Shown here: one piece after another, positions 1 through 64,000 of the stretch | How positions within the stretch are numbered: the stretch's first letter is position 1 | How the letters are laid out: each line of letters starts with the position of its first letter | Source: a virus | Lineage: Duplodnaviria; Caudoviricetes | Reading direction: 5' to 3' (one strand) | IMG/VR virus record: IMGVR_UViG_3300011008_000999 | DNA: 64,000 nt | Notes under the pieces: model-generated | Told to the model about the DNA's origin: nothing | The model's database searches: none | Seen by the model: the letters and a program-made list of their open reading frames with translations, nothing else | Made by a program: the position numbers and the translations under genes

Positions 1-245
1 ACTAATAACCACAATATTAGTAAAATATTACCTATAGTGCATAATGCATTCATTAGAGGTATATTATATTTAGAAGCTATTTCTGTATACTTATCACCAA
101 TCCACGGTCCAGTAAATTCATTAAAAGTTAATTCAAACATATAGTTGAACGTAACAATTGTAGTACCTACTATAATTACAAAAAGAACTATTTCAGTAAT
201 TGTAAGTATAATTAGTTTTTTCTTATTATAAGATAATAACTTCAT
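1..245 (-). CDS. membrane protein, 3' truncated by window edge
   Basis: RBS plus ATG at 245 (MKLLSYNKKKLIILTITEIVLFVIIVG...); hydrophobic; open to window edge. Confidence 0.6.
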   Translation of the reverse strand, partial: MKLLSYNKKKLIILTITEIVLFVIIVGTTIVTFNYMFELTFNEFTGPWIGDKYTEIASKYNIPLMNALCTIGNILLILWLL

Positions 246-267
246 ATTTTATTCCTCTCTTTGTCGG

Positions 268-780
268 TCATCGAATTGAAATAGACTTCATTTCCGCTTC
301 TGTTAATACTTCAAATGGACTAACATACCACTTAAATGCTTTGTAATCTGCATACGTGACGTCTCTCATTTGATGATATAGCTTAATATTTGCACTATCT
401 ATAGTCATCCAATAGTATTTTACATTATTAGTATATTGTTCACTCATTCTATATTCTTGACCAGGTTTTACTATAACATGCTTCATACACATGTCTTCAG
501 GATTTATTTCTATAAAAGCACCATAATGTCCAATAACTATTCTATTATATCTATTAGCTATTTTGATCTTATTATCCGTAAATAGTTCTAAATTCTTTCC
601 TTCTATATAAAAACCTGGTTTATTTTCTACTTCAAAAACTTGCCCAGAAAAATAAATAGGAAGAGTACTAATGTACTTTTTCATATTGATCTTAGCTATA
701 AGATTAGGTAGTAATTTATACTTATACTGTTTAGCAAGTCTATCTTGTAAAACAAGCATTTCGCTACCAATTTCAGTCAT
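268..780 (-). CDS. hypothetical protein
   Basis: 170-aa ORF with GGAGG RBS. Confidence 0.7.
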   Translation of the reverse strand: MTEIGSEMLVLQDRLAKQYKYKLLPNLIAKINMKKYISTLPIYFSGQVFEVENKPGFYIEGKNLELFTDNKIKIANRYNRIVIGHYGAFIEINPEDMCMKHVIVKPGQEYRMSEQYTNNVKYYWMTIDSANIKLYHQMRDVTYADYKAFKWYVSPFEVLTEAEMKSISIR

Positions 781-804
781 TTATTAAATTCCCTCCAATA
801 ATAG

Positions 805-1026
805 TTAGTCTCTATTTATCACTTTAACTGATATTAGCGACTTTAGATAATCAGCAAACTCACAATCATTATCATTCATATAAAAGCCAGGACAAAAGTT
901 ACCTTCATACCACTGCTGAGCGTTATTAGTTAATTCTTTATCTTCTATCTCTTGTCCGTTGAAATAGTTTTCTAACTGCTGGAGTAATGCTTTACCTTTC
1001 TCATCTTGATATACTCCATTATTCAT
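805..1026 (-). CDS. hypothetical protein
   Basis: 73-aa ORF coupled to neighbour by ATGA overlap. Confidence 0.6.
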   Translation of the reverse strand: MNNGVYQDEKGKALLQQLENYFNGQEIEDKELTNNAQQWYEGNFCPGFYMNDNDCEFADYLKSLISVKVINRD

Positions 1027-1217
1027 ACATATCTATTCAACATGTCAAATCCAAACATTCCAAGTTTTGGGTATCGACTGGCTAACTCTTTTTGTTTATC
1101 TGAATAAGCCGGTACCATTTTATCTCCTATCTGCCTAGTAAGACTCATTACTATATTCGGTATGTTCTTACTACGCTGTAAATTGTCTAATTCTTTTGGT
1201 GTTAAATCTACACTCAT
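1023..1217 (-). CDS. hypothetical protein
   Basis: 64-aa ORF with GGAGG RBS. Confidence 0.6.
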   Translation of the reverse strand: MSVDLTPKELDNLQRSKNIPNIVMSLTRQIGDKMVPAYSDKQKELASRYPKLGMFGFDMLNRYV

Positions 1218-1399
1218 TTAGAGCCTCCATTTATGCCAATATACAAATTTCTTCAAAAGTTCAAATTTAATAATTTTGAATATTGAATATATCTATATAT
1301 TAGCATATTAGGGTATCATTTTTTGCAATATATCAATACACAAAGCAATATCATACATGATATATGCAATCATCTTATTTCCTTTATGTTTGACGGGAA

Positions 1400-2512
1400 C
1401 TATAAATCTCTTTTTCGTTCTTGAAAATCAGTCTCGTTATAAGAATAATAATCTGCAAATGTTAAATATTCACTCTGATATTCATTTTGATGTGTAACTA
1501 CTATCTTATAATCATAACCTTCAGCATCTACTTTAATTCTATTAAGAAGCTGATCAGCTAGATTCTTATCAAATAGACCATATCTGAGGGTTCCCTGATA
1601 ATCATTAGGATGATTCGTTTTATCAACCATAGAACTATTTATATTATCTATAGAAGTTTCACCAGGAAACACACCATTACCATGTTTAGTGAGATATGAT
1701 CGTGTTACATAATATGGAATAACTTCTTCAGATGTAAGTTCTTTAATATAAGTCATTCCAGTTCTTGTAGGTGTTCCCCATGTATCAGTATATCTATCTA
1801 ACAGTAATCCTTGAGCATTTTCAAAAACTACTACATCATATTCTTTTTCAATTGACTTATAACTGCGTACATTTACAATCATTGTCATATTAACTGTATC
1901 TGCAGCATAATTTTCAAGAAGATTATCTGAATAGAATATGTCATACTCATCCGCGGTAAGTATGATTCCATATTCTATAAGAACATTCTTAAAATAAGTA
2001 TCTCTAAGTGTTTTAAACTTTTCTACAACTTCTGCAGTACTAATACCAAGTATATCTTTCCAATATATAGGTTGTCCAGCTTCATTTCTACGAACTGTTT
2101 CCCATATACCATAACCACAACTACCATGACGCTTATCGCGTCGCTGCTCAACCATACGATTGATTAACATATCAAATGGAGTTGTTATTGTGCAATCTTC
2201 ATCAATATAGATTCTGTTCATTGGCTCCATGGTTTTCTTAAGTTCATAATACTCATCCATAAAGAGCATTGGATTAACCATATAGAACTTAGAAAAATAG
2301 ATGTCTGCGTATGAAAATCCTGCACCAAAATGTGAATATACATGACGATTTCCATCTTTGTCATAAGCAGTATGACCACGCTGACATCCACCATTTGTAA
2401 GAACATTTATAACTGACTTATTATGAAGTTTAGCCTCGCGGCAAAGTTTATTTGCCACGAGACCTTTACCTTCATCGCCGTAATTTGCACCGATTACCGC
2501 GTATCTTACCAT
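1400..2512 (-). CDS. purA: adenylosuccinate synthetase-like protein
   Basis: GANYGDEGKG P-loop, NGGCQRGHT, HGSCGYG and FENAQGLLLD motifs. Confidence 0.85.
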   Translation of the reverse strand: MVRYAVIGANYGDEGKGLVANKLCREAKLHNKSVINVLTNGGCQRGHTAYDKDGNRHVYSHFGAGFSYADIYFSKFYMVNPMLFMDEYYELKKTMEPMNRIYIDEDCTITTPFDMLINRMVEQRRDKRHGSCGYGIWETVRRNEAGQPIYWKDILGISTAEVVEKFKTLRDTYFKNVLIEYGIILTADEYDIFYSDNLLENYAADTVNMTMIVNVRSYKSIEKEYDVVVFENAQGLLLDRYTDTWGTPTRTGMTYIKELTSEEVIPYYVTRSYLTKHGNGVFPGETSIDNINSSMVDKTNHPNDYQGTLRYGLFDKNLADQLLNRIKVDAEGYDYKIVVTHQNEYQSEYLTFADYYSYNETDFQERKRDL

Positions 2513-3399
2513 GTGATTACTCCGTTTTCTTTCTTAAGACCTGTGCTAGTAGTACCAGATGCTTTACCGGCATTATTATTGATAACTTCCGTAATCTTAT
2601 CTGCTACATCATCAAGAGTTGCACAGATTACTCGATCTTCTCCCATAACCTTAGCAAATGTAGGACCACAGTTTTCAAAGCTATAAAAGCTTCTAGAAGA
2701 GTTGTGATTTACGTGGATGTGGAAGCATTCAAATTTCTTGCTAACTTCCTGATAAAGAGCATTTGTATCAATATCTTCCTCGATAATATCACCGAATACA
2801 GACTCGAAACTAGCTCTTCCACCACGCTTAGGAAGATAAGGATTGATAGGCTCATCACCCATAGTAATGATAATACCTTTCTTATTTCTCTTATCAATAG
2901 CGTCGATCTTAGTGTGGTTGAGTGCGAAGTACCAAGCAAGTGTGTAAGATTCAAATCCGTTACCACCGCCACCAAACTCGAAGTAGATCTTTTCAAGCTG
3001 ATCTGCGATACGAATATCAGATTCGAACTGAGATGCCTGAGCAGGAACTGAATCACAAGCCATATCACCAATTCCCATAATAAGGAACTGCACGTCCGGC
3101 ATTGTCTTATAAAGTTCAGTCATAACTACATTGATCTTCTTAGCAACTTCAACAGCGGCCTGTCCCATAGAACCGGTAACGTCAAGTGCAAGGATTACTG
3201 GAACAACATTAGGATGTTCATCAGAATCACAACACTCGCGAGTTACATTTTTAGGATCAAGCATAGGATTGAGATCATAGGACTTAAAAATCTCCTGATT
3301 GCTGTAATTACCATCTACAACACCACTGGCACTTACACTACGTCCTTTAGAACTAGAATAACTTCTGAAAGCAGAATCAGACCAACTACCGTAACCCAT
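2506..3399 (-). CDS. vWA (MIDAS) domain protein
   Basis: ILALDVTGSMG MIDAS motif; GGGGNGFESY; IIITMGDE. Confidence 0.85.
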   Translation of the reverse strand: MGYGSWSDSAFRSYSSSKGRSVSASGVVDGNYSNQEIFKSYDLNPMLDPKNVTRECCDSDEHPNVVPVILALDVTGSMGQAAVEVAKKINVVMTELYKTMPDVQFLIMGIGDMACDSVPAQASQFESDIRIADQLEKIYFEFGGGGNGFESYTLAWYFALNHTKIDAIDKRNKKGIIITMGDEPINPYLPKRGGRASFESVFGDIIEEDIDTNALYQEVSKKFECFHIHVNHNSSRSFYSFENCGPTFAKVMGEDRVICATLDDVADKITEVINNNAGKASGTTSTGLKKENGVITW

Positions 3400-3402
3400 A
3401 GA

Positions 3403-4032
3403 TTAGTCCTCCTTCTCTTCATCGTCGTCTTCGTCTTCGTCAACTGCCTCAGCAGTATCTGCATCACCGTCATTCATGATATTGAAAATGTCACCGAAGA
3501 AATCATCTCCGCCATTTCCATTCATGAGCATCATCATCGGAAACATGCCGGACATGTTATTACCCATGCCATTGTTTCCGTTCATCATCTGAGACATCAT
3601 CATGTACTTGAAGATTCTGTTTGTTCCCTTACCTCTGAAGTCAGTACCGAAAAGAGATACGATCTTACCGTAGAAGTAAGTATTACCCATGAAGACGTGT
3701 CTCTCAGGAATAATATCCTCAAGACGAGAATCTTCATAATCAAGAACCTTGATGCTCTTGTCTTCATTGACCTTTATTACACACTTAGGCTTGCCATTTG
3801 CGATGATAATATCACCGGTAGCAACCTTATTTGTAGGGATCATGAAGAAACAATCCATGTTAGCACCAATGTTGAAGACGAAGTTGTTACAGTTAACAAG
3901 CTTGTTCTTCTTTACATTGTACGTCTTGTAGCCATTAGATGTCTTAATGGCAATGTCGCCGTTCATAGACAGCCTACACATATCAGATCCAATCTTACCG
4001 AACATGTTGTCAAGAAAATTACCATTTCCCAT
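3403..4032 (-). CDS. hypothetical protein with Met/Asn/Gly-rich and acidic C-terminus
   Basis: 209-aa ORF; first gene after a sigma70-type promoter. Confidence 0.75.
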   Translation of the reverse strand: MGNGNFLDNMFGKIGSDMCRLSMNGDIAIKTSNGYKTYNVKKNKLVNCNNFVFNIGANMDCFFMIPTNKVATGDIIIANGKPKCVIKVNEDKSIKVLDYEDSRLEDIIPERHVFMGNTYFYGKIVSLFGTDFRGKGTNRIFKYMMMSQMMNGNNGMGNNMSGMFPMMMLMNGNGGDDFFGDIFNIMNDGDADTAEAVDEDEDDDEEKED

Positions 4033-4084
4033 AATTTGTTTTCCTTTCTGTTTATAAATATGGATTTTTTGGTTTAACAGTTAT

Positions 4085-4118
4085 ATTATAATCTGTTTCT
4101 AGACAATTGTAAATAGTT
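4085..4118 (-). promoter_or_regulatory. sigma70-type promoter AACTA-TTTACA-N17-TATAAT
   Basis: TTTACA attgtctagaaacagat TATAAT; same motif recurs 8 times in the window. Confidence 0.75.
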
Positions 4119-4119
4119 T

Positions 4120-5929
4120 TTATGAACCAAATGTAGAATCTTCATCATCGTCTTCCATGTCTTCTTCACGCTTCTTAGCAAATGGGTTAGAAGTAAGAAG
4201 GTTTACATCATAAATAGACTTGATACGAATAATACCATTACGATTCAATCTATCAATCATGAAGCAAGTACCTGTAGGAAAGTTAGTTGCTGATGATACA
4301 ATTGAATCTACATCAATAGCTGAAGATGGATTGATCTTAGACGTATCAAATGCATCTAAGAACAGCTGTGCTTCTTCCATAGATGACTTGAACATAAACT
4401 TAGTTGTAATGTAGTTTGCAATACCCTTAGGGAAGTGAGAAATACCCTGAGACGCAAGTACAGTAGCAACATTAAGTGAACGACCAAGAACAAGGAATCT
4501 ATCTATAATAGCACCCATCTCCTTGTTACCAAATAATAAGTGCGCCTCATCACAAATAAGTGTTGTAGGAATCTTATTATCACCAGAAAGAATATCAAGT
4601 AACTTTGTAGTTATAATATAAAGAATAGCTGATGTAAATCTTTCATTTGCATCATAGTCTTCAGGTTTCTTAGAATAATCAGGAAGACTAAGACCATGTA
4701 ATGAAATAACCATAGAATCTGTAGATGAAAGTACAAGTGGCTTTACATTTGTTTCACGAGTAAAGAGTAACTTACCATACTTGTTATCTTCAAACATCTT
4801 AAGCAATGTACCAACAGTCTGAGCATATTCATTCTGGTTAGCATAAAGATAGTCTGCAACATCCTGCATATCATAATAATCGCCAGTAGTTTTAGCTCTA
4901 GTAACAAAGTCTGTTACAATAGGTGTAATACCAATAATAGTATTTCTTTCAAGCTTACCACACATGATTTCAATAACAGTCATAAGTGTAGCAGTATCAA
5001 TATACTTAATATTACCTTTCTCGTCGATTTTCTTTAAGAATTCGAACGGATTTAAAGCACCTGGACGAATCTTATTGATGTCAATAATACTGATGTTAGG
5101 ATTTACATTATACAACTTATCAAAGTCGTTTTTAGGGTCAATAGCAATAACTCTTTGACCCATACCTAAACAATTTGCTGCAATATTTAATAGTGCAAAT
5201 GTCTTACCTGAACCAGGAGAACCTACTACAATAGTAATATCGATAGGTAAGCCTTTGAAGTTATCTCCAGCTTTTCCCCCGATCCACACCGTGCATGCGA
5301 TTTTCATCGCACACGGCGTTCCATCAAGATTTAATTATTCTCGAGTTACAATTAAACCATTGACTTGTGGCCATTACTACTATTCTCATTACAAGAATTA
5401 TCGACGCTTCGACCACTACTTTTCAGCATTAGTTAAGTAGCTTATTATTCTTCGTCTACAATCTAAATCGACTAATACCTTTCCTCGTTCCAATATATTC
5501 TATCTGTACATATACTTTTAGGTGCCTACTTTAGACTAATTTAGCTTGGATGTACCCGCCTGATAAATCATTCGTACAACATAGTATTTCATAGCCAAGC
5601 ATTTTACTTTACTACACTAAATTATCTGTATACTTCGTAGGTTCGTCAGATTTCGTTATCATTCTCACCATGAGTATTTTATAGACTTCCGGCATATTCT
5701 GCCGACTTTACCGAGCTTCTAACAATTAAAGTTTCCTTATATATTGCTAGTCGAAGATTAAAGAATGTGTTTCAAGTCGTTACTCTATCATTCCACATTT
5801 CGAATATATTAGTTCTCCATACATAACTGTATGTGTTTAGCCTTTGTGTATTTAAGCTAAAAACGAGTCGCACCCTGGCGCATTATTTACCATCTGAGCA
5901 GTTGTAGGACTCCATTTGATAGTACTCAT
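4120..5929 (-). CDS. VirB4/HerA-like P-loop ATPase, two exons (5929-5874 and 5236-4120) split by a group II intron
   Basis: Spliced frame MSTIKWSPTTAQMVNNAPG-TIVVGSPGSGKT; IDPKND; Walker B LICDEAH; LGRSLN..VLASQ. The ORF-track start at 5307 lies inside the intron. Confidence 0.85.
5237..5873 (-). mobile_element. ORF-less group II intron (about 637 nt, bacterial class B-like)
   Basis: 5' GTGCGACTCG; domain V GAACGCCGTGTGCGATGAAAATCGCATGCACGGTGTG; domain VI ending ACCTATCGATAT; candidate EBS1 CTTGGC (5594-5599) pairs with exon end GCCAGG; removal restores the frame. Confidence 0.92.
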
Positions 5930-5932
5930 TTT

Positions 5933-6967
5933 CTAATTTTCCTCCTTTACTATAGGTCCAACTGAATAAACAGTTCCTTTATTAGTTTTGTTTCTATATA
6001 ATTTTGGAATAGGCATAATAAAATTATTCTTATTAAAGTCTAATTTAGAATATATGTCTTTTCCTAAAATTAACGATTTTAATAATAGCTTTTGTTGTTC
6101 AAAATCTTCAAATTCATATATATGTATTAGACGTATTCCTTTATCTTTGCATAATAATGATTTTTTGAGATGATAATCTTTACTACATCCATTTTCTGTA
6201 GAATGCCAATAGTTTCCATTAAATTCTATAGCTAGCTTTAAATCTGGTAAAAATATATCTAATTCATTTGGATATATAATCTTACGTCTATTTTCTAATA
6301 CTGGTCCAGTATAAAATGACTTAATATAATTTACTAAATCTTTTTCTTTATACGACATTCCAGCATTAGGTGTTATAGAACTTTTGTATTTTACTATTTT
6401 ATCTATATCTGAGTTTTTAACAAATGCATGTGCTTTATATATAGTAATATCCACAATATGTCTCCAACTATCACCATATTCTGGTATTAAATCTGTAACT
6501 AATGTACAATCATTTTCTTTTGCATACTGATCTAATAATTGTTGTTTAGTTAACTTCATTTTAGCCGAATTTACATATATCTCTGAACCATAACGTTCTT
6601 TACAAGTTTGTCTAGTTCTTTGCTGACATTCTTGAGATTTAACTGTATTAGATATTTTTCTTTTTCTTTCAGTAGTATCACCATTCCAAACATTACTTAA
6701 TTTTTGTCTAGTTTCTTTAGAAAATGTATGACCGTAAAAACTATTTAACTTACCTACTTTAGTTTTTCCTATTTCACTGAGTTTTTTATTTCTATTAAGT
6801 CTAACACATTCTGGACATTTACTACTTTTATAAAGAATTTGATGTACAGTTTTAACATAACTGCCATGTGTATCACATACTAACGTTATTGGTGTATCAT
6901 ATGTTACATCATTATATGTAAGATTTGGAAATACTGAATTGAGTCTATTTGCTAAATATGTACTCAT
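5933..6967 (-). CDS. free-standing homing endonuclease (NUMOD3 plus Vsr-like/EDxHD-type nuclease)
   Basis: NSFYGHTFSKETRQKLS; PNELDIFLPDLKLAIEFNGNYWH; GIRLIHIYE. Confidence 0.8.
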   Translation of the reverse strand: MSTYLANRLNSVFPNLTYNDVTYDTPITLVCDTHGSYVKTVHQILYKSSKCPECVRLNRNKKLSEIGKTKVGKLNSFYGHTFSKETRQKLSNVWNGDTTERKRKISNTVKSQECQQRTRQTCKERYGSEIYVNSAKMKLTKQQLLDQYAKENDCTLVTDLIPEYGDSWRHIVDITIYKAHAFVKNSDIDKIVKYKSSITPNAGMSYKEKDLVNYIKSFYTGPVLENRRKIIYPNELDIFLPDLKLAIEFNGNYWHSTENGCSKDYHLKKSLLCKDKGIRLIHIYEFEDFEQQKLLLKSLILGKDIYSKLDFNKNNFIMPIPKLYRNKTNKGTVYSVGPIVKEEN

Positions 6968-7125
6968 TCATCTTCCTCCACCTTATCTTCTACTTTATTT
7001 TCTACTGTATTACTATTTTCATCTAAATATAATTTCTGTCCTTTTCCAGGACGTCCTACTATAAAAGTATTTTGTGAATTATTTTCTATTTTAGCTGTTG
7101 CTGGATTCCATGTAATTGATGACAT
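6964..7125 (-). pseudogene. 53-aa vestigial N-terminus of the VirB4-like ATPase
   Basis: MSSITWNPATAKIENNSQNTFIVGRPGKG aligns with MSTIKWSPTTAQMVNNAPGTIVVGSPGSG; has an RBS; stop overlaps the endonuclease ATG. Confidence 0.75.
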
Positions 7126-7141
7126 TTTTCACCTCCATATG

Positions 7142-7174
7142 AAAAATAAAGAGCTCCAGAAAACTCTGAAGCTC
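7142..7174 (-). terminator. intrinsic terminator
   Basis: GAGCTTCAGA/TCTGGAGCTC stem followed by TTTATTTTT. Confidence 0.65.
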
Positions 7175-7183
7175 ATTGATAAC

Positions 7184-7429
7184 TTATTGAAATTTTGTTA
7201 GTGGTAAAAAGTTATTATAACATACTGAACATTCTCGATAACTTCGTCCATGTTCATCCTTATACCGTTTAGATTCAAAGCTTTCCTTAAAAGAGATTTG
7301 TTGTCCACAATGAATGCAATTGATAGTAGTATCATCTTCAGCATTAGTAACAACATTCCAACCATTAGGAATTGTAGCTTCACTATACTTGCCATTAACG
7401 ATATTATACCGATGTACGATCATTGTCAA
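7184..7429 (-). CDS. small CxxC zinc-binding protein
   Basis: CIHC...CSVC. Confidence 0.65.
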   Translation of the reverse strand: MTMIVHRYNIVNGKYSEATIPNGWNVVTNAEDDTTINCIHCGQQISFKESFESKRYKDEHGRSYRECSVCYNNFLPLTKFQ

Positions 7430-7435
7430 TCCTCC

Positions 7436-7699
7436 TTAGTAAAAACGAGTAATAACTTCAGGTTTAGTTACATTCAATTCATCATCAGAATATCTAAATT
7501 TCTTCTTAAGATAAATTGCAATTCTATACGCATCATTATTATTTGATCGATAACCATGTCTGTCTTTATTTGAAGCAATGTCAAAAAACTGCTCAATAAA
7601 GTCTGAAAGTTCTTCAGTTGACTTTGTAGTCATAATTGTGATACTCGCACATACATCTCCATATGCATCTGATCTAAGGGTTAAGGTTAGTGTTCTCAT
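7436..7699 (-). CDS. hypothetical protein
   Basis: ORF with RBS. Confidence 0.6.
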   Translation of the reverse strand: MRTLTLTLRSDAYGDVCASITIMTTKSTEELSDFIEQFFDIASNKDRHGYRSNNNDAYRIAIYLKKKFRYSDDELNVTKPEVITRFY

Positions 7700-7723
7700 T
7701 TTATAATTTCCTTTCTTATTTAG

Positions 7724-7975
7724 TTATCTTCCTTCATTCGCATAAATCCATGCTTCATGACCTTTGTATTCCCAGAGCTTAATCTTTTCAATTCCGCTCT
7801 CAATCTCAATATCATACTTAGTGAATTCCTTTGCTTCCTCACCAGTATCTTCTGCAATCCACTGTTCTTTCATTGTTACTTGTCTGTCAGTTCGTTCTAC
7901 AACTGTGTAATGAACATCACCACCATATAACATAGTTCCTCTATAAGTCTTACCTACTTCAAACTTATTATCCAT
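7724..7975 (-). CDS. hypothetical protein
   Basis: ORF with RBS. Confidence 0.65.
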   Translation of the reverse strand: MDNKFEVGKTYRGTMLYGGDVHYTVVERTDRQVTMKEQWIAEDTGEEAKEFTKYDIEIESGIEKIKLWEYKGHEAWIYANEGR

Positions 7976-7977
7976 AG

Positions 7978-9117
7978 TTATTCTCCTCCATTATCAAATG
8001 AAATGTATTTACTAAGTTTAGATTCCTTAATGGCTTTTACTGATAGTATACTGTTAATCATCCAACTAACAGATTCACGATCTTCATACTTTTCAAAATA
8101 TCTTAACATTTTATCAGTAACGTCATTAAATTTGTTGAAGAAGTCATGTGTTTTCTTTTCTGATTCATTCATATCTTCATATTCTATATGTACATTATCA
8201 TAAGATTCATTTTCACCTACTAGTACATGAAAAACTATGAAACCTTCAACGTTATCTTCTTTTGGACTAGTCTTATACATATATGAAAGTACATTTTTCA
8301 TTTTTTCATCTTCAAGCATAACAATGTTCAATGGCATGAAGCTTAAATTATTTTCATCACATATAAGCTTAGGTATATCATAAATCAAATCAAGAACAAT
8401 TTGCTCAGATATTTCTGTCTGATAATAAGGAAACAGATACATCATAGGCTGATTATAAATACCTCTATAATCTTGATTCTCACCAAGTTGTTTAATAGTC
8501 ATAGCGATCATAGTAGTTACTTCACCATTACGCTCCACATAATAGATACAACCAAATTGCATCCAAAATATGATATTCTCTCGAGCAGCTTCTTCAGAAT
8601 CAAGCACGTCATTCTTTTTGAGATATCTAATTAAGTAATCAGTAATTTTATCTAAATCATCCCAAGTGGCATATTTCAAAACATACTTACTTTTAACTCC
8701 AACTGATTTATTTTTACGTCTAACATTTCTAGGAGTTATGAGAATTGATCTGTTGTATTCATCATACGCAAGAAGTCTATGTCGCTGACAATAGTCTATA
8801 ACTTGCACATATGAATCCAAATAGTCTTTAATCTGTTGCTTATACTTAGGTTTAAGATATTTGATATATTCCATGCTATATAGTTTGTTGTCCTTAGATT
8901 CATTACAATCTTTACATAATGGAATTAAGTTAATCATTTGATTAGATCCACCTTTATCAAGTGGAATAAAATGATCCACTGTCATCTGATAACCTGCAAA
9001 AATAGGTGTTCCACAATGTGCACACTTATTACCTGATTTTGCACAAATATCTTCTTTTTCATCAAGAGTAAAATGTTCTCTATCGTAATATTTCTTTTGT
9101 ATTAAATTCCCTTCCAA
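7978..9117 (-). CDS. HNH endonuclease domain protein with long C-terminal extension
   Basis: CAHCG...TVDHFIPLDKGGSNQMINLIPLCKDCN. Confidence 0.85.
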   Translation of the reverse strand: MEGNLIQKKYYDREHFTLDEKEDICAKSGNKCAHCGTPIFAGYQMTVDHFIPLDKGGSNQMINLIPLCKDCNESKDNKLYSMEYIKYLKPKYKQQIKDYLDSYVQVIDYCQRHRLLAYDEYNRSILITPRNVRRKNKSVGVKSKYVLKYATWDDLDKITDYLIRYLKKNDVLDSEEAARENIIFWMQFGCIYYVERNGEVTTMIAMTIKQLGENQDYRGIYNQPMMYLFPYYQTEISEQIVLDLIYDIPKLICDENNLSFMPLNIVMLEDEKMKNVLSYMYKTSPKEDNVEGFIVFHVLVGENESYDNVHIEYEDMNESEKKTHDFFNKFNDVTDKMLRYFEKYEDRESVSWMINSILSVKAIKESKLSKYISFDNGGE

Positions 9118-9130
9118 TTTATCTACCTCC

Positions 9131-9355
9131 TTATAAGTCTAATTCTTTTGCTAAGAAAAGTAGATGCTCAAGCATTTCTGGTGATTCTAATGCTGGACGT
9201 AATGTTTTCCAAAGTTCAGCTGCACCAACTTGCTCTTCCATATAATCTGCAATACTATCGAGCTTCCAACGTTCATAATCATGCTCTTCGCTCATTCGTT
9301 TCAGATCATTATAACAATAAACTTTACCACTCATGGAACCAATCCTCCTTATCAT
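9131..9355 (-). CDS. hypothetical protein
   Basis: ORF in gene train. Confidence 0.55.
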   Translation of the reverse strand: MIRRIGSMSGKVYCYNDLKRMSEEHDYERWKLDSIADYMEEQVGAAELWKTLRPALESPEMLEHLLFLAKELDL

Positions 9356-9496
9356 ACTTACCAGCTAAAAAGTCATAGGCAGAATCTGGTGTGTTATCAG
9401 TTACAATCATGATAGCTACAATAATACAAGCAACAAACATTCCAATAAACAATGGCAACATAATTTGAAACATATTCGTATTCTCCTTTTTATTTT

Positions 9497-9530
9497 ATTA
9501 TATCAAGAGCAAATACAAATGTAAATAGTT
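9497..9530 (-). promoter_or_regulatory. sigma70-type promoter
   Basis: AACTATTTACA-N17-TATAAT. Confidence 0.7.
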
Positions 9531-9562
9531 GTTCTGTATTATTATTAAATAGCTTTACATTT

Positions 9563-9814
9563 TTAGACTGAACTTGCCCAGAAACAGCTTGCAGTATTGT
9601 TATATCTAATGTTGATGTTCTTTTTCTTAAAGAACTCTCTAATATTGTTTCTAGTATCATCTTCAAGATTCAGAATATACGAGTCAATGTATTTTTGACA
9701 ATTAGGCTTCATTTTAATATCAACTACACCTTCCATTCCATTCTGAAATTTGAACTCAAAGATTGCATCATTATACTCATTATTAAGCTCGTCTAAAATA
9801 TCTTGTGTAATCAT
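9563..9814 (-). CDS. hypothetical protein
   Basis: ORF with GGAGG RBS. Confidence 0.65.
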   Translation of the reverse strand: MITQDILDELNNEYNDAIFEFKFQNGMEGVVDIKMKPNCQKYIDSYILNLEDDTRNNIREFFKKKNINIRYNNTASCFWASSV

Positions 9815-9826
9815 AGGTATTCCTCC

Positions 9827-10369
9827 TTATTTTCTAAGTACGAAGTATCTATCTTCATTACAAGCTTGAATAAGATCTTCTTTTGTATATTTCACATCTC
9901 TAATACCTAATTCATTGAGTATCTTTACTAAAGTAGAAAAGTCTTTAACTCTCTTTCCTTTACCTGCTACATAATTGTAGAAGTTCTTTTCACCAAGTCT
10001 CTTAGCAATTCTAGTTAAATTGAACTCATAATCACCTACAGTATCAGCACCAATTGCAAAAACTGTAGTATAAGTATCATAAGCACTAGTGATCCAGAAG
10101 CTATAAGAAAGCTTAGACTCAATGGTTCCGTCTAAAAACTGCTGATACATGAATGTATCTTTCATTTTTTCGTATACGTCTCTATATTGACCTTCACCTG
10201 CTTCATCACATTTAGCAAGAAATCTTCTTCTTTCATCTGCAGTCATTGGAATACAACCTCTAAAAGAACTATCATGCTCTACACAATCTGCAGCTTCTTC
10301 AATAGTAAATCCTGGTAAAGTACCAATGCTATTCCATGGATCGTCTAAATATGTAACATAGAAAGTCAT
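9827..10369 (-). CDS. hypothetical protein
   Basis: 180-aa ORF with RBS. Confidence 0.7.
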   Translation of the reverse strand: MTFYVTYLDDPWNSIGTLPGFTIEEAADCVEHDSSFRGCIPMTADERRRFLAKCDEAGEGQYRDVYEKMKDTFMYQQFLDGTIESKLSYSFWITSAYDTYTTVFAIGADTVGDYEFNLTRIAKRLGEKNFYNYVAGKGKRVKDFSTLVKILNELGIRDVKYTKEDLIQACNEDRYFVLRK

Positions 10370-10381
10370 ACTTATACCTCC

Positions 10382-10624
10382 TTATTTTTTAATCTTAAAT
10401 GAACCATCTTGTTCATTAAATTTAGCTCTGTACATATGACCAACTTCGTATATAGTAGAACATTCATCATACTCATAAAGTATCTTAGAATTTTCTGGTT
10501 CTACAAAACTAAATTGGTATTCACAAGTAGATTTGTTTCTACCATCATCATCTATACCATAAATCATATTTTTCGCAATACAAGTTATGGTACAATCAAT
10601 TATGTGCTTTTTCTTAAAAAACAT
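10382..10624 (-). CDS. hypothetical protein
   Basis: ORF with RBS. Confidence 0.6.
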   Translation of the reverse strand: MFFKKKHIIDCTITCIAKNMIYGIDDDGRNKSTCEYQFSFVEPENSKILYEYDECSTIYEVGHMYRAKFNEQDGSFKIKK

Positions 10625-10658
10625 AATTTATACCTCATAATTTCCTTACAGATTATTG

Positions 10659-11111
10659 TTAATCAGCAATAATTTTAGAGCCAAAGATCTTTTCAATAAG
10701 CAGTAATTGGTCATATGCAGCCATTACAGTTGTATAAGAAGCTTTAGCATAATCATATAACTTCTGTCCAAATTCAGTAAATTCTACATTGACTACCTCA
10801 GTATCTTCTACATATTCTGGATAATATGTTACACCATTACGACTAATTTTCATAACTGCATAAGGCGCATTAGTCTTACGAATAGCAAATGGTAAACCAG
10901 CTGGAATCCATACATCATCGCCATTGTTATCTATTCTGCAGCCAAATCTTTCTGCGTCATCTTTAGCAGCTACACTATCTGCACCATCATATAAGCTAAT
11001 CTGATCTATCATAATAGGTTCATTATAACTAAACTGACCATTTACAAACATTTTATCAAACAGATCTTTATCTTCTGCATACAAAATAGGTTTTAATTCT
11101 CTAAATAGCAT
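10659..11111 (-). CDS. hypothetical protein
   Basis: ORF with RBS. Confidence 0.7.
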   Translation of the reverse strand: MLFRELKPILYAEDKDLFDKMFVNGQFSYNEPIMIDQISLYDGADSVAAKDDAERFGCRIDNNGDDVWIPAGLPFAIRKTNAPYAVMKISRNGVTYYPEYVEDTEVVNVEFTEFGQKLYDYAKASYTTVMAAYDQLLLIEKIFGSKIIAD

Positions 11112-11123
11112 ATTTCAGCCTCC

Positions 11124-11630
11124 TTAATCATATACTAAAGTAGTTTTGTCAAACATTAGATTATTCCAATTATCTACATAAACTGTTACAGTAGTGACAT
11201 TTATACTAGCCTGACTTCCAATTCCTATATGTTGAGATCCACCTTTTTTAGTAGATACTAAATTGATAAATCTTTCTTTAGAAATTTTAGTAGCATAACC
11301 ATATCTATCATTTTCATAAAATTCTTTTGCAGATTCTATATCAGATCCATTAATCTTAGCTTCATGCCAACCATATTGTGGATGTTTCTTATAGAAATAT
11401 CTAAAACCACTTACAATACCTCCAGCATTGCCTGATAACTTAATGTCATACTTTTCTGAATAGTCTGAATCATAAGATAAGTCTAAGCCTTTAGATCTGA
11501 GAGCTCTTTCCATATCTTTTTCGATATCTTTCCAAGTATCATAATTGATTAAATGAACATCTTCTATCTTATAACCAAATTGTTCTAATGTGCCAACTAA
11601 TACGTCCATAATTTCATCTGCTTTAGACAT
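11124..11630 (-). CDS. hypothetical protein
   Basis: ORF with RBS. Confidence 0.7.
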   Translation of the reverse strand: MSKADEIMDVLVGTLEQFGYKIEDVHLINYDTWKDIEKDMERALRSKGLDLSYDSDYSEKYDIKLSGNAGGIVSGFRYFYKKHPQYGWHEAKINGSDIESAKEFYENDRYGYATKISKERFINLVSTKKGGSQHIGIGSQASINVTTVTVYVDNWNNLMFDKTTLVYD

Positions 11631-11649
11631 GATAAAATCTACCTCCTTA

Positions 11650-11955
11650 TTAATCTTCTAATTCACCAATAAATATTATATCTTTAAAATTAAACATAGT
11701 ACCATTATCATCTACAATATTATCATCTTCAACTCTATCAAATACTATTTCATATACATGTCCACTTCGTGCAATCATAAATAAATTTTGGCCTTTTTCA
11801 AATACTAATAAGAAACTATTACCATTATCATCTTTACAACTTGCGCCTTTAGCGTCTTGCCATACTAATGATGTTCTTGGATTTTGTCCTGTAAACAATT
11901 TATCTTCTGTTATTACTTTAATATTATTACCATAAACCATATTATCAAAATACAT
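11650..11955 (-). CDS. hypothetical protein
   Basis: ORF with RBS. Confidence 0.65.
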   Translation of the reverse strand: MYFDNMVYGNNIKVITEDKLFTGQNPRTSLVWQDAKGASCKDDNGNSFLLVFEKGQNLFMIARSGHVYEIVFDRVEDDNIVDDNGTMFNFKDIIFIGELED

Positions 11956-11989
11956 ATTAAAATCCTCCTTATAAACAAATTCTTCTTAT

Positions 11990-12055
11990 AAACAAAATGA
12001 CCAGCTTCATTTCTGAAACCAGTCATTTTTCTCATCCTTATATAATTAAATAGCC
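11990..12055 (-). repeat. dispersed CTATTTA-promoter plus AAAATGAC-hairpin unit
   Basis: GGCTATTTAATTATATAAGGATGAGAAAAATGAC...GTCATTTTGTTT. Confidence 0.7.
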
Positions 12056-12057
12056 TT

Positions 12058-13635
12058 TTATTTCTTCCATTCAAATTTTAATGAACCACTACCCCAAATT
12101 ACTGGATAATTCTTAAGCTTACTATATAACTTAGGGTTTCTTGCAACTACATTATCTCTAGATATTACATACCATTTATTTGGACCAGTATCTCCAATTA
12201 GCTCCATACCTAAAGCTAAATAAGACTTACCATCAAACTTATTAAAGTCACAATAACTGAATACTTTTGATGGAGTATAATCAGTGACAAAATGTTTAAA
12301 TAACTTACTTACACCACCTATGACTATATTATTAGAACCTGGACAACCACGAATGATTTCCCATTCATTATCGTTTTTAAGGTTTCTATTATATCTAGTT
12401 TTACTAAATGACATAAGTTGAACTAATTCATTTTTGTAGAATAATCCATACGTAACTTGAGCATTTCTATGACCTTGTAAATGCGTAGCTTCATTAAATG
12501 GTTTAGCATCTTGATTAGATATTAGCCTAACTTCACACTGACGAGCATATATCTTAGATACTGAACCTAATGATATATTCAGTAACTGCTTAATCTTATC
12601 AGGATAATTAGACCATTCCCATTCATAAATATGAATCAATCTTATTCCTCTATCTCTACAAGCTTTAGACTTATCTATATGATAAGTTTTATTCTTATGT
12701 TCTGCATCATGCCAGAATGTTCCATTACACTCTATAGCAATATGTTTATCTGGAATATATACGTCTAATTCATAAGGCTTTAGAATATCTCTAGTATTAG
12801 TAATAATCTTACCAGAATAGATAGATTTAATGTAGTCAATAACTTCAGTTTCAAATAAAGAACTTTGATAATGATTAATCTCACTATATTTTTGGATATT
12901 GATAAGCTCTGAATTCTTTATAAAGGCATTATTTCCACAATAAATAGGATGTACGTTAATCTTATCAATAACAAAAGTCCAACCAAAACCATATTTCTGA
13001 ATAACTTCATCTCTACTAATACAATCATTTTGTATCATAAATTCTTGTAATCTAGACTGTTTTAATTGTTTTGTATGTTGTTTTACTATATCAGACTGCT
13101 GAGGACGTTCTGTACCATATTTAGCTAAACTAGTAGCTTTACTTTTGTCCTTAACATCATCACTTTGCCAAGAATACTCTACTCCATAACGTTCTAGATT
13201 AGTTTGTCTAATCTTTTCTTTTATTTGTTCCGATGCATATACATTTTCAACACCATACTTCTCGACGTTTGTTTTAGCTCTTTTAGTCTTAGCTTCTTTT
13301 GATTGACTATTTACTTTTGCTTTTTCTTTAGTCTCCTCAAGATTAAGATTGCATTTTACTCCATATTTTTCAATAGAAGTTTGTTTAATCTTTTCTCGGA
13401 CCACTGGATCTAAGTTAGCACACTTAGAAGAACAATATAATCTATAACCAGTTAGTATAGTATCAAATGCAGTTTCTTTTCCACAAATCTTACACTTACC
13501 TTCAGAATCAGTTTTAAGATACTTATCATAATAATCTTTACTTGCTAACTGATGTTTTCTCTTAAGATGACTACTTATTCCTTTAGGTCCGCATTCTTGA
13601 CCACATATTTTACACTTAAACATATTTATCTCCAA
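12058..13635 (-). CDS. homing endonuclease (Zn fingers, KYGV repeats, Vsr-like nuclease, Hef-like C-terminus)
   Basis: CKICG..HLKRKH; EGKCKICG..YCSSKC; TNLERYGVE repeats; PYELDVYIPDKHIAIECNGTFWH. Confidence 0.8.
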   Translation of the reverse strand: MEINMFKCKICGQECGPKGISSHLKRKHQLASKDYYDKYLKTDSEGKCKICGKETAFDTILTGYRLYCSSKCANLDPVVREKIKQTSIEKYGVKCNLNLEETKEKAKVNSQSKEAKTKRAKTNVEKYGVENVYASEQIKEKIRQTNLERYGVEYSWQSDDVKDKSKATSLAKYGTERPQQSDIVKQHTKQLKQSRLQEFMIQNDCISRDEVIQKYGFGWTFVIDKINVHPIYCGNNAFIKNSELINIQKYSEINHYQSSLFETEVIDYIKSIYSGKIITNTRDILKPYELDVYIPDKHIAIECNGTFWHDAEHKNKTYHIDKSKACRDRGIRLIHIYEWEWSNYPDKIKQLLNISLGSVSKIYARQCEVRLISNQDAKPFNEATHLQGHRNAQVTYGLFYKNELVQLMSFSKTRYNRNLKNDNEWEIIRGCPGSNNIVIGGVSKLFKHFVTDYTPSKVFSYCDFNKFDGKSYLALGMELIGDTGPNKWYVISRDNVVARNPKLYSKLKNYPVIWGSGSLKFEWKK

Positions 13636-13664
13636 TTCTACTTAGAGATAAATATCTCTAAGCT

Positions 13665-14060
13665 TTAATCTTTTACTTCGACTAAAGTGTCGATTGACAA
13701 TGGGTTATTTTGAATAATACCAGGCAAAACGGAAGCATCATTACGCTGAGTACAAAGTATACAATGTATTCCAGCAGATCTTCCAAGCTGAGTAATACTT
13801 TGTATGTTACTAATAATCTCGTCTTTTAAAGCGTCTTCAGCTTTACCTTCAGTAGTTTTAATACCAGACTTACCAGTTAACTCTGCAATCTCATCTACTA
13901 CAATCAATAGACGAGGCATTTCATCTGTATAACATTTATCTACACAGTTCTTATTGACTGGAATCCAATGTTCTCCATCAAGTTGAATTTCAAGTTCTGG
14001 CAATTGAACTTCTACTTTTGCTTTAGCATTTTTACCAGTATCATTTAACATCCATCCCAT
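13665..14060 (-). CDS. FtsK-like ATPase fragment (Walker B part) ending in a 12-aa split-intein IntN (13668-13703)
   Basis: PRLLIVVDEIAEL; QLGRSAGIHCILCTQR; ends IIQNN|PLSIDTLVEVKD, an intein block A pattern with Pro1. Confidence 0.85.
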   Translation of the reverse strand: MGWMLNDTGKNAKAKVEVQLPELEIQLDGEHWIPVNKNCVDKCYTDEMPRLLIVVDEIAELTGKSGIKTTEGKAEDALKDEIISNIQSITQLGRSAGIHCILCTQRNDASVLPGIIQNNPLSIDTLVEVKD

Positions 14061-14063
14061 TGT

Positions 14064-14957
14064 TTAATTCACCTCCAATTTACCTGCACCATATATAGTA
14101 TATCCATTATCATATATCTTAGTTGGTTCAGGAATAACATCTAATAAACTATTTTTATTAAAGTCATTTTTAGGATATTTGTCTATACCTAAAATCAATT
14201 CTTTTAATAAATGTTTTTGTTTATCAATATCTTCAAATTCATAAATATGTATTAGACGTATACCTTTATCTCGACATAATAATGACTTATGTAAATGATA
14301 ATCTTTAGGCGTTCCAGCATTTACAGAATGATACCATTTACCATTATACTCTATGGCTAATTTCAAATCTGGCAAATATATGTCTAATTCGAATGGATAA
14401 ATAATCTTACGTCTATTTTCTAGTATTATTCCTTTATAGAACGTTTTTATATATTCTACAAGTTCTTTTTCTGCATGTGAAGTGCTACAATTAGGCCTTT
14501 TTACTGATACATAGTCTATAATTTTTTGTATTTCATTGATAGGCACAAATTTAGTTTGACTATCCATATAAATAAAATTAACTATATTACTTGAATACCA
14601 ACCATGTCCATATTGTACTCTTAAATCATTCGCAAATATACAATTATGGTCAAGCTCAAATTGTTTTATTTTACTATTTCTAGTATCTTTCCATGCATTA
14701 GGATTAAAATGATCCTTGTCTGAATACATACATTCTGGCGAGCAATATTTTCCAATATATCCTATAGAGATAGTTTTGAACTTGGTATCTTTTCCACATA
14801 CTGTACATTTTCCTTCATTAGGTTTTCTTAAATATTTATCATAATACTCTTTAGCTGAAAGTTTATGTTCAATAAGATGATTACCTAATACTTTACATGT
14901 TTTACTACATATTATACAAGTTTGTGATTGATCTCCATTACGATCGAACCATCCCAT
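14064..14957 (-). CDS. homing endonuclease (Zn finger plus Vsr-like nuclease)
   Basis: CIIC..HLIEH; EGKCTVCG..YCSPEC; PFELDIYLPDLKLAIEYNGKWYH. Confidence 0.8.
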   Translation of the reverse strand: MGWFDRNGDQSQTCIICSKTCKVLGNHLIEHKLSAKEYYDKYLRKPNEGKCTVCGKDTKFKTISIGYIGKYCSPECMYSDKDHFNPNAWKDTRNSKIKQFELDHNCIFANDLRVQYGHGWYSSNIVNFIYMDSQTKFVPINEIQKIIDYVSVKRPNCSTSHAEKELVEYIKTFYKGIILENRRKIIYPFELDIYLPDLKLAIEYNGKWYHSVNAGTPKDYHLHKSLLCRDKGIRLIHIYEFEDIDKQKHLLKELILGIDKYPKNDFNKNSLLDVIPEPTKIYDNGYTIYGAGKLEVN

Positions 14958-14969
14958 ACTAACACCTCC

Positions 14970-15242
14970 TTAGATAGTAATCCAGTGATCACCTTCGTAC
15001 TGAATCAGTCCAAGTATTTCATCTTCTATGAATCTTACACCGTCAGATGTGCCTATAATAACTGTACCAATATTACCTGAAATCTTAACTACGATGAAAT
15101 ATGCTTCAGGGTCATTTACATCGTATACAAATGAGTCCTTTGAGATAAATTTCTTTTTAGTATCATCGTAGTCAAATTCAATTGGATCAATACCAAGCTG
15201 ATCAAAATAAGGTTTCATTGCCTCGTTAATATTAGTGTTCAT
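14970..15242 (-). CDS. hypothetical protein
   Basis: ORF in gene train. Confidence 0.6.
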   Translation of the reverse strand: MNTNINEAMKPYFDQLGIDPIEFDYDDTKKKFISKDSFVYDVNDPEAYFIVVKISGNIGTVIIGTSDGVRFIEDEILGLIQYEGDHWITI

Positions 15243-15246
15243 TCTT

Positions 15247-16083
15247 TTAATTTCCTTTCTTGAATAGGTTAAATTTTATTTTTTGTTGTGTATCTTTTTC
15301 TTTTATAAAACGATCTAAAATAAACAATAGATCTTCTGGAAGTCTATTACGAACTTCCTGTTTCATATCTTCAGGAACTCCATAAAAAGCTTCTGCCATA
15401 CTTCCTGCAATACAAGTTAATGTATCGCAATCACCACCAAGAGAAACTGCTGTACGTATAACATCTTCAAAGTCATTACTTTCTAAGAATGCTGTAATAG
15501 CTTGTGGTACAGTTTCTTGACATGTTTCTACATGATGATATGTAGGTCTAATTTCATCACAAGTTTTAGATAAATCATATCCAAATTCATCAATTACATA
15601 CTGTTTGATGTAGTCTTTATCTTTACCTGTTCTAGCTAAGAAAATAACTGAAGCAGTTGCTTCTGCACCTTTAATTCCTTCAGGATGATTATGTGTTACT
15701 TCTGCTGTAAGTCTAGCTACTTCTCTTGTTTTCTCTATAGTATTAAATAGCCATCCAACTGATGAAACTCTCATAGCAGATCCATTACCACAGCTATTAT
15801 ATGGTTCTGTATGATTTGTTTTAAGCCACCAAGAGAATCTTGTTCCATAACCTTCATCTGGATATAATGCTCCATAATGTTTCATAGACTTAACTATTGC
15901 TTTTTTAATCTTTTCATTAGACTTAAATCTAGTATCAAGTAGAGCTTCTGCTACTGCTAGAGTCATAACTGTATCATCTGTTTTTCTACTAGATTCGATC
16001 CATAATGGAAAATCTTTTCGTTTTTCACTTCTATCATATTCATAAGGTGCTCCAACCATATCACCTAAAATTGCTCCATACAT
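15247..16083 (-). CDS. ADP-ribosylglycohydrolase (DraG/ARH family)
   Basis: GAILGDMVGAPYE; TDDTVM; SCGNGSAMRVS; VTHNHPEG; GGDCDT. Confidence 0.92.
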   Translation of the reverse strand: MYGAILGDMVGAPYEYDRSEKRKDFPLWIESSRKTDDTVMTLAVAEALLDTRFKSNEKIKKAIVKSMKHYGALYPDEGYGTRFSWWLKTNHTEPYNSCGNGSAMRVSSVGWLFNTIEKTREVARLTAEVTHNHPEGIKGAEATASVIFLARTGKDKDYIKQYVIDEFGYDLSKTCDEIRPTYHHVETCQETVPQAITAFLESNDFEDVIRTAVSLGGDCDTLTCIAGSMAEAFYGVPEDMKQEVRNRLPEDLLFILDRFIKEKDTQQKIKFNLFKKGN

Positions 16084-16104
16084 AGGTAATTTCCTTTCTG
16101 TGAA

Positions 16105-16141
16105 TAAAAATCGAACCTAGTATATAAAATACCAGGTTCGA
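16105..16141 (-). terminator. intrinsic terminator
   Basis: TCGAACCTGGTAT/ATACTAGGTTCGA stem followed by TTTTT. Confidence 0.65.
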
Positions 16142-16149
16142 AATTTATT

Positions 16150-17874
16150 TTAATTATCATCTTCTAAATCTTCCTCAGATTCATTATCGAAGTAGAAACC
16201 GATCTTATGTTCTTTGTCTTTACCTCTATTGAAAATACGAGTAAGATTTAACATTCTTCGGCCATCAAAGCCTTTTTCATCACCTTCAGCATCTGCAAAT
16301 GTATAGAACTGAAATATAAAGCTTTCATTTACATCAAGTTCAATATTAGTAAGAATCGCTACACCTGAAGAAGCATTGAATTCTTTAATATGTGTTCTAA
16401 GCTCATCTAATAATTCAATTGGTTTATAGACAATAATATTATTTCTAAGTCTACCGCGCTTCTCAAAGTAATATGTTTTATTTTTAAGAACATTTGCTCT
16501 AGCTGTACCAGCGACACTTTCAAGTAATGGTTTAGTGAGTCTAGGATCTCTTGAATTATCGATAAGAGTTTCAAAGACTTCTTCCCAACCTCTTACCCTG
16601 TCATAATAGTCAGCTAATCTATGTTTAGCTACATATTTAGCAACTGCTTTACGATCTTTTTCTGGTGTATCATAGAAGTCATAGAAAATTTTAAGCATAT
16701 TAAGTATATGCTCTTCGAGTACATTGAGATCAATAATATCTCTATACATATTATAGATAATATATCTAGGTGCGTCAGACTTATACTTAGTTAATGCTCT
16801 CTGAACTGCACTAAAATATCCTAAACTTAACGCTGTATCAATATCTACACAGATAGTCATAGCTTCCAGACCAGATGACTGATATTCTTTAAACATCTTA
16901 TGTCTAAACTCAATTACTCTAGAATATTCTACATACGTCTTAATATTATTAAGAAGTTTGTTTTTAATATTTTCACCTATTGAAGAATCAGTATAGTTAG
17001 ACATAGTTATGTTTCGTTTAACTTCAGTCTTAGCAGTTTCAAAATAATCTGACAGTTTTAACTTATATGATGCATTAGAGTTTAACATACCTGCAACTCT
17101 ATTTTCTAAGTTAGGTACATTTACAGTTAAGAATTTATCGACATTTTCAATAAGCTGAGTAGTACTAACAGTGCTTCCAGATGTCCAAATCTTAGATTCT
17201 ATGTCTCTAATCCACTTTAAGATCTCGTCTCTAACTGCATCTAATTCCTTAGACTTTCTTTCAAATTCAGCTTGTTCCTGAGCTCTTTGCGCTTTGAAAT
17301 CAGCTTGTATTTTATTAAACTGTCCTTCATCAATTTCAACTACTCGACCTTTATCTAACTTACCGTAGAATACATAACCAGCATCATTTCTTACATAAGG
17401 TCTATAACACTTAACACGAAATACCCATTCAGTTCCACAAGGGAAATTTTCTGAATAAGTTTTCCATTCAGTAGATAAATCAAATGTACTTATGAGATTT
17501 TGAGGTCTAGTATAGCTAAATCTTGATCCATCATAATAACTTTCAAGTAAAGCTTTACCTTTAGCTTTTATAGTTACGTCATCATCAGCAAGATCAGTTT
17601 GAATATCAATAATTTTAGTTTCTTTTCCATCTTTACGCGTATATGGAATAAGTTTAGCTGTTACAGTAATAACACCACTTTCGGACTTTTTAGGTACAGT
17701 AAATGTAACAGTTTTTCCAGCCACAATCTGTTCAAGATGGTCTTCAGTCATATATCCTGGTTCAAAATAGTTATCATATACTTCTTTAAATATAGATAAG
17801 TTCTTTTTCTTACCAGCAGCATCAGTATATGAGTAATACCAACCATATGGACCATTTATTACTTTATTAGCCAT
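16150..17874 (-). CDS. hypothetical protein with an N-terminal repeat resembling 22583-23095
   Basis: 574 aa; TEDHLEQIVAGKTVTF..TAKL resembles TDEEVAALLAGQTIKF..TGKL. Confidence 0.75.
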   Translation of the reverse strand: MANKVINGPYGWYYSYTDAAGKKKNLSIFKEVYDNYFEPGYMTEDHLEQIVAGKTVTFTVPKKSESGVITVTAKLIPYTRKDGKETKIIDIQTDLADDDVTIKAKGKALLESYYDGSRFSYTRPQNLISTFDLSTEWKTYSENFPCGTEWVFRVKCYRPYVRNDAGYVFYGKLDKGRVVEIDEGQFNKIQADFKAQRAQEQAEFERKSKELDAVRDEILKWIRDIESKIWTSGSTVSTTQLIENVDKFLTVNVPNLENRVAGMLNSNASYKLKLSDYFETAKTEVKRNITMSNYTDSSIGENIKNKLLNNIKTYVEYSRVIEFRHKMFKEYQSSGLEAMTICVDIDTALSLGYFSAVQRALTKYKSDAPRYIIYNMYRDIIDLNVLEEHILNMLKIFYDFYDTPEKDRKAVAKYVAKHRLADYYDRVRGWEEVFETLIDNSRDPRLTKPLLESVAGTARANVLKNKTYYFEKRGRLRNNIIVYKPIELLDELRTHIKEFNASSGVAILTNIELDVNESFIFQFYTFADAEGDEKGFDGRRMLNLTRIFNRGKDKEHKIGFYFDNESEEDLEDDN

Positions 17875-17888
17875 GATCGATACCTCCT

Positions 17889-18698
17889 TTAGTTCGAATT
17901 AAAATGGTTATAAATAACTTGAATCATCTTAGGTCTAATTGTTATGAAATAAACTGCCTTGAAACAATCATCTGCTGCCATAGATAGTCCAACTTTCTGT
18001 GTAACTTCTTTTAAGTAGTCTGAATTATTATAAAATACTGACTGTAACATCTTAGAAGCAGCTGTATAATTTGGCCAAGCAAGTTCGTATTTTTCGTCAT
18101 TAAAGTTTGAATTAAGTGTATTTAAGTATGTTTCATCAATTCCATGTTCAGAAATATACTCAAATTCATCTTCATAATAAACTAAAATACTTTCAACCCA
18201 ATCATTATACTCATTTACATCAGTATCAATATTTAAACTAAGTGATTCATCTATAATTACTTTACTAATAGCTGATTTAAACTCCTTCATTCCAGGAGCA
18301 TTAGCCAGTTTCTGGAATGCATAGTTATGCCCAGTTCTTTCTAATAGATAATCATAACATTCATAGCAGTGAGATACAGTCATATCATGATTATAACTAA
18401 TATACTCAGAGATCTCCATATTATCTCTACTCCAGCCCTGTTTATTATTACCTACTTCATCCTGGACAACCGCTTTAAGTTTACCTGCAAACCAATGTTT
18501 AATCCAAGCTTCAGCTCTACCTCTGAAACCGCTATCCCATTTATCATTATCAATAATAAGACCAGTTCCTTCAGTATGACAATATTGCCAATACTTATTC
18601 ATTCCAGGACTATTTTCCCATTTACCATCAGATAACTGACCAATAACACCATCAATTATTCTAGCTCTAGTTGTGTTTCCTAAACTAATTGTCATCAT
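17889..18698 (-). CDS. hypothetical protein
   Basis: 269-aa ORF with RBS. Confidence 0.75.
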   Translation of the reverse strand: MMTISLGNTTRARIIDGVIGQLSDGKWENSPGMNKYWQYCHTEGTGLIIDNDKWDSGFRGRAEAWIKHWFAGKLKAVVQDEVGNNKQGWSRDNMEISEYISYNHDMTVSHCYECYDYLLERTGHNYAFQKLANAPGMKEFKSAISKVIIDESLSLNIDTDVNEYNDWVESILVYYEDEFEYISEHGIDETYLNTLNSNFNDEKYELAWPNYTAASKMLQSVFYNNSDYLKEVTQKVGLSMAADDCFKAVYFITIRPKMIQVIYNHFNSN

Positions 18699-18717
18699 GG
18701 TTATCTACCTCCGTAAT

Positions 18718-18790
18718 CCAAATAAAATGACTAATCTCTATATGAGACTAGTCATTTTTCACATTCTTACTCTATTATAATTAAATAGTT
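18718..18790 (-). repeat. dispersed promoter-hairpin unit
   Basis: CTATTTAATTATAATAGAGTAAGAATGTGAAAAATGACTAGTCTC...GAGATTAGTCATTTT. Confidence 0.75.
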
Positions 18791-18792
18791 CT

Positions 18793-19176
18793 TTATAATA
18801 CAAAAGTAGATATAATACGTCCAATTTCAGCTATATCTACACGACCCTTAAATTCAAAGGTAGCAGTAAAATTATTTGAAAATACAATATAAAGTTCTGA
18901 GTCTGGAAATATCTCCATAAATCCAGTAGTCTGAATAGTAAAGTACTGAACCTTAGAATAAGGCATAGTACAAAATGATTTTCTCTTACCTGTTACACCT
19001 TGTACATCAATAGCTATAATTCGCTTATTAGTAAATACTAACTGATCTCTAATTGTTTGAAAAGCCATAATTATCTCTTCATCAGGTACAAATAATGCCT
19101 GTACTTCACTTCTTACTGAATCATTTGATATCTGTTTAAGATTAAATACATTGTCTTTGTTAAAATTTACTGCCAT
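18793..19176 (-). CDS. bacterial PH domain protein
   Basis: RDQLVFTNKRIIAIDVQGVTGKRK..PYSKVQYF. Confidence 0.85.
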   Translation of the reverse strand: MAVNFNKDNVFNLKQISNDSVRSEVQALFVPDEEIIMAFQTIRDQLVFTNKRIIAIDVQGVTGKRKSFCTMPYSKVQYFTIQTTGFMEIFPDSELYIVFSNNFTATFEFKGRVDIAEIGRIISTFVL

Positions 19177-19187
19177 GATACCTCTCC

Positions 19188-19733
19188 TTATGTATAGTTC
19201 ACTAATTTTTCATCAAGTTTCTTTTTATCCGCAATTGATCCATATAGACCTATGCAAATCGCATCAGCTGTATCATTATCCTTGATGATCTCATCACCTT
19301 TCTTTGGATGATGTACTACAATATCTAAATTTACTTGAGGATATTTTGATTCTATAAATGCAACTGCATCTTCTTTCTTTGCTGATCTATTACCTAGTAC
19401 TTTACTTTTCCAAGATTGTACATGTACAGCACTTATAGAAATCTTATCTGAGAATTCATTTATTATAGTCGCTTGTAAGAATGCCATACTTACAATATTA
19501 TACATTCTAGATACACCTTTATAGAATGCAATTTCCTCAAATAATAAATAGTCGTTTTTAGTCAGTTTGTACTTTTTAATGTACTCATTAATTTGTTTAA
19601 TGATTTTCTTTCTATGATGCCAGGCGGATTCAGAATCTGCATAATTCAATCTACTCCAGTCAAGTAGTTCTTCACCTCGCATGACACAGATAGAATTACG
19701 AGTTTTATTGCCTAAATCTATGCCTATAATCAT
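19188..19733 (-). CDS. RuvC-like Holliday junction resolvase
   Basis: IIGIDLG; FEE; SWKSKVLG..AKKED; DTADAICIG. Confidence 0.8.
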   Translation of the reverse strand: MIIGIDLGNKTRNSICVMRGEELLDWSRLNYADSESAWHHRKKIIKQINEYIKKYKLTKNDYLLFEEIAFYKGVSRMYNIVSMAFLQATIINEFSDKISISAVHVQSWKSKVLGNRSAKKEDAVAFIESKYPQVNLDIVVHHPKKGDEIIKDNDTADAICIGLYGSIADKKKLDEKLVNYT

Positions 19734-19909
19734 AATTAACCTCTTTCAATCTTTATAATATGTCCATCTTTATCAATATAAGGACTAATTTTGTTCATAA
19801 TAATTTCCCTATAAAAAGTTAGTTTTAGAAATATTAAATACTTTACAATATTCATTTACAAGTTTTTCAAGTTCAGGATCGTTTTGTATCATAATTTTAC
19901 CTCATATAG

Positions 19910-19940
19910 AAAGAGGGTACTCATTTCTGAATACCCTCTT
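19910..19940 (-). terminator. intrinsic terminator
   Basis: AAGAGGGTA/TACCCTCTT stem after phoH. Confidence 0.6.
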
Positions 19941-19947
19941 AATTTAA

Positions 19948-21351
19948 TTACTTCATACGTTTAATGGCTTCCTCAGCAAGAGGACTTCTTACACACTGAT
20001 CAGGCTCAAAGCGAATGATCGCACATAACGGACTACCTTTCATACAGTCTTTTGCATAAACCAAACCATTATTTCTCTTATCAAGCTTAGTATTATCAAC
20101 CTGTGAAGGATCTCCAGCAATAATTACTTTTGTATTCTGACAAGGTCTTGTAACTACATCTTTAATAAGATTCTTAGAAGCATTCTGCGCTTCATCACAG
20201 ATAAGATATGCATTGTTAATTGAACGACCTCTAATAGAATAAAGAGGACATAATTCAATATATCTATCATACATCATATCTTCAATGACTCTTCTTGTAT
20301 CTGCAATAGGTGTGTCTTTATCTCCAAGAATAACTTCGAGGTTATCCATATAAGATGCAACCATAGGACCCATCTTTTCCTCAAGTGTACCAGGTAAGTA
20401 ACCAAAGTCCGCATCAGACGTATTAGCATTAGGTCTAGAAATTAGAATTCTATTATAGATTTCCTGTGTATCATTATCTGACTTCTTTTTGCTAATACCT
20501 AACTGATGTAATCCACACGCCAATGATGCAAATGTTTTAGATGTACCTGCAGGTCCTTCTAGAATAACTAAAGGAATATCAGGATTAGTTAATGCCCACA
20601 TTGCGTATGTTTGCATCTTATTAAGTGGATGAATATTTCCATGTACAATAATATCATTGATCTGTTTAATAAGACCTTTCTGATATACTGTAAGTACACA
20701 TTTATCACCACATGTAATAGTTACAAACTGATTTTCATATAATGGATATTCTAATTTTCCAATTTCATCAATCAATTCTGCTTCTATTTGATGCTTCTTA
20801 TAAATTTCATCTATAATAGTCCAATCTGCAATTTCAAGATTTAAGTGACCTGAATATCCAATATACTCAATCTCTTCACTTTTTATAGTATCAGCATTAA
20901 CATCACATATAAGTGAATTAATAAAACATCCAGTATCATTTGTGAGAAGAGTAACTGGACTATCTTTAAGATAGTTCTTATTCATATGTACGCAAGAAGA
21001 AATTATTCTATTGTCTGGAACCGATATATCGTATCCTTTAGGAAGATTAGAAACATCAACTCCGTCTGGTTCAAAGAATAATTTTCCACCATTAGGAAGA
21101 TCAATTCCTTGATCTCTTACAATTTTAATTCTTTCTTCTTTAGGTACATTGTCAATTGCATCTTTAATTAAATTAGCAATGATACGAAGAGCTTCTCTAG
21201 CATTATAACCAGGCTCTCCTTTATCTCTCTTATGTGCATCTAATTCCTGAATAACTGTACCACAAAGACGAACATTATTATCCTCGAAATTAAAAATAGC
21301 ATTAGGATTGGACATCAAAATATTGGTGTCAAGTAAATAATTCTTTACCAA
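19948..21351 (-). CDS. phoH: PIN-PhoH family protein
   Basis: YLLDTNIL PIN; GPAGTSKT; GYLPGTLEEK; RGRS; DEAQN; GDPSQVD. Confidence 0.92.
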   Translation of the reverse strand: MVKNYLLDTNILMSNPNAIFNFEDNNVRLCGTVIQELDAHKRDKGEPGYNAREALRIIANLIKDAIDNVPKEERIKIVRDQGIDLPNGGKLFFEPDGVDVSNLPKGYDISVPDNRIISSCVHMNKNYLKDSPVTLLTNDTGCFINSLICDVNADTIKSEEIEYIGYSGHLNLEIADWTIIDEIYKKHQIEAELIDEIGKLEYPLYENQFVTITCGDKCVLTVYQKGLIKQINDIIVHGNIHPLNKMQTYAMWALTNPDIPLVILEGPAGTSKTFASLACGLHQLGISKKKSDNDTQEIYNRILISRPNANTSDADFGYLPGTLEEKMGPMVASYMDNLEVILGDKDTPIADTRRVIEDMMYDRYIELCPLYSIRGRSINNAYLICDEAQNASKNLIKDVVTRPCQNTKVIIAGDPSQVDNTKLDKRNNGLVYAKDCMKGSPLCAIIRFEPDQCVRSPLAEEAIKRMK

Positions 21352-21365
21352 TGTTATTATCTCCT

Positions 21366-22031
21366 TTAGATTATCTCATCTATATCGCAATCTTCACCGA
21401 CTATACAATCTACTACTCCAACTTCCTTAGCCTTTTTAGGGAGGAAATACCATTCAACTCTATATTTTTCATCATAGAGCTCAGGAGTAATTTTTGTATG
21501 GTTTATAATATGGTCTTTAGTAATTGCTTCAAGTTCGCCTAATTCAAAATCCATTCGATCTTTCATTTTTGCGGTTGAACCGTATGCACCATTTGAACCA
21601 TCATGCATTAAAAACTCTGCATGTGGCATAGCGAATCTTTTCTGACCTGCAATAAAAATGAGAAATCCCATACTATAACACATTGCCTGATTTATTGTAT
21701 AAACAGGTGTCTTGCTAGTAAGAATTGCATCGATTAAACCATAACCTGGACAAACTTCACCACCTGGGCTATTAATGTAAAGTTTAATCGGTACTCGGTC
21801 TTCAATAGGTTTGCCTTTATCTTGTCTGTTATATCTTAAGATATGCCAAACTATAGACTCGATAACCTCGTCATCGATACCAAAGTTAATATATAGTCGT
21901 CTACCTTCAAGTTCTTCAATATCAAAGGTATCTTCTATACAAAGATTAACTACGCTTTTTGCCTCCTCGTTTTTATTAGTTTTAGGTGTCGGCGTCTTAG
22001 CGCTGGCCTTGGTTGTTGTGTTTTCTGCCAT
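21366..22031 (-). CDS. ClpP-like protease
   Basis: IKLYINSPGG; CYSMG catalytic Ser; FLMHD. Confidence 0.85.
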   Translation of the reverse strand: MAENTTTKASAKTPTPKTNKNEEAKSVVNLCIEDTFDIEELEGRRLYINFGIDDEVIESIVWHILRYNRQDKGKPIEDRVPIKLYINSPGGEVCPGYGLIDAILTSKTPVYTINQAMCYSMGFLIFIAGQKRFAMPHAEFLMHDGSNGAYGSTAKMKDRMDFELGELEAITKDHIINHTKITPELYDEKYRVEWYFLPKKAKEVGVVDCIVGEDCDIDEII

Positions 22032-22074
22032 AACATGTTTCCTTTCATGATTTTTTATTAGATAGTCTTTCGAC

Positions 22075-22281
22075 TTAATCTACATCTTTTACGTCAAATT
22101 CATCAAAGAAATGAACCATAAACCACTCATGCGAGTCACTTATAATATCTTCATACTCTTTTTTAGTAAGCGTTGTTTCTATATTCTTTTTTGCCAATAC
22201 GTTAAAGCATACATCACTTACAGCATTATAATATTTTGATCTGAACTCACTCTTAATTTCTTGTTTTTGCTCGTCTGTCAT
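22075..22281 (-). CDS. hypothetical protein
   Basis: ORF with RBS. Confidence 0.6.
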   Translation of the reverse strand: MTDEQKQEIKSEFRSKYYNAVSDVCFNVLAKKNIETTLTKKEYEDIISDSHEWFMVHFFDEFDVKDVD

Positions 22282-22292
22282 GATAATACCTC

Positions 22293-22535
22293 CTATAAGT
22301 CTAAATGAAAATACTTAATAAGTACATTAGTAATTCTATTCCAAGAGTCTACAGTAAGTTTAGCACCTTTAATAGTCTCACCGGTAACACCATCACAGAT
22401 AGCATCGTCATCAAAATAAAATGGATTATCAGCATCTATTTTATCACCAAACTTTTGCAGAAATTTCTCTTTATACTCCAACTGATTTTCATAATTCGAA
22501 ATTTCATCTGAGAAAATATTTAATACGACTTTCAT
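22293..22535 (-). CDS. hypothetical protein
   Basis: ORF with RBS. Confidence 0.6.
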   Translation of the reverse strand: MKVVLNIFSDEISNYENQLEYKEKFLQKFGDKIDADNPFYFDDDAICDGVTGETIKGAKLTVDSWNRITNVLIKYFHLDL

Positions 22536-22582
22536 ATAGTTCCTCCTTTAGTAATAATTTACTGATAATCCATTTATGTAGT

Positions 22583-23095
22583 TTACTTAAAATCAGGCTT
22601 AAATCCAACAAACTTGTTACCACTGTATTCCTGTTCAGCGAGCTTACCTGTAGCAGTGTAATAATTTCCAGTTTTCTGAGATACAGCTTGAAACTTAATA
22701 GTCTGTCCTGCAAGAAGAGCTGCTACTTCTTCATCTGTGAATCGGTGTTCACTCCAAACTCTCTTAGGATTAACCTCTTTTCCATTCCATGTACCAGAAA
22801 ATCTTTCTACATCATCCTTAGGTTTCTCGTCAAATACTAACTGGAATCCAAGATACTCATGCTCATTACCTTCATCATCAGTAAACTTTTGAATATCAAG
22901 CTTACCTTTTGCCTTGTAAGGCTTACCTGCTTTAGATATTGCATCAAACTCTATAGTTTCTTCATTAAAGAGCTTGGCACATTCTTCAGCGGTAAACTCA
23001 TGACCTTCCCAATTAGGATTCTTACCCCATAACTTTTTAATACTATAAGGATTACCTTTCCAGGTACCATTTACTTTTTCTACTGCTTCGCTCAT
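22583..23095 (-). CDS. tandem-repeat protein resembling type IA topoisomerase C-terminal repeats
   Basis: Two about 80-aa repeats: GTWxG..W..HxFTxEE..L..xTIxF.AxS..G..Y.A.GKL..Q....xGF. Confidence 0.65.
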   Translation of the reverse strand: MSEAVEKVNGTWKGNPYSIKKLWGKNPNWEGHEFTAEECAKLFNEETIEFDAISKAGKPYKAKGKLDIQKFTDDEGNEHEYLGFQLVFDEKPKDDVERFSGTWNGKEVNPKRVWSEHRFTDEEVAALLAGQTIKFQAVSQKTGNYYTATGKLAEQEYSGNKFVGFKPDFK

Positions 23096-23311
23096 AATCT
23101 AAATTCCTTTCTAGAACAATTACATTGTTATAATTAAATAGTCTTTATTTTTCACGTTCCTTAAAGTGTTTACAAGCAGTCTGACCAAAGAAAGAAATAT
23201 GTTTTCCAACTAGATCAGACTTTAGACATACACAAGTGAATTTACAATTATACTGACAATCTCTACAATTCTTCCGTTTTATCGTTTTTGCCTTCATGAT
23301 TATTTACCTTT

Positions 23312-23566
23312 TTACATAGATGCAATGATTTTCTTATACTCATCGTCATCTGGAATTAGACTAGGCTGATTATTCCAATCAGTGATCCATATAATAGATC
23401 TATCTAAACACTCTTCTTTAGTTCTATTTGGATTATACTTATAGATAAGTTTAGCGTACATCTTAATATCTGAACGTCTATTTCTACAATCAGCTAATCT
23501 TTCCCATGCGGCATAATCATCAGATTTAAGCTCGTCTCGCCAATCGTCATTCCACTTTTCATCCAT
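23312..23566 (-). CDS. hypothetical protein
   Basis: ORF with RBS. Confidence 0.65.
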   Translation of the reverse strand: MDEKWNDDWRDELKSDDYAAWERLADCRNRRSDIKMYAKLIYKYNPNRTKEECLDRSIIWITDWNNQPSLIPDDDEYKKIIASM

Positions 23567-23589
23567 AGTATTACCTCTCTTATCTATCC

Positions 23590-23991
23590 TTAATATTTAC
23601 TTCTAATTTGTTCTTTACATTCTTCGCATATATGACCAGTTACATTAGCGTACATTTTATTAAGTTCATATGTCTTTTTGCATCCAGTACAAACACAAGC
23701 GTCTTTAAGAGCTTCATCAATAATTGTACTTAACTGTAAATGATGTTTATTATCTATAGTTGTTAAATAACCTTGAGCACCATATTCAGGTCCATCAAAA
23801 CAAATATATACACCAATATCAGTTCTTCCAGGTCTACATACTAAAGCAATTCCATACCATTCTTCATTAGTCTTTTTCTGAAACTGTGGTATAGGAATTA
23901 CAATTTGATCATCTTTTACAAAATCACATTTATAATTGTTTAGTTCAGCCAACAGATACCTCATATCTGGGCGACTATCGATATCTACCAT
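23590..23991 (-). CDS. hypothetical protein with C-terminal CxxC pairs (likely start MVDIDS)
   Basis: GGAGG RBS precedes ATG at about 23991, not the ORF-track start. Confidence 0.6.
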   Translation of the reverse strand: MVDIDSRPDMRYLLAELNNYKCDFVKDDQIVIPIPQFQKKTNEEWYGIALVCRPGRTDIGVYICFDGPEYGAQGYLTTIDNKHHLQLSTIIDEALKDACVCTGCKKTYELNKMYANVTGHICEECKEQIRSKY

Positions 23992-23995
23992 AAGA

Positions 23996-24361
23996 TTATC
24001 CTCCATTTCTACATATAACTCTGTCAAAATACTTAGGCACGTTTTGTAAGTCTTTATTCCTAATAGTGATTTCCAATAAAATATCAGCTTCAAGATTATG
24101 CACTTTAGCTAAATATTCATAATATCTTGTTATTTCATTTACTAATGAAAATACATCTTGATCCCACTCTTCTGCAACCCATAGAATAGCAATAGTGGCA
24201 TCGTCATAATATACAGACTCTACATAATAATCTCTTAATCCATAAGGTATATTACAGATGTTAACTGCATCTTTTTGTTCAGGTGGCATTTTATTACTAT
24301 ATTTTGGTCCATTGATCTTAATATCACAGAACTCTCTTATAAAACTACTTGCTTTCATCAT
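23996..24361 (-). CDS. hypothetical protein
   Basis: ORF with RBS. Confidence 0.65.
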   Translation of the reverse strand: MMKASSFIREFCDIKINGPKYSNKMPPEQKDAVNICNIPYGLRDYYVESVYYDDATIAILWVAEEWDQDVFSLVNEITRYYEYLAKVHNLEADILLEITIRNKDLQNVPKYFDRVICRNGG

Positions 24362-24686
24362 GGACCTCCTTTAGCTTTTCTTTGAAATTTATATATTCAT
24401 ACATTGTTATTCCTAAACTATCTATTGTATGTGAATAAAATGTACTATCTGCATATTTAATAAAGTCATCAGTAAATCGACGACCATCACAACATATTTG
24501 TCTGACATATTGTCTATTTTCTTTTGTGTTTGATTTTCTTAATAATTTTAACGTATTTTTAGTCGCTATATACATTGGTAGACTACGTGTATCAAAAAAC
24601 ATTAGTGAAAGTGGTCGGCTAAAAAACAATACAACACATATAATTAAAACTGTTATGCATGCTAATACCGACTGCACATTGTTCAC
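24345..24686 (-). CDS. membrane-anchored hypothetical protein
   Basis: N-terminal hydrophobic helix. Confidence 0.6.
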   Translation of the reverse strand: MNNVQSVLACITVLIICVVLFFSRPLSLMFFDTRSLPMYIATKNTLKLLRKSNTKENRQYVRQICCDGRRFTDDFIKYADSTFYSHTIDSLGITMYEYINFKEKLKEVHDESK

Positions 24687-25003
24687 TTCCTCTCTATATA
24701 TTTTCTAGTAGTAAAGTCTATACAATCACGAACTATTCTATTATAGAGTAATTCATCATAAGATTTAAAAGTACTCCATTTATATGGATGCTCATTAAAC
24801 TTAGCTTTACCTGTGATATCATAGTAGTCTTTATCTATTTTGCAGATAAAATGATTTTCAATTGGCAAGTAATATATCTCACCATTAAAGTGTTCTTTTA
24901 AAATCACTGCGAAATAATAACAATTACCATGCAGAAATAGGTCTTCAACCTCACTTGCATGGCAAAACTTAAACTTCTTTATGAATTTTTCAACATTATC
25001 CAT
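24683..25003 (-). CDS. hypothetical protein
   Basis: ORF with RBS; GNCYYFA..H motif. Confidence 0.65.
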   Translation of the reverse strand: MDNVEKFIKKFKFCHASEVEDLFLHGNCYYFAVILKEHFNGEIYYLPIENHFICKIDKDYYDITGKAKFNEHPYKWSTFKSYDELLYNRIVRDCIDFTTRKYIERK

Positions 25004-25011
25004 ACTATCCT

Positions 25012-25452
25012 CTACTGTACACTATCTAACAGTTGAGTAGGAGATAAGAACATTAAACAAGGAAAATTTCGTACAATACCAAATATGATTAAGGTGGATA
25101 AGAATATTCCAATAAACCATATAGTGAATTTTGACCATTTACCTCTGAATACATAGAATATATTTTGATATAAGTAAACCAATATAACAATTGGCCACAT
25201 AATAAATACATAAGGATTCCATCTAAATGCTTGATATAAGTCATGATCGTAAAGTACACTTTCTATAAGTCGAGTTGTACCACAGCCAGGACAATTAACT
25301 TCAAAATGCTGATGGATAGGACACTGGATCCTATAACCTATATGCCATTCTATAATTACAAAAGCAATACATATACAAACTATAAAGATATTTATAAGTA
25401 AGACCAGCTGGATTCTATCCACACTGGTCTTCTTGGAGGAGGGTCTATTCAT
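25012..25452 (-). CDS. DUF2752-like membrane protein
   Basis: CPI..CPGCGTTR..AFRWNP with TM helices. Confidence 0.8.
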   Translation of the reverse strand: MNRPSSKKTSVDRIQLVLLINIFIVCICIAFVIIEWHIGYRIQCPIHQHFEVNCPGCGTTRLIESVLYDHDLYQAFRWNPYVFIMWPIVILVYLYQNIFYVFRGKWSKFTIWFIGIFLSTLIIFGIVRNFPCLMFLSPTQLLDSVQ

Positions 25453-25463
25453 TTGATAATTCC

Positions 25464-25766
25464 TTAATTATTTGCGTACATTCCAGCACCTGCAAGAATA
25501 ATGTTGTACATATACTGCAGAAGTGCGATGCTGTCACCTCTGAAATTCTGGATCTTAGCGATTATCTTCTTCTGATAAGCAGTTGCCTCAACATAAGTAT
25601 TCACAAAGACAATCAGCTGAGTTTTCTTTTCTGCCATTGAAATAGTTTCATCAAGGCAAATCTGATCGAAATTCTTATGATATTCCTCAAGAGTAAAGGC
25701 AATTGAACCTTCAACCTTAGTAAAATCCACTGCGTTGTTCTTTTTCTCGTTAATTTTCTTTGCCAT
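25464..25766 (-). CDS. hypothetical protein
   Basis: First gene after promoter; GGAGG RBS before MAKK. Confidence 0.7.
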   Translation of the reverse strand: MAKKINEKKNNAVDFTKVEGSIAFTLEEYHKNFDQICLDETISMAEKKTQLIVFVNTYVEATAYQKKIIAKIQNFRGDSIALLQYMYNIILAGAGMYANN

Positions 25767-25800
25767 GTAAAATACCTCCACGTATTTTTATTATGATATA

Positions 25801-25834
25801 ATTATAACATGACAAAGTCAACTTGTAAATAGTT
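25801..25834 (-). promoter_or_regulatory. sigma70-type promoter
   Basis: AACTATTTACA-N17-TATAAT with extended -10 TG. Confidence 0.75.
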
Positions 25835-25891
25835 TTTAGAAAATTTTTTCAAAAATTTTAGTTACTTTGATATAATAAATATACACATTTA

Positions 25892-26353
25892 TTATACCTC
25901 CTCAAATTTCTGCTCTTTACGATTATCGATCTCAGCATGCTCACCACTAAAGTCAATAACTGTAGTAGAGTTCATGTTATCGAGATCAATTTCTCCTTCA
26001 AGTTTTACGTCATCAGCAACCTGTGACGTCATTCCACTATAACCTAAATCATCAAGACCACGTTGTTTGAAATATGTCTCTGTAATCCATTTCTGTTGTT
26101 CAAAATAATATTGAACACGAGAAATCTGACCTTGCATCTTAGTTATACCTGCACCTTTATGAGTACCATCTACAGTAGTACCAAGTGTCGAACCAAGAGC
26201 CATCATTGATGCAGTCTGTTCCAAACGTCCAGCAACGATCTAAATACGAGCAGCACAATTATGGGTAAAGATCATTTTCTTATCCATTGTTGTTCCACTC
26301 TTATTTAGATCACCTCCTTTACGTTTAAAAACTTTTTCTAAAATATTTAACAT
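25892..26353 (-). CDS. split-intein IntC (ends THN at 26258) fused to the C-terminal FtsK-like ATPase fragment; in-frame TAG at 26240-26242
   Basis: RBS plus MLNILEKVFKRKGGDLNKSGTTMDKKMIFTHN|CAARI*IVAGRLEQTASMMALG..KGAG..RVQYYF, in frame with ORF 25892-26224. Confidence 0.8.
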
Positions 26354-26363
26354 AATTTTCCTC

Positions 26364-27227
26364 CTATAATAATTTTCCTGCTCCATATACATGATAATTT
26401 CTTTCACTAGTATGTATTAAAACAGGCTTTGGAATCTTTCCAAAATTGTTTTTATTGAAATCCTTTTCATTATATAAGTCAATTCCATTTAATAAAGAAT
26501 TTAACTTATAAATCTGTATATTAAAATCTTCAAATTCATATATGTGTATAAGTCGTATATCTTTATTTCTGCACATAATTGATTTTCGTAAATGATAATC
26601 TTTAGCTATTCCAGCTTCTAATGAATGATACCAGGTTCCATTATACTCTACTGCAAGCGTTAATTCTGGAAAATATAAATCTAATTCTAATGGTGATATT
26701 ACTGTTTTTGTATTTTCAAATACCTTTCCATTATAATTGATATATTTTAGAATATTCTTTTCCTTATGACTTCTTCCACTTATAGGTGTATATTTGAATG
26801 ACTTAATAATATCGAGATATTTATTATCTACATATTGGTACATCTTTGATACACGTATAATTGGAATATCAAGTCTTTGCCAATCACGTCCATATAAATC
26901 AATTAACTTTACAATATGCGTACAATTATTTGATTTTTCAAATTCATCTATTATTTGATGCTTAGTTTTCCATTGATTTAAATGATCCACTTTACTAAAA
27001 TTGCTTTGGGCAATAACTTGACACCTTTTACAACAATACGTATTATATCCTCTATCCATTCCATAGAAGTTAGTTGGTCTATTACATACGAGACATATTC
27101 CTTCATTTGATTGTTTCATGTATTTATCATAATACGAATGTTTATCTAAATTATGATAACTAGTAATATGTTTACTTAATGGTTGAATATTTTTATATTC
27201 TTTACCACATATATTACATTTTACCAT
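26364..27227 (-). CDS. homing endonuclease (Zn finger plus Vsr-like nuclease)
   Basis: CNICGK..HITSYH; EGICLVC..YCCKRC; PLELDLYFPELTLAVEYNGTWYH. Confidence 0.8.
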   Translation of the reverse strand: MVKCNICGKEYKNIQPLSKHITSYHNLDKHSYYDKYMKQSNEGICLVCNRPTNFYGMDRGYNTYCCKRCQVIAQSNFSKVDHLNQWKTKHQIIDEFEKSNNCTHIVKLIDLYGRDWQRLDIPIIRVSKMYQYVDNKYLDIIKSFKYTPISGRSHKEKNILKYINYNGKVFENTKTVISPLELDLYFPELTLAVEYNGTWYHSLEAGIAKDYHLRKSIMCRNKDIRLIHIYEFEDFNIQIYKLNSLLNGIDLYNEKDFNKNNFGKIPKPVLIHTSERNYHVYGAGKLL

Positions 27228-27303
27228 ACAATCGCTTCCTTAGTGTAAAAACCATATTTTTAGACGTGGTCTGCTTAGGTTTTATTCTTTTTAATAGTCT
27301 CAT
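27214..27303 (-). pseudogene. 29-aa stub resembling the IntC N-terminus
   Basis: RBS plus MRLLKRIKPKQTTSKNMVFTLR; compare TTMDKKMIFTHN at 26.3 kb. Confidence 0.5.
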
Positions 27304-27326
27304 AATAATTTCCTCACAATTTCTTT

Positions 27327-27758
27327 TTACTCCTTATTGGTAGGATATTTAACTGCACTATTTCTCTGAAGTCTATCACAGAAATCAAGAAATGCTTCCT
27401 TATCTTCTGGATTAGAGAAAGGAACGGTAAATGTAAGTGTGCCATGTCCTTCAATAGTTCTATCCGGCTCAATCTTAAGTAAGAGCTTACCTGTGTTATC
27501 ATATACACTAAAGTTCTTTGCTTCGGTCTTGTAATTCGGATTGTTAGCATAAACTTCATTATCTTCTAACATGTCAGGTAAGTAATCAGGTAAATTACGA
27601 TTAACTTCTTCCTGAGCCTCTTTCTGAGTCATGCCATCAATTTCTACATTCACAGGAATCTGCTGAAGCTCACCCATAAGTTCAACAACCATTCCATTTG
27701 CAGCATCAGCATTTAATGCAATGTCAATATATTTTGCTAATACTTCTCTTGAATACAT
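27327..27758 (-). CDS. hypothetical protein
   Basis: RBS before MYSRE. Confidence 0.7.
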   Translation of the reverse strand: MYSREVLAKYIDIALNADAANGMVVELMGELQQIPVNVEIDGMTQKEAQEEVNRNLPDYLPDMLEDNEVYANNPNYKTEAKNFSVYDNTGKLLLKIEPDRTIEGHGTLTFTVPFSNPEDKEAFLDFCDRLQRNSAVKYPTNKE

Positions 27759-27779
27759 ACTAAATCCTCCTTTGTGTAA

Positions 27780-27847
27780 TAAAAACAAAGGTAAGTCAAG
27801 CTGACCTACCTTTTATTTTTCGCATCCACTATTATTATTAAATAGCT
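27780..27847 (-). repeat. dispersed promoter-hairpin unit (variant)
   Basis: CTATTTAATAATAATAGTGGATGCGAAAAATAAAAGGTAGGTCAGCTTGACTTACCTTTGTTTTT. Confidence 0.65.
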
Positions 27848-27868
27848 TTTTATGCGATTTAGTTATCT

Positions 27869-28120
27869 TTAATCATCATCTCTACCAATAAAGGTGAGTC
27901 CTTTTACTTCAAATAAACCTACATTTTCAAAGTGAATAGCTTTGTTTTCTGGATCTATTTTAACAATCTTGTCATGAAACATTCTACCTTGAGTGGTAAC
28001 TACATAGCATTTATCTCCAGTAATAAGATCACATCTGCCAACTGTACCAGTAACTACTATTCAAGAAGAGGTAGATAATGACAAATTACCTGATGCATAT
28101 CCACAAAAATATTTGTTCAT
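27869..28120 (-). pseudogene. 83-codon gene with in-frame TGA at 28061-28063
   Basis: GGAGG RBS; MNKYFCGY...*IVVTGTVGRC...; frame continues after the stop. Confidence 0.55.
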
Positions 28121-28129
28121 AATACCTCC

Positions 28130-28656
28130 TTAGTTATACCATCCAGGCTGTTCATACTTTTCTCTCATTTTTGGAAGACATTCTGGACAACATCTACCTG
28201 CAAATGAATATCTTTGCTGCTCTTTATATGGAACTGACTTTCCACATACTGGACAAGTGTCCATAGCTGCTTTAGCTTTACTTACAATATCAGATAAGCT
28301 AGATCCTTCAGGACCAATAAAGTCAGTAAGTTTTTCTGCTATAATTTTTAATTCAGCCTTTAGCTCTCTAGCAGAATATACACGCTTATCTACGCCTAAT
28401 TTCTTTGAACTAATTCTAACGCACAAATTACTATAATCTGCATAATCTGGATAGTCAACAGTAATTTCAATTGATGTTTTGAATATACTATATGTTATTG
28501 TACCACTAAAACATCCCAAGCACCTGGATCATTGTCATAATCTAAATGTCTTAAACTACCTTTACCATCTATATCAACATTAAATGGACCATCTGCACGA
28601 TTTGTAAAATCTACAACATATTTAGCTAGTCTAACTGTAGTATCAAAATTTCCCAT
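28130..28656 (-). pseudogene. frameshifted gene with C-terminal CxxC pairs
   Basis: RBS start MGNFDTT at 28656; one-base shift near 28515 joins it to ORF 28130-28519. Confidence 0.55.
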
Positions 28657-28672
28657 AGGTATTCTCCTTTTA

Positions 28673-29719
28673 TTATTTCTTAGGCTTTACTAAAACCCTA
28701 AAATGATAACATTGTCCATGTCGTCCTGAATCAAGAATGACATGTTCGTTATAACCACCTGCTCCAATAGTTTCAACTTCAGCTTTACCATCTTTACCGA
28801 TAATATAGCCATTGAGATTACCATCATCTGCAATATAAAGATATGTTGCATCAAGAATTTCACCAGTAATCTTAGATACTCTAGTCATAAGATCGATAAG
28901 TTTATTGTTCTTTTCCTGTTCAATCTGTTTATCTAGCCAATCAGGATCAAACTTACGACTTAACCAAGCTTGGAAGAATCCATCTCCGAATTTAGCTTTC
29001 CATTGCTCTTCATTTCTAACATACTTAGGATGCTCATCTGGATCATTCTTATCTCTATAACCAAAATGGACTAAATTGATGTATTCATAATTATTGTTAG
29101 GTTTGAATCCTTCATTAAGAGTGTCCATAATTCTATTGAATCTATCTTCACTCTTCCAGCAGTATTTTTGAATGAATTCTTCTTTATTTTCTTCAACTAG
29201 TCTATTGACTACTTCTACAAGACATTCATAATATAACTTATCACGTGTCTCCTTGTATTCCTGTAAAGCTTCTGGGTATTCTTCTGCTTTTTTAGTATAA
29301 TAACCTATTACTCTAGATTTCCATTCATTCAGGAACTCCTTGATAACTCCAGGGACTGAATCTTGGATATATTGCAACTTAACTTCTTCAAGTCTGAGTT
29401 TTTCTTTCCAATTCTGTACTACCTGTTGTGCATCTTTAAGTTTTCTAAGGTTATCATTTATAGCAGATTCCTTATCTCTAATATCACAAACTGTCCAATA
29501 AATGTCATGATAAAAGTCTTTACCTTGATATTCACGATACCAATCAGGTTTATCACATACATCATCATAAGTTATTCCAAGGTTGTTTTGTTCCATGATC
29601 TTATTGAGAGCCACGACTTTCTTTTCACCTTGAGTCTTATGACGTTCAATAGTCTTTTCGATCTTTGCACATTTTTCTTCAGCAAGTCGAACTTTTTCTT
29701 TTAGCTCATCAATAGTCAT
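28673..29719 (-). CDS. coiled-coil hypothetical protein
   Basis: 348 aa; C-terminal TIGAGGYN..HFRVLVK. Confidence 0.8.
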   Translation of the reverse strand: MTIDELKEKVRLAEEKCAKIEKTIERHKTQGEKKVVALNKIMEQNNLGITYDDVCDKPDWYREYQGKDFYHDIYWTVCDIRDKESAINDNLRKLKDAQQVVQNWKEKLRLEEVKLQYIQDSVPGVIKEFLNEWKSRVIGYYTKKAEEYPEALQEYKETRDKLYYECLVEVVNRLVEENKEEFIQKYCWKSEDRFNRIMDTLNEGFKPNNNYEYINLVHFGYRDKNDPDEHPKYVRNEEQWKAKFGDGFFQAWLSRKFDPDWLDKQIEQEKNNKLIDLMTRVSKITGEILDATYLYIADDGNLNGYIIGKDGKAEVETIGAGGYNEHVILDSGRHGQCYHFRVLVKPKK

Positions 29720-29730
29720 AAGAAAACCTC

Positions 29731-30441
29731 CTATTTATAATACTCAAAATTAGTTACTATAAAAGTATAATCTTTAGTCATTCCAAGTTTATTAGTGTGT
29801 GTGTATTGTGCTAACATAGGAAATTGTTCACTAGGTCTACTATATTCATTTACTTTAAATACTGACTTTTCATTATACACATTACTAACTGCTTGTTTAA
29901 TAGTATTCATGTCAGGATTATATGCGATATGCTCTTCATCAATTCTACCAATCTCTTGCATACTTCTTTGTATAGGTGCAAACATATCACGTACTTGTTC
30001 TTTTACCTTATTTATAGTAGCACTAGTAAGTTCAATTTCTCCACTTTTCTTATCTAAACAAATAAAGCTTGCATTAGACAATTTAATCTGAACAAATATT
30101 TCTACAGTTGCTGTATCAGGTTCAGCTATTACATCAATAATCTCAGGAACTAAACCTTTAGTATGTGACATAATAAAATCTTCTACTGCGTCTTGTCTCC
30201 ATTCTTGTCTTACATGACATGATCCAGTGTGTATTGAAATAGGTGTAGTAATAGAAAGATCTCCAGTATAGGTATGTTTTTCTTTCTTTTCTTGAAGAGC
30301 CTTTTCTTCAGCTTTTTTCTGCGCTTCTACATTCATTCTATATGCCGCATCTCTACCTGCTTCAGTTATTTCAGTACGTCCTCCACCACCAGGACTACCA
30401 CCCATTCGGCTCATAGACCATATAGTAAAATAAGCTCCCAT
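29731..30441 (-). CDS. hypothetical protein
   Basis: 236-aa ORF with RBS. Confidence 0.7.
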   Translation of the reverse strand: MGAYFTIWSMSRMGGSPGGGGRTEITEAGRDAAYRMNVEAQKKAEEKALQEKKEKHTYTGDLSITTPISIHTGSCHVRQEWRQDAVEDFIMSHTKGLVPEIIDVIAEPDTATVEIFVQIKLSNASFICLDKKSGEIELTSATINKVKEQVRDMFAPIQRSMQEIGRIDEEHIAYNPDMNTIKQAVSNVYNEKSVFKVNEYSRPSEQFPMLAQYTHTNKLGMTKDYTFIVTNFEYYK

Positions 30442-30454
30442 AGTAACCTCCTTA

Positions 30455-30527
30455 AAAAGAAAATGACCTACCTCTTTCGAGATAAGTCATTTTTCGCCAT
30501 CCATTCTTTATTATAAATAAATAGCTC
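30455..30527 (-). repeat. dispersed promoter-hairpin unit
   Basis: CTATTTATTTATAATAAGAATGGATGGCGAAAAATGACTTATCTCGAAAGAGGTAGGTCATTTT. Confidence 0.75.
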
Positions 30528-31064
30528 TTAATAACTAATATTATCATATAAGTCGTTGTCATCAAGTTCGTCACCATAGACATGTTCAATTCCAGTGATT
30601 TCTGTCCAACCTTGATTATGAAAAAGTTTTAACAACTCCTCTTTTGTTTTATTTCTAGCTGGACACTCTTCATTCTTAAATGGGAATCCATTATAGTCAA
30701 ATTCAAGTTCAGGACCTTCAGGTGGACAATATCTATCACCAGCATAACCAGGACTAATTACTCTAATATTAGCTCTAACATCTGCTGTAACTGTAATATC
30801 AGTATAATCTATACTTGAAATCTCAAAATCATCAGCATCTTCCATAAGAGAACTAAGAATATCAAATATATCCTCTTCAATGTGATCAATGGAATCGATA
30901 ATCTCATCTATACGCACATCTGGAACATTTTCGGCCCACTTAAGAATAATTCTAATAGTCTGACGACCATGTGAATGATCTGGACCTCTATCGTAATCAT
31001 CATATCTATCCATAGATGAACTATTTGTTTCAAAACAACTGTTTCTAATTTTAAACATGGTCAT
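30528..31064 (-). CDS. FETNSSS-motif family protein
   Basis: N-terminal FKIRNSCFETNSSS. Confidence 0.75.
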   Translation of the reverse strand: MTMFKIRNSCFETNSSSMDRYDDYDRGPDHSHGRQTIRIILKWAENVPDVRIDEIIDSIDHIEEDIFDILSSLMEDADDFEISSIDYTDITVTADVRANIRVISPGYAGDRYCPPEGPELEFDYNGFPFKNEECPARNKTKEELLKLFHNQGWTEITGIEHVYGDELDDNDLYDNISY

Positions 31065-31082
31065 TCCTCCTTATTTATATTT

Positions 31083-31398
31083 TTATATCTCCAATATCTT
31101 ATTCATGTCAATATCTTTTTCATGTTCAATAAATTTTGGATTAATATCATTAAACTGTTTCATAAAGTCAGTTATGTCTTTAGCGTTAATATCTACTAAA
31201 TCCATATTAGTATGATATCCAGTCGTGTTTACTTTCCAAATAATATCTGACATATCTAACTTAAATCTCTCTAAAAAATCTTCTATAGCAAAATCAATAC
31301 CAGGACAAATCATAAATGGACAACGATTACTATGCATAATTAATGATTTTTGCTTCAAATATACAATCAAACACTGGAAATAAATATACAGTTTGCAT
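31083..31398 (-). pseudogene. frameshifted hypothetical gene
   Basis: RBS start MQTVYLFP at 31398 stops near 31330; continuation lies in another frame. Confidence 0.45.
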
Positions 31399-31404
31399 AT
31401 AATA

Positions 31405-31784
31405 CTACTCCTTATATATAGGTTTTCCTAAAAATCCTCCAAATTTAGTTAATACAGTAAATTCATCTGTAGTCCAAAATCTAAATTTTTTGTATTAACT
31501 GCTTTTCCTTCTGGTGATACAGATAAAGTAATATGCGGAATTGGAATAGCTTCATAAAGCTCTCTAAGTTCATCAGATTCACATGAGACTAATTTAACTT
31601 TATATCCTTCATTTACTTCGTCATTTCCGTATCCAGTAACTACAAAAGTAGCCTGCTGACCATATAAATGTTCATGACTTTTAGCAGGCTTAAATTCTGT
31701 TGTTATGTGTTTGAATTCTATATCTTTAGAAAGTTTGCTATCTAATGGACCTTGTACAAAGAATGCTTCATATACTACGCCCAT
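31405..31784 (-). CDS. 2H phosphoesterase-like protein; frameshift in T-run at 31476-31479
   Basis: Two HxT motifs (KHITT, PHITL); adding one T gives ..LDFWTTDEFTVLTKFGGF. Confidence 0.65.
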
Positions 31785-32245
31785 AATACCTCCACTCTAC
31801 TATCTTGAATATCTAAAATAATTTTATCCCAACCTTCATCAGGCATAGGTAAGTTGAATCTATTATTCATTATTTCAATACTTTCATCTGGAACTCTAGC
31901 ATATTCAGTACGTTGAGAATTGAATTCCATACAAGTATACATATCTACTAATTTTACATAACAGATTTTTTCGTAGTTAAATTTTTCAATTAAATTAAGA
32001 AACTTCATTCTACGTTTTCTAGTTAGATTAGTAGAGTCATATACTACATTTTCTCCAGCCATCATGTCTAATAATATTCTTTCATGCAGAATATCAAATA
32101 CTCGTTGAGTATCATCTAGACTATGTAAATTAAGTTCATTTCTAATAGCATCAGACGAATGAATTATAAAACCTTGCTTTCTATACTCTTCTGCTTTTGT
32201 GCTTTTACCAGAACCTGGCAAACCAACTAACATAATTAACATCAT
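31775..32245 (-). CDS. polynucleotide kinase-like P-loop kinase (AAA_33)
   Basis: LVGLPGSGKST; SSDAIR; VVYDSTNL; PDEGWD. Confidence 0.85.
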   Translation of the reverse strand: MMLIMLVGLPGSGKSTKAEEYRKQGFIIHSSDAIRNELNLHSLDDTQRVFDILHERILLDMMAGENVVYDSTNLTRKRRMKFLNLIEKFNYEKICYVKLVDMYTCMEFNSQRTEYARVPDESIEIMNNRFNLPMPDEGWDKIILDIQDSRVEVLWA

Positions 32246-32595
32246 AAGTTAAGTACTTCCTTTATATCTTCTATTACGTCTCTAACTATTGCTGGAAGTT
32301 CCATATAAATATTACTTCTAGCATTTTCGTTCTGTATATAAGCTTTAACAGTTACTCTAAGATTTTCACTTATTATCTTTGAAAAAGCTTCGAAATCAAA
32401 TTGTCCATTTACTCGTAAGTTCTGAGATAATAAATAAGCGTCTCCAACTTTCATAACGAGATCATCACAAATAATCTCATCACACATTGCTTTATATACA
32501 ATTTCATCATATTGATCACCAATATGAGACATAATAGTATGTTGAATACGTCCTCTAAGTAATATCATTTGATTCTGTGTATACATACTATTCAC
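32242..32595 (-). CDS. hypothetical protein
   Basis: ORF in gene train. Confidence 0.6.
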   Translation of the reverse strand: MNSMYTQNQMILLRGRIQHTIMSHIGDQYDEIVYKAMCDEIICDDLVMKVGDAYLLSQNLRVNGQFDFEAFSKIISENLRVTVKAYIQNENARSNIYMELPAIVRDVIEDIKEVLNL

Positions 32596-32614
32596 CTCTT
32601 TTTAGATATAACTA

Positions 32615-32827
32615 TTACATCTGATCTTTTAAAGCTTTAGCATCTTCTTCACTTAAATAACAAAAATCATCATCGATATATGCCATTTCTTCACCTGGTT
32701 TATATATCAAAGAAGTCATTTCTGATCCGAATGGATATAATGCTGTATCAGGTGGAAGTTGACTTAATGCTTTTGCTAACTGGCCAACTGTACTTATATT
32801 TTTAGCTAATAATTTAATATCGCTCAT
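32615..32827 (-). CDS. hypothetical protein
   Basis: ORF with RBS. Confidence 0.6.
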   Translation of the reverse strand: MSDIKLLAKNISTVGQLAKALSQLPPDTALYPFGSEMTSLIYKPGEEMAYIDDDFCYLSEEDAKALKDQM

Positions 32828-32840
32828 ACTACTTATCCTC

Positions 32841-33251
32841 CTAAGCTAATCCATACTGTTCAAGATCATCATTAGTTATATCATCCATAGATAGCTTATA
32901 CTCGTTTATCAGCTCTTCATAATGCTCCATTATATAGAGTATAATTTCTTTAGTAAGACCATTTCTAGAGTATTCACATACTACACTAGTATTAAACATG
33001 TTAGTTATTCCTGAATACTGAACTACTAAATAATCTTTAAACTGTTCTTTTGTAGGTTTATCTGAAGCATTATTGAAATCATCAGGATCAAATACTAATT
33101 TATAACCTTCATTGAGTGCTTCTATAATATGTTCCTCAATATATTTTCTAACTTGAAATTCTTCATTCGCTTCATGTACAGATAAGCCTCTATTTCGTCT
33201 ATTTTTATGAAATAACTCTTTATATCGATCAATTGCTTCTAACATATTCAT
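32841..33251 (-). CDS. protein with DUF5049-like C-terminal motif
   Basis: VQYSGITNMFN. Confidence 0.6.
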   Translation of the reverse strand: MNMLEAIDRYKELFHKNRRNRGLSVHEANEEFQVRKYIEEHIIEALNEGYKLVFDPDDFNNASDKPTKEQFKDYLVVQYSGITNMFNTSVVCEYSRNGLTKEIILYIMEHYEELINEYKLSMDDITNDDLEQYGLA

Positions 33252-33261
33252 AATTTTTACC

Positions 33262-33559
33262 TCAATGATTCTTTTCCCAACCTACATATACTATCCAATC
33301 ATTAGTAATATTAAGTACTACTAAATCTTTGACATCAAGATTTTTAAGTCGTATTTCAGGTACTCCACCTTGTACACTTATTAGGTCTAATTCATCATGT
33401 AGATCACAATAATCCTTGATTTTATCTACAAGATCGACAAATCTGATTGGTAAGTTCTGTACATTGAATCTATCTCTTAGAATTGTATAAGTGTCCTGAA
33501 TATCTTTTATTCTGACTTCTATTGGAAAGTCAATTACTTTCATTAAATCATGCACTCTC
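33262..33559 (-). CDS. hypothetical protein
   Basis: ORF in gene train; start uncertain. Confidence 0.55.
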
Positions 33560-33562
33560 ATG

Positions 33563-33796
33563 TTACCATTCATAATAATTACCTTCCTCAAAAGCTAAAA
33601 CTACTGAAACATTAGTAGTATATCTTGACCAAAAGAAGTCCATCTTATCTTCAAATTCTTCTTTATACTCAGTTTCAAACAGTTTTTTACCTTCTCTTTT
33701 AACAAATTCTAAACTAATATGTTGTTTGCTAGTACTATTTTCATCTAAGTACTCTTCCAAAATTCTTTTATCAATTAACCAAACTTGATACTTCAT
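33563..33796 (-). CDS. hypothetical protein
   Basis: ORF with RBS. Confidence 0.6.
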   Translation of the reverse strand: MKYQVWLIDKRILEEYLDENSTSKQHISLEFVKREGKKLFETEYKEEFEDKMDFFWSRYTTNVSVVLAFEEGNYYEW

Positions 33797-33808
33797 ACTG
33801 CTACCTCC

Positions 33809-34258
33809 TTATGAAAGTCTTAATGAGAGGTACTTATATCCTTTTCCAAATTCTTTTTCTACTGCTTCTGGACATACTTCGAAGTCCTCCATAGTAGTAA
33901 GCTTAGTAGTATCGTTAAATAAAACCTGAATAAGACCGTCTTTATTATTACAGTAATAATTACCTTTTTCTTTGTATAGTTCAAAGAGTTTTACTACATT
34001 CTCATCAGAACATTTTACAGTTCGAACACCTATAGCAAGAAGATTATTAAGGAAGCCACCTATATAATCATCTTCAAACTCACGTTCAGGTCTATGCCAA
34101 CAATAAAAATCATTAAACAGAATATTTAGCATAGAATCATCGCTGTTTGGTACTAAAGTAACGGTTTTCTGTACTTGTGCAGATCCTTTAGGATCATACA
34201 CAAATACATGACATGATGAGCTATTAGTTTCAAACATTAAGTTTCTAATCTGGATCAT
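33809..34258 (-). CDS. FETNSSS-motif family protein
   Basis: MIQIRNLMFETNSSSCH; coupled to radical SAM gene. Confidence 0.75.
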   Translation of the reverse strand: MIQIRNLMFETNSSSCHVFVYDPKGSAQVQKTVTLVPNSDDSMLNILFNDFYCWHRPEREFEDDYIGGFLNNLLAIGVRTVKCSDENVVKLFELYKEKGNYYCNNKDGLIQVLFNDTTKLTTMEDFEVCPEAVEKEFGKGYKYLSLRLS

Positions 34259-35160
34259 ACAAAACCTCTCATCTTTCTTACAGCCTTAAACATATCATCA
34301 AAGGTATCTAATTTATCAAACATCTCTGTTTCCATAGACGAAATAGCAAATTTATTATGTACAGCGTCAAAAAAGTAGGTAAATTCACCTTCTTCGCCCA
34401 TGTGGTTAGTTTCCCACTGTTCAGGACTAACTATTTTCTGAACTTCAAGATCAAGTGTAGATAAGTTATCAAAACCAAATCCATTAAACTTATCTCTGTA
34501 ATCATAGAGGTGATTCTTAAGATATTCAATATTAGAATCAACTTCCTCTTTATGATCATTATAGTAATCTACACCACGACCTTTATGTTTGAATCCAAGA
34601 ATTAACATCTTCACATTGTGATTAGATAAGTTCTCGAGATCTACTTTAGAAAGGCATCCGTCTATTACATGAAGAACTGTATTTTCTAATCCATTATTCC
34701 AAAGAATAGGATCAGTAGAATCGGTAAGAGAAATACCAATTCCCCATACTAATTTTCTGCTCTGATAATCTCTAAGTTTGTCTACATTTACCTTAAGATG
34801 CTTTTGATTGATTGTAATATTAACAATTACTCCTTTATCCTTCATCTTAATAAGAAAGTCTTCAAGACCAGGATGAGTTATATCATTTGCATTAATTGCC
34901 ATTTCTGTTCCAGCATGAACAGTATCAAAAATAGGATTAGTAAGATCTGCATGCTTACCTTGTTCTGTACAACCTAAATAGCAATAAGGACAACCGCCGT
35001 TACATTTTTCTGTAATAGTAACATCCATACTTTCGGCAAATGCTGGAGTAAGATTATCGAGATCATTCATTCTAATCTTAGTTCCATCATCAAATAAACG
35101 TACAGTGTAATTTCCATTCTGATATTTTGCTAATAATTTCATTGTATACTTTCCTTTCAA
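34255..35160 (-). CDS. radical SAM protein
   Basis: ITEKCNGGCPYCY CxxxCxxC motif. Confidence 0.88.
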   Translation of the reverse strand: MKGKYTMKLLAKYQNGNYTVRLFDDGTKIRMNDLDNLTPAFAESMDVTITEKCNGGCPYCYLGCTEQGKHADLTNPIFDTVHAGTEMAINANDITHPGLEDFLIKMKDKGVIVNITINQKHLKVNVDKLRDYQSRKLVWGIGISLTDSTDPILWNNGLENTVLHVIDGCLSKVDLENLSNHNVKMLILGFKHKGRGVDYYNDHKEEVDSNIEYLKNHLYDYRDKFNGFGFDNLSTLDLEVQKIVSPEQWETNHMGEEGEFTYFFDAVHNKFAISSMETEMFDKLDTFDDMFKAVRKMRGFV

Positions 35161-35187
35161 AGTTTATATAAGTTTGATACATATAAA

Positions 35188-35430
35188 TTACTCTAACATA
35201 ATCATAAGACTTCCATCTTCAGCAAGTTTCTGAGCAACTACTTCACACTCATATAACTCAGAAAAGCTACTTCTAGGTACATTATAGTATTCTCCGATAT
35301 TCGATTTACCAATTCTAGAAAGTACCTGCTGAATTTCTAACTGTCTAGACTGAGGTATGCTAGCACTCCAAGTAAAGAATACATTGTTGCTTTCAATTGT
35401 AGTAAACTGTAAATATTTTGAAAATTTCAT
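35188..35430 (-). CDS. hypothetical protein
   Basis: ORF with RBS. Confidence 0.6.
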   Translation of the reverse strand: MKFSKYLQFTTIESNNVFFTWSASIPQSRQLEIQQVLSRIGKSNIGEYYNVPRSSFSELYECEVVAQKLAEDGSLMIMLE

Positions 35431-35441
35431 AGTACGCCTCC

Positions 35442-35822
35442 TTAATCTCTACCACTGAAACTGAATGCTGTAATATCACCTTCAGTTACATCAGCATATT
35501 CATCCATTTCCTCTATAGTCTGATCAAAAGTAAAGTAATCACGGTTATTTGCATATTGTTTCAAACGATTAAGATCTAATGGTACATCATCGTCAATCAG
35601 TCCTTCTGTAGTCATTTCATCAATAAAATCTTTTCCAGTCTTAAATTTCTGCTCGCTTGAATGTTTTCCGCTATCATATCTATTCCAAAATACTACATCT
35701 TCTAAGTTATCAAACTCCTCTTCGCCCTTACAAAATCTATTAAACTCCGTAGATTTCATCATAACTAGAACATGTACGCTAGAACTATTGGTTTCAAACA
35801 TACTAGATCTAACTTGAATCAT
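35442..35822 (-). CDS. FETNSSS-motif family protein
   Basis: MIQVRSSMFETNSSSVH. Confidence 0.75.
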   Translation of the reverse strand: MIQVRSSMFETNSSSVHVLVMMKSTEFNRFCKGEEEFDNLEDVVFWNRYDSGKHSSEQKFKTGKDFIDEMTTEGLIDDDVPLDLNRLKQYANNRDYFTFDQTIEEMDEYADVTEGDITAFSFSGRD

Positions 35823-35836
35823 ATTTGTACCTCTCT

Positions 35837-36541
35837 TTATCTTTTTCTATTTTTCTTTTTATTATGACGGTTTTTCTTAGTAAGATAGAAATCATCATCT
35901 TCCCATGCAGCATCTTCAGCTCTTAAATCATCAAGAGTTTGAGGTTCATCATCATAACCATAATCTGATTCTATATCTTCATCATATTCTTTTTTATGCG
36001 CTAGATATTCACGTTCTGCTTCAATTTCCTCATCAGTAATAACCATCTTAGCGTAGCTTGTAGAATCCCAATCTATCTCATTACCGTCTTCATCTGTGCA
36101 AATGATAATATATTTAGGATCTTTAATCATAGTTTGAACAGTCTTAATCTGTTCTTTTGTGAGATACGGTGAATAATCCCACTCACCACCATGACCCATC
36201 CACTCGCTAAAACATTTAAAGTCACCAAAGCATTTAGCAAGTATAACCTCAGGTCTAAGTATCTTAACAAATCTATCTTCTGGATCAGCATCAACTGGTT
36301 TTCCATCTACATAGATTTCTTTTACACCAGAATATTTAAGTAATCCAAAGAACTGATCAGTTTGATGTTGCCACTCTGCCCAAGCATATACACCATTTAT
36401 GTTGTTATCTCCAGAAAAACCACCTGATTCAATATGTACTACTGGAGGTATTTCAAGTTCTTCAACCTGACAAATGTCAACTGCAAATGTCATAGTAGAA
36501 GAACTATTTGTTTCAAATATACTTGTTCTAATTTGAATCAT
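35837..36541 (-). CDS. FETNSSS-motif family protein
   Basis: MIQIRTSIFETNSSST. Confidence 0.75.
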   Translation of the reverse strand: MIQIRTSIFETNSSSTMTFAVDICQVEELEIPPVVHIESGGFSGDNNINGVYAWAEWQHQTDQFFGLLKYSGVKEIYVDGKPVDADPEDRFVKILRPEVILAKCFGDFKCFSEWMGHGGEWDYSPYLTKEQIKTVQTMIKDPKYIIICTDEDGNEIDWDSTSYAKMVITDEEIEAEREYLAHKKEYDEDIESDYGYDDEPQTLDDLRAEDAAWEDDDFYLTKKNRHNKKKNRKR

Positions 36542-36559
36542 AGATATTCTCCTTATTAT

Positions 36560-36593
36560 ATTATAACACGATTAGTTCATAAAGTAAATAGTT
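36560..36593 (-). promoter_or_regulatory. sigma70-type promoter
   Basis: AACTATTTACT-N17-TATAAT. Confidence 0.65.
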
Positions 36594-36798
36594 AATGAGT
36601 ATCTACTGAAATAAATAAGTCAGTATCATTTAACTCCCAGCTAAATACTATAGCATCAGTTAAATTTAACTCTATTATCTTATCTACAAGATCTGAATAA
36701 GTTCCTTCATATAAAACGGTTTTCTCATCCCAACCATCTACAATAGTAACTTTTCCAATTTTGTTTTTAGTAGTAGCTAAAAACATTTTAAGTATCAT
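36592..36798 (-). CDS. hypothetical protein
   Basis: ORF with RBS. Confidence 0.6.
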   Translation of the reverse strand: MILKMFLATTKNKIGKVTIVDGWDEKTVLYEGTYSDLVDKIIELNLTDAIVFSWELNDTDLFISVDTH

Positions 36799-36811
36799 GA
36801 TAATAATCTCC

Positions 36812-37879
36812 TTAAATAGCTTCTCCTATAGAATTAGTAATATCTATTTTCATCTGCTGACCAATTTCTAATGCACGACTCATAATAGCAATTAACTTAC
36901 TAGGCTGTTCAAAATCACATACATCAGACGTATCTCTAACTATAAATAGTCTAAGTAAGTTATCTTCAAACTCATTAATCATATCCGCAGATCTAAATTG
37001 TTTATACTGTAGTAATAGTGCAGCTATAGTATCAGGTTCCATATCTTTTAACTCAGCTGCAGTTATATTTTTGTTCTTTTCATCTGTATCTGTACTAACT
37101 CCAATTAATACTAAAGCTGACATAAGATGTTTAAACATATTTGTGCATCTTCTACAATATGATGTAAATTGTTCAGTTGTAAATTGAGTAGCATCAGCTC
37201 TACTTAAATTAAGGTTATCATATAACATTAATAAACTGGTTAAACAACCACTACCTTTTTCAAAGAAGAAATTTATATCTTTCGCATAGTTTACTTCTAT
37301 ATGATTATCAGCTGCAAGTACGTTAATACCTTTAATCATTATTTCACAATAATCTATTAGGCTTTTAAGATGATATATTCTAAGTCCTCTTTCTGTAATT
37401 TTTACATCTTCCCAATGTTCAACTTCTGTGGCTCCAGGTACTTTTTGTGTTAAAGCAAACTTTTTTAACCATAAATCTAATTCAGGTGTAAGAGTTCTAA
37501 TATTTTTAGTCAAATTTCGAAATGAGTCTAACTTTCTACTAGTCTCAGAGTCTTCAGTTCCAGGAATTATGAATTGTTTTCCTGCATTAGCTTTATTTGC
37601 TCTAAATTCTTCAGCATATTTAACAATAACATTTTCAAATGCATCTACAGCGCTCATTGCTACAGCCGTACCAGTAAATAAAATAGTTTGCTTAACTTCT
37701 ACTGCTTCTGAATCAACTTTATCATAATCACCTAAAGCTTCTATAGCTTGATTATAATACTGCTGAGCATCTCTAAAATCAGCCACTTTACTATCATCTG
37801 CACCCCATACCTGATATTTAGTTAAATATTTACGTAATAAATCTGCATGCACTTTACCAGGTTCAATTGTAGTTGCCAT
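36812..37879 (-). CDS. hypothetical protein
   Basis: 355-aa ORF with RBS. Confidence 0.8.
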   Translation of the reverse strand: MATTIEPGKVHADLLRKYLTKYQVWGADDSKVADFRDAQQYYNQAIEALGDYDKVDSEAVEVKQTILFTGTAVAMSAVDAFENVIVKYAEEFRANKANAGKQFIIPGTEDSETSRKLDSFRNLTKNIRTLTPELDLWLKKFALTQKVPGATEVEHWEDVKITERGLRIYHLKSLIDYCEIMIKGINVLAADNHIEVNYAKDINFFFEKGSGCLTSLLMLYDNLNLSRADATQFTTEQFTSYCRRCTNMFKHLMSALVLIGVSTDTDEKNKNITAAELKDMEPDTIAALLLQYKQFRSADMINEFEDNLLRLFIVRDTSDVCDFEQPSKLIAIMSRALEIGQQMKIDITNSIGEAI

Positions 37880-37899
37880 AATAAAGATCCTCCTTTATA

Positions 37900-37971
37900 A
37901 TAAAAACTAAATAGCTTACCTGTTTCCAGATAAGCTATTTTTCACATTCATACTATTAATATTAAATAGTC
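37900..37971 (-). repeat. dispersed promoter-hairpin unit
   Basis: CTATTTAATATTAATAGTATGAATGTGAAAAATAGCTTATCTGGAAACAGGTAAGCTATTT. Confidence 0.75.
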
Positions 37972-37990
37972 CTTAATCAATATATTTAGT

Positions 37991-38596
37991 TTAAAGATTA
38001 TAGCCTGTATAATTTACTACTTTTCCATCTTCTATATCAAATATTCCAAGTTCATATACATTGTAACAATCTGTATTACCAATCTTATAGTTTCTATTTT
38101 TATGATGATGTCCATAGAATAGAATTTTAGGCTGTACTCTATTGATGTAATCAGTAATTCCTTTTAATCCACAATGTGCTACATCATGAATATCACCACA
38201 GTATCCCAGAGGTCCATCGTGACATACTAATATATCACATATAGGTATCTTAATACATTCTTCTATGGATTCATCTTGAGTAAATCCGTATACCTGTGAT
38301 GGTTTATATTTAGAAGAACCTTCGAATCCAGCTACAACTAAACCATTACTAAGCATAACACTAGATTGATGCAACATATAAATGTCCATTCCACTATAAG
38401 TATCTTCTACATCATGATTTCCATGTATAGCTATAATAGGTACTTTTACAAAATCATATAATAGTTGTACCTCTAATCTATACATATCACCTAAGATACA
38501 CACTAAATTTGCTTCAGCAATCTTATCCTTATGCTGTTCAAATAAAGGTCTAAATGCACCATGTGTATCTGCAATAACAGCTAATTTCATTAACAA
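37991..38596 (-). CDS. calcineurin-like metallophosphoesterase
   Basis: IADTHG; LGD; GNHD; CHDGP; GHHH. Confidence 0.9.
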   Translation of the reverse strand: MLMKLAVIADTHGAFRPLFEQHKDKIAEANLVCILGDMYRLEVQLLYDFVKVPIIAIHGNHDVEDTYSGMDIYMLHQSSVMLSNGLVVAGFEGSSKYKPSQVYGFTQDESIEECIKIPICDILVCHDGPLGYCGDIHDVAHCGLKGITDYINRVQPKILFYGHHHKNRNYKIGNTDCYNVYELGIFDIEDGKVVNYTGYNL

Positions 38597-38817
38597 CCTT
38601 TCTGATCAATCTTATCAAATATATCAGTAAATGCTCTCATTTTAGTTCTAGCATTTGTAATAAGTTTTTGATAAGAAAATTCATCTATTTCCATGACTTT
38701 TAAGATCTCTAAAATATTAAGATCTTCGTAATAAGTCAATAGCAAGGCAAGTTTCTCTTGTTCTGTAAGATACTGCATGCCTTGCTCTAGTTTTATAGTG
38801 AGTTCTTGTTTATTCAC
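38590..38817 (-). CDS. stand-alone sigma-70 region 4-like protein
   Basis: LTEQEKLALLLTYYEDLNILEILKVMEI resembles FliA/SigD region 4. Confidence 0.6.
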   Translation of the reverse strand: MNKQELTIKLEQGMQYLTEQEKLALLLTYYEDLNILEILKVMEIDEFSYQKLITNARTKMRAFTDIFDKIDQKGC

Positions 38818-38823
38818 TACTAG

Positions 38824-39192
38824 TTACCTCATATTGATTTCTGGAAATCTTGCATTCTGACCAAAATAACCTACAATATCTGTATTCCAATATCTAATGA
38901 ATGCTTCAATTTCGGTTGTTCTAAAGAATAATCTTTCACCTTCCTGATCAGCAACTCTAATAGAATAATGATCATCCCAAATATCTAATATAATATATGG
39001 TTCAGTCATAAACTGATAAGTAGTTCCAGAATCTTCTTGTGTGCAAATTACTAATTTGCTATCATTATAAAGCTCCATCATTTCAGTTTCAGACATTTCA
39101 GAAAGTTCTGCATATTCTTTAACCAGACCTAAAATAGATTCTTTTACATCATATTCAAAGAATCTTTCAAGTTCTCTATTTCTAGGATTCAT
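38824..39192 (-). CDS. hypothetical protein
   Basis: ORF with RBS. Confidence 0.65.
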   Translation of the reverse strand: MNPRNRELERFFEYDVKESILGLVKEYAELSEMSETEMMELYNDSKLVICTQEDSGTTYQFMTEPYIILDIWDDHYSIRVADQEGERLFFRTTEIEAFIRYWNTDIVGYFGQNARFPEINMR

Positions 39193-39204
39193 ATCACATT
39201 CTCC

Positions 39205-39576
39205 TTATCGTACGCAGTATTTCCAGCCATAGGGGAAATTATAATCAACTCCACGACAAATGTCTTGAATTTTGATCTTTATAATATCACTTGCTCCACC
39301 ATAACCAGAGATACTAAGTTCTTTTTCCATTTCTCTACACTTCTGAGCAAATTTGACATATTTTGAATAGAATCTACCTTTATCGTCATCATACTTCATA
39401 TCCATAGAATCCATAGTATTCTGATTAGGAAACTTATTATAGTCTTCCATACATACGTCATACGCTGCTTTAAGAGTTCTATACCACTCATCAATATCCT
39501 CAAATTTCTCAGTGCTAGTAAATTTAAGAACTTCACTAGGTATCTCAGGATCGATGAAATTAGTCATTTCATACAT
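39205..39576 (-). CDS. hypothetical protein
   Basis: RBS before MYEM. Confidence 0.6.
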   Translation of the reverse strand: MYEMTNFIDPEIPSEVLKFTSTEKFEDIDEWYRTLKAAYDVCMEDYNKFPNQNTMDSMDMKYDDDKGRFYSKYVKFAQKCREMEKELSISGYGGASDIIKIKIQDICRGVDYNFPYGWKYCVR

Positions 39577-39589
39577 AATAACTACCTCC

Positions 39590-39922
39590 TTAACCTGCAC
39601 CAACAATTGCTTCTATATAGATTGTATCTTCTATGAGTCTATAATCTACATCAAGAGCCTTTACTGCAATTCCATCAATAATTGCTTCTGAACAAGTTTC
39701 ATGATATGTATTTTCATATATCTTAAGATCCCATTCTTTATATACAATTCTCACAAAATCTGCATGAAACTCTTCTCTAAATTCTCCATTGGGACCGTTC
39801 CATTCTACTCTGCGACCATGAGAGTCCCACCAATAACTGAGTACTACATTTACGTCATGTGTTGTAAAGACAGTTTCTTCTACTTCATTTAGTTTTTCAG
39901 TCTTGAGTTCAATAGTTTCCAT
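39590..39922 (-). CDS. hypothetical protein
   Basis: ORF with RBS. Confidence 0.65.
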   Translation of the reverse strand: METIELKTEKLNEVEETVFTTHDVNVVLSYWWDSHGRRVEWNGPNGEFREEFHADFVRIVYKEWDLKIYENTYHETCSEAIIDGIAVKALDVDYRLIEDTIYIEAIVGAG

Positions 39923-39923
39923 A

Positions 39924-40157
39924 TTAGGACTCCTTTTCTGTCTCCTTAATAACCTGTCTTACATATACATTCAATTCGTCATAGTAATCTCCAGCTTCAT
40001 CATCAAGATCGCCTACATCTCCGCAGTAGTTCTCATCAAAAGGAACAAAACCTGACATAATATTCATTGTTATCGCCTGTGCAGAACAATCAAGAATTTG
40101 ATCTTTTGTCAGATATTTGCTCATATAGTCTCTAACTAGCTTTTCTGATGAAGTCAT
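39924..40157 (-). CDS. hypothetical protein
   Basis: ORF with RBS. Confidence 0.6.
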   Translation of the reverse strand: MTSSEKLVRDYMSKYLTKDQILDCSAQAITMNIMSGFVPFDENYCGDVGDLDDEAGDYYDELNVYVRQVIKETEKES

Positions 40158-40168
40158 AGTTATACCTC

Positions 40169-40543
40169 CTAAATTTTTAGTATAAATGAATCACGCTTAA
40201 GTCCATCTCTATCTTCTACTTTTACTTTAATCTGTACTGACTCTACTTCAGTATCAGAATCAATTTCTCTTTTATATTGATTGATCCAGTACTTTGCCCA
40301 TCTAGTAAGTTCATCTTTCATACCAGATAGATCTGAACGCCATATTTCCTGACATAACCAATCTATCACAATATAATCATCTTGTACATGTGCCTCACAA
40401 CTTTTATTACGAAGAGGCTCTTCTGAATTATGATTAAAACTAAAAATATTGATTTTTTCTTCATTAAAACCAGGAACTGGTGCAGCAGAATGTTGTTTCC
40501 AACAAATTCCAAAGTGTTCTAACAGATATTCTAAAAGTGTCAT
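40169..40543 (-). CDS. hypothetical protein
   Basis: ORF with RBS. Confidence 0.65.
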   Translation of the reverse strand: MTLLEYLLEHFGICWKQHSAAPVPGFNEEKINIFSFNHNSEEPLRNKSCEAHVQDDYIVIDWLCQEIWRSDLSGMKDELTRWAKYWINQYKREIDSDTEVESVQIKVKVEDRDGLKRDSFILKI

Positions 40544-40554
40544 TTAAGATCTCC

Positions 40555-41076
40555 TTATAATACAAATTTAATGATACAGCCTATAGAAATACTTAAGAAT
40601 ACACATACCCAAGTAAATACTATGCTTCCAATCTCACCACTCTTAAAATTAGCAAGATGTACTTTCTTAAATATAAAGAATGGAATACCCTTTGGATTAA
40701 ATAAGTCTAAGAATAAATGACTTAAACAACCAATAATAAATCCTATCATTGGTGGAAAGAAAAAGTAAGACAATACTAAGCCAATCAAATAGATCAAAGG
40801 ATCATGAAGAATACCTCTATGATTAGCTCCTGTCTTACCTAACTTCTCATTTATAAAACCAATAATAGTAGATATTGGTGCTGAAAGTCTACCCATATAA
40901 CTAGATGGATTATCTATATCTGGAAAAATACCACCAATGAGACCGCCAAGTATAAATAGCGTAGCGGTCTCTGGTGTATTAGTTACATGAGGAAGTATAG
41001 TTGTTACTCTATCTAAATTCATTGTAAGTGCTGTACCTACAGCTGCACCATATACAAAATGACAATTTCCGTTCAT
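40555..41076 (-). CDS. YdjM-like membrane-bound metal-dependent hydrolase
   Basis: PDID; HRGILH; SHLFLDLFN..GIP. Confidence 0.85.
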   Translation of the reverse strand: MNGNCHFVYGAAVGTALTMNLDRVTTILPHVTNTPETATLFILGGLIGGIFPDIDNPSSYMGRLSAPISTIIGFINEKLGKTGANHRGILHDPLIYLIGLVLSYFFFPPMIGFIIGCLSHLFLDLFNPKGIPFFIFKKVHLANFKSGEIGSIVFTWVCVFLSISIGCIIKFVL

Positions 41077-41100
41077 AAATTAAATACCTCTTTTTGTTTT

Positions 41101-41134
41101 ATTATAACAAGAAACCGTCAACTTGTAAATAGTT
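41101..41134 (-). promoter_or_regulatory. sigma70-type promoter
   Basis: AACTATTTACA-N17-TATAAT. Confidence 0.75.
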
Positions 41135-41136
41135 TC

Positions 41137-41502
41137 TTATTTATAAATTCTAATCTTTTGTAAGCAATCTACAGGAAACTCAAAATTATCTTCCTTTCGA
41201 ATATTGATCTCTCTGCAAAGATCATACAAAGTCTCATACTTATCTGCATTACTATCAAGATTGGCGATCATAAGATTAAATGTATTAGGACAGTGCTCTT
41301 CTAAGAACTTAGTTACAGACTCAAAGTTCTCTTTAGAATCACTTAATCCATACATAAGAATTTCATGTGTTTCATGTAAATCACCAGAAATAAATCCTGC
41401 GCATTCCATGTCATTTTCTGAAGTACCTCTATTATACTTTTCATAGTCTTTAGAGGCTTTATCAAAGAATGTTAAATGCTCTTCTAATTCTGCGTACTGC
41501 AT
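41137..41502 (-). CDS. hypothetical protein
   Basis: RBS before MQYA. Confidence 0.6.
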   Translation of the reverse strand: MQYAELEEHLTFFDKASKDYEKYNRGTSENDMECAGFISGDLHETHEILMYGLSDSKENFESVTKFLEEHCPNTFNLMIANLDSNADKYETLYDLCREINIRKEDNFEFPVDCLQKIRIYK

Positions 41503-41513
41503 ACTGATACCTC

Positions 41514-41852
41514 CTAATATTCCCATTCACTATCAATAATGAAATTCTGTACACGTTTAGCAAAAGCTAACGCAGATTTAAGAACTTCAATATATTCTTC
41601 AGTATCAGCAAAAGAGTCTGAACACATTCTCATACCATGCGATACTTCAGTTCTCTCAGGATCATATTTATATTTAACAGGTGTACCATCAAAAGATGGA
41701 TTACCAGCTCTGTAGAGTCTAACTTCTACTACATGCTTTTCAGCTGCATCAGAGCTTTTAACTTTAAGACCTTCCCAAGGAGTATCATTTACTCCAATAC
41801 CAGATTCTTTTACTAAAGTAAAATCACCTTCTGAAAAAATTACTTCTAACAT
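41514..41852 (-). CDS. hypothetical protein
   Basis: ORF with RBS. Confidence 0.65.
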   Translation of the reverse strand: MLEVIFSEGDFTLVKESGIGVNDTPWEGLKVKSSDAAEKHVVEVRLYRAGNPSFDGTPVKYKYDPERTEVSHGMRMCSDSFADTEEYIEVLKSALAFAKRVQNFIIDSEWEY

Positions 41853-41863
41853 ATTTATACCTC

Positions 41864-42364
41864 CTATTCTACAAGCTTGTATACATAAGATTGTTCTAGT
41901 AAATCACCTATAGAGTAACCTCTTGAAAAATACGAATGTTTTTCTAAGAACTTACGATAAGCTTTTACAGTGTAAGCTTTTTTAGTTCTATATACAATCT
42001 CATATACTGAATAAATCTTTTTTCTTTTACCAATATCATGTATATTTATTGAATCGAATTCTGGTCCAATAAAATCAAAGTCAGCTATTTCTTCACAGCC
42101 AGTTGAAAATTGATTTTTGAATATTTGTTCTAATGCTTGATTATCTTCAAATGTTTCTTCAAGTAAATTATCAAAACAGTCATATTCATCTTCAGCATCA
42201 TATATCTCTGTGATTATATTTGTACCATTTTTAGACTTATATTCTACTATGGTATTATCTTCAACAAATTCTCTAAATTCAAAGATATACTTATGCTCAT
42301 TATATTCTTTAGCATTATAATCATCTATCTGTGAATTTAATGAATACTTAGTATTAAGCTGCAC
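41864..42364 (-). CDS. hypothetical protein
   Basis: ORF with RBS. Confidence 0.65.
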   Translation of the reverse strand: MQLNTKYSLNSQIDDYNAKEYNEHKYIFEFREFVEDNTIVEYKSKNGTNIITEIYDAEDEYDCFDNLLEETFEDNQALEQIFKNQFSTGCEEIADFDFIGPEFDSINIHDIGKRKKIYSVYEIVYRTKKAYTVKAYRKFLEKHSYFSRGYSIGDLLEQSYVYKLVE

Positions 42365-42379
42365 GATAAATACCTCCTT

Positions 42380-42753
42380 CTAAACAAAATGACCTGCTTC
42401 TTTCGAAACAAGTCATTTTTCACATTCTTACTTATCTAAAACTAATTTCATTCCTTTGCCCCAAGTCATAGTTTCTACTGGTGCATAGAGATCATTGAAT
42501 TTCTGACTTTTCTTAGGCTTGATATTGATCAGAGTAACTTTATTACCGTCCAAACTAATATCTCCTACTAATTGAAGTTCAGCTAATTCAGCTTCGACTT
42601 CCTCTTCTGTCATCTCTGATACATCAGCAATTTTAGGAATGTCTAATTCAAATTCATTGCTGTTAAAGTAACTTCCTAAGTAACTTAAAATCTTTTTCAT
42701 TTTGACTCCTTTGCTAGATATTTATATCTTACATTATTATAAATAAATAGCTC
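42380..42753 (-). repeat. promoter-hairpin unit interrupted by a gene between GTAAGA direct repeats
   Basis: CTATTTATTTATAATAAT-GTAAGA-[ORF]-GTAAGA-ATGTGAAAAATGACTTG...CAGGTCATTTT. Confidence 0.65.
42428..42700 (-). CDS. small protein, possibly winged-helix
   Basis: 90-aa ORF with RBS inside the repeat unit. Confidence 0.65.
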   Translation of the reverse strand: MKKILSYLGSYFNSNEFELDIPKIADVSEMTEEEVEAELAELQLVGDISLDGNKVTLINIKPKKSQKFNDLYAPVETMTWGKGMKLVLDK

Positions 42754-42764
42754 TTAGCCAAAAT

Positions 42765-42796
42765 AAAAGGAGTACAGTTTTCACTATACTCCTTTG
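42765..42796 (-). terminator. intrinsic terminator
   Basis: AAAGGAGTATAGTGAAAACTGTACTCCTTTT. Confidence 0.7.
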
Positions 42797-42819
42797 ATTT
42801 TAAGTTGTAAAATTAGGAA

Positions 42820-43956
42820 TTACAGAATAGCATCAATTGCGTTCTGAACACAATCTACATACTCATTCATATCATTCTCTTCAAGTACCTCGATGAGATC
42901 TTCAAGGGTTTTCTTGAGTTCGGCCTTGGTAGCGATCTGTCTTACAGGTCTCTTACCACCGGAAGTAATATAAAGAGTGAAGGTGTAGAATGCATCTGTA
43001 GGCTCAACTTTAGAGATACCACAAAGTCTACGTCTACCATTATCCGTGCCGTCCTTATCTGCAGTATAGATAGATACATTCATTGCATCCTTTGCATTTG
43101 ATCTAGATACAACAAGCTTAGTACCTCTACCACCTCTTTCAAGGTTATCACAGAAATCTTCGATATTAGTATAGAGTGCTTCCCATTCCTTCTGGTATGC
43201 TTCAGGTGTAGAACTTGTAAGATGTGCTACAAGACCATCTACATAACCTTCGAATTCAGAGCCATCTGCATTCTGGATTGCCTTAAATACCTTAGAGTTA
43301 GATCTAACAAGAGAGATAACCTCGTCCTTAGGAACCTTAGGACATACCCAAGTATCTTCAGGAAGACCAACTTCCTCATTAATCTGCTTTCTAAGAGCGG
43401 CGTGAACATCCTTAAAGTCTGCTTTACTTACAATATTACCCGGTCTCTGAGGAAGAGTACTACGAAGATCATCGTCATTTCCATATCTCTTGGAAAGTTC
43501 TACTGCTTCCTTATACATAGCCATAAGATCAGCAACTAACATACCACTGAAATCAGGATGATATGCAGAGAAGAATCTGGTTGTAGGAATATCACCTACT
43601 GCAACAGTAGAAGCATTCTGTTCAAACTCATCAGGATGATTTGCTTTGTATTCTTTCCACTTCTTATCTGCAGCTTCGATCTGAGCTTTATACTTAACAC
43701 CCCACTCAGCATTGTGCTCATGCTCTGCCCAAGTGTCCTTGACCTCATAATCAGTCTTAGCAGTATGAGTTACATAAGTAGGATCATCAGTACCAATTAC
43801 GATTGCCTTAATATCAGCTGCTACGTCTCTTGCAACATTGTGAATGAAAAGAGGAGTAGCACTATAAGTACCATCGTCATTAGGCTTGAAATATCGCTCA
43901 TCGATATTTCCAGACAGCTGAAACTTCTTTGTTGACAACATTTCAAATAAATTCAT
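42820..43956 (-). CDS. hypothetical protein, paralog of 59474-60226
   Basis: Shared YF..N.DGTYS.TPL.I.N.ARD and WKEYKA.HPDEF. Confidence 0.85.
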   Translation of the reverse strand: MNLFEMLSTKKFQLSGNIDERYFKPNDDGTYSATPLFIHNVARDVAADIKAIVIGTDDPTYVTHTAKTDYEVKDTWAEHEHNAEWGVKYKAQIEAADKKWKEYKANHPDEFEQNASTVAVGDIPTTRFFSAYHPDFSGMLVADLMAMYKEAVELSKRYGNDDDLRSTLPQRPGNIVSKADFKDVHAALRKQINEEVGLPEDTWVCPKVPKDEVISLVRSNSKVFKAIQNADGSEFEGYVDGLVAHLTSSTPEAYQKEWEALYTNIEDFCDNLERGGRGTKLVVSRSNAKDAMNVSIYTADKDGTDNGRRRLCGISKVEPTDAFYTFTLYITSGGKRPVRQIATKAELKKTLEDLIEVLEENDMNEYVDCVQNAIDAIL

Positions 43957-44006
43957 GATAAATCTCCTTTCGAATTATAGGTTCATTTATTTGATTTGAT
44001 ATAATT

Positions 44007-44040
44007 ATTATATCACGATCTAACCTATTTGTAAATAGTT
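44007..44040 (-). promoter_or_regulatory. sigma70-type promoter
   Basis: AACTATTTACA-N17-TATAAT. Confidence 0.75.
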
Positions 44041-44251
44041 ATTTATTAACTATTTTGAAGTATTTCATAGCACCAATTAATTCTTTTTCTTCTTCGGATT
44101 TAGCCATTGTTTTTAACATATAAATTTCGTCATCAGTTAGTTGTTTTCTAGCAGAAATTTTTGCCACTATTACTGAAATTATTATATAGACTACAACTAT
44201 TATCATCATTAACATACAAGCACAAATCCAACCTCTATCAAATTCAGTCAT
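44039..44251 (-). CDS. small membrane protein
   Basis: Single TM helix. Confidence 0.6.
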   Translation of the reverse strand: MTEFDRGWICACMLMMIIVVVYIIISVIVAKISARKQLTDDEIYMLKTMAKSEEEKELIGAMKYFKIVNK

Positions 44252-44415
44252 TTTAATTTCCTTCCTAAATAACTTCTATCTATTATTGGACAGCTGTCAA
44301 CCATAATTCATTAATAGTATCAGCAGATACATTATTATACAAATAGAATCCGCATAAAATACCTAAACCAATTACAAGTACTGCAACAATACCAAATATA
44401 ACTTTCTTTTTCATT

Positions 44416-44772
44416 TTAACAATATTTCCTTCCACTTCCATACGGTATTGGTGATCTAGATCCTCTATAGGTAAAGGTACCATCATCATTAACGATAAAC
44501 TCTAACCAAACATTGGTTTTAGGATTACCCAAATTAAAAGAATCATCACCTGTAATTTCAATTCCTTCAAGTTGGTCAAATAAATCTTGTAGACTATCTT
44601 CATCATCAAAACTCATTTGACTAAATAGAAAATCTTTGCCTCTGACAATATTTCTACCAAGAGCGCGTATGATACTGTATTGGTCAAAGAAATTTCTTTT
44701 CTCAGAGGCATCAATCATTTCTTTATAGAATCGAATTTTCTTAAATTCATTATTCTTAATCAATTGACTCAC
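44416..44772 (-). CDS. hypothetical protein
   Basis: ORF in gene train. Confidence 0.6.
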   Translation of the reverse strand: MSQLIKNNEFKKIRFYKEMIDASEKRNFFDQYSIIRALGRNIVRGKDFLFSQMSFDDEDSLQDLFDQLEGIEITGDDSFNLGNPKTNVWLEFIVNDDGTFTYRGSRSPIPYGSGRKYC

Positions 44773-45056
44773 CTTCTTTTTATATACTCATAATAAATCT
44801 TTTTAATCTCTTCCTGATCAGCTTTACTGATTTCAGTTTTGTATGTTTCTGCACTACCATCCTCAAAGCCTTCTTCTACAAAGAAATGGAATGAGTTATT
44901 ATCATCTTCCCAGACTTCAAAACCGAATAAAAGATAACCTTTGTCTCCATTATCTACAATATAGTCAGAAAACATATAACTGCCTTCTCCAGCATATTCT
45001 TTCAGATGTGCAAGATCTACATTTTGACATAAACCATATTGTGTTTGAACTACCAT
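44769..45056 (-). CDS. hypothetical protein
   Basis: ORF with RBS. Confidence 0.65.
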   Translation of the reverse strand: MVVQTQYGLCQNVDLAHLKEYAGEGSYMFSDYIVDNGDKGYLLFGFEVWEDDNNSFHFFVEEGFEDGSAETYKTEISKADQEEIKKIYYEYIKRR

Positions 45057-45067
45057 AACTATACTCC

Positions 45068-45547
45068 TTAATCTGCACTATATTCTCTATACCAATTTTC
45101 ATCATCAGAGTCTAAGTATTTATATTCTGGTGCAGGACCAATATTTGGTCTTCCATACTCACCATCTCTAAAATATTTTACTTCTGAGTCAGTTCCAAAT
45201 ATAGCAAACTTAAGTACTTCTTTGCTCCAACCATCAGGAACTCCCATATCTTCAGGATGATCCTTATACTTATCTACTGCTTCTTGAAAATATCTATCGT
45301 GACCACCATAAATAATCTCTTCTACACCTGAGATATAGAGGAAATTGACTAACTTATCTATATTCTCACGATCAGATTTCCAACCATGAATAATAGAATA
45401 TATAACTTTTTCTGATGGCTTCAAAGAAGTTTCATCATCTACATAAATGAATCTCTGTGGTACGTGAATACCCTGACTCTTAGGAATAATAAGTACATTA
45501 GCACTAGAGCTGTTTGTTTCAAACATTGAATGTCTAATCTGAATCAT
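45068..45547 (-). CDS. FETNSSS-motif family protein
   Basis: MIQIRHSMFETNSSSA. Confidence 0.75.
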   Translation of the reverse strand: MIQIRHSMFETNSSSANVLIIPKSQGIHVPQRFIYVDDETSLKPSEKVIYSIIHGWKSDRENIDKLVNFLYISGVEEIIYGGHDRYFQEAVDKYKDHPEDMGVPDGWSKEVLKFAIFGTDSEVKYFRDGEYGRPNIGPAPEYKYLDSDDENWYREYSAD

Positions 45548-45559
45548 ATTATCATCTCC

Positions 45560-45982
45560 TTATCTATGAATATCTAAAACCGTAAAATCTTTTGGAATAT
45601 TTTTATATTCATCATAATCTGGCGTATCTAAATATATTGAACTTGAATCAAATAAAAATGCATCGAGGTCTTCTTGTTTCATATTATAGCCAAACATATA
45701 AGAATCATAATCAAATGTATCACCTACATCATTAATTATATTGATACCTTTATAGCTTAAATACTGAATAAATTCTGCTGCATGACCTTCATCTTCAGCT
45801 TTATTATACATAAAAGCTAATTTATCTTCTACAGAAGCATTTTTATCTAAACTATATGTATCAACCATTAATCTAGACATTTTTATTTCTTTAGGTATTT
45901 TTAATGACGGATTAGGTGGAATGCAAAATACATCTGCACTAGAACTATTAGTCTCAAACATCGACTGTCTAATTTGTATCAT
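45560..45982 (-). CDS. FETNSSS-motif family protein
   Basis: MIQIRQSMFETNSSSA. Confidence 0.75.
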   Translation of the reverse strand: MIQIRQSMFETNSSSADVFCIPPNPSLKIPKEIKMSRLMVDTYSLDKNASVEDKLAFMYNKAEDEGHAAEFIQYLSYKGINIINDVGDTFDYDSYMFGYNMKQEDLDAFLFDSSSIYLDTPDYDEYKNIPKDFTVLDIHR

Positions 45983-45998
45983 AATATATTCCTCCTAT

Positions 45999-46466
45999 CT
46001 ACCAATTTCCATCTTCATCATCTTCTAAGTTAGTTTCACATTCCTCTTCAAATGTACACATAATAATCTCATACATATCAGTACCTTTGAAAGTATGTAT
46101 ATTCTGAAATGGTTCATTTGAAGGATTACACTCCTGAAGTAAACTTCCTGGAATATCTGCTTTATAGACACATGAGTTGATGTCTTTATAATATTCACAT
46201 CTATTATTCCAGTCATACTCAAAGTTATTTTGGTTTAATGAGTCTATATCAACTTTTAGAACTACTATATCTTCAGGACATTCATCTGCACACTCTGCAT
46301 AAGCTTCTGCAGCATCAGCATTTAGTGCTAGAAATATCTTACCTTTAAGAGCTTCTACACCTATTTCATCCTTAAAGGCATGTTCAGGCGGGTTAATTAA
46401 CAGTCCATTTTGTTTTATAGACTCTAAATTTTTTCTGTCAGTTGCATGATAGAGATATAAACTCAT
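45999..46466 (-). CDS. putative ADP-ribosyltransferase-fold protein (Tpt1/KptA-like)
   Basis: LYHATD..NLESIKQNGL..IFLA..A..YA..VVLKVD..Y..DIP. Confidence 0.6.
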   Translation of the reverse strand: MSLYLYHATDRKNLESIKQNGLLINPPEHAFKDEIGVEALKGKIFLALNADAAEAYAECADECPEDIVVLKVDIDSLNQNNFEYDWNNRCEYYKDINSCVYKADIPGSLLQECNPSNEPFQNIHTFKGTDMYEIIMCTFEEECETNLEDDEDGNW

Positions 46467-46493
46467 GTTGTTACCTCCTCATCATTAGTCATT

Positions 46494-46859
46494 TTATGGC
46501 TTTTCTACTAAAATATCAAATCCTCTACCGTAATATCTATTACCTTCGTCACCATAAACATCGATTATCTTTATTTTAGTATCTTCTGCATATACAAAAA
46601 TTTGAATCACTTCATCATAATTTCTCTGGTCATATACAAGTTCGACATTAGTAATAGCATTATCACATTTATTAAGTTCTTCTAAGTAATACCAACCATT
46701 ACCACATCCGCCACAACCTTCATTAGTGCGAATTCTTAACTGTGTTCCATCATTTAAGATTATATATCCGTTTTGATCATCAATAATATGTACTTCATCG
46801 ATCTTTTTATATAATAATACTTTTTTGAGCTCTTCAATATCTTCGCCATCTATTATCAT
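46494..46859 (-). CDS. hypothetical protein
   Basis: NEGCGGCGNG motif. Confidence 0.65.
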   Translation of the reverse strand: MIIDGEDIEELKKVLLYKKIDEVHIIDDQNGYIILNDGTQLRIRTNEGCGGCGNGWYYLEELNKCDNAITNVELVYDQRNYDEVIQIFVYAEDTKIKIIDVYGDEGNRYYGRGFDILVEKP

Positions 46860-46889
46860 ACCAATAGTCCTTTCATCTAGTATGTTTTA

Positions 46890-46960
46890 AGTAAAAATGG
46901 CCTACCTCAAAAGAGGTAAGCCATCATTGTTCACATTCATTCTATTAATAATAAATAGCT
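46890..46960 (-). repeat. dispersed promoter-hairpin unit
   Basis: CTATTTATTATTAATAGAATGAATGTGAACAATGATGGCTTACCTCTTTTGAGGTAGGCCATTTTT. Confidence 0.7.
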
Positions 46961-46979
46961 CTTTAAGTGGTTTTTAGCC

Positions 46980-47183
46980 TCAATGGCTATCTCTCCAAAT
47001 ATTGTGTTTTTCTCTAGCGACTTCACAATATTCAGTATAGTACTTGAAAGTAGCGTCCATTACTTCAGACACATACTCAGAGAAAAATTCATCTTTACTC
47101 ATGACATGCATACATGAAAAATCTGAACTAGCTCTCAATTTGATTGATTCAAATATCTCTTTTAACTTCTCTTCACTTTTCAT
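46980..47183 (-). CDS. hypothetical protein
   Basis: ORF with RBS. Confidence 0.6.
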   Translation of the reverse strand: MKSEEKLKEIFESIKLRASSDFSCMHVMSKDEFFSEYVSEVMDATFKYYTEYCEVAREKHNIWRDSH

Positions 47184-47192
47184 ATAACCTCC

Positions 47193-47666
47193 TTACTGAA
47201 CAAAATCCTTAATATCTGTAAAGACTAGAATCTTAATATCATCTTTATACTTAGAAGCATTCTCAAAGTCTTTTATATATGTATCGCATCTTTTAAGAAC
47301 TGCGTTCTTATCTATATCTTGAGGAATCCTAAGACAAGATTCCTTACAACCATCTGTCATAATTACGATAGATGCAAATCCATCTTTAACTGCTTCCTTA
47401 TACTTCTTCTCATAATCAGCAAGAACTAGAATCGCATAAAGCAAACAACCAAGATCATAAATACTATTAGGTCCATAGAATTCTTTTGCAATAGTATCAA
47501 GTTCTTTAGTATTAAAATCAAACTGATCAGGTCCGCCCCAACTATCCTGAGACCAGAAACCTTTATTTATTCCATTAAGGCAAATATTTCCTTGATAAAT
47601 GTCAAAACCTTCATGATCTTTAAACTTTTTAAGGTTCTTAAGTGAAATTCCTTTAATACTTGCCAT
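47193..47666 (-). CDS. hypothetical protein
   Basis: First gene after promoter; RBS. Confidence 0.7.
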   Translation of the reverse strand: MASIKGISLKNLKKFKDHEGFDIYQGNICLNGINKGFWSQDSWGGPDQFDFNTKELDTIAKEFYGPNSIYDLGCLLYAILVLADYEKKYKEAVKDGFASIVIMTDGCKESCLRIPQDIDKNAVLKRCDTYIKDFENASKYKDDIKILVFTDIKDFVQ

Positions 47667-47697
47667 GTTATAATACCTCCTTAAATATTATGGTTTT

Positions 47698-47731
47698 ATT
47701 ATAACATGAATTTGATAAAATGTAAATAGTT
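47698..47731 (-). promoter_or_regulatory. sigma70-type promoter
   Basis: AACTATTTACA-N17-TATAAT. Confidence 0.75.
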
Positions 47732-47732
47732 T

Positions 47733-48029
47733 TTACCAGTCATCTCCAACTAAAATATCAAGACATTTGTCACCATCATGATCAAACCAATTATATCCAA
47801 GTACCTTAGCTTTTTCAGAATAACTATCTCCATCTAATGACGTGAGAATATTTTTATCCCACTTAAATACTCCACAAAATCCAATAATATCATTAGTTAT
47901 AACATCTACACTATGTACCTGTACAATATTAATAGTAGTATCTTTAAACATTTCATTAAAAGATATTGGATTGTCTACTATAGTAAAATTCTGGTATCTA
48001 GGTAATTTCTTTATAATTTCCTTCCACAT
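47733..48029 (-). CDS. hypothetical protein
   Basis: ORF with RBS. Confidence 0.65.
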   Translation of the reverse strand: MWKEIIKKLPRYQNFTIVDNPISFNEMFKDTTINIVQVHSVDVITNDIIGFCGVFKWDKNILTSLDGDSYSEKAKVLGYNWFDHDGDKCLDILVGDDW

Positions 48030-48115
48030 AGTAAATCTCCTTAAAGAAAAACACTTACTTATTATCTAAGTAAGCGTTATATCATTACTAGTTCTTACAT
48101 ACAAATTAATGTTGT

Positions 48116-48664
48116 TTATGCTATTAAAGAAGAAATATGATAACCTCTAACAAAATCATATGTTTCTTCTACATTTAAAAGTGTTTTAGCTGTATCTTCA
48201 ACAAAGATTATTTCTCTGTTGTGTTTATCATGAATTTCTTTTAACTTTTCCAGTTTTTCCTTTGAATTTCTGACATGAATCACATTTTCTTCTTTTATAG
48301 TTGGAAAAAATTTTTTTATAGCTTCATTTTTTCCTTTTTCGACATTTTCCTGCGTTACAGTTAAAATATATACATCTTCTTCATATAATTCATTTAATAT
48401 ATACTGCATTGTTTTAGGAATTTTAACGTTTTCATAAATATTATGTAATTTTGAATATTCGTTTATATCATTATCTTTACAAGGAAGAAGTCTATCATTT
48501 GCATAATCAAAATGTGTTAATGTTCCATCAAAATCAAATACAATAGTTTTAAATTTCAGTAAAGATATAAGATCCAAAACATTTCTTATATATTCTTCTT
48601 TTAAGCTAGATATATCAATATCATTTAACATTCTTCCAGCGTTTATAATATTATCACCAAACAT
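48116..48664 (-). CDS. HAD-superfamily hydrolase
   Basis: IVFDFDGTL; FVEDT. Confidence 0.8.
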   Translation of the reverse strand: MFGDNIINAGRMLNDIDISSLKEEYIRNVLDLISLLKFKTIVFDFDGTLTHFDYANDRLLPCKDNDINEYSKLHNIYENVKIPKTMQYILNELYEEDVYILTVTQENVEKGKNEAIKKFFPTIKEENVIHVRNSKEKLEKLKEIHDKHNREIIFVEDTAKTLLNVEETYDFVRGYHISSLIA

Positions 48665-48785
48665 ATATTAAAATTAAACTTACCTTTCTTGAATAATTAT
48701 TTCTCCCTCATAGAATATAATATGCAGCTTAGCGATGACGGCACTATTACTCAAAGACTTATAGCTTCCTTTGCTCCCTGCATAT

Positions 48786-49214
48786 TTAATTGTAGAGATA
48801 CTCGTATATCTCCAATGCTGACATTTCTTTTTCTTCACCAGCAATTCTAACTTTAATCTTTTCATCCTTGTCAAATTCTCTACCAGTGATCCAAACTTTT
48901 CCTGTCCAATCAGTAGGCTTGTAGTCTGCCATATCATTCAGACCTATTTTCTGCATCTTCTTATTTCGAGAATACATAACAGATCTACCTATTCTCAAAA
49001 TTTCTGCAGCTTCTTGAACTGAGTTAGCAACTGCAACTACACCATTCATTCCTTTAAAAGGATAAAATTCTGTCTGTTTTATATCAACTAACGCAACTGA
49101 TATTTTATTGTTATGTTCAATTTATTTTAGGCACTAGGCCTAAATACAATGGAATATGACATTCCTCAAAGTAACACTATTGTGCGAAATGAGTCCTCGT
49201 TTAGCTGTCTCCAT
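48786..49214 (-). CDS. 12-aa split-intein IntC fused to FtsK-like ATPase fragment (post-Walker A); 24-nt in-frame stop-containing gap at 49119-49142
   Basis: Strong RBS; METAKRGLISHN|SVTLRNVIFHCI[gap]EHNNKISVALVDIKQTEF..EAAEIL..MYSR, in frame with ORF 48786-49049. Confidence 0.8.
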
Positions 49215-49521
49215 TGTAATCATCACCTCCTTTTATAAACTGTTTAGTTTGAGCTATATTTTTACATTGTTTACAACAATACATCTGATAACCTCTTGTA
49301 AAGTTAATGTACTTAGTAGGTTTATTACAAACTAAACATTTCCCTTCATTATTAGATTTTATATATGTATCATAATATTCTTTGCAAGTAATCTGTTCAT
49401 CAAATCTAATATGCGCAGACAGATAATTACCATTTTGAAAAGTCTGATTACATATTAGACATGTCATTGGATTATTTTTTATTTTAGGTACATATTCTTT
49501 TCCACAAATAAGACATTTCAT
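49201..49521 (-). CDS. Zn-finger-only member of the homing endonuclease family
   Basis: CLICGK; CLICNQ..HIR; EGKCLVC..YCCKQC; no nuclease domain. Confidence 0.75.
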   Translation of the reverse strand: MKCLICGKEYVPKIKNNPMTCLICNQTFQNGNYLSAHIRFDEQITCKEYYDTYIKSNNEGKCLVCNKPTKYINFTRGYQMYCCKQCKNIAQTKQFIKGGDDYNGDS

Positions 49522-49626
49522 GTTATTTCTCCTTAATAGAAATATAATAAAGCAGCTTGATGATTAAGGCATCATTATCTCTTTAGTTAGCTAGACCAAA
49601 GCTACCTGCTGTATTATTAAATAGTC

Positions 49627-49917
49627 TTAGTACATAAGTCGTGTTTCTCCATGATTAGTAAGAACAAATAAAGTTTCTTCTGATTTCTTTATTACATAAT
49701 TCTTAAGTTCATAGTCATAAATCTGAATTTCAGTATCTGTAGGAATAGATTTAAGATATAACATATCCCATTTAATATTCATGACTTTTTCTAAGTCATC
49801 TTCAGATGCAAAATCTTTGAATCCTAAAGTTTTTCCTGAGCTATACATAAGGCCTATAAGATTTCCAGCTTTAGAAAGTTTATAGGCGTCTCTAATCAAT
49901 TTTTCTAACATAGTCAT
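49627..49917 (-). CDS. hypothetical protein
   Basis: ORF with RBS. Confidence 0.65.
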   Translation of the reverse strand: MTMLEKLIRDAYKLSKAGNLIGLMYSSGKTLGFKDFASEDDLEKVMNIKWDMLYLKSIPTDTEIQIYDYELKNYVIKKSEETLFVLTNHGETRLMY

Positions 49918-49953
49918 ACCTCCTATTTAAGTCTTTTGACTTTTTATTATTAG

Positions 49954-50337
49954 CTAACCTCTCTGATCAAATTCCCAACCTTTTTTATCATCATACCAAA
50001 AAGTGAGGAAAGTACAACCATTAGATCCACCAGATGGATGAGTATATCTAAAACTTGCAGTTCCCCAATAATGAGGTATAGTTTCTTCTCCATCATCTGA
50101 TCTACAGTATACTTCAGAGTTAAAATTAGCAATATAGATTTCTTTAAACATAAGCTTTAAGAATCCAACCTGATCTGCTAAATCCTGAGATTCAAAATCA
50201 ATAATTATAGTACCTCTAGATTCTCTTACTTTCTTAGTAAATTTAAGATCAGTTAGATCAGTAAGTCTTCTAAGTTCTGAATATAACTCCTCCATAGGAA
50301 TATTTTCAGCCCATTCTAAAAGTTGTTCTTGTGTCAT
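49954..50337 (-). CDS. hypothetical protein
   Basis: ORF with RBS. Confidence 0.7.
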   Translation of the reverse strand: MTQEQLLEWAENIPMEELYSELRRLTDLTDLKFTKKVRESRGTIIIDFESQDLADQVGFLKLMFKEIYIANFNSEVYCRSDDGEETIPHYWGTASFRYTHPSGGSNGCTFLTFWYDDKKGWEFDQRG

Positions 50338-50353
50338 ATCATAATCCTCCGCA

Positions 50354-51109
50354 TTATGAGTCTTTTATCTTATCGAAATGAATTTCCCTATAATGATTAT
50401 TTATATCATTATATCGATTAATTGCTTCTTTAAGATTAAAATTAGTATTTTCAAAAGTTACACCTTTGCTGCTTCCTATATAATTTCCTCTTTCATTATA
50501 GAATCCAGATCCTATAACAAAATTCCACTCATTTATATGTTCATCAGCATCACTATTAAGCTTATCATATAATGTAAATCTACCATGAAGTCCTTCTTCA
50601 TCTAATTCAATATTAGCAAATCCATCAATTATATCTGGAATATTGTCTCTACCAGTAGTATAAGTATTAATAAAACACCAATACAGTAATTCTTTAGTAG
50701 ATCCAGTTTCAATACTCTTTGCTAATACTGGAACTAACATGTGCCACTTAACATTCCAAATTGAATTTGGATTAGTTAGTTTATCTTGCCACTCTTCATC
50801 TTCTTTTTCTTTCTTAAGTCTCTTTTCGCGCTGTTCGTCAGTTTCTCTTATAATTGCAAACTGTAACTGTTCTTTACTAGGTTTAACATCTTCATATTTC
50901 ATTAGTAACTTTAGTAAATAATCACTTATAGGTGCTGCTGCATGAATTTCAAATGGAAGATCAAATATATGAAACTTATCTGAATTATAATCAATATCAG
51001 CTTTATCTTGTCTATGCGACTCTAACCATTTTTTATCTTCATCAGAAAAGATATAACCAGTACGTCTTTCTAAATCAGATATAGTCTGATTTCCTAGATA
51101 TATTGCCAT
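50354..51109 (-). CDS. hypothetical protein
   Basis: 251-aa ORF with RBS. Confidence 0.75.
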   Translation of the reverse strand: MAIYLGNQTISDLERRTGYIFSDEDKKWLESHRQDKADIDYNSDKFHIFDLPFEIHAAAPISDYLLKLLMKYEDVKPSKEQLQFAIIRETDEQREKRLKKEKEDEEWQDKLTNPNSIWNVKWHMLVPVLAKSIETGSTKELLYWCFINTYTTGRDNIPDIIDGFANIELDEEGLHGRFTLYDKLNSDADEHINEWNFVIGSGFYNERGNYIGSSKGVTFENTNFNLKEAINRYNDINNHYREIHFDKIKDS

Positions 51110-51134
51110 GGCTATGTACTCCTATTTTCTTAAC

Positions 51135-51491
51135 CTATATAAAATCTGACAAATATTGATCTTTCTTTACGATTATGGCATTAGGAAATATTGTACGTTC
51201 TAAGTTAAATACATATTGATTAGGAACAAATTTACCCATAGGTCGATTTTCTAATCTATCTCTCATCATTTCTATTGATTCTGCTAGATAAGCTTGATCT
51301 ATTAAAGATAAATCTATTCCCTCAATATTATTTATAAAGACTATTTTATATTTCTTAGCTGCATGCATTACATAGTCATAATAAGACTTATATGATGACT
51401 GTTGATAGTAATAGTAATCTGCATCAAAACAACTAGGATTAGCTCTACAGTATGTAGTTTTTCCTAAGCCACAAGAAGCGTATATAATCAT
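51135..51491 (-). CDS. small P-loop kinase-like protein
   Basis: IYASCGLGKTTY..FDAD. Confidence 0.6.
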   Translation of the reverse strand: MIIYASCGLGKTTYCRANPSCFDADYYYYQQSSYKSYYDYVMHAAKKYKIVFINNIEGIDLSLIDQAYLAESIEMMRDRLENRPMGKFVPNQYVFNLERTIFPNAIIVKKDQYLSDFI

Positions 51492-51694
51492 AATCGTTTT
51501 TCATCTAATAGTCTTTCGACTAACTGTCTATTAAGTTTCTGTTCATTTTCAAGTTCAGCCTGAAGTTCTTTGATTCGTTTTTCGAACTTCTTTCTTTCTC
51601 TTTCATCTAAACGAATTTCTCTATCTCTGTATTCTACTTTACATGCACTGCAATTACTTGAGCAATTGCTTCCTGATCCATCACAACTAGGCAT
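51488..51694 (-). CDS. small Cys-rich coiled-coil protein
   Basis: CDGSGSNCSSNCSAC. Confidence 0.6.
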   Translation of the reverse strand: MPSCDGSGSNCSSNCSACKVEYRDREIRLDERERKKFEKRIKELQAELENEQKLNRQLVERLLDEKRL

Positions 51695-51708
51695 AGTTAT
51701 GTACTCCT

Positions 51709-52392
51709 TTATTCACTCACTTTAAGTTTTAACATATACAAAATTACTGCTTTGAGAATATCGCAAGTATAGTTTTTATTGATTTCTTTGTTATTTTCTT
51801 TACATCCGCCACCACAAATATCTGAAATAGAACATCCTTGACATTTTTCAGGTAATGTAAAGTTATAACCTAACTTGTACTTATGCTGCGCTTTAAGTTC
51901 TCCAATAATATCATCAGTTTCAAATATATTGCAGATTTTTTCTTTATATACCGTAGTCTGACATGGATAAATGTCTCCATTTACAAAGACTGTAATAAGT
52001 TTTTCACCGGCAGTACAACCTTCATACATAGTATTTATCATGATATTACTGAACTTAAATCTATTGTAGTAATCATAATTATGTTTCTTGAGAATGTCAA
52101 GTACATTACACATTTTGTCTATAATGACATTCATATCCATTTCACCACAGAAGAAATGATCTAAATATACTCCCCAACCAAGATTTCTTTCTGCTATCCA
52201 TTCAGCAAGTTCTTCAATATCGTCAAAGCTATTCTTATCAATAACTGAAGAAATTTCAATAGGTTTATTGTATGCAATAACTCTATCAATATTCTTTTTT
52301 ACAATTTCTGCAGAACTTTCACCATTATGAAATGGTTTAGAATAAGAAAATCCATCTAATGAAATACTAAAACTAACATTCTTATCTTTAGT
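51709..52392 (-). pseudogene. radical SAM/SPASM protein, C-terminal half only
   Basis: SISLDG; CTAG..NGDIYPCQ; CQGC..CGGGC; no CxxxCxxC motif. Confidence 0.75.
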
Positions 52393-52534
52393 ATTCAGTA
52401 TCAGCACTCCATCCATATTCTCCGCCTGTAAGAAATACTTTGTGTGGTACACTGACTGGAACATCTTTTGGAATTACTAATACATGAACACTAGAACTAT
52501 TAGTTTCAAACTGTCCAAGTCTAACCTGAATCAT
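52388..52534 (-). pseudogene. truncated FETNSSS-family gene (48 aa)
   Basis: MIQVRLGQFETNSSSVHVLVIPKD...GEYGWSADTEY*. Confidence 0.75.
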
Positions 52535-52848
52535 TCATCTTCCTCCATAGTATCTACATAAATGCTACTAATTTTGCAAAAGTAGTTAAGATCCTTAATA
52601 AGATCCTGGATATTATCTACTATCTCTTCATAAGTTAAATCATAATCTTCAAAATACTGAAGGTTGTCTCGTTCTCTTTCAATATCATCAAGATTATTTT
52701 CTAAATCTGTTTTGTCATACTCCTCAGGAAAATGTTCATGGATTTCTTTCCAACATTTCTCAAGTATAGAAAGAACTTTCTCCATTTCAATTTCTTCAGC
52801 AGCATTTTTTAACGCTAAACCATTCTTTAATGAGTATCTATAATTCAT
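52531..52848 (-). CDS. hypothetical protein
   Basis: ORF in gene train. Confidence 0.65.
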   Translation of the reverse strand: MNYRYSLKNGLALKNAAEEIEMEKVLSILEKCWKEIHEHFPEEYDKTDLENNLDDIERERDNLQYFEDYDLTYEEIVDNIQDLIKDLNYFCKISSIYVDTMEEDE

Positions 52849-52855
52849 CTATTTT

Positions 52856-53197
52856 TTATCTCCTAGTTTTATTGTCAACTATATCATCGAACCAATAGGC
52901 TCCAATCTCAAATCTTGCAGCAAAGATTCTATTAGCATTTGAAATGTCATCAAGTTTAATAGAAACAATGTTTAGTTCATCTGGATATGCATTATCACTA
53001 GTAAGTCTATATACGTCATTCATTAACTTACCGGACGTTACATATACATCATCTGATTTCAGATCACATCCATTCTCTTCAAACCATCCTTTAAGAGCTT
53101 CAAGATTATCATCATCAATATTAAAACCAACCATTGTAAAAGCAGATTCATTATAAAGTTCTTTGAGATCTGATTCTTTAGTTCGAATAATATTCAT
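52856..53197 (-). CDS. hypothetical protein
   Basis: ORF with RBS. Confidence 0.7.
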   Translation of the reverse strand: MNIIRTKESDLKELYNESAFTMVGFNIDDDNLEALKGWFEENGCDLKSDDVYVTSGKLMNDVYRLTSDNAYPDELNIVSIKLDDISNANRIFAARFEIGAYWFDDIVDNKTRR

Positions 53198-53574
53198 TAG
53201 TATCTACCTCCATTAAAATTTGCCATTTCTTTCTTTAGATAGTAGTTACGATAATCTTCATCTATAACAGCTCCACCTAAGAAAAGTCTGTTATCTCTCA
53301 TTTCTACATGTTTAACGATACAATTACACATAATAACAAATTTATCATTATGAGATGCATAATATACTTCATCGCAGAATACTAATTTTACTTCAGAGTT
53401 TGGTTCAATATTTACTCTTGAAAGATCTACATCTGCATCTATTGTTATGCCTATTCCTAATTCTGAAATATCATGTACATGACCCTCAATTTCAAAGTTA
53501 GTATTTTCCATATATAATAAAATCGGTACATCAACAATAGACAGGCGAGAATACAATCGTCTGTCATTATACAT
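53197..53574 (-). CDS. PilZ domain protein
   Basis: DRRLYSR (RxxxR) and DISELG (DxSxxG). Confidence 0.8.
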   Translation of the reverse strand: MYNDRRLYSRLSIVDVPILLYMENTNFEIEGHVHDISELGIGITIDADVDLSRVNIEPNSEVKLVFCDEVYYASHNDKFVIMCNCIVKHVEMRDNRLFLGGAVIDEDYRNYYLKKEMANFNGGRY

Positions 53575-53597
53575 GATTATCTTCCTCCCATTTATTT

Positions 53598-53786
53598 TTA
53601 GCTTTCCTGATCCCAAGGCATATAGTCTACTTTGCGAAGATCATCTCTAATTACAGAAGTTTCATTATCTTCCGCAATGAAAAATTCCTTATCTTTTATA
53701 CTAGGTCCAAGATAAGTAAAAAACTTATAAGGCTTAGCCATAGACTGAACAGTTTCTCCGCGCTTAATGTTAGACTCAGTGATCAT
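53598..53786 (-). CDS. hypothetical protein
   Basis: ORF with RBS. Confidence 0.55.
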   Translation of the reverse strand: MITESNIKRGETVQSMAKPYKFFTYLGPSIKDKEFFIAEDNETSVIRDDLRKVDYMPWDQES

Positions 53787-54357
53787 AATTGCTCCTTTGT
53801 ATAGAATTAAATAATGTGTTAACTAAACAAGATGTTACTTGCATAATAAAAGACCTATCGTATGTATATACTATAGAATCTCCTATTTTTTCTATATTAC
53901 CTAAAACTGAAATACGGTCGTAACCCTCTTTTGAAAAATCATTACCTTGTATAGTTAAGGTTGCTAATTCAGATTGAAATCTTTTCAAATCTGCTTCTGG
54001 AAGACCATTTACTTCTACCTTAATACCAGTTTTCTCATCTATAAAGTATGCTTCACCATTTTGAATTTCAAGATACATAGTAGTAACTCTTTGATTCAGT
54101 ACCATTACTAGAAACATAGTAGTTACATATATAGCTTCACTATCATGTAGAAAATGGCCTTGTATACAAATAGTGCTAGGATAATGACCTTTATCTGTAC
54201 ACACTTTCATAGCATTAAGAACTATTTGATATTGTTCAGGTGTAAGTATTACAGGCAATCCAGTAAATATATCTGTAAGATAATGTGACATTTGTCCACT
54301 CTTAAGATCAAAAACCATTGATGTAGAGCAGACAATAAATATGTCCTGAACGATCAT
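53776..54357 (-). CDS. hypothetical protein
   Basis: ORF with RBS. Confidence 0.7.
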   Translation of the reverse strand: MIVQDIFIVCSTSMVFDLKSGQMSHYLTDIFTGLPVILTPEQYQIVLNAMKVCTDKGHYPSTICIQGHFLHDSEAIYVTTMFLVMVLNQRVTTMYLEIQNGEAYFIDEKTGIKVEVNGLPEADLKRFQSELATLTIQGNDFSKEGYDRISVLGNIEKIGDSIVYTYDRSFIMQVTSCLVNTLFNSIQRSNYDH

Positions 54358-54369
54358 TAAAAAATCTCC

Positions 54370-54909
54370 TTAGTTCACCCAAATATTATCAAACAACTGA
54401 TCTCTATCTACAGTAGTATCAATTGTGAATGGTACAAATTCAGGTGTATGTTTATAATTGATTGGACTAATTCTCATATAGAGACTTTCATCCTTATATA
54501 TAAGCTCTTCATTCTTTGGAAATTGAATATGATTAAATGTTGAGTTAAGTTCATTAATATACTGAACTAACTGATTTTCAAGGAAGTTAATAAACTGCAC
54601 ATCATCAGCAAGACCATCATACCAATCATCTTCATTGAAGTTATCTCTAGAATCATTGATTTTTATACGAATTTCAAACTCACCATTGTCTTCATCAAGT
54701 GGTTGATCTATATACAAAATAATTTTAAGATCACCAAACTTATCTGAATGATAATTAAGCTTTTTATCTGCCTCTCCTGCAAGATCATACATAACACCAT
54801 TAAGATACTCGATATATTCTTCCCAGTTATCTACAGAACCAGTATCTACTGATAATACATTATCAAATTTGATTTCTGATAGTATCTCGTGCATTCTAAA
54901 CTCCTCCAT
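54370..54909 (-). CDS. hypothetical acidic protein
   Basis: ORF after promoter. Confidence 0.7.
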   Translation of the reverse strand: MEEFRMHEILSEIKFDNVLSVDTGSVDNWEEYIEYLNGVMYDLAGEADKKLNYHSDKFGDLKIILYIDQPLDEDNGEFEIRIKINDSRDNFNEDDWYDGLADDVQFINFLENQLVQYINELNSTFNHIQFPKNEELIYKDESLYMRISPINYKHTPEFVPFTIDTTVDRDQLFDNIWVN

Positions 54910-54916
54910 TTATTTT

Positions 54917-54950
54917 ATTATAACACGATTAGATTAATTTGTAAATAGTT
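54917..54950 (-). promoter_or_regulatory. sigma70-type promoter
   Basis: AACTATTTACA-N17-TATAAT. Confidence 0.75.
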
Positions 54951-55149
54951 TGTTATAAAGCCTCTTTACTGCGTCAATATCTACTCTACCAAAATCTAAA
55001 TCGCCGTATTCTTCATCTCCAATATTATTTGCAGCAGTAATAAGTTTCATACAAAGATCTCTACCACAGGCTTTCATAGTTCCATCTTCATTAAATACGT
55101 TACGATACGCTGATTCAAATAATGCAATGTTTAATTCGGTCTGATTCAT
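54934..55149 (-). CDS. hypothetical protein
   Basis: ORF with RBS. Confidence 0.65.
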   Translation of the reverse strand: MNQTELNIALFESAYRNVFNEDGTMKACGRDLCMKLITAANNIGDEEYGDLDFGRVDIDAVKRLYNKLFTN

Positions 55150-55408
55150 TTTTCATCGTCCTTTCTATTATTAATTATTTCTATAATGAGTTCAATTAGT
55201 AGTTTAAATAAATATAGTCTTATTCCTATACTAAATAAGACTATTCTTATATTAAAGTTAAATAGCTCAAAATTCTTAAATTAAGACGTATCTATTATCA
55301 GCTATAAGCTGTCTTATAGCTGAGATTAAAAGTCATAAACTAATAATCCCAGCTACGCAGCATAACACAAAAACTTCGTACTAATTGTCAGTTAATACAG
55401 TTTAATCA

Positions 55409-55765
55409 TTACTGCACATAGATCGCGAATTGATGATCTGGTGCATCAGTAGTAATACATTGTACTATTTCAGGATCTATTTTTCTAATAGATTTAATAG
55501 TTGGTCCGTCTTTTGTTCCAACATGTCTACCTTTATACCAATCAAATTCTTGATATATACCTTCAGCATCAATTGTGTACATTTTATCATTTATGAATAC
55601 ATTCCACTGATGCACATTAGAACATTTAACTTTACCATTACTAAATGTAATTTCATACATATTGTAAGATACTTTAGCAGTAGTCTTTTCAATTACTTTA
55701 TGAAACTGTCCATCAGTTCCTAGTACTAAGTCACCTACTTCAACCTCTTCAATAGTTTTCTTCAT
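55409..55765 (-). CDS. stand-alone class 3 intein core (IntM; HINT domain lacking blocks A and G)
   Basis: TIEEVEVGDLVLGTDGQFHKV; YEITFSNGKVKCSNVHQW (block B His plus Trp); VQCITTDAPDHQF (block F Cys); own RBS and stop; no extein. Confidence 0.88.
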   Translation of the reverse strand: MKKTIEEVEVGDLVLGTDGQFHKVIEKTTAKVSYNMYEITFSNGKVKCSNVHQWNVFINDKMYTIDAEGIYQEFDWYKGRHVGTKDGPTIKSIRKIDPEIVQCITTDAPDHQFAIYVQ

Positions 55766-55790
55766 TGAATAATTTCCTTTCTATATAATT

Positions 55791-56099
55791 TTACTCAGCT
55801 ATTTCGCCAGTGATAAATACAAATTTATCTTCAGCAATATAAGCAGTTCCAATTGATTCTATATCATCGTCCTCTACTTCAAAGATAGATGGTTTATTAT
55901 TCTTAACCATTACATCAGCGATATCGTCCCAATCAAATATATCATATTTTGTACCAGGATTTAGGCTTTCATTTTCTTTGAGTCTAAGATTATATTCTGG
56001 ACGTCCAATGTTACAGAATGCTTTACAAACTGAATCATAGCTGTTATCTGCAACTTCAACTACACAAGTAATATATTTAGTGTCAATTATGAGCAACAT
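55791..56099 (-). CDS. hypothetical protein
   Basis: RBS before MLLII. Confidence 0.65.
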   Translation of the reverse strand: MLLIIDTKYITCVVEVADNSYDSVCKAFCNIGRPEYNLRLKENESLNPGTKYDIFDWDDIADVMVKNNKPSIFEVEDDDIESIGTAYIAEDKFVFITGEIAE

Positions 56100-56112
56100 A
56101 CTATCATCCTCC

Positions 56113-56400
56113 TTAATAATCAAGATACAATAATAAAGTATCACATTCTACAATATAATGTCCTAAGTAGTCAGGATCTTCTTTATTGATTTTGCTGTTA
56201 AGTTCAGCTTTAATATTATATAACCACTCTCTAATCCAAGTATCATTACGGTTTACAAGATCTGACTCTATTCTATTTTTGTTTTCTTGAACGACATTAT
56301 CATCATCTCCATCATTATCAAGAAAATCATACTTATCAAAATCTTCAGCTAACTTAATAAGTCTATCAGCAAATTCACTATTACTTGTAATTTCTGCCAT
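56113..56400 (-). CDS. hypothetical protein
   Basis: ORF with RBS. Confidence 0.65.
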   Translation of the reverse strand: MAEITSNSEFADRLIKLAEDFDKYDFLDNDGDDDNVVQENKNRIESDLVNRNDTWIREWLYNIKAELNSKINKEDPDYLGHYIVECDTLLLYLDY

Positions 56401-56488
56401 AATGATCCTCCTTATAATAGAATTTTGAAACCATGATAACCTCCTACATCTGATTAAACCAACTATCCTTTTTATACCACATATCTTC

Positions 56489-56677
56489 CTAATAATTGGC
56501 TTCTTTTCTAGATAGTTCTAATTCATTAGCAACTTCATCAAAGTCACCTGAATCTTCTGGAGAAGGTGTCATTCCAAGATAAAAAGCTTTCATAGTGGCA
56601 CTTAATCCAGCTTTCTTACATGTAGATTTTCCAACATTATCAACAAAGTCTTTTATATCTTTTTCTAAGTTACCCAT
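56489..56677 (-). CDS. hypothetical protein
   Basis: ORF with RBS. Confidence 0.6.
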   Translation of the reverse strand: MGNLEKDIKDFVDNVGKSTCKKAGLSATMKAFYLGMTPSPEDSGDFDEVANELELSRKEANY

Positions 56678-56688
56678 GATATTTCTCC

Positions 56689-57045
56689 TTATCTACTTAG
56701 TTTATCTGATAATTCTCCAGTATCAAATCTATCATGAATGCTATAATGTCCTTCATCTCGCCCATCATAACAAGGATAGCAATATGATCCATTTTTCATA
56801 AATTCAAGAAGCTCAGCAGTGTATACAGGTCCATAATAAGGTGGATAAATAGGATTTGGTCTAATATACTTAACAAAAGTAATTTTCTTAGTTTCAGAAG
56901 TTCCTATACCATAGAAATATGCGTCAGCTTCAAATGTATCATCTTCAATAGGAAGTTCTTTATAGTCTCTTTCTTTCCAGTTGGTTTCTTCCCAGATTTT
57001 CTTTTCTCTATCTGACCAATAACCTTCAAATTCTGGTTTCCACAT
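56689..57045 (-). CDS. hypothetical protein
   Basis: ORF with RBS. Confidence 0.7.
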   Translation of the reverse strand: MWKPEFEGYWSDREKKIWEETNWKERDYKELPIEDDTFEADAYFYGIGTSETKKITFVKYIRPNPIYPPYYGPVYTAELLEFMKNGSYCYPCYDGRDEGHYSIHDRFDTGELSDKLSR

Positions 57046-57066
57046 ATCAGACTTCCTCCTTATATT

Positions 57067-57261
57067 TTATCTATTTCTACTTGCAGAATATCTACCACAT
57101 TCAAATTCTGTTCTGATATAATCGCTAGAATCTAAGACTATATCTTCACTATCATATTGTTCCTGTACAATATCAATTGCTTGATATTCATTTTCTGCTT
57201 CAGCTTCATCAATAAGAACTTCTCTTTCAAGAATTTCTCTAACAATTACTTTATATTTCAT
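57067..57261 (-). CDS. small DpnD/PcfM-like protein
   Basis: YKVIVREILER.V...AENE..A...V..QY.SEDIVLDSSD. Confidence 0.6.
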   Translation of the reverse strand: MKYKVIVREILEREVLIDEAEAENEYQAIDIVQEQYDSEDIVLDSSDYIRTEFECGRYSASRNR

Positions 57262-57263
57262 GA

Positions 57264-57728
57264 TTATTTCTCCTTCTTATATTTTCCAGACATAAGATCT
57301 TTTTCAATTTTGTCTAATTTATTTGAGAATTGCTCATGTACATCAGGTGTATATTTAATAATCTGATCTATCATACTTTTAAGTTCTTCTTCAACTTCTT
57401 CTACTGTCCATACATGACCTGAAGTTCTACTAATAGAACTTTCGGTAGATCTTAAACCAAAATATCTTTTGATACCTTCAAGATCTATTGCGTCCATAGG
57501 AAAATGAGCACAACTAAATCCAACTAACCAATCATCTGATGAAAATCCAGGTTTAGAATGGCCTGTAAAATTTACTCCACCATGGCACTTAATAAAATTA
57601 AAAGTCTTCTCATCTTTTTCAAAGAATGGATGGTTTTCAGGTATTCCAACATAGCCACATCTATGTCCATCAGGCTCAAATGTAATAGCCCATTCATATC
57701 CTCTATAAGAACCATGTCTTTCTACCAT
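57264..57728 (-). CDS. phage-type hypothetical protein
   Basis: GHRCGYVGIP..HP..CHGGVNF..W.VGFSCAH. Confidence 0.7.
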   Translation of the reverse strand: MVERHGSYRGYEWAITFEPDGHRCGYVGIPENHPFFEKDEKTFNFIKCHGGVNFTGHSKPGFSSDDWLVGFSCAHFPMDAIDLEGIKRYFGLRSTESSISRTSGHVWTVEEVEEELKSMIDQIIKYTPDVHEQFSNKLDKIEKDLMSGKYKKEK

Positions 57729-57740
57729 AATGACACCTCC

Positions 57741-58214
57741 TTATAAATCTAATGAATGTACATATACACTATAATATGGAGTATTTTCAAGTTTAGTATC
57801 TACGATCCTACATACTCTACCGTCTACTCTAATAGTATCATTGCAATTACCATAAGCAACTAAAGTCTCATTAGGAAATGGACAATAATCTTCAAACTTA
57901 GAAGGTTTAGTGATAATAGGTCTTCCACCAGTATGTTTGCAAAGCTCATCAATTCTATTACCTAAAAGAACACATACATCATCACAAAGAGCTTTAAACT
58001 CTCTACGATTACATTCAAATTCTGCAGCATTTTCAGATAACCATCCAAAATCATACTGTTTTTCAGTTAATGTTTTTATACTATTAACGCAAGTATCAAA
58101 TTCTTCTTTTGTATCTACAAATGACTTAGAAGTTGCATTTAAGTAATGCTGAAATAATTCAAATGAAGTATCATCATAACTACTAAGTTTTGTAAGTAGA
58201 ACTGCTTTATCCAT
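57741..58214 (-). CDS. hypothetical protein
   Basis: ORF with RBS. Confidence 0.7.
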   Translation of the reverse strand: MDKAVLLTKLSSYDDTSFELFQHYLNATSKSFVDTKEEFDTCVNSIKTLTEKQYDFGWLSENAAEFECNRREFKALCDDVCVLLGNRIDELCKHTGGRPIITKPSKFEDYCPFPNETLVAYGNCNDTIRVDGRVCRIVDTKLENTPYYSVYVHSLDL

Positions 58215-58229
58215 ATGATCCTCCTTATA

Positions 58230-58297
58230 TAAACAATATGTCTAGCCTATTTCTAGACTAGACATTTTTCACTTCCACTATTATTATTAAATAGTCA
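58230..58297 (-). repeat. dispersed promoter-hairpin unit
   Basis: CTATTTAATAATAATAGTGGAAGTGAAAAATGTCTAGTCTAGAAATAGGCTAGACAT. Confidence 0.75.
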
Positions 58298-58633
58298 TTG
58301 ATTGTACTTTCCTAATGGTCTACTAAATACACCATCAAGTTCAGGCAATCTAGTTATTTTAGGTAAGAATTTTTCACTAGTGACATAAAATTTAAGATTT
58401 GGAAAGGCATGCTCACATTTCTCGCAATAATCTGCATATTCATCATGTGTGTCTAACTCAATACCTTTCTCAAGTAAAGGACTTACATTGAGTTGTCCAT
58501 TCTCAAGCCATCTAACAATTTCACAATCATTAGTATCAGGATCAGTACAAACGATATATAATTTTTCATTCAGACGTCTCTGTCCATAAGGTTTTTCCAT
58601 TTCTCTGTCATATTCATGTCGCCAACTCATCAT
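58295..58633 (-). CDS. hypothetical protein
   Basis: ORF with RBS. Confidence 0.65.
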   Translation of the reverse strand: MMSWRHEYDREMEKPYGQRRLNEKLYIVCTDPDTNDCEIVRWLENGQLNVSPLLEKGIELDTHDEYADYCEKCEHAFPNLKFYVTSEKFLPKITRLPELDGVFSRPLGKYNQ

Positions 58634-58634
58634 G

Positions 58635-59381
58635 TTATTCTTCTACCTCGTATCTACCATATCCAACTACATGCGCATATTTGTAATCATCACTAATTAC
58701 TATTCCGTAGTCTTTACCTTTTGCATGTACAATTTGTCCATCTCCAAGATAAATTGCTACGTGTGAAATATCAGAGACGCTCGATCCATAGAAGACTAAA
58801 TCACCTTTTTGCAGTTCTTCTTCAGTAATATGTTTAGAAGCAAAGTACTGACAATCAGCTGTTCTCGGAGTTTCAATTCCATATTCTCCAAAAAGTGTTT
58901 GAACGAATCCAGAACAGTCTGCACCATTAGTGAGTGATGTACCACCCCATACATAAGGATTACCTACAAATTCACATGCATAATCAGCAATTTCTTCTTG
59001 TATAGTAGTCTGTCTAGCAATAAGATCACATGAAGGTTTAAGTCTTACCTCTGATGTTCCATTGTGCATTACTTTCGAATAAGCGAATTCTTTGGATTCA
59101 ACTGCAATGACTTCACCTGCTTCTACATGCTGATTATTGACTACTTTTACTTCATCGAGCTTGGAGTAAGATGAAACAATTGGAGCATTGTCATAAGTAA
59201 TTGTAATTATTCCTTGATTACTCACAGACACCACACCATCTGCATCAGCTAATACTTCAGTCTCTTCTTCGCTACACTCAATCAGTATTAAATTTTCGTC
59301 CGTTGCTGCATAAGCAGTCACTGGCATTATCATAGTCGTAGCGAGTCCAATGAAAGCCAGTGTAGTAACTATCTTCTTCAA
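58635..59381 (-). CDS. secreted NlpC/P60 peptidoglycan endopeptidase
   Basis: Signal peptide; GNPYVWGG..GADCSGFV; GDLVFY; SHVAIY; VHA. Confidence 0.92.
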   Translation of the reverse strand: MKKIVTTLAFIGLATTMIMPVTAYAATDENLILIECSEEETEVLADADGVVSVSNQGIITITYDNAPIVSSYSKLDEVKVVNNQHVEAGEVIAVESKEFAYSKVMHNGTSEVRLKPSCDLIARQTTIQEEIADYACEFVGNPYVWGGTSLTNGADCSGFVQTLFGEYGIETPRTADCQYFASKHITEEELQKGDLVFYGSSVSDISHVAIYLGDGQIVHAKGKDYGIVISDDYKYAHVVGYGRYEVEE

Positions 59382-59473
59382 TAGTCATAATTTCCTTTCA
59401 CTTTTATTTCTTAACCTACAATAAAAACCGTCCCCAGAAATAATCTAGGGACTGCATTATGTAAGATTAAGTC

Positions 59474-60226
59474 TTATCGTAAAGATTTTATATACTCTTC
59501 TGCATTAGAAGACGTAATATAGTTGATAAGTCCTTTGTAAAATCCTTCAAGTTCAGAGTCATCAGTAATGATTTCTCCACACTTTTTATTATCGATCTTA
59601 CAAATAACTTTCTCTACCTTTCCAACTTCAGGTACCTTTGGAATACCAAGTTCTGAATAGATCTTAGCTTTAACACCTTTATGTACATCAGCAAACTGCT
59701 CTTTTGAGTATAAAGACTCTTCCATAGGAAGTAAATTATACTTAGAACCACCAGACTTATAAAGTGCATATAATTGTCTAGCTGCATTATATACCTGAAT
59801 AGTGCTAATTAAGTTAGGCGTAATGAAAGGTGTATAGCTATCAAAATATCTAGCTTCACCTGGTCCACCAAGTTTAACTCTTTTACCTTTGCTAATAAAT
59901 TCATCAGGATGTTCAGCTTTGTATTCTTTCCATCTCTTACTGAATTCTTTCATTTCTTCAGCATACTTAACCTCTAACTTCTTGTAAGTCTCTTTCTCTG
60001 TCCAAACATCTTTTACTTCCTGGACATTCTCTGAATGATAGAGCTTTTCTTCGTCAAGCAAGAAGATTCTCTGTTTGAAGTAATCTTCTGCATCTCTTGC
60101 GATATTTCTAATCATAAGAGGTGTTAATGAGTAGGTACCGTCTCCATTATCCTGGAAGTAGTTAGGATTAATGAATTTTCCGGTGATTGTCATAGGCTGA
60201 TAAAGTTGTTCAATAATTTTGCCCAT
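59474..60226 (-). CDS. hypothetical protein, paralog of 42820-43956
   Basis: Shared N-terminal motifs. Confidence 0.8.
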   Translation of the reverse strand: MGKIIEQLYQPMTITGKFINPNYFQDNGDGTYSLTPLMIRNIARDAEDYFKQRIFLLDEEKLYHSENVQEVKDVWTEKETYKKLEVKYAEEMKEFSKRWKEYKAEHPDEFISKGKRVKLGGPGEARYFDSYTPFITPNLISTIQVYNAARQLYALYKSGGSKYNLLPMEESLYSKEQFADVHKGVKAKIYSELGIPKVPEVGKVEKVICKIDNKKCGEIITDDSELEGFYKGLINYITSSNAEEYIKSLR

Positions 60227-60290
60227 AGTTTTTCTCCTTTGAGATAATATATTTATAAAGCCTTATGGCTCTATAGTCACGCTTTAAGCA

Positions 60291-60629
60291 TTAATAAAGA
60301 TCTAATGTCTTTGGAACTCTCTGATTACAGAATGCAAATGGCATAAATGCAATTTCCCAATTTCCAGCACCACTTGGAAGATGATCATTTTTGTTTAACT
60401 CATCAGCAATATTCTGTGGTGTTCCATAAATATAGTACTTCTGCTCTTCATTTAGAGATGGTGAGAATGTAAAGTCTCCTCCGCTTACAACACCTTTAAT
60501 AGTATCAGAAGTATCAACTATAATAAGTGTTCTACAACCATATTTATCAGCAAACCAGTCTAATGCACGACCTAGTTCCGATTCATCTCTAAATTCAAAA
60601 ATTTTAGTATTCTGAATTACTCCAATCAT
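60291..60629 (-). CDS. hypothetical protein
   Basis: RBS before MIGV. Confidence 0.65.
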   Translation of the reverse strand: MIGVIQNTKIFEFRDESELGRALDWFADKYGCRTLIIVDTSDTIKGVVSGGDFTFSPSLNEEQKYYIYGTPQNIADELNKNDHLPSGAGNWEIAFMPFAFCNQRVPKTLDLY

Positions 60630-60649
60630 CTTATTTACCTCCTTAACCA

Positions 60650-60720
60650 AACAAAATGATTAGCCTACAACAAGTATACTAATCATTTTGCTCGTCCATT
60701 CTTATATATATAAATAGCTC
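60650..60720 (-). repeat. dispersed promoter-hairpin unit
   Basis: CTATTTATATATAAGAATGGACGAGCAAAATGATTAG...CTAATCATTTTG. Confidence 0.7.
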
Positions 60721-60724
60721 TTTA

Positions 60725-61234
60725 CTATTTCTCAACCTCATAATCCTGCTGAAGAATGGAAATAGATAATTCAACATCATTTAAGATAGATTGGTTTATA
60801 AGTAATAACTTTTGTTCAATTCTAGTCTTAATTGCATCTAATCCTACTGAGTCATCACGTACTTTTATTGGATTAAGTTCTACTACTTCAACTGAATCAT
60901 TTGCTAAAATTGGTTCACCACTAAGTTCACCTAAAGATTTTCTACCAACTCTCATTATTTCTACAAAATCTTTAGTTGAAATAATAATATTACTGTAAAT
61001 ATTAGCCTTAACTTCATAAGTACCAATTATATTACCTTCAGTATGTGCAACTTTAGCTGAATAGTAGTTAATTATAACTTTTATTGTAGTATTAGCTGCG
61101 TTAGTATCGAGGCTTACAGGAACAATCTGTAAATCAAATGGTGTACCATCATTCATGCCAGATATATCAGAAAATTCAATACTAGCTATTGTTTTCTCTT
61201 TTACTTTTGCTTTTACTTCATTATTATTTGACAT
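60725..61234 (-). CDS. hypothetical protein
   Basis: ORF with RBS. Confidence 0.7.
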   Translation of the reverse strand: MSNNNEVKAKVKEKTIASIEFSDISGMNDGTPFDLQIVPVSLDTNAANTTIKVIINYYSAKVAHTEGNIIGTYEVKANIYSNIIISTKDFVEIMRVGRKSLGELSGEPILANDSVEVVELNPIKVRDDSVGLDAIKTRIEQKLLLINQSILNDVELSISILQQDYEVEK

Positions 61235-61238
61235 AGCT

Positions 61239-61760
61239 TTACTCCTTCATAATTTGATCTATTAACTTATCTACATCTGGATCTTCAAATGTAATTTTAG
61301 TTGTTTTAACTTCAGGTAATTCATTAAACTTTCCAGTAGTAAAATCAAATATTGAAGCTAACATTTTACTATTATCTACACTATAAGCTCCAGGAAATTC
61401 ATCAAAATAATAAACAGTTGCACCTACTTGATTAACCTCTTCCACAAAATTATTTACAATATTTGTAAACCATCCTCTAAATTCAGAATCAGACTCAAAT
61501 AATGTAAGTACTTTATTTAAAGGCTGTTCATTATAATCAGAATCATATAATTCTACATTAAGAGTAACTGTATCAGAATAACTTGTTAGTCTTTTTAAGA
61601 ATAAAAACATCTCATAACCAGAATCTTTAATAGGAAATTGTCTATGCACATCATCGCTGATTAATTGTTTTAATATAGATTCCATATCATAATACTTATA
61701 ACCATTTCCTATTGCTTTGAGATTATGATGAAGTACTATTCGTTTCATATAGTCATGCAT
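61239..61760 (-). CDS. hypothetical protein
   Basis: ORF with RBS. Confidence 0.7.
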   Translation of the reverse strand: MHDYMKRIVLHHNLKAIGNGYKYYDMESILKQLISDDVHRQFPIKDSGYEMFLFLKRLTSYSDTVTLNVELYDSDYNEQPLNKVLTLFESDSEFRGWFTNIVNNFVEEVNQVGATVYYFDEFPGAYSVDNSKMLASIFDFTTGKFNELPEVKTTKITFEDPDVDKLIDQIMKE

Positions 61761-61771
61761 AGCAACCCTCC

Positions 61772-61993
61772 TTATACTCTATCAGCATCTTCTAACGATT
61801 TATATGCAGCAGATACTGAACCACTATTCACTCTAAAATAAAAAGTGCCATCAGGAAAATCGCACTGTATAAGCACATTACATTTATCCTGACATGCACC
61901 TAATACAATAGGTGTAAATTCTGGATAGACTTTTCTAAAAGATTTTTTACAATCTGCTACTAAATCTTCATCTAAGTATTCTATACCATACAT
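61772..61993 (-). CDS. hypothetical protein
   Basis: ORF with RBS. Confidence 0.6.
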   Translation of the reverse strand: MYGIEYLDEDLVADCKKSFRKVYPEFTPIVLGACQDKCNVLIQCDFPDGTFYFRVNSGSVSAAYKSLEDADRV

Positions 61994-61995
61994 AT

Positions 61996-62550
61996 TTATT
62001 TCTCCTCTAATTGTCCTAAGTTATAGTGTAACCTACAAAGTGAAGTATAACTTTCATTACCACCTAATTGTACCTGTTCACCAGTCTTAATTATATGACC
62101 GTCTATTACTCGTGCATTAAATCGAGCTTTCTTACCACACCAACAAATAGTAGTAATTTCCTGAATATCATCAGCCACTTCAATTAATCTTTTAGATCCT
62201 TCAAATAAATGACCTTGAAAATCAGTTTTAAGACCAAAAGCAATTATAGGAATATCGTCGTTATCAGCAATTCTAACAAACTCATCAACTTGTTTAGTAG
62301 TTAAGAATTGAGCTTCATCAATAAGAATACAATCACAATTCTTTATATTAGTTAAATAGTCTTCTACAAACATACATTCTGCTTCAAGACCTATTCTTGA
62401 TTTGATCTTACATACTCCGTCTCGATTTTCCATCTTTGGTTTAAGTACAATTGCTTTCTTACCTTTTTCTTCAAAGTTATATCTGATCATAAGCATATTA
62501 GCAGTTTTAGAACTACCCATAGCTCCGTATCTAAAGCTTATTTTAGCCAT
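61996..62550 (-). CDS. tdk: thymidine kinase
   Basis: YGAMGSSKT; IDEAQFL; FGLKTDF..LFEGS; CWCG; YTSLCR. Confidence 0.95.
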   Translation of the reverse strand: MAKISFRYGAMGSSKTANMLMIRYNFEEKGKKAIVLKPKMENRDGVCKIKSRIGLEAECMFVEDYLTNIKNCDCILIDEAQFLTTKQVDEFVRIADNDDIPIIAFGLKTDFQGHLFEGSKRLIEVADDIQEITTICWCGKKARFNARVIDGHIIKTGEQVQLGGNESYTSLCRLHYNLGQLEEK

Positions 62551-62642
62551 TATTTTAATTTCCTTTCAATTATATATATTTTATTTATTATATACATAAA
62601 GTGTCCCAGATTGTCTCCTGGAATATCTGGTAGTTATTCTGG

Positions 62643-63842
62643 TTATACAGTTTTATTAAGTAACTCCTGTATTTCTTCAAATGAGATATTTCCACTATTA
62701 TCTCTATGAGGAATCTGAGCTATCTTACTACGTCCTTTGAATAAGTAAAGTCTATTATCTTTAATAGCTTCTTCACCATATTCTTCTTCAAAACGATTTA
62801 AAGCCATAGGTTCATAAACTCTACTAATATTTCCAAGTTTAACCTTATCTACATAAAGGTCGTTCTTATTAACAATCTTCTCTTCATTATCAAGATCTTC
62901 ATCATCTACATCATCGTCTTCATGTCTAGCAACTTTAGCATTATAAGTATAGAGTAAACTCATAGCATCAAAGTTCTCGTATTTAAGAAGATGCATAAGT
63001 GAGTAGTCGCCCATAATCTTATATAAATGTTTTTCTTCATCATGGTAAACAATACCATTCTTAAGCATAATTTCAGTAAAATTAGGAAGACTTCTAAGAG
63101 ATACTGTTCTATGAAGATTTACTGATCCATCTCCACCAGCATTATTGGTAGTATGGAATTTAGACACAAAAATATCATCTGGATCTAACTGAGTATCACA
63201 TAAGTATTCATCTACAATAACATCTCTAAGCTCAACAGGATCAGAATCTTTATTTGATACATGAAGCCTATCTTCATATACAATAAACTTCTTAACTACA
63301 TGAAGTTTAAATGTATTCTCATTATTACGACGATCTTCTAAAGGCGTATTATCTACAAATTCTTTAAGATCTTTGAGACATTTATGGTTATCTCTTACAT
63401 TGATTACTGTATTAAATGTAGGTAAGAAAATATCATTTCCACCATACTTAACTAGACCAGCATCTAAGATCTTAATATGTTTAGCATGAAGATACTCATA
63501 TACTTCAGGATTATATCTATAAAGATGTCTTTCTACTGCAGTATCGAATCCATCATGACAATCATCTTGGATTTCAATATTTTCACAATATTTATCAAGT
63601 TCTTCGCCGGTAAACTCATTAAGTTCTCTATAAAGACGTCTATCACCAACAATCTTAGCGCAGATCATATATTGAACAGCAGTCTCAATATGTTTAATAT
63701 TCTGTACATTAGTGCGTTTATGTTCTACAAATCGTCTAGCAATAAGTTGAATATTAGATACTTTAGCATAATCTGCATTGAATGACTGATCTGGATGATC
63801 TAGTCTAAGCTCTCTAGCTCTTGCTATAATATCACTCGGCAT
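62643..63842 (-). CDS. hypothetical protein
   Basis: 399-aa ORF with RBS. Confidence 0.8.
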   Translation of the reverse strand: MPSDIIARARELRLDHPDQSFNADYAKVSNIQLIARRFVEHKRTNVQNIKHIETAVQYMICAKIVGDRRLYRELNEFTGEELDKYCENIEIQDDCHDGFDTAVERHLYRYNPEVYEYLHAKHIKILDAGLVKYGGNDIFLPTFNTVINVRDNHKCLKDLKEFVDNTPLEDRRNNENTFKLHVVKKFIVYEDRLHVSNKDSDPVELRDVIVDEYLCDTQLDPDDIFVSKFHTTNNAGGDGSVNLHRTVSLRSLPNFTEIMLKNGIVYHDEEKHLYKIMGDYSLMHLLKYENFDAMSLLYTYNAKVARHEDDDVDDEDLDNEEKIVNKNDLYVDKVKLGNISRVYEPMALNRFEEEYGEEAIKDNRLYLFKGRSKIAQIPHRDNSGNISFEEIQELLNKTV

Positions 63843-64000
63843 GACTAGTTACCTCCTTATAAATCATGTTCTTTTGCAATATACTCTAAATTCTCAATAA
63901 GTTCATCTGTAGAAAATCCAGGTCTTAAAGTATTCCACATTTCAGCTGGACTTACAAGATCCTCCATTTTATCCGCTATATCATCTATAGCAGAACGATC

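Follow-up and report, generated by a model that had tools for sequence, protein, structure and literature searches.

Genes of phage enzymes can be broken at an intein, with the intein fragments fused to the two halves of the gene. In the fractured genes of this kind described by Dassa et al. 2009 (PMC2677866), free-standing zinc-finger/nuclease homing-endonuclease genes lie at the breaks, P-loop sites are targeted by the inteins, and a single locus holds the whole set, one endonuclease gene with an intein half on either side. Natural inteins are known only as one or two genes (bioRxiv 10.1101/2023.01.30.526203). The arrangement XXX-TAG-XXX, in which nine bases serve for one amino acid, is a stop-hop shown by synthetic constructs (PMC5009743; bioRxiv 10.1101/2022.08.31.505936), natural in-frame stop-hops are not known (PMC5009743), and the cassette of T4 gene 60 is reported in topoisomerase genes only (bioRxiv 10.1101/2022.08.31.505936; PMC5009743). 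The FtsK-like phage gene analysed here shares with the fractured genes the break at inteins, the fusion of intein fragments to gene pieces, the endonuclease genes at the breaks and the P-loop as a target. It differs from them in having three genes per intein, which are dispersed, and in combining two such junctions and a cis intein in one protein with one more break that carries no intein. It lacks the layout of one endonuclease gene between two adjacent ORFs that each carry an intein half; to our knowledge, non-adjacent split-intein pieces set it apart from every fractured gene described so far.

The window, which is the whole 64,000-nucleotide stretch of DNA that was analysed, belongs to a giant phage whose 332-kb genome carries terminal repeats. 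The FtsK-like gene is distributed over four extein-bearing genes (P1 to P4) that span 92 kb and are accompanied by two extein-free intein-core genes (core-1 and core-2). P1 lies outside the window and is followed, in transcription order, by P2, P4 and P3, all three on the minus strand; an earlier note, made from the sequence alone, had located P2, P3 and P4 and given them this order, correctly in both respects. Within the window, core-2, P2, P4 and P3 are 6-23 kb apart, and P1 is ~50 kb from core-2. The pieces are thus separated by 6-50 kb overall and permuted in order, and are colinear in one relative only (G004). Other FtsK/HerA-like genes are found at genome positions 39730-40455, 261666-262346 and 323613-325199.

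On a related contig, a single unbroken ORF of 605 amino acids (L080:685-2499) runs through the four parts in their canonical order. When joined in silico, the exteins of the phage align with this ORF from end to end at 41% identity, free of gaps at both intein junctions and at the insert sites. The unbroken protein matches PF01580 (FtsK_SpoIIIE) with 76 bits (E 3.6e-21) as well as the structures of TcpA (6o1w, 1.4e-18) and FtsK (2iuu, 8e-16); by sequence, its closest structural relatives are the FtsK motor and the pCW3 protein TcpA. Taken singly, P2 (18 bits, profile positions 69-135) and P3 (21 bits, positions 167-218 of 221) stay below the curated cut-off of 24 bits. Walker A (GSTGGGK-S) is complete only once the cis intein is removed and P1 and P2 are joined, and contiguous alleles read ...GSTGGGK-SVTLRN... 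at this junction. The canonical FtsK/TcpA order proposed in the earlier note is therefore the order of an uninterrupted relative that is colinear with the joined exteins. The same note had considered that the pieces might match different paralogs, that an intact copy might exist or that selection might be relaxed. We found no intact second copy of this FtsK-like gene in the genome of the phage, purifying selection on the pieces is strong, and the comparisons support the assignment of P1 to P4 to one FtsK/TcpA-type gene and not to different paralogs.

P1 (genome 5009-6301, 42 kb beyond the window) provides the missing first piece, for which an end in GxGK and a short block-A tail had been predicted. 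It reads ...CVGS|cis intein|TGGGK| and closes with a block-A-like tail of 15 residues, so that a complete cis intein sits inside the P-loop (GS|...|TGGGK), five residues before the split intein. The cis intein matches the class 3 DnaB inteins 6rix and 6bs8 (E 6e-4); in this phage it ends in Tyr-Gln|Thr and not in His-Asn, and it is Asn-terminal in three relatives. Endonuclease genes adjoin each of P1, P2, P3 and P4.

The sequence directly upstream of P2 (49201..49521, minus strand) is what is left of a homing-endonuclease gene, truncated to a zinc-finger part, and corresponds in G002 to the C-terminal part of an ORF of at least 321 amino acids resembling the endonuclease genes of the window. 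Preceded by a ribosome-binding site, P2 starts with a 12-residue block-G leader ending in ...GLISHN (49179..49214, minus strand); in G004 and L077 this leader has 33 amino acids and includes block F. The first 12 extein codons (SVTLRNVIFHCI; 49143..49178, minus strand) begin with the +1 Ser completing Walker A and show a pN/pS of 0.11 among insert-bearing alleles. They are followed by insert A (49119..49142, minus strand), 24 nt that comprise TAG, a hairpin with a second TAG, TAA and a landing ATT, with the in-frame stops TAG, TAG and TAA at 49142-49122 and the putative take-off ATT at 49145-49143. The hairpin (-8.8 kcal/mol) is modestly better than shuffled sequences (z -1.8; 9/200), and its 7-bp stem, which holds the TAG, persists in three lineages whose loops differ (CTAGT, GAAA, CTG). 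Insert A is absent in G001, G004 and L055-L061, of which the intein-free alleles L058-L061 read ...CVGSTGGGKSVTLRN...HCIEHNNK..., and variants with differing loops and lengths occupy its site in 12 other alleles. The remainder of the extein (48786..49118, minus strand) runs from EHNNK... to ...YEYLYN and a stop, is colinear with L080 and has a dN/dS of 0.029 versus G002.

The ORF directly upstream of P4 (26364..27227, minus strand) bears zinc fingers and, by eye, is like the gene at 14064-14957; it resembles both endonuclease genes that flank P3, with weak zinc-finger matches and no nuclease family match in Pfam. Behind a ribosome-binding site, a 32-residue block-G leader ending in ...MIFTHN (26258..26353, minus strand) is followed by five extein codons with the +1 Cys (CAARI; 26243..26257, minus strand) and by insert B (26237..26242, minus strand), which consists of TAG (26242-26240) and a landing ATC after a take-off ATT, that is, nine bases for one Ile. 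No hairpin was found at insert B (z +0.5). G001 reads CAARIVAGR here without interruption, L084 carries the same insert allele, and seven further variants occur either at this position or at HN|C. The remainder (25892..26236, minus strand) extends from VAGRLEQ... to the stop, with a dN/dS of 0.067 versus G002 downstream of the TAG. The pieces reported as P2 and P4 in the earlier note are thus real, but their translations run through three and one in-frame stops, respectively, which it did not mention.

P3 lies between two homing-endonuclease genes. The upstream one (14064..14957, minus strand; PHROG 3339, E 1.5e-33) has taken over the original first codons of P3 (MGWFD...), as DNA comparison with G002 and G001 reveals, and the one directly downstream (12058..13635, minus strand; 525 amino acids; PHROG 3339, E 3e-96) matches DUF7487 and, weakly, the MTES_1575 nuclease family in Pfam. 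The P3 extein (13704..14060, minus strand; dN/dS 0.07-0.09) contains Walker B (...LLIVVDE...) and ...CTQR... and ends in ...IIQNN. In tblastn searches of P3 against phage FtsK-like genes every match stops at or before residue 119. The 12-residue block-A fragment that follows (13665..13703, minus strand), with Pro at intein position 1 (P-LSIDTLVEVKD) and a stop, is conserved in 4/4 related genomes.

Across alleles, we counted 32 insert variants, 24 of them at four positions in P2 and eight in P4. TAG is the first codon in 30 of the 32, and 21 provide a landing codon for the same amino acid as the take-off codon, including the phage's own inserts A (ATT-TAG...ATT) and B (ATT-TAG-ATC). The landing codons vary in sequence while the amino acid is kept (ATT/ATC, CTT/CTC, GTA/GTT, AAT/AAT). 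Many inserts are not multiples of three; those of 5, 10, 11, 16, 17, 29 and 38 nt shift the frame and contain further stops. Inserts are present in 18/21 distinct intein-bearing alleles and in 0/3 intein-less alleles (Fisher p 0.01), counts that do not represent independent events because the alleles are related. Versus G002, every piece including the parts downstream of stops has a dN/dS of 0.03-0.07 at a dS of ~0.9-1.2, and the mini-exons between inserts have a pN/pS of 0.02-0.14. Given these values downstream of stops, we infer that most likely ribosomes hop over the P2 and P4 inserts during translation, and the purifying selection on both sides suggests a single polypeptide across the insert gap.

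The stops might be passed in other ways, namely by TAG readthrough of in-frame inserts, by frameshifting in the others or by removal of the inserts from the mRNA, which we consider unlikely. Several inserts are in frame and merely 6-9 nt long, gene callers read inserts as open with TAG as Gln, the phage has three genes for tRNA-Gln along with two unusual tRNA-like genes whose anticodon loops measure 6 nt, and a matched landing codon is missing in 11/32 variants (CGT...AGT or CAC, ATT...GTC three times, ACC, CTC, TAGT). However, insert A with its TAG, TAG and TAA would require three readthroughs, the off-frame inserts of 5-38 nt hold further stops, and synonymous landing codons of varying sequence fit re-pairing of the same tRNA but are predicted neither by readthrough nor by RNA excision. 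The matching flanking codons could be target-site duplications from insertion, and the 6-nt in-frame inserts could be plainly read through.

Even less probable is that the P2 and P4 alleles are dead, the stops terminating translation in a phage that needs no such ATPase or uses its paralogs. Four in-frame stops (three in P2, one in P4), the lack of a suppressor tRNA among the 40 tRNAs, the use of TAG as an ordinary terminator genome-wide and the presence of FtsK/HerA-like paralogs would fit this. Against it, inserts A and B are common to this phage and G002 by descent, and the sequence downstream of the stops has nevertheless remained constrained over the divergence given above. The codons just after the TAG differ synonymously between genomes, and of the best 120 P4 clusters at least 49 have their called start downstream of the leader, as expected with an interrupted frame, yet are conserved. 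The partner genes P1 and P3 and both cores are all intact. With translational hopping, selection would have continued to act on the gene although selfish DNA has invaded it heavily.

Each of the two split inteins consists of three genes, which contribute a block-A tail of 12-15 residues, a free core ORF and a block-G leader of 12-32 residues. The separate intein core postulated in the earlier note exists, in fact twice, once per junction. Core-2 (55409..55765, minus strand), which belongs to P3|P4, is a free, extein-free class 3 intein core of 118 amino acids with blocks B and F. Its profile from five orthologs matches the class 3 MchDnaB1 intein 6rix (E 6.8e-10) over chain residues 16-134 of 145, and it lacks only the first ~15 and last ~10 residues of the class 3 chains 6rix and 6bs8. 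There are 93 free-standing core clusters of similar length; all 85 homologs of core-2 examined share His52, Trp54 and Cys103, which align with their counterparts in 6rix, and 58 of the 61 homologs having a leader read THN|C. In five genomes, the P3 tail and the cis intein have Pro at position 1, and the P1 tail has Ala there, or Ser in G003. The cis intein and the intein of P1|P2 retain only Cys F:4 and the His: core-1 and the cis intein have Leu or Phe in place of Trp at B:12, and the P2 leader has Ser in place of Thr at G:5. Terminal Asn and +1 nucleophile appear as HN|C in P4 and as HN|S in P2. A complex model of P3 tail and P4 leader with the core as partner reached an ipSAE of 0.85 versus 0.43 for the best control, a mark met by 58/80 solved complexes and 2/110 mismatched pairs, but this pass may mirror likeness and not binding, because the model was run with our own shallow alignments and solved inteins are similar. 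At least 77% of the contacts agree between runs, partner pLDDT is at least 85, and the modelled core interface is formed by exactly P3 residues 118-131 and P4 leader residues 24-34. P1-P2 and P3-P4 thus appear to be spliced by three-piece class 3 inteins. That the fragments are only non-covalent docking tags for an ATPase assembled without peptide ligation is the most improbable alternative, since, although split NrdA is described as an endonuclease-fractured phage enzyme that assembles non-covalently (PMC3045599) and the P2|P3 break needs such bridging anyway, the catalytic set (His B:10, Trp B:12 and Cys F:4 in 85/85; Thr-His-Asn with Cys +1 in 58/61), unneeded for docking, is strictly kept across genes, and of the two intein breaks GK|S falls inside the P-loop and NN|C in a part of the FtsK motor domain that is conserved.

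At the P2|P3 break, intein features were found in no genome, and the break is still present in a relative with fused P1 and P2. The product therefore probably consists of two chains (P1+P2 and P3+P4), and P2|P3 is probably a plain gene fission. Of the earlier proposal of one protein from at least four dispersed genes and a core, the single dispersed gene stands, while the single protein probably has to give way to two chains.

We propose that P1 would first remove its class 3 cis intein from its P-loop (GS|...|TGGGK), and that GK|S would then become the junction of P1 with P2, and NN|C that of P3 with P4. Three polypeptides would cooperate in each join: the block-A tail of the N-extein, the free core, bearing His B:10 and, as nucleophile, Cys F:4, and the block-G leader of the C-extein (..[TS]HN). 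The P2|P3 break would stay unjoined in a two-chain ATPase. The inserts would be passed by peptidyl-tRNA hopping from the take-off codon to a synonymous landing codon, in P2 from ATT to ATT over 21 nt and in P4 by ATT-TAG-ATC. The P2 and P4 inserts lie close to intein and endonuclease homing sites and, by analogy with T4 gene 60 and MobA, may shield the DNA against resident endonucleases. For the whole account, a membrane-anchored FtsK/TcpA-type ATPase encoded by four genes with two three-piece inteins and hopped inserts, we estimate a probability of roughly 0.6.

The protein shares with FtsK/SpoIIIE and TcpA translocases a motor domain with Walker A and B and N-terminal membrane helices; unlike them, it would consist of two chains, with pieces that singly stay below the Pfam cut-off. 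Like class 3 inteins (MchDnaB1 6rix, Msm DnaB-1 6bs8; PMC7664689, PMC5222942), those of this gene lack an N-terminal Cys/Ser, have their Cys at position 4 of block F and a His-x-Trp in block B, place Thr ahead of His-Asn and are inserted behind the GK of a P-loop. Whereas the known class 3 inteins that we found are contiguous and mostly have Ser/Thr at +1, the inteins here are split in three, with Pro/Ala at position 1 and Cys +1 at P3|P4. Engineered three-piece split inteins (Ssp/Rma DnaB, Npu DnaE, gp41-1; bioRxiv 10.1101/2023.01.30.526203) likewise form a Hint fold ligating exteins from a short N peptide, a core and a short C peptide, but are laboratory constructs from class 1, in contrast to the natural class 3 inteins here, conserved in ~90 sequence clusters. 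A stop right after the take-off codon and a matching landing codon are shared with T4 gene 60/MobA, the byps of Magnusiomyces mitochondria and synthetic E. coli stop-hops (bioRxiv 10.1101/2022.08.31.505936; PMC5009743). As in the gene 60/MobA group, the insert also lies beside a site of homing-endonuclease action in a phage gene that is fractured, and the take-off codon and stop of insert A may likewise be held in a stem-loop. The P2 and P4 inserts showed no likeness to the cassette of gene 60, and the gap of T4 gene 60 is 50 nt, compared with gaps of 3-35 nt here, where many different inserts occupy five positions in one gene. Tentatively, and at somewhat less than even odds, we suggest that these are natural three-piece class 3 split inteins with a free extein-less core, two of which rebuild one ATPase from genes permuted over 92 kb, and that TAG-initiated inserts of 3-38 nt, decoded by short-range hopping that includes the so far only synthetic XXX-TAG-XXX stop-hop, arose repeatedly by homing sites as protection against endonucleases.

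The four pieces of the FtsK/TcpA-like ATPase belong to one gene, which is still intact in a relative. The three pieces that the earlier note had placed in the window were recovered at its positions, all on the minus strand. Piece 2 (P2), from 49214, has a ribosome-binding site and METAKRGLISHN, then SVTLRNVIFHCI. Piece 3 (P3, 13665-14060) is a clean ORF of 131 residues with Walker B, in which ...IIQNN is followed by P-LSIDTLVEVKD and a stop, and piece 4 (P4), from 26353, carries a leader of 32 residues ending in MIFTHN, followed by CAARI. While the coordinates of the earlier translations were accurate, their stops had gone unreported, namely TAG, TAG and TAA in piece 2 (49142-49122) and TAG in piece 4 (26242-26240). 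The Pfam profile FtsK_SpoIIIE matches piece 2 at 69-135 and piece 3 at 167-218, both just under the cut-off, and where tblastn aligns piece 3 with FtsK-like genes of phages, every match ends at or before residue 119, right before the tail. The missing first piece (P1), predicted to end in a Walker A motif, was found outside the window in an ORF at genome 5009-6301 that encodes a predicted set of three membrane helices and the first part of the ATPase domain, then ...ALCVGS, a cis intein of ~150 residues, TGGGK, a 15-residue tail A-IYIDQSVEVQSDEM and a stop. P1 escaped a regular-expression search for ORFs that end in GxxGxGK because its P-loop is split by the cis intein.

At four loci with 85% identity (L058-L061), P1 and P2 form one intein-free ORF, ...CVGSTGGGKSVTLRNVIFHCIEHNNK..., and a 75-kb contig (L080, 49% identity) encodes P1, P2, P3 and P4 in order in a single ORF of 605 residues, which matches PF01580 (E 3.6e-21), the TcpA coupling protein structure 6o1w (1.4e-18) and the FtsK motor 2iuu (8e-16). 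Joined in silico, the exteins of our phage align with the L080 protein over the full length with 41% identity and without gaps at GS|TGGGK, GK|S, NN|C and both stop-insert sites; only P2|P3 is irregular, our phage having 17 additional residues there. As the earlier note had supposed, the pieces represent, by this colinearity, one gene and not different paralogs. No paralog of P2 or of the N-terminal domain of P1 was found in this genome. Two loci outside the window, the C-terminal half of an FtsK-like paralog with Walker B (genome 39730-40455) and another extein-less Hint-like ORF (genome 31034-31552), are probably parts of a second fractured FtsK-like gene.

The virus record comprises 331,944 bp with direct terminal repeats, and the window represents its bases 47126-111125 on the reverse strand, so that a genome position is 111126 minus the window position. 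The genome has a G+C content of 32.7%, 40 tRNA genes and one tmRNA. Megablast of 14.5 kb against GenBank phages and tblastn of piece 4 against phages gave no match. Orthologs of all pieces are present in four related complete phage genomes of 250-467 kb (G001-G004); scans of the viral collection with single proteins and alignments yielded no relatives beyond these four, and the extra alleles come from a metagenome scan.

Pfam intein models searched over the genome gave nothing or one match of 11.6 bits, and the inteins were recognised via the relatives. The cis intein of P1, whose last residue in this phage is Gln, matches the class 3 DnaB inteins 6rix, 6riy and 6bs8 in sequence (E ~6e-4), including the block-F Cys. 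The P3|P4 junction is served by core-2, a free ORF of 118 residues without exteins (window 55409-55765) that has orthologs in all four relatives. Its profile aligns to residues 16-134 of the 145-residue chain of 6rix (E 6.8e-10), so that only the first and the last strand are missing from it. These are found on the exteins: block A, with Pro at position 1, is the tail of P3, and block G, with Thr-His-Asn before the +1 Cys, is the leader of P4. The His-Gln-Trp and Val-x-Cys of core-2 align with His65, Trp67 and Cys124, the catalytic residues of 6rix (PMC7664689). The corresponding free core for P1|P2, core-1 (genome 17599-18189), begins where the P1 tail stops and ends with block F, and in this phage the P2 leader carries block G only. 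In G004 and at locus L077 this intein is cut elsewhere, with block F on the P2 leader, and fracture points thus vary between lineages. In the P1|P2 intein the class 3 motif is not kept at the Trp and Thr positions. Inteins of class 3 can do without an N-terminal nucleophile, as the first attack is made by Cys F:4 (PMC5222942). All 85 of the 85 core homologs have Cys F:4, the block-B His and the Trp, and of the 61 P4 homologs with a leader, 58 keep THN|C. The core family, whose proteins are free-standing, forms 93 clusters on contigs of up to 467 kb; the 84 near full-length clusters measure 116-144 residues. The N-side tags are only 12 residues long, and the C-side tags can be as short as 6-8 residues in some relatives.

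When the P3 tail region and the P4 leader were modelled as a complex with the core as partner, the ipSAE was 0.85 versus 0.43 for the best control. Of the 80 solved complexes 58 reach that mark, and of the 110 mismatched pairs 2 do so. At least 77% of the contacts agree between runs, the partner has a pLDDT of at least 85, and the contacts are confined to P3 residues 118-131 and leader residues 24-34. Since the alignments were self-made and shallow and similar inteins have been solved, the predicted complex shows likeness to the intein fold and not binding between these copies. At the P2|P3 break, intein motifs were found neither at the end of P2 nor at the start of P3 in the five genomes, and L058 retains this break although P1 and P2 are fused. 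Two chains would thus be the expected products, P1+P2 with Walker A and P3+P4 with Walker B. The earlier proposal of one protein assembled from dispersed genes is borne out for the gene but probably not for a single end product, since P2|P3 is without intein motifs.

In DNA alignments, every stop sits inside a short insertion relative to uninterrupted alleles. Insert A in piece 2 reads TGT ATT [TAG GCC TAG TGC CTA AAA TAA] ATT GAA and insert B in piece 4 reads CGT ATT [TAG] ATC GTT, where G001 has uninterrupted HCIQH and CAARIVAGR. In a dynamic-programming parse of 35 loci, in which the sole tie-break favoured jumps starting at a stop, 24 distinct P2 inserts occupy four positions within the first 25 extein codons; TAG directly follows the last in-frame codon in 22 of them, 16 end in a codon synonymous with the last in-frame codon (ATT/ATT or ATC, CTT/CTT or CTC, GTA/GTT) and 11 have a length that is not a multiple of three. 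Eight more variants occur in P4, including AAT[TAG AAT]TGT, AAC[TAG TTT TAG AAC]TGC and ATT[TAG...ATT]GTT. Variants that deviate from the pattern are three at the Arg site, ATT...GTC in three cases, and ACC, CTC and TAGT. In insert A, a 7-bp stem holding TAG is kept and the loop varies by lineage (CTAGT, GAAA, CTG); another insert in this position, 38 nt long and unrelated, carries Val/Val flanks and forms a separate hairpin whose loop is GTAA. Inserts are present in 18 of 21 distinct intein-bearing P2 alleles versus none of three intein-less ones (p 0.01 with kinship ignored; the alleles are related and not independent events).

G002 has inserts A and B as well, and relative to it dN/dS amounts to 0.029 for P2 past the stops, 0.067 for P4 past the TAG, 0.073 for P3 and 0.060 for P1, with dS of roughly 0.4 to 1.2 across the pieces. 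The mini-exons between inserts have pN/pS of 0.02-0.14 (18 insert-bearing alleles), and the P4 codons right after TAG differ synonymously between genomes. This purifying selection and synonymous change past the stops indicate that translation of these regions follows the intact gene's frame, and this tells strongly against decay; relaxed selection, which the earlier note had considered as a counter-argument, does not agree with values of 0.03-0.07. No start codon is available right after the TAG of P4. The called start lies downstream of the leader in at least 49 of the best 120 P4 clusters, as an upstream interruption would give.

We infer from these sequence patterns that ribosomes most likely hop over the inserts and that the inserts may protect the DNA from endonucleases. 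A stop directly after the take-off codon and a synonymous landing codon just before the frame resumes would fit hopping, as would a hairpin at the longer gaps and a site beside the homing-endonuclease genes of a fractured phage gene. The matching flanks could partly be a product of the insertion mechanism. Readthrough cannot handle three consecutive stops or frame-changing inserts. Proteins from the large collection with Gln at the insert sites are translatable only with TAG read as Gln; the standard bacterial code fits this genome, with TAG terminating 58 of 512 long ORFs, ORF statistics with TAG, TGA or TAA as sense gave no special gain for TAG, and no suppressor tRNA was found among the genome's tRNA genes. 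Two tRNA-like genes with anticodon loops of 6 nt lie outside the window at genome 150356-150445 and 150545-150618 (ARAGORN: '?(Arg|Ala)' and '?(Arg|Pro)'). Insert A is not a multicopy element, its hairpin motif occurring once in the genome.

In the direction of transcription, this phage carries P1 at 5.0 kb, core-1 at 17.6, core-2 at 55.4, P2 at 61.9, P4 at 84.8 and P3 at 97.1. The order P4 before P3 is common to G001 and G002, P3 precedes P2 in G003, and G004 has the ancestral order P1, core-1, P2, P3, core-2, P4 within 18.5 kb, its pieces being separated by unrelated genes, endonuclease genes and a TnpB-like ORF. By eye, an ORF of 408 residues in G004 (L028:10788-12014, minus strand), directly upstream of piece 2 and beside a truncated endonuclease gene, resembles proteins of the TnpB/IS605 OrfB type. 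Endonuclease genes of PHROG 3339 lie on both sides of piece 3, a similar zinc-finger ORF lies upstream of piece 4, a remnant upstream of piece 2 and an endonuclease-like ORF downstream of P1. The endonuclease gene at 14064-14957 (minus strand) has the original opening codons of piece 3 at its start (MGWFD, as in G002), and its 3' end gives piece 3 a new, G001-like ribosome-binding site and start (14000-14090, minus strand). Judged from this arrangement, an endonuclease cassette seems to have replaced the 5' end of piece 3. The endonuclease ORF that follows piece 3 in G002 (L010:7035-8102) ends with the last 16 residues of piece 3 in recoded form (..VQNNPLSADTLVKTKD).

Piece 3 of G002 and G003 is interrupted by one or several ORF-less group II introns between LPG and IIQNN (L010:6389-6968; L011:6325-8161), five codons ahead of the intein junction. 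An intron-like insert of ~380-440 nt follows KQTE in piece 2 at L020 (reverse strand, ~1095-1520), L062-L064, L068, L074, L079 and L083; the G002 copy of roughly 440 nt matched no Rfam class at gathering score in a scan of the single locus L020. A further ORF-less group II intron of our phage (window 5237-5817, minus strand; Rfam RF02004 105 bits, RF00029 60 bits) immediately precedes an exon whose start lies just before a GSPGSGKT P-loop (ORF 4120-5307), and another ATPase gene thus appears to be interrupted at its P-loop. A gene can evidently be broken far by inteins, endonucleases, introns and inserts and yet stay under strong purifying selection, and assembly at the protein level would free the gene order.

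To our knowledge, work on bypassing has for a long time drawn on T4 gene 60 and a single yeast mitochondrion. If hopping is real, this gene family would add dozens of natural short bypass sites of diverse sequence, stop-hops included. The inserts share with T4 gene 60 the stop after take-off, the synonymous landing, a nearby homing endonuclease and perhaps the hairpin at the longer gaps. The gene 60 cassette has been reported in topoisomerase genes only, and a preprint (bioRxiv 10.1101/2022.08.31.505936, citing Bonocora 2011) states that its insert shields the DNA from the MobA endonuclease; ours would be the second link of bypass inserts with immunity against homing endonucleases. The 9-base XXX-TAG-XXX cases correspond to the synthetic stop-hop, of which no natural case was known according to a 2016 review (PMC5009743).

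According to a 2023 preprint (bioRxiv 10.1101/2023.01.30.526203), natural inteins were known only as one or two genes, and the three-piece form is known from engineered constructs, whereas here the genes are natural and their splicing is deduced from sequence. If splicing is real, these would be the first natural three-piece inteins, of the cysteine-dependent class 3; a Hint domain could then be maintained by selection as three genes, and the short-tagged inteins would be ready-made parts for peptide-tag ligation. Among arrangements described so far, the fractured gene of Dassa et al. (PMC2677866) comes closest, in which two intein halves surround one endonuclease gene at one locus, whereas the pieces and cores of our phage are scattered as separate genes.

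Follow-up and report, generated by a model that had tools for sequence, protein, structure and literature searches.

A candidate 6-nt programmed translational bypass at a stop codon in a split-intein FtsK-like phage gene

A minus-strand gene in the window (the whole 64,000-nt stretch of DNA analysed here) is interrupted by a TAG stop codon shortly after a split-intein junction, and we consider that this is probably a 6-nt programmed translational bypass, or stop-hop, carried on a Vsr-like homing-endonuclease cassette. The proposal draws on comparison with related loci, where stop-led inserts recur at the same site together with a covarying RNA helix.

An interrupted split-intein gene

The ORF opens at an ATG (26353-26351, minus strand) with GGAGG 7 nt 5' of it, and reads MLNILEKVFKRKGGDLNKSGTTMDKKMIFTHN|CAARI*IVAGRLEQ.... 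The locus and its partner pieces, read from sequence and translation, are as follows.

26258-26353, minus strand: leader and intein C-tag (IntC), 32 codons, MLNILEKVFKRKGGDLNKSGTTMDKKMIFTHN, up to the HN|C splice junction (..IFTHN|C)
26243-26245, minus strand: putative take-off codon ATT (Ile), C-extein codon 5
26240-26242, minus strand: stop codon TAG between two Ile codons
26237-26239, minus strand: putative landing codon ATC (Ile), same tRNA-Ile GAU as ATT
26236-26234, minus strand: putative resume codon GTT, following ATC
25892-26257, minus strand: C-extein (Cys+1 through TAA), C-terminal part of an FtsK-like ATPase, interrupted by the 6-nt gap
26364-27227, minus strand: free-standing homing-endonuclease gene, 287 aa, with a zinc-finger-like N-terminus and the motif ..ELDLYFPELTLAVEYNG.WYH
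13665-14060, minus strand: N-extein partner, FtsK-like ATPase from Walker B to TQR, with a 12-residue terminal intein N-tag PLSIDTLVEVKD

After the intein C-tag the codons are CAAR, then ATT-TAG-ATC-GTT, and their coordinates agree with an earlier note on this DNA, which had reported a TAG flanked by Ile codons five codons after THN|C. A tRNA scan found that the phage encodes tRNA-Ile(GAT).

The N-extein partner matches Pfam FtsK_SpoIIIE (profile positions 167-218 of 221, E 2.5e-4, under the gathering score), carries a tag resembling intein block A and lies 12 kb from the IntC piece, downstream in transcription order. Searches of the C-extein against Pfam and PDB returned no match, and it is called FtsK-like because of the N-piece match and the continuous ..TQR..NN|C.ARI.. 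motif. The two extein pieces would together form an FtsK-like protein with intein ends at the break, as in a fractured gene. A full intein core precedes THN|C in homologues, and homologues with a fused intein core terminate in ..IFTHN|C. The leader protein sequence is conserved, with mostly synonymous differences, in L001, L008, L009, L010 and L025; as regards a nascent-peptide signal for take-off, it is basic (KVFKRKGG), as are leaders of uninterrupted alleles, and split-intein tags are charged anyway. The DNA comes from a giant gut/rumen phage whose genome holds FtsK-like paralogues, and a megablast search of positions 25000-29000 against deposited phages gave no match.

The endonuclease gene lies directly upstream of the IntC gene, its TAG stop overlapping the IntC ribosome-binding site (RBS), and not between the two intein halves as in the fractured genes of Dassa 2009. 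We describe it as Vsr-like by motif resemblance to the family in PMC2677866, without an HMM match; its zinc-finger Pfam matches are weak. Homologues directly precede the IntC gene in seven insert-bearing loci (L008, L010, L011, L012, L015, L022, L023), and other insert-bearing loci have no adjoining endonuclease.

A second interruption occurs at 49.1 kb, in the window's other IntC-bearing FtsK-like gene.

49119-49145, minus strand: second site, ATT, 21-nt gap (TAG, TAG, TAA; 7-bp hairpin), ATT
49176-49214, minus strand: other micro IntC tag METAKRGLISHN|S, whose start-codon region pairs with the codons immediately preceding the 49.1-kb take-off codon

In a single frame this gene reads CAT TGT ATT TAG GCC TAG TGC CTA AAA TAA ATT GAA, and its homologue P0121 is uninterrupted there (HCIEHNN, within FHCIEHNN). 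The likeness between the two sites suggested by the earlier note extends to the whole design: at 49.1 kb a helix with the start region runs up to the take-off ATT, and a stop, a hairpin inside the gap and a second, matching ATT come after it.

Stop-led inserts recur at the same site in relatives

The comparison set comprised 22 related loci (14 insert-bearing, 8 uninterrupted) and several database proteins. They contain 12 or more distinct inserts, 4 to 38 nt long, at two hot spots 15 nt apart, and the first codon of every insert is a stop (TAG, TAA or TGA).

After CxAR-Ile/Met/Val: ATT TAG ATC (window); ATT TAG GTC; ATT TAGCCTAGC; ATG TAACCACG
After CxAR-Ile/Met/Val: ATT+11 nt+ATT in two versions, TAG-led and TGA-led; ATT TGACGGCCA ATT
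After CxAR-Ile/Met/Val: GTA+13 nt+GTA; GTT+12 nt+GTA; ATT+35 nt+ATT
Directly at HN|C: AAT TAGC TGT; AAC TAGGTTTAGC TGT

Take-off codons at the site equivalent to the window's are thus ATT, ATG, GTA and GTT. The version ATT TAG GTC occurs in L001/L007 and in L008, and further versions are shared by L010 and L011, by L017 and L019, and by L005 and L018. TAG is kept in L001/L007 and L008, with TAA or TGA at that place in other relatives. Fourteen distinct inserts could be read from DNA (the 12 of the relatives' set, the 49.1-kb gap and that of L028). Half of these (7/14) have a length that is not a multiple of three, and two of the in-frame ones contain two or three stops. Comparing the take-off codon with the one just ahead of the resume point gives an identical pair in 6/14, a synonymous pair in 2/14 and a match at two of three positions in 6/14. 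The inserts of P0001, P0005, P0007, P0012, P0128 and P0132 were inferred from TAG=Q translations, a reading confirmed for P0013 only (against L010/L011).

Uninterrupted homologues read CAARIVAG or CAARMVCG, and the sequence is IFTHN|CMQRLICGQLG in distant homologues whose intein core is fused; no intact homologue compared has extra residues at the insert site. The claim that removing 6 nt restores CAARIVAG is borne out by the uninterrupted L002, P0002, P0006 and P0016 (CAARIVAGRLEQ), and the alignment of orthologues that the earlier note had called for places the relatives' inserts at this point or directly at HN|C. Homologues of the C-extein form 142 protein clusters; about 46 of the 120 listed were called solely from a Met 3' of the site, which fits frequent interruption, and roughly 40-60% of the family is interrupted.

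The same inserts were found again in independent assemblies, which indicates that the 6-nt insert is not an assembly artefact. Nor, on this comparison, is it a random lesion: 13 other loci share it or have a parallel to it, it is structured, and the ORF after it is intact. That two independent random lesions were unlikely had already been argued in the earlier note from the two window sites.

A long-range helix confined to insert-bearing alleles

The take-off region can pair with the leader of its own gene, as given below from sequence and predicted folds.

26298-26311, minus strand: helix 5' arm GATCTAAATAAGAG
26237-26250, minus strand: helix 3' arm CTCGTATTTAGATC, which holds the take-off codon, stop and landing codon
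26219-26330, minus strand: extended 112-nt hairpin enclosing the whole IntC coding region (MFE fold of 26330-26215)
26308-26320, minus strand: Shine-Dalgarno-like 13-mer AAAGGAGGTGATC inside the ORF, codons K-G-G-D-L

The arms CTCGTATTTAGATC (26250-26237) and GATCTAAATAAGAG (26311-26298) are complementary at 13/14 positions. This long-range complement, already pointed out in the earlier note, is real, covaries and is restricted to insert-bearing alleles; it forms part of an imperfect inverted repeat of 32 nt (78% complementary), larger than the structure first noted. The hairpin has an MFE of -40.1 kcal/mol against a mean of -19.7 in dinucleotide shuffles (z -6.55; 0/200 shuffles as good).

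A helix between the start region and the take-off site was found in 14/14 insert-bearing loci and 0/8 uninterrupted ones. The energy of the duplex between leader and take-off window ranges from -11.2 to -23.7 kcal/mol in the insert-bearing loci (14/14) and from -2.8 to -10.0 in the uninterrupted loci (8/8), and with inserted bases excluded the two classes still separate fully (Mann-Whitney U=0, p about 1e-4). The position of the 3' arm tracks the insert site, and alternative registers of the helix are used in L025, L015, L005, L016, L017 and L022. Paired cells make up 83.5% of the helix alignment compared with 31-49% in slid controls. Covariation is seen at the Arg codon, where a switch between CGT and AGA is matched by compensating bases in the 5' arm (three double changes). 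This covariation, and the confinement of the helix to insert-bearing alleles, point to selection on a translated RNA. In L010, L012 and L025 the helix pairs solely with pre-existing extein codons. In the window-type helix most of the excess stability is due to base pairs between the inserted TAGATC and its exact complement in the leader, GATCTA (z only -0.6 without them). A template switch could also yield this pairing and is, given the complementarity, a possible origin of the 6-nt version, one that would not explain the family pattern. The earlier note had itself raised artefact or template switch as objections; the former is answered by the independent assemblies and the latter may hold for the origin of the 6-nt version.

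The note had further paired the site with an internal Shine-Dalgarno. The element is present in the ORF at 26320-26308, and its proposed role in recoding is not upheld. The short-leader relatives L002, L014, L016, L017, L020 and L022 carry GGAGGTGA 5-9 nt 5' of the start codon, and the 49.1-kb IntC gene uses this motif too; judged by these, the internal element is an ancestral ribosome-binding site buried by a longer leader. Relatives weaken it by synonymous changes while the Gly-Gly-Asp residues are retained. As a start signal it was rejected, no in-frame start codon being near enough for it to serve (the closest ATG in frame is 25 nt off). No Shine-Dalgarno-like element lies in the 6-nt gap just 5' of the landing codon, the sole one being 66 nt upstream.

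Stop-codon usage and the downstream sequence

TAG is an ordinary terminator in this genome, ending 25 of 272 long ORFs, and the orthologous gene in L010/L011 itself stops at TAG, at the conserved C-terminus. No suppressor tRNA (anticodon CUA) was present among the 41 RNA genes found, and recoding TAG gave no greater ORF gain than recoding TGA. ORF totals, stop usage and the tRNA scan thus gave no indication that TAG is reassigned (TAG=Gln, code 15-like). A genome-wide scan for a sense codon, a stop and a matched codon returned 82 matches, both window sites among them; most were spurious, because its RBS model was too strict for the genome's GAAAGGAAA-type sites. The most promising of its additional matches, in the sigma-factor gene (TTT TAG, hairpin, TTT; genome 29.8 kb), was discarded as a bypass after comparison with L031, which resolved it into a +1 A-run frameshift and a separate CAG-to-TAG change at one conserved Gln codon. 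Ordinary lesions of this kind exist in the genome.

All 22 loci compared keep the C-extein ORF intact. The 114 codons downstream are intact in every insert-bearing locus, with dN/dS of 0.03-0.35, one nearly identical pair apart. We downgraded dN/dS as proof of function after insertion because cassettes have often been exchanged, as seen from the tree and the leader identities. Insert states are interleaved with uninterrupted alleles in the tree, and L015 and L017 are nearly identical downstream but have different cassettes; hence the downstream sequence may be recently invaded functional DNA. L014/L019 are a further cassette-swap pair, and the window and L001 share about 97% leader identity but have a downstream dS of 0.88.

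A proposed short bypass and its alternatives

In the mechanism we favour, a ribosome would translate the IntC tag and then the first five extein codons, bringing AUU into the P site and the slowly decoded UAG into the A site. The peptidyl-tRNA-Ile would release AUU, the mRNA would slide 6 nt and the tRNA would re-pair at AUC, so that decoding restarts at GUU and gives IntC-CAARIVAGRLE..., able to trans-splice with the FtsK-like N-piece. The hairpin enclosing the IntC codons would re-form behind the ribosome. The final 14-17 bp could pair only once the take-off region exits the ribosome, which most likely favours forward slippage; this pairing may also keep the next ribosomes away from the start region. 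Most likely, the insert arrived with the Vsr-like endonuclease cassette and shields the invaded allele from re-cutting, as in T4 mobA/gene 60. That ribosomes hop, that the helix helps them and that the insert confers immunity are all inferred here from sequence and predicted structure.

Readthrough of the TAG by a near-cognate tRNA, or by a host or phage suppressor, would give a product RI-x-I-VAG with two extra residues that is spliced and active. We regard it as unlikely, although the window's site, taken by itself, could also be read in this way. It would suit the in-frame, TAG-led inserts of the window, L001, L008, L010 and L028, and public gene callers did use TAG=Q for P0001, P0005, P0007 and P0013, but the genome yielded no suppressor tRNA and uses TAG to end ordinary ORFs, as does the L010/L011 version of this very gene. 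The TAG at a conserved Gln codon of the sigma-factor gene might be counted in its favour; that gene is also frameshifted, so its TAG looks like damage or sequencing error. The inserted codons include Pro (TAG CCT AGC), in a motif whose length is invariant in all intact homologues. Relatives carry TGA- or TAA-led, multi-stop or frame-breaking inserts at the same site, and with 7/14 frame-breaking inserts and multi-stop in-frame ones neither readthrough nor one reassigned codon can serve the family. Across the family, these frame-breaking and TGA/TAA-led versions make hopping appear a far better explanation than readthrough.

Equally, it is improbable that the allele is simply dead, its stop left by an endonuclease cassette or an inverted-repeat template switch, with only IntC plus five residues made, paralogues sufficing and the downstream ORF conserved through recent invasion. 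Loss of this FtsK-like copy might be tolerated with paralogues present, and such a history would be in keeping with the frequent cassette swapping (L015/L017, L014/L019), the contrast between leader identity and downstream dS for the window and L001, the exact TAGATC/GATCTA complement and the real lesions elsewhere in the genome. Against it, a downstream stop or frameshift occurs in 0/12 distinct insert-bearing alleles, inserts are always stop-led and mostly end in a matching codon, interrupted forms account for roughly 40-60% of the family, and the covarying helix is found only in insert-bearing alleles, even where it pairs solely with pre-existing extein codons. We give very little weight to termination at the TAG followed by restart, in which the helix would put GGAGGTGAT beside TTG 26224 or ATG 26209/26206 and the fragment would join the ATPase unspliced. 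A TTG-started 110-aa ORF does begin at 26224, the Shine-Dalgarno-like element adjoins the 5' arm in every variant, and split phage proteins can assemble non-covalently, as discussed for the T4 gene 39/60 products (bioRxiv 10.1101/2022.08.31.505936). The restarted product would, however, lack the conserved C.ARIVAG strand, matched codons and exact wild-type restoration would be pointless, relatives have no conserved start codon after the insert, and the Shine-Dalgarno-like element is itself partly paired in the window fold. It is scarcely credible that the six bases are cut from the mRNA by the element's own RNA-repair enzymes or are a sequencing artefact: the insert is fully base-paired with no bulge-helix-bulge in the fold, matched codons play no part in RNA cutting, and independent assemblies contain the same inserts. 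We know of no intron of 4-12 nt.

The stop-hop may also belong to something wider. It is quite possible, though we stop short of calling it probable, that a general short-bypass device travels on homing-endonuclease cassettes of uncultured jumbo phages, consisting of a stop-led 4-38-nt gap and a covarying helix (start region with take-off codon) whose refolding behind the ribosome drives the hop, and acting as a gate on trans-splicing. If so, hopping would decide between a full ATPase and an N-half capped with five residues, at 0-5 codons from the split-intein junction. Were the hop inefficient, the product ending at the TAG (IntC and five residues) could still be spliced onto the N-half as a cap, which would be a new control on a split protein. 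The family offers a dozen natural variants of one site (4 to 38 nt, three stops, three take-off amino acids, two positions), each accompanied by its own covarying helix and suited to tests of ribosome release, slide distance and whether mRNA refolding on exit pushes the ribosome forward. It also bears on annotation, as gene callers truncate such genes or read TAG=Gln (P0013), and it would be a candidate third way, next to inteins and introns, for an endonuclease cassette to leave the gene it has invaded usable.

Comparison with known systems

To our knowledge, efficient natural bypassing is firmly established essentially only in T4 gene 60 and its homologues. Hopping at low level across a single stop codon flanked by matched codons is reported for E. 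coli, in work attributed to Weiss et al. 1987 and O'Connor et al. 1989 (refs 29 and 30 of bioRxiv 10.1101/2024.12.09.627546), the former reportedly finding about a percent for un-stimulated 6-nt hops. The geometry is that of the window (sense codon, stop, cognate codon; nine nucleotides for one amino acid), but those hops were seen in reporter constructs with no stimulators, whereas the window site is natural, recurrent in a gene family and accompanied by a covarying helix.

The byp elements of Magnusiomyces mitochondria, as outlined from Lang et al. 2014 via bioRxiv 10.1101/2022.08.31.505936 and 10.1101/2024.12.09.627546, are 27-55 nt long and in those accounts have no endonuclease cassette. 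So described, they are likewise many, short, variable and mobile gaps, with matched codons that include wobble or looser pairs, GC-rich hairpins and AU-rich 3' parts, and the 35-nt L012 gap and the 49.1-kb gap resemble them. They sit in a eukaryotic organelle, and the phage genome here yields only two sites in a crude scan. In Streptomyces phage terminase genes, candidate short coding gaps were proposed from comparative sequence (PMC10732093); they reportedly start at the rare codon UUA, unlike the stop here, and concern another host gene and another phage group.

The arrangement of the genes is close to that in Dassa et al. 2009 (PMC2677866), which covers fractured genes with a split intein and a free-standing Vsr-like or GIY-YIG endonuclease. 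In both, the parts of a broken-up phage gene carry intein ends, and a Vsr-like endonuclease gene stands free beside the IntC piece; here the pieces are 12 kb apart and the intein tags very short. That paper describes no stop-containing extein inserts, and where it brings up bypassing it does so solely as an improbable alternative to splicing.

In gene 60, too, mRNA structure surrounds the take-off site and upstream pairing is possible as the mRNA exits the ribosome, where pairing has been argued to drive forward bypassing (Wills, Parsawar & Atkins, bioRxiv 10.1101/2024.12.09.627546). There, as here, a free-standing endonuclease splits a host gene and adds a new front end (for the MobA cassette, Bonocora et al. 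2011, as cited in Manning & Atkins, bioRxiv 10.1101/2022.08.31.505936), and the gap outlasts the nuclease in relatives; gene 60 relatives that lost MobA exist, and Vsr-type nucleases occur in some gene 60-like cassettes (bioRxiv 10.1101/2022.08.31.505936). The host genes, an FtsK-like ATPase here and a topoisomerase in gene 60 (Toprim region of Topo2L, gene 39/60), are not homologous, and the gaps (6 nt here and 4-38 nt in relatives, versus 50 nt) have no sequence similarity. Unlike gene 60, the gap here contains no Shine-Dalgarno-like element, the take-off codon lies in the 3' arm of a long-range helix with the start region rather than the 5' arm of a local hairpin, and a split intein joins the two halves again, with the gap 0 or 5 codons from the splice junction. 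On this comparison, the resemblance to gene 60 is one of mechanism and architecture rather than of membership by homology.

Stop-led inserts in the split FtsK-like gene

The window comes from a virus record of 331,944 bp that bears terminal repeats; it has a G+C content of 31%, reads normally under code 11 and carries all its genes on the minus strand. On rereading the DNA, everything that the earlier note had stated about the sequence of the main site was correct. The pieces of the split gene and its neighbour are:

26353 (start), minus: IntC ORF, the C-piece of an FtsK-like ATPase gene, preceded by a good ribosome-binding site; reads MLNILEKVFKRKGGDLNKSGTTMDKKMIFTHN, then CAARI, TAG, IVAGRLEQTASMM..., 110 more codons and TAA at 25892
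26245-26237, minus: proposed take-off codon ATT, TAG and proposed landing codon ATC
Ending 10 nt upstream of the IntC ORF, minus: endonuclease gene, 287 aa (ORF/translation)
13665-14060, minus: N-piece partner, covering Walker B to TQR of an FtsK/SpoIIIE-type ATPase, with a 12-residue block-A-like tag at its end

The N-piece matched positions 167-218 of 221 in Pfam PF01580 (E 2.5e-4, under the curated cut-off). Two more zinc-finger/Vsr-like endonuclease genes flank it (window 12058-13635 and 14064-14957, both minus), hence it is boxed in by mobile nuclease genes; the 525-aa one of the two also matches DUF7487 and REase_MTES_1575.

Relatives came from contig scans (viral, metagenome and genome), with 22 usable loci, and from a protein search, with 142 clusters. 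The gene was interrupted in 14 of the 22 loci, and the other eight read HN/CAARIVAG, CAARMVCG or close variants in the DNA (the slash marks the intein junction).

Inserts read from DNA at the main site and in related loci (L numbers), each shown with its flanking codons.
After the CxAR-Ile/Met/Val codon: ATT TAG ATC (window)
After the same codon: ATT TAG GTC (L001/L007, L008)
After the same codon: ATT TAGCCTAGC (L010, L011)
After the same codon: ATG TAACCACG (L009)
After the same codon: ATT TAGGCCTGCGG ATT (L015)
After the same codon: ATT TGACGGCCA ATT (L016)
After the same codon: ATT TGAAAGGGCCG ATT (L025)
After the same codon: GTA, 13 nt, GTA (L005, L018)
After the same codon: GTT, 12 nt with TGA and TAA, GTA (L020)
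After the same codon: ATT, 35 nt with its own hairpin, ATT (L012)
Exactly at HN/C: AAT TAGC TGT (L017, L019)
Exactly at HN/C: AAC TAGGTTTAGC TGT (L022)

Further inserts appeared in database proteins (I-Q-P-T-V, M-Q-V-V, THN-QFQN-C), where Q is TAG translated under code 15. A check on protein P0013 bore this out: its sequence equals the TAG=Q reading of L010/L011 at every residue and continues through the real TAG terminator of their gene. About 46 of the 120 listed protein clusters were called only from a downstream Met. In L016, a TnpB/IS200-605-type ORF (254-1369) precedes the insert-bearing IntC gene by ~1.1 kb. In the C-extein homologues P0241-P0244 (46% identity), ~150 residues of intein core are fused before IFTHN/C, so the same insertion point also occurs with a conventional large IntC, beyond the short tag.

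Hopping and other readings of the stop

Every insert opens with a stop codon that immediately follows a sense codon, with TAG, TAA and TGA all in use. Across both IntC-bearing genes, 14 distinct inserts were read from DNA (12 in the main-site family, the 49.1-kb gap and one in contig L028); in seven the length is not divisible by three, and two in-frame inserts contain two or three stops. The resume point is preceded by a copy of the take-off codon in six inserts, by a synonymous codon in two and by one alike at two of three positions in six, and deleting each insert restores the uninterrupted sequence exactly. Judged from these comparisons, hopping is the best reading, as a single mechanism would fit all variants: at the stop, the peptidyl-tRNA would quit the take-off codon and re-pair a few bases downstream. 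We therefore favour, with some reserve, a programmed 6-nt stop-hop carried by a homing-endonuclease cassette as the probable explanation of the window site.

Readthrough of the TAG is unlikely. Like +1 or -1 frameshifting it fits only part of the variants, and either would put 1-12 added residues in a fixed-length motif; distant homologues with a fused intein core read IFTHN/CMQRLICGQLG, with no extra residues. TAG acts as an ordinary terminator: it closes 25 of 272 long ORFs and also ends the upstream endonuclease gene and the orthologous gene in L010/L011, while none of the 41 RNA genes found by ARAGORN has a CUA anticodon. A dead allele is just as improbable, since the 12 distinct insert-bearing alleles examined have no downstream damage. 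Pairs with the same insert show dN/dS of 0.03-0.09 at dS 0.5-0.9; given the cassette traffic described below, these values may date from before the recipient genes were invaded. Better arguments for function are the undamaged downstream sequence, the designed-looking inserts, a covarying helix found only with inserts and the high share of interrupted forms, both among the loci (14 of 22) and among the protein clusters (about 46 of 120 called only from a downstream Met). Restart downstream of the stop is very improbable, and we give least weight of all to RNA-level removal of the insert or an artefact. The earlier note had called for an ortholog comparison: inserts recur in relatives and independent assemblies share identical ones, which excludes an assembly artefact.

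A helix between the start region and the take-off site

Long-range pairing of two 14-nt arms, proposed in the earlier note, is real but was drawn too small, the arms being part of a 32-nt imperfect inverted repeat. The region 26330-26215 folds into one long hairpin (-40.1 kcal/mol, z -6.55; matched by 0 of 200 dinucleotide shuffles) that encloses the entire IntC coding region and holds ATT, TAG and ATC in its 3' arm. Duplex energy was calculated for the leader, taken from 12 nt ahead of the start to 22 nt short of take-off, paired with a 20-nt segment at the take-off codon. It reached -11.2 to -23.7 kcal/mol in all 14 insert-bearing loci (z -1.8 to -6.9 against shuffles) and -2.8 to -10.0 kcal/mol in all eight uninterrupted loci (z near 0), and this full separation persisted when inserted bases were excluded (Mann-Whitney U=0, p ~1e-4; 12 versus 8 non-redundant loci). 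The 3' arm shifts with the insert site: its end is CxAR-Ile at the first hot spot and ..FTH at the junction one. The 5' arm is invariably found immediately 3' of GGAGGTGAT, which in short-leader genes places it on the start codon itself. Where the Arg codon is AGA in place of CGT (L012, L025, L015), the 5' arm changes to match; in the five same-register sequences 83.5% of cells are paired (31-49% in slid controls), and three double changes are compensatory. Support for the helix is weakest in the window type: without the inserted TAGATC, which pairs with leader GATCTA, its duplex is ordinary (z -0.6). Its full hairpin nonetheless exceeds all the others in strength.

A 13-mer in the IntC ORF, fully complementary to the Bacillus-type 16S 3' end, is present as noted before. 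Its proposed tie to recoding found no support: it lies 66 nt ahead of the take-off codon, is the ribosome-binding site in use in short-leader relatives and the 49.1-kb gene, and is worn down by synonymous changes in L009, L015 and L005, with Gly-Gly-Asp or Gly-Asp retained. No usable start follows it at the window site. We read it as a putative ancestral ribosome-binding site, buried by the longer leader brought with the cassette.

The helix may act in the hop itself. While AUU occupies the P site, the 3' arm would sit in the ribosome and the inner hairpin would already have re-formed behind it, hence the remaining 14-17 bp would form only upon forward movement of the mRNA, promoting forward slippage and impeding return. 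Refolding would also delay following ribosomes, as the start region forms the 5' arm. For T4 gene 60, pairing of the exiting mRNA was raised as a possibility (bioRxiv 10.1101/2022.08.31.505936) and later argued to play such a forward-driving role (bioRxiv 10.1101/2024.12.09.627546).

Cassette exchange

The 287-aa protein has homologues encoded immediately upstream in the window, L008, L010, L011, L012, L015 (broken), L022 and L023. All of these carry an insert except L023, which has a changed extein (RICCG) instead; other insert-bearing loci are without the nuclease. A tree of the downstream ORF has insert states interspersed among uninterrupted alleles. L015, which has the nuclease, a long leader and an 11-nt insert, and L017, which has a short leader and a 4-nt insert at the other hot spot, differ downstream by a dS of only 0.015. 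The window and L001 share a ~97% identical leader at a downstream dS of 0.88. Front end, helix arm and insert hence travel as one cassette. L014 and L019 likewise pair a near-identical downstream extein with wholly different front ends, and both pairs look like snapshots of cassette replacement by recombination. By analogy with T4 mobA/gene 60, in which the insert protects against re-cutting (bioRxiv 10.1101/2022.08.31.505936), we infer that the insert-bearing allele would be immune to it.

The second site and other candidate gaps

The earlier note had proposed a device shared by both IntC-bearing genes of the window, which the second gene bears out:

49.1-kb gene, minus, with its IntC tag at 49176-49214 and the gap plus flanking ATT codons at 49119-49145: METAKRGLISHN/SVTLRNVIFHCI, TAG GCC TAG TGC CTA AAA TAA, ATT GAA.., in a single frame

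Its uninterrupted homologue P0121 reads FHCIEHNN. A 9-bp helix joins the start-codon region (UACAAUGGA) to the codons ending at the take-off AUU, directly followed by a 7-bp gap hairpin, and L012 has an equal two-helix layout. Relatives of this gene carry stop-led inserts at three other codons, I-Q-T-I and R-Q-K-R (proteins P0128, P0132) and ATT TAG CTC (L028:1540-1560, before KQTEF). Several gaps are apparently possible in one short gene. Judged by eye, the start region of L028 has an 8-bp complement in the codons that precede take-off.

A crude genome-wide scan found both window sites again. Its best extra match, a sigma-70-type factor gene (L030:1490-2060 (G000 28301-31343); genome 29.7-30.4 kb, outside the window), was rejected as a bypass, as comparison with orthologue L031 revealed lesions instead: an extra A in an A-run (+1 frame shift after ..EVDKK) and CAG-to-TAG at the conserved Gln of DLIQ(E/Y)GN. 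These could represent a pseudogene, sequencing errors, or transcriptional slippage with suppression; they have the look of ordinary damage or sequencing error and are other in kind than the FtsK inserts.

Also outside the window, an in-frame TAG (genome + strand 24843) separates a 174-codon ORF from a 621-codon UvrD-like helicase frame (..GLSFEDLF, stop, EDSGLLNEEQMAVVN) with no start codon ahead of the LNxxQ motif, possibly a further recoding site or a lesion. An in-frame TGA (+ strand 46704, ~420 nt past the window end) lies between 158- and 114-codon open frames (..PGVNISVL, stop, IVCAGNVFLDK). ARAGORN reported two tRNA-like genes whose anticodon loops have two bases, and a tRNA-Tyr bearing anticodon ATA (genome 150356-150618 and 154719-154792), within a 41-gene tRNA/tmRNA block.

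Comparison with known systems

The literature searched contained no description of coding gaps adjoining intein junctions. T4 gene 60 with MobA is the nearest system in mechanism and architecture, without homology: the host gene differs, the gap here is 6 nt and lacks an in-gap Shine-Dalgarno, and the hairpin topology is different. The window's 6-nt form has the same geometry as the classic low-level stop-hop, and the forms of 35 nt and 24 nt are similar to the byps of yeast mitochondria.

Follow-up and report, generated by a model that had tools for sequence, protein, structure and literature searches.

How does a conserved ATPase segment come to be preceded by a twelve-residue peptide that holds only the last sequence block of an intein, and where is the rest of that intein encoded? 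The question is raised by positions 49176-49214 of the window, the 64,000-nt stretch of DNA analysed here, which corresponds to G000:47126-111125 (minus strand), where G000 is the parent record, a 331,944-bp phage genome with direct terminal repeats. The observations below make it very likely that the peptide is the C-fragment (IntC) of a natural three-piece, class-3-like split intein with a core of its own.

Insertion site and conservation of the tag

From position 49214, the minus strand encodes METAKRGLISHN, next SVTLRNVIFHCI, and then TAG. Positions 49176-49214 are exactly 13 codons, those of a 12-aa leader and of Ser+1. The leader (49179..49214, minus strand) contains block G only, with Ser at G5, His at G6 and Asn at G7. 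The original prediction, a leader of 12 aa ending in ISHN ahead of SVTLR and skipped by the ORF track, with Ser at G5, agrees with these coordinates and residues and with the 24-codon frame. An open frame of only 24 codons accounts for the absence of the tag from the 50-aa ORF list. About 10 nt upstream of its start is the ribosome-binding site AAGGAGGTG, a strong Shine-Dalgarno sequence (49225..49231, minus strand) located within the 3' end of an upstream Zn-finger ORF (49201..49521, minus strand). This ORF overlaps the tag start; in the relative G002, an endonuclease-like ORF of 382 aa has a C-terminal part that matches it. A genome-wide scan of the coding strand for Shine-Dalgarno-preceded starts with an early H-N/Q-[SCT] motif yielded only this tag and the 26.3-kb tag. 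The tag is not a chance motif.

A short tag of 9-13 aa stands before the same extein in 21 distinct alleles, that of the window included, and mostly ends in GLISHN (GLINHN in two alleles). Two other alleles have an IntC of 33 aa and four are intein-free, and HN|S is present in all 23 intein-bearing alleles. In the intein-free alleles (P0069, L110-L113), ...GSTGGGK runs straight into SVTLR, and this unbroken sequence places the insertion point at the Walker A GK|S. P0069 is a 605-aa database protein in which an unrelated N-terminal part is joined to the intact ATPase segment, possibly by misassembly; L110-L113 confirm the intact junction independently of it. The tag is an authentic IntC that interrupts an FtsK-like ATPase at Walker A GK|S. 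Its initial reading as a block-G-only IntC at the Walker A junction is thus borne out by the intact alleles, which locate the joint.

Four separately encoded pieces of one ATPase

One motor enzyme of this 332-kb phage appears to be built from four separately encoded pieces. Piece 1, the Walker A gene (G000:5009-6301), lies about 41 kb past the window's end and comprises, in order, a membrane N-domain, a 153-aa cis mini-intein at GS|T, TGGGK and a 15-aa Ala-start tail. This tail, the N-fragment (IntN) that closes the piece, is encoded outside the window at G000:6254-6298. In all five genomes examined, the tail after the Walker A GGGK is 9-15 aa long and starts with Ala (G000, G001, G002 and G004) or Ser (G003), never with Cys. 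The cis mini-intein (L021:1781-2239, equivalent to G000:5780-6238) is located five residues ahead of the split intein, starts with Pro and lacks the penultimate His; its last residue is Gln in G000 and G002 and Asn in G001, G003 and G004. Second, diverged copies of the micro-IntN tail occur just after or at the end of adjacent endonuclease genes (G000:7304-7345 and, in reversed orientation, G002 214875-215945).

Piece 2 starts with the tag. The first 12 codons of its extein, from Ser+1 to the candidate take-off codon, Ile, at 49145-49143 (49143..49178, minus strand), are identical to the intein-free allele P0069, and the remaining 110 aa (48786..49118, minus strand) correspond to positions 69-135 of Pfam PF01580, with dN/dS about 0.03-0.1. 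Piece 2 ends without an intein, at the same place as in the intein-free allele, so that its join with piece 3 is probably non-covalent. Piece 3, with Walker B (13665..14060, minus strand), ends in the 12-aa Pro-start micro-IntN of an NN|C intein, and piece 4 (25892..26353, minus strand) has both the first micro-IntC, with the end ..FTHN|C, and a 6-nt candidate stop-hop, ATT-TAG-ATC. The three Walker A intein genes are found at 5.0, 17.6 and 61.9 kb of G000, separated by 11 kb and 44 kb, and the four extein pieces and free cores together are scattered, in permuted order, over about 92 kb.

Another ATPase gene of the window, VirB4-like (window 4120-5307), is interrupted ahead of its Walker A by about 600 nt of group-II-intron-like sequence (window 5300-5930); its G004 counterpart contains a cis intein at GK|T.

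A coding gap downstream of the tag

The reading frame of the tag halts after 24 codons, 12 of them extein, and resumes in frame 24 nt on, with ATT before and after; when the gap is skipped, the sequence of the intact allele P0069 is obtained. This gap (49119..49142, minus strand), a candidate programmed ribosomal bypass, consists of TAG, a hairpin with a 7-bp stem (z -2.66), an A-rich spacer and the landing ATT (49121-49119), and includes three in-frame stops, one of which is TAA. The stem is kept in relatives with different loops, and short gaps are devoid of it. One to three such gaps, at four sites, are present in 20 of the 21 short-tag alleles and in none of the six intein-free or long-IntC alleles, all of these alleles being related and not independent. 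Altogether, this phage and its relatives have 31 gaps of 5-38 nt, in all three frames and piece 4 included. TAG begins 29 of the 31, yet closes just 24 of 263 long frames. Take-off and landing codons are identical in 14 of the 31 gaps and synonymous in 22. Downstream of the gap, the frame is under strong purifying selection (pS 0.52-0.81 against pN 0.03-0.17). Within the limited sensitivity of a comparison of close homologues across five genomes, gaps of this type were seen in this gene only.

The number and size of the gaps vary. Some relatives (L122, L124, L116 and L131 among the gap alleles) have three within 25 codons, and the shortest is 5 nt. The piece 4 gap (window 26237-26242) is a 6-nt TAG-ATC after ATT, with a GTC landing codon in G002; G003 has a 16-nt GTA...GTA gap at this piece and G001 none.

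It is likely, by analogy with known bypassing, that ribosomes cross the 24-nt gap by hopping. Its removal at the RNA level, as a core-less mini-intron or by other editing, would leave the intein reading unaffected and is considered improbable. Group-I-like introns are found about 50 nt downstream in several relatives, and three gaps in series, as in some alleles, would be hard to cross by low-efficiency hopping. However, the window's allele lacks a neighbouring intron, and in no register of its gap would excision at a U|...G group I boundary leave the correct peptide (5 of the 31 gaps allow such a boundary); the frequent synonymy of take-off and landing codons and the predominance of TAG starts also argue against excision. 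One low-depth metatranscriptome contig of a relative, which may be DNA, spans the gap with no joint. Genome-wide recoding of TAG was rejected on account of the TAA inside the window's gap, the many gaps of relatives that are not multiples of three and the lack of a CUA-anticodon tRNA among 41 RNA genes. Sequencing error or a pseudogene was likewise discarded, since hairpin loops differ among recurrences of the gap and purifying selection acts on the frame that follows it.

At G000:144222-171079, a tmRNA is accompanied by 40 predicted tRNAs, among them ones with Leu(AAG), Thr(AGT) and Tyr(ATA) anticodons; none is an amber suppressor. Single in-frame nonsense codons occur at G000:3423, 30348, 34129, 46227, 46704 and 54635, five of which are replaced by Gln or Trp in G002 (e.g. 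in a sigma factor). Unlike the TAG gaps, these six look like point mutations or consensus errors.

A free core gene outside the window

The expectation that the catalytic core is encoded elsewhere proved right. A free HINT gene of 196 aa, core A, is located at G000:17599-18189, outside the window and about 29 kb past its end. Core A starts at the end of block A, contains the His of block B and the Cys of block F, carries an insertion of about 100 aa and stops, with ...YET, right before block G. Its 98 homologues are mostly 193-197 aa long and nearly all end in ...YET; the block B His is conserved in 98 of 99 members of the family and the F4 Cys (Cys186) in 97 of 97. The top 29 structural matches of the core A model (pLDDT 90) are inteins or other HINT domains, the best with a modest Z of 8.4 and an rmsd of 1.8 Å across 96 residues. 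The best structural alignments begin at about target residue 13, past block A.

Standard intein profiles miss these cores. Searches of the genome with the Pfam Intein_splicing and TIGR01445 profiles found nothing, a search of the genome with the 55.4-kb core retrieved only itself, and Foldseek with the core A model gave no match at E<=0.001 and only weak intein matches. Core A itself was weak in a family HMM search (E 3.7) and was afterwards confirmed by other means.

The pairing of core A with the tag is suggested by a shift of the split point. In G004, the core stops ahead of block F and the IntC, 33 aa long, bears block F; the same long IntC is found in L129. Over 20 aa, the F block of the G004 IntC and the C-terminal 20 residues of the G000 core A share 70% identity. 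The split point has shifted, and the segment concerned would identify core A and the tag as partners, an argument taken from a single complete genome, G004, and a short contig, L129. The genes of G004 follow a collinear order, namely piece 1, core A, piece 2, piece 3, a core of the 55.4-kb type, piece 4. A predicted complex of core A with the IntN tail and the IntC points in the same direction, with a score of 0.87 (best control 0.01), a contact agreement of at least 76% and a partner pLDDT of at least 70. The score covers the IntC only, the IntN chain having few confident contacts. Of the solved pairs, 58 of 80 attained this mark, as did 2 of 110 mismatched ones, and likeness to solved inteins may account for a pass.

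Intein class and proposed splicing pathway

In the proposed pathway, three genes would supply the parts: piece 1 with the 15-aa IntN, the free 196-aa core A and piece 2 with the 12-aa IntC, the full length of piece 2 also requiring a ribosome hop of 24 nt after codon 24. The two short tags would dock into core A as beta-strands. Cys186 in block F of core A would then attack the Lys-Ala bond, as in class 3 inteins, and the N-extein would be transferred to Ser+1. Cyclisation of the His-Asn of the tag would bring about release, with GSTGGGK-S rebuilt.

Ala at position 1 and the invariant F4 Cys make class 3 chemistry the most likely, following the route described in PMC7891396. Block B position 12 is Leu in 63 and Phe in 36 of 99 members of the core A family and never Trp, and G5 of the Walker A tag is Ser, or Asn in two alleles, never Thr. 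Since B12 and G5 deviate, leaving one-third of the WCT signature, the intein is class-3-like and not canonical WCT. Among class 3 inteins, 6.1% deviate at the B12 Trp and 4.6% at the G5 Thr, and a T-to-A mutant still spliced (PMC7891396). Nor are blocks A-F fused to the Walker A piece, as they would be in an ordinary atypically split two-piece intein. The original prediction had named a long IntN with these blocks as the sign of such an intein; the IntN of G000 has 15 aa, and tails of 9-15 aa in five genomes argue against a two-piece intein with a long IntN.

The deviation of two of the three WCT residues, together with the association of pieces 2 and 3, which takes place without an intein, could also be accommodated by a non-covalent clasp, or by fragments that only cleave, the ATPase working as separate chains without splicing. 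This seems distinctly improbable because the break separates the P-loop Lys from the Ser, a position at which a bulky domain would abolish binding of ATP. Moreover, the catalytic His and Cys, the His-Asn and Ser+1 are near invariant, and a class 3 split intein without the Trp splices well (PMC7891396). Splicing by three fragments is the preferred reading of the Walker A junction.

Three junctions and three cores

The original prediction left two sources for the core, a 55.4-kb middle fragment (IntM) shared by two junctions or a second core beyond the window. The second holds, as core A, and the Ser at G5, thought to favour weakly a different partner, pointed in the right direction. Two residues of the class 3 signature, Trp and Cys, are present in the 55.4-kb core (55409..55765, minus strand; 118 aa). 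It is assigned to the ATPase's other split intein, the one at NN|C, whose tag in this genome has Thr at G5. In G004 (reversed, about 194560-194590), the C-fragment of the NN|C intein is apparently just 8 aa long and ends in Ser-Asn, not His-Asn.

Three split junctions, two in this ATPase and one in a paralogue, and three free cores are present in all five genomes, so that the count of cores against tags suggested at the outset gives three for three, contrary to sharing. Each of the three junctions of the genome would have its own core. Some cross-binding is conceivable, as both micro-IntN tails of the ATPase are alike (xxxIDxxVEV) and both tags are block G only, but a 55.4-kb core shared by both junctions is most improbable: a dedicated core A in all five genomes leaves it unneeded for the tag, the F block in the 33-aa IntC of G004 resembles core A, not the 55.4-kb core, the core of this latter type sits between pieces 3 and 4 in G004, and the resemblance between the two cores is remote (hhalign probability 14%).

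A third three-piece intein is found outside the window, at GGTG|S of a paralogous FtsK-like ATPase (L022, L105 region; G000:21536-22336, 31058-31552, 36756-37019). It combines an IntN of 16 aa starting with Cys, a free core and an IntC of 41 aa, with the same layout in G001-G004, and the gene also bears group-I-like introns. The free HINT piece at G000:31058-31552, considered as a partner of the Walker A tag, was assigned to this paralogue, which has its own IntN and IntC.

Implications

On balance, the data lean towards a clade that encodes three mutually orthogonal natural three-piece inteins, with end tags of 8-16 aa and a free core acting like a separately supplied protein ligase, in which the split point has shifted during evolution, with a transfer of block F between IntC and core, and the same gene depends on several short natural hops. 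If so, one ATPase would need cis-splicing, two three-way trans-splicing steps and translational bypassing, and would illustrate how far selfish elements can fragment a conserved gene. In the literature searched, three-fragment inteins are otherwise known as engineered constructs only. A natural set with tags of about 12 residues on both exteins and a free core would constitute a ready-made tag-and-ligase tool: both tags could be synthesized, and supply of the core would switch splicing on. Apparently, a single genome provides three sets of this kind. The linked short coding gaps would, in addition, open natural stop-hopping to direct testing.

Comparison with known systems

Three-piece split inteins have been engineered from Ssp and Rma DnaB, Npu DnaE and gp41-1, and a 2023 preprint considered three-fragment inteins not proved in nature (bioRxiv 10.1101/2023.01.30.526203). 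No natural three-piece or tripartite intein came up in a literature search of incomplete coverage. As in the engineered systems, N-, middle and C-fragments of the phage intein would all have to assemble for trans-splicing; in contrast to them, the layout is natural, with fragment genes 11-56 kb apart.

The first natural split class 3 intein to be reported, AceL NrdHF, splices without the Trp (PMC7891396) and shares with the phage intein Ala at position 1, Cys at F4, replacement of the WCT Trp and a phage-like origin. However, it is a two-piece intein with the usual split site and Thr at G5, whereas the phage intein has three pieces, Ser or Asn at G5 and the core insertion of about 100 aa. A very short IntN occurs in atypically split inteins such as PolB16 OarG, 15 aa being the shortest characterised (PMC10189870). 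The phage intein shares this feature, but its IntC is also short (9-13 aa, with an IntN of 9-15 aa) and its middle is a separate gene, instead of one long IntC.

Fractured genes (Dassa et al. 2009; PMC2677866) consist of two halves placed on either side of a single endonuclease gene at the same locus. The phage ATPase resembles them as a phage enzyme gene split by an intein, with free-standing endonuclease-like genes beside the breaks. The three Walker A intein genes, however, lie at 5.0, 17.6 and 61.9 kb and do not flank one endonuclease gene at one locus.

Translational bypassing is known from T4 gene 60 and its homologues (bioRxiv 10.1101/2022.08.31.505936), stop-hops have been made synthetically, and a 2016 review knew of no natural in-frame stop-hop (PMC5009743). 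The phage gaps have in common with T4 gene 60 a take-off codon, an immediate UAG, a take-off stem-loop, an AU-rich spacer and a matched or wobble landing codon, and in several relatives the take-off loop is GNRA, as in bypass of this type. Unlike T4 gene 60, they span only 5-38 nt, at four sites within 25 codons and one in piece 4. The window's gap has no mini-Shine-Dalgarno before the landing codon (an A-rich spacer, no GAG) and just 24 codons upstream, and the host gene is FtsK-like, whereas the T4 bypass belongs to a MobA cassette in a topoisomerase gene. By this analogy, the gap would work like the T4 gene 60 bypass without being a member of it.

Follow-up and report, generated by a model that had tools for sequence, protein, structure and literature searches.

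How could a gene whose coding sequence is broken by three in-frame stop codons still give rise to one continuous, conserved protein? This question is raised by a minus-strand gene at 49214-48786 of the window, the whole 64,000-nt stretch of DNA analysed here, which encodes a split-intein C-fragment joined to an FtsK-like fragment. The gene belongs to a circular rumen element of 332 kb found in ruminant gut metagenomes; its record spans 331,944 bp, carries terminal repeats and uses the standard genetic code. A preliminary description of the locus had proposed ribosomal bypassing of the type known from T4 gene 60, and the comparison with relatives lends this proposal strong support (39 variants, purifying selection, compensated stems and a T4-like hairpin geometry). 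We assign programmed ribosomal bypass a probability of about 0.8, based on comparative sequence analysis. The features concerned are:

49201-49521, minus strand: endonuclease gene, internally deleted, 106 aa, zinc fingers only; overlaps the start of the FtsK piece
49221-49230, minus strand: Shine-Dalgarno-like GGAGGTG upstream of the start, seen in the sequence
49143-49214, minus strand: 5' coding part, 24 codons, with a putative 12-aa intein C-fragment ending in His-Asn, the +1 Ser and 11 FtsK residues; the last codon is the take-off ATT
49145-49218, minus strand: predicted 5' stem, 49218-49210 (including the start codon) pairing with 49153-49145 just before take-off; the region folds with -18.6 kcal/mol
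49126-49144, minus strand: predicted take-off/A-site hairpin of 7 bp with the take-off codon and UAG in its 5' arm, as in T4 gene 60
49119-49142, minus strand: coding gap of 24 nt with TAG in the A site, two further in-frame stops and the landing ATT; missing from gap-free homologs
48786-49118, minus strand: 3' coding part, 110 codons, FtsK/SpoIIIE-like ATPase middle fragment; weak PF01580 match, purifying selection
26237-26245, minus strand: candidate second hop site, ATT TAG ATC, with a 6-nt gap; gap-free in G001 (L129)

Results and discussion

The gap interrupts a conserved FtsK fragment

Translation starts at ATG 49214-49212 and reaches the take-off codon ATT at 49145-49143, which is followed by TAG at 49142-49140. 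The landing ATT is located at 49121-49119 and coding resumes with GAA at 49118-49116. The ATT-flanked gap described earlier was found in the minus-strand sequence with its three in-frame stops (TAG, TAG and TAA). When the 24 nt are skipped, an open reading frame of 134 aa ending at 48786 results, while termination at the TAG leaves a peptide of 24 aa. Skipping had been predicted to give FHCI-EHNNK at the join, and exactly this reading was found in gap-free homologs (P0001, P0122, L015, L018-L021 and L130), where FHCIEHNNK is uninterrupted; the gap is therefore a true insertion. The 5' coding part aligns with P0001 and P0002 and, after the Asn, with the unsplit P0122 directly after the Walker A sequence GGGK. 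The 3' coding part, whose first ATG lies 23 codons in (49049), is 84-86% identical to the unsplit proteins P0121-P0126 (383-385 aa). In these unsplit homologs the Walker A motif runs directly into SVTLRNVIFHCI and then into EHNNK without a gap.

The same 24 nt are present in L033, which comes from a different assembly, and the insert of L014 differs only in its last base, the third base of the landing codon. Hence the gap is not an assembly slip, and it belongs to a family of 39 variants among relatives. Among Logan contigs of relatives, RNA contig X15 ends at 49113, with five bases left to the gap. A stem-loop at 48727-48785 (minus strand) directly follows the stop codon of the FtsK piece; it is conserved in L002 and has no Rfam match.

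FtsK is encoded in four pieces

The N-terminal FtsK piece (G000 5009-6301) is 60% identical to P0122 1-258 and ends in GGGK plus a short intein-like tail. As judged from this ending, the first 12 residues of the middle ORF, with His-Asn before Ser, are a split-intein C-fragment, and we infer that it splices. Two further pieces are encoded at 13665-14060 and around 25892-26350 of the window; one junction between the four pieces is free of an intein. The preliminary description expected that stopping at the TAG would release a 24-aa IntC peptide. Its length is correct, but it would consist of 12 aa of IntC and 12 extein residues rather than of IntC only. Owing to this composition, the stop product would itself be splice-competent and might yield a dead-end truncated FtsK.

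Extein-free Hint-like proteins are encoded at 55409-55765 (minus strand) of the window and at G000 17599-18189 (L113). They lack the first and last intein strands and carry Trp and Cys at class 3 positions. Considered alongside the short tails of the FtsK fragments, these proteins suggest natural three-piece split inteins. In G003, Arg-Ile of a paralogous FtsK piece at about 250255 is followed by stop codons and an inverted repeat, which may reflect decay or a different type of gap, and a PolA-like DNA polymerase gene (G000 133266-135882) is present as two ORFs with short novel tails.

Related inserts occupy six sites

In relatives we found 39 distinct inserts of 5-38 nt at six sites in two FtsK pieces (about 35 loci), four of the affected codons being in the middle gene and two in the C-terminal piece; because the loci are related, these counts overstate independence. 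At each of the six sites the last codon required is immediately followed by an in-frame stop, and 37/39 inserts open with such a stop. The A-site codon is TAG in 36 inserts, TGA in one and a sense codon in two, the latter lying in a hairpin. Once the inserts were removed, the same protein was restored in every locus. Some loci contain two gaps and L025 contains three; up to three gaps fall within 35 codons. A further 10-nt allele was seen in one sequencing run. Several database proteins turned out to be gap alleles translated with TAG as Gln.

In 27/39 inserts, the final triplet of the gap shares positions 1-2 with the take-off codon (random expectation 0.10 per case). Landing is cognate in 17/18 gaps of at least 15 nt compared with 10/21 shorter ones, and the remaining short-gap landings have one mismatch with a pyrimidine-compatible third base. 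In total, 12/39 landings are only near-cognate, CGT to CAC being a weak match. In L132, two AAC codons at the intein Asn|Cys junction enclose a gap of 12 nt. The intein Asn and the +1 Cys, which need a covalent link, are on either side of this insert.

The second hop site of the window (26245-26237) is located in the C-terminal FtsK piece (25892 end), five codons downstream of the intein His-Asn|Cys junction. The 3' arm of a stem formed with 26311-26278 includes its take-off codon, stop and landing codon, and six other versions of the site were found in relatives.

Termination at the TAG followed by separate (re)initiation downstream, with FtsK assembled non-covalently, would also spare the ribosome a hop. 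FtsK is already made in four pieces with an intein-free junction, and ATT is occasionally used as a start codon. However, the landing codons GTC, ACC, CTC, CAC, AGT and AAC are not starts, the gaps lack a Shine-Dalgarno sequence, tandem gaps would leave fragments of 7-13 residues, and the insert of L132 separates residues that have to be joined. We regard this explanation as very improbable.

Genome-wide homology and ab initio scans of G000 were noisy, and stricter versions gave only the two FtsK sites; hops are thus not established as genome-wide. When viral contigs were scanned for the DNA pattern, 42 matches were obtained, 41 of them by chance. Four apparent inserts at codon 35 were recognized as group I intron starts and dropped from the set. 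In the FtsK middle gene, group I introns occupy codon 35 in L002, L022, L024, L032-L035, L038 and L040 (with an Rfam match in L034) and often co-occur with hop gaps.

Evidence that the region downstream of the gap is translated

Among carriers, codons 19-35, i.e. 17 codons past the landing site and before any ATG, showed pS of 0.89 and pN of 0.083. With synonymous sites saturated and nonsynonymous sites not, the part 3' of the gap must be translated, which makes a pseudogene unlikely. A decayed gene with the insert as a lesion or an assembly error would fit the upstream endonuclease, which is itself broken. Against this stand the occurrence of the insert in independent assemblies, a nonsynonymous change near zero after the gap among carriers and the compensated stems described below, so that we rate its probability as extremely low.

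Readthrough of the stop or reassignment of TAG would likewise allow translation of the downstream part. The A-site stops are mostly TAG, a sigma-factor gene of G000 has TAG at a Gln position, and G002 may encode a tRNA with a UUA anticodon. But the frame is changed by 16/39 gaps, whose length is not a multiple of three, and the gap of the window also contains TAA; these two observations exclude readthrough. In addition, 121 ordinary genes in four related genomes end in TAG and no CUA tRNA was found in G000. Taken as a whole, readthrough or reassignment has a minimal probability.

The sigma-70-like gene is located at G000 30348 (L114, about 10348), and its TAG, where G002 has Gln, may represent a nonsense allele or readthrough. 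The tRNA with anticodon UUA, a possible ochre suppressor, was predicted by ARAGORN in the tRNA cluster of G002. In G000, the region 144222-171197 encodes about 40 tRNAs, including some with A34 anticodons (Thr AGU, Leu AAG, Arg ACG), as well as tmRNA and an SmpB-like protein. A search for special hopping tRNAs found none, the Ile(GAU), Leu(AAG) and Arg(ACG) tRNAs of the element being ordinary by eye; no element-encoded release factor was found and ATT-TAG is not avoided at true gene ends.

RNA structures around the take-off site

The hairpin reported earlier, with the first ATT-TAG in its 5' arm, is present as a 7-bp structure at 49144-49126. Its pattern occurred once in the window and in 0/100 shuffles, whereas the fold z-score alone was only -1.6. 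The arrangement in the window (ATT TAG GC CTAGT GC CTA) closely follows that of T4 gene 60 (GGA TAG CC TTCG GG CTA). In 12 long inserts at site C, the take-off stem is kept with three different loops, and GAAA or 3-nt loops are found in relatives.

The predicted 5' stem is extended by pairing of 49209-49206 with 49161-49158. At least 7 of its 8 pairs were formed in 17/17 site-C carriers compared with 2/12 non-carriers, and folding energies were -12.4 and -6.8 kcal/mol, respectively. One pair is compensatory: the base after the ATG covaries with the third base of a Phe codon (G-C ten times, A-U seven times). Carriers of site D showed no gain of the 5' stem. In the second gene, which encodes the C-terminal piece, a stem including the take-off codon and UAG reached -14.6 to -22.4 kcal/mol in carriers compared with -5.5 kcal/mol in the gap-free allele, and cognate arms paired better than swapped ones (-18.2 vs -12.0).

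Other signals of T4 gene 60 were looked for. A mini-SD 5-7 nt before the landing codon was not found in the window and occurred in only 3/18 long gaps. A barrier hairpin 3' of the landing site was not enriched (-3.5 kcal/mol in the window; carriers -3.8, non-carriers -4.7). Take-off is preceded by only 24 residues without a KKYK-like motif, which leaves no room for a T4-like nascent-peptide signal. Rfam gave no match at 48300-50000. According to one proposal (10.1101/2024.12.09.627546), forward bypassing is powered by pairing of the mRNA that exits the ribosome, and works most effectively when no second ribosome follows. Both the start-codon stem and the stem of the second gene agree with this proposal.

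The stems could also guide a cleavage of the RNA. The gap might be a micro-intron, removed by a nuclease and ligase or by a trans-acting ribozyme that is guided by the 5' stem. Every insert begins in a T-TAG context, group I and group II introns are present in the same genes and elements, and G001 encodes RtcB. On the other hand, RtcB is missing from G000, G002 and G003, and gaps of 5-6 nt have no internal structure. A group I register (U...G) that preserves the protein was found in only 5/39 inserts and a group II register (GU...AY) in 0/39. Moreover, excision predicts neither in-frame stops at six sites nor landing codons read by the same tRNA. We therefore consider excision from the RNA to be quite unlikely.

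The gap travels with an endonuclease gene

With 87% identity, the internally deleted ORF (49201-49521) aligns with residues 272-368 of its L014 counterpart. At the same place, L002 and L014 have 368-aa zinc-finger versions with a DUF7487 (Pfam) match, and the version of L008 matches TnsA-like endonucleases. An endonuclease-type ORF is found directly upstream in many carriers and is absent from the syntenic gap-free L130; L049 and L047 are carriers without it, and some upstream endonucleases accompany other insert sites. Between the window and L002, L014, L032 and L033, pS was 0-0.09 upstream of the gap and 0.9-1.2 downstream. On the tree of the 3' exon the insert is scattered, requiring 8 changes, the same as after shuffling. 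Near-identity up to the gap, saturation behind it and the scattered insert are the pattern of the T4 MobA element, in which the endonuclease is transferred along with a recoded gene start and a gap that guards against re-cutting (10.1101/2022.08.31.505936). Judging from this pattern, the 5' exon and the gap are inherited as a block with the upstream endonuclease gene, and the block ends at the landing codon. By analogy, we infer that the gap protects against re-cutting by the endonuclease.

It had also been suggested that the hop limits production of the splice-competent fragment. This idea did not gain support, as gap-free alleles are common and the inserts use six codons, are scattered on the tree and travel with a homing-endonuclease cassette, all of which points to an insert that is selfish and tolerated, not to a regulatory one. 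If the hop were maintained in order to throttle FtsK assembly, its restriction to FtsK pieces in genome-wide scans, the stacking of several hops in series and the masking of the start codon by the 5' stem would be accounted for. The site, length and number of gaps vary freely, however, and the endonuclease gene, 5' exon and gap move as a block. Within the hopping interpretation, we see a regulatory role as unlikely.

The surrounding element

No relatives were found among named phages and plasmids. Profiles for Terminase_6N, Terminase_6C and sheath proteins had no match in four complete records (G000-G003). These records are filed as viruses and encode TrwB-, VirB4-, ParA- and FtsK-like ATPases as well as huge surface proteins. 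The empty terminase and sheath searches, together with the TrwB- and VirB4-like ATPases, suggest that we may be dealing with a giant conjugative element. Group II intron domains (Rfam RF02004, RF00029) were observed at 5237-5817 (minus strand) of the window, just upstream of a VirB4-like AAA_10 ORF (4120-5307), and a 344-aa ORF (5933-6967) lies upstream of these domains.

A model for bypassing

With a probability again of about 0.8, the best reading is a programmed bypass that is tolerated as homing-endonuclease protection and does not serve regulation. The ribosome would synthesize 24 residues and pause at AUU, to which peptidyl-tRNA-Ile is paired, while UAG occupies the A site. Folding of the UAG into the take-off hairpin would keep the release factor out, and the mRNA leaving the ribosome would zip into the 5' stem and drive the ribosome forward; this stem would also mask the start codon from a trailing ribosome. 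The tRNA would then re-pair with the AUU 24 nt further on and coding would resume at GAA. Trans-splicing would then link the resulting 134-aa IntC-FtsK fragment with the N-terminal piece (G000 5009-6301). The insert itself would exist because a free-standing cassette of endonuclease, recoded 5' gene end and gap replaces its target site and the gap then blocks re-cutting, as in T4 mobA/gene 60; repeated rounds would lead to several gaps per gene.

A farther-reaching, stem-driven version of this model has, as a whole, an even chance of being correct. It holds that gaps of 5-38 nt in these rumen elements, which are giant and perhaps conjugative, would be hopped efficiently by ordinary bacterial ribosomes with the mRNA stem alone as the driver. 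The ribosomes would do so without a nascent-peptide signal or mini-SD and often without an exact landing match. Up to three hops would occur in 35 codons, even inside an intein splice junction, and serial hops and multi-piece trans-splicing would together build one FtsK motor.

Comparison with known bypassing systems

To our knowledge, published programmed bypassing is confined to T4 gene 60 and its topoisomerase homologs, the yeast mitochondrial byps and candidates in Streptomyces phages. Our literature search found no paper on the clade or on bypassing combined with split inteins. [quoted passage not shown] GNRA loops are known from that system as well (10.1101/2022.08.31.505936). The T4 MobA homing-endonuclease cassette, as described by Manning & Atkins (bioRxiv 10.1101/2022.08.31.505936, citing Bonocora 2011), likewise combines an endonuclease, often decayed, with a recoded 5' gene end and a gap up to the landing codon.

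There are clear differences. The target here is an FtsK-like ATPase with intein tails and not a topoisomerase (II large subunit with NTE/CTE), and the gaps lie only 5-31 codons from an intein junction. Take-off uses Ile, Leu, Arg, Val, Asn or Met instead of Gly or Asp. Gaps measure 5-38 nt compared with a published range of 20-50 nt, the gap of T4 gene 60 having 50 nt (10.1101/2022.08.31.505936). Six sites are used, with up to three gaps per gene and frequent near-cognate landing, and the mini-SD and barrier hairpin of T4 gene 60 are absent. The nuclease is DUF7487/TnsA-like, whereas that of MobA is an HNH enzyme, and there is no sequence homology. The locus works like T4 gene 60 but stands outside the MobA/topoisomerase family, and it is not a yeast byp.

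The byps of Magnusiomyces capitatus mitochondria share several inserts per gene, a relaxed match of take-off and landing codons and a polymorphic presence (PMC5009743; 10.1101/2022.08.31.505936). In contrast, byps are 27-55 nt long, contain an unassigned sense codon and are bypassed by mitochondrial ribosomes, while here UAG is a working stop in a bacterial host. A further parallel is found in synthetic stop-hops, in which 9 nt are read as one residue (PMC5009743): CTT TAG CTT, ATT TAG ATC and the 5-nt versions have exactly their +6/+5 form. Those hops were artificial and occurred at a low level, whereas the sites described here are natural, under selection and provided with a conserved stem. 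According to a 2016 review, no natural in-frame stop-hop was known (PMC5009743).

Such genes are miscalled in databases as truncated ORFs or as translations with TAG as Gln, which can be mistaken for code reassignment. The 39 gaps form a natural allelic series with a compensated 5' stem, in which bare stop-hops mark one end and gaps with a T4-like hairpin the other. With this series the driver of forward bypassing becomes directly testable, setting the pairing of exiting mRNA against the nascent peptide and landing match. To the known systems, the locus adds six sites, tandem hops, near-cognate landings, a compensated start-codon stem and a coupling to split inteins and trans-splicing.
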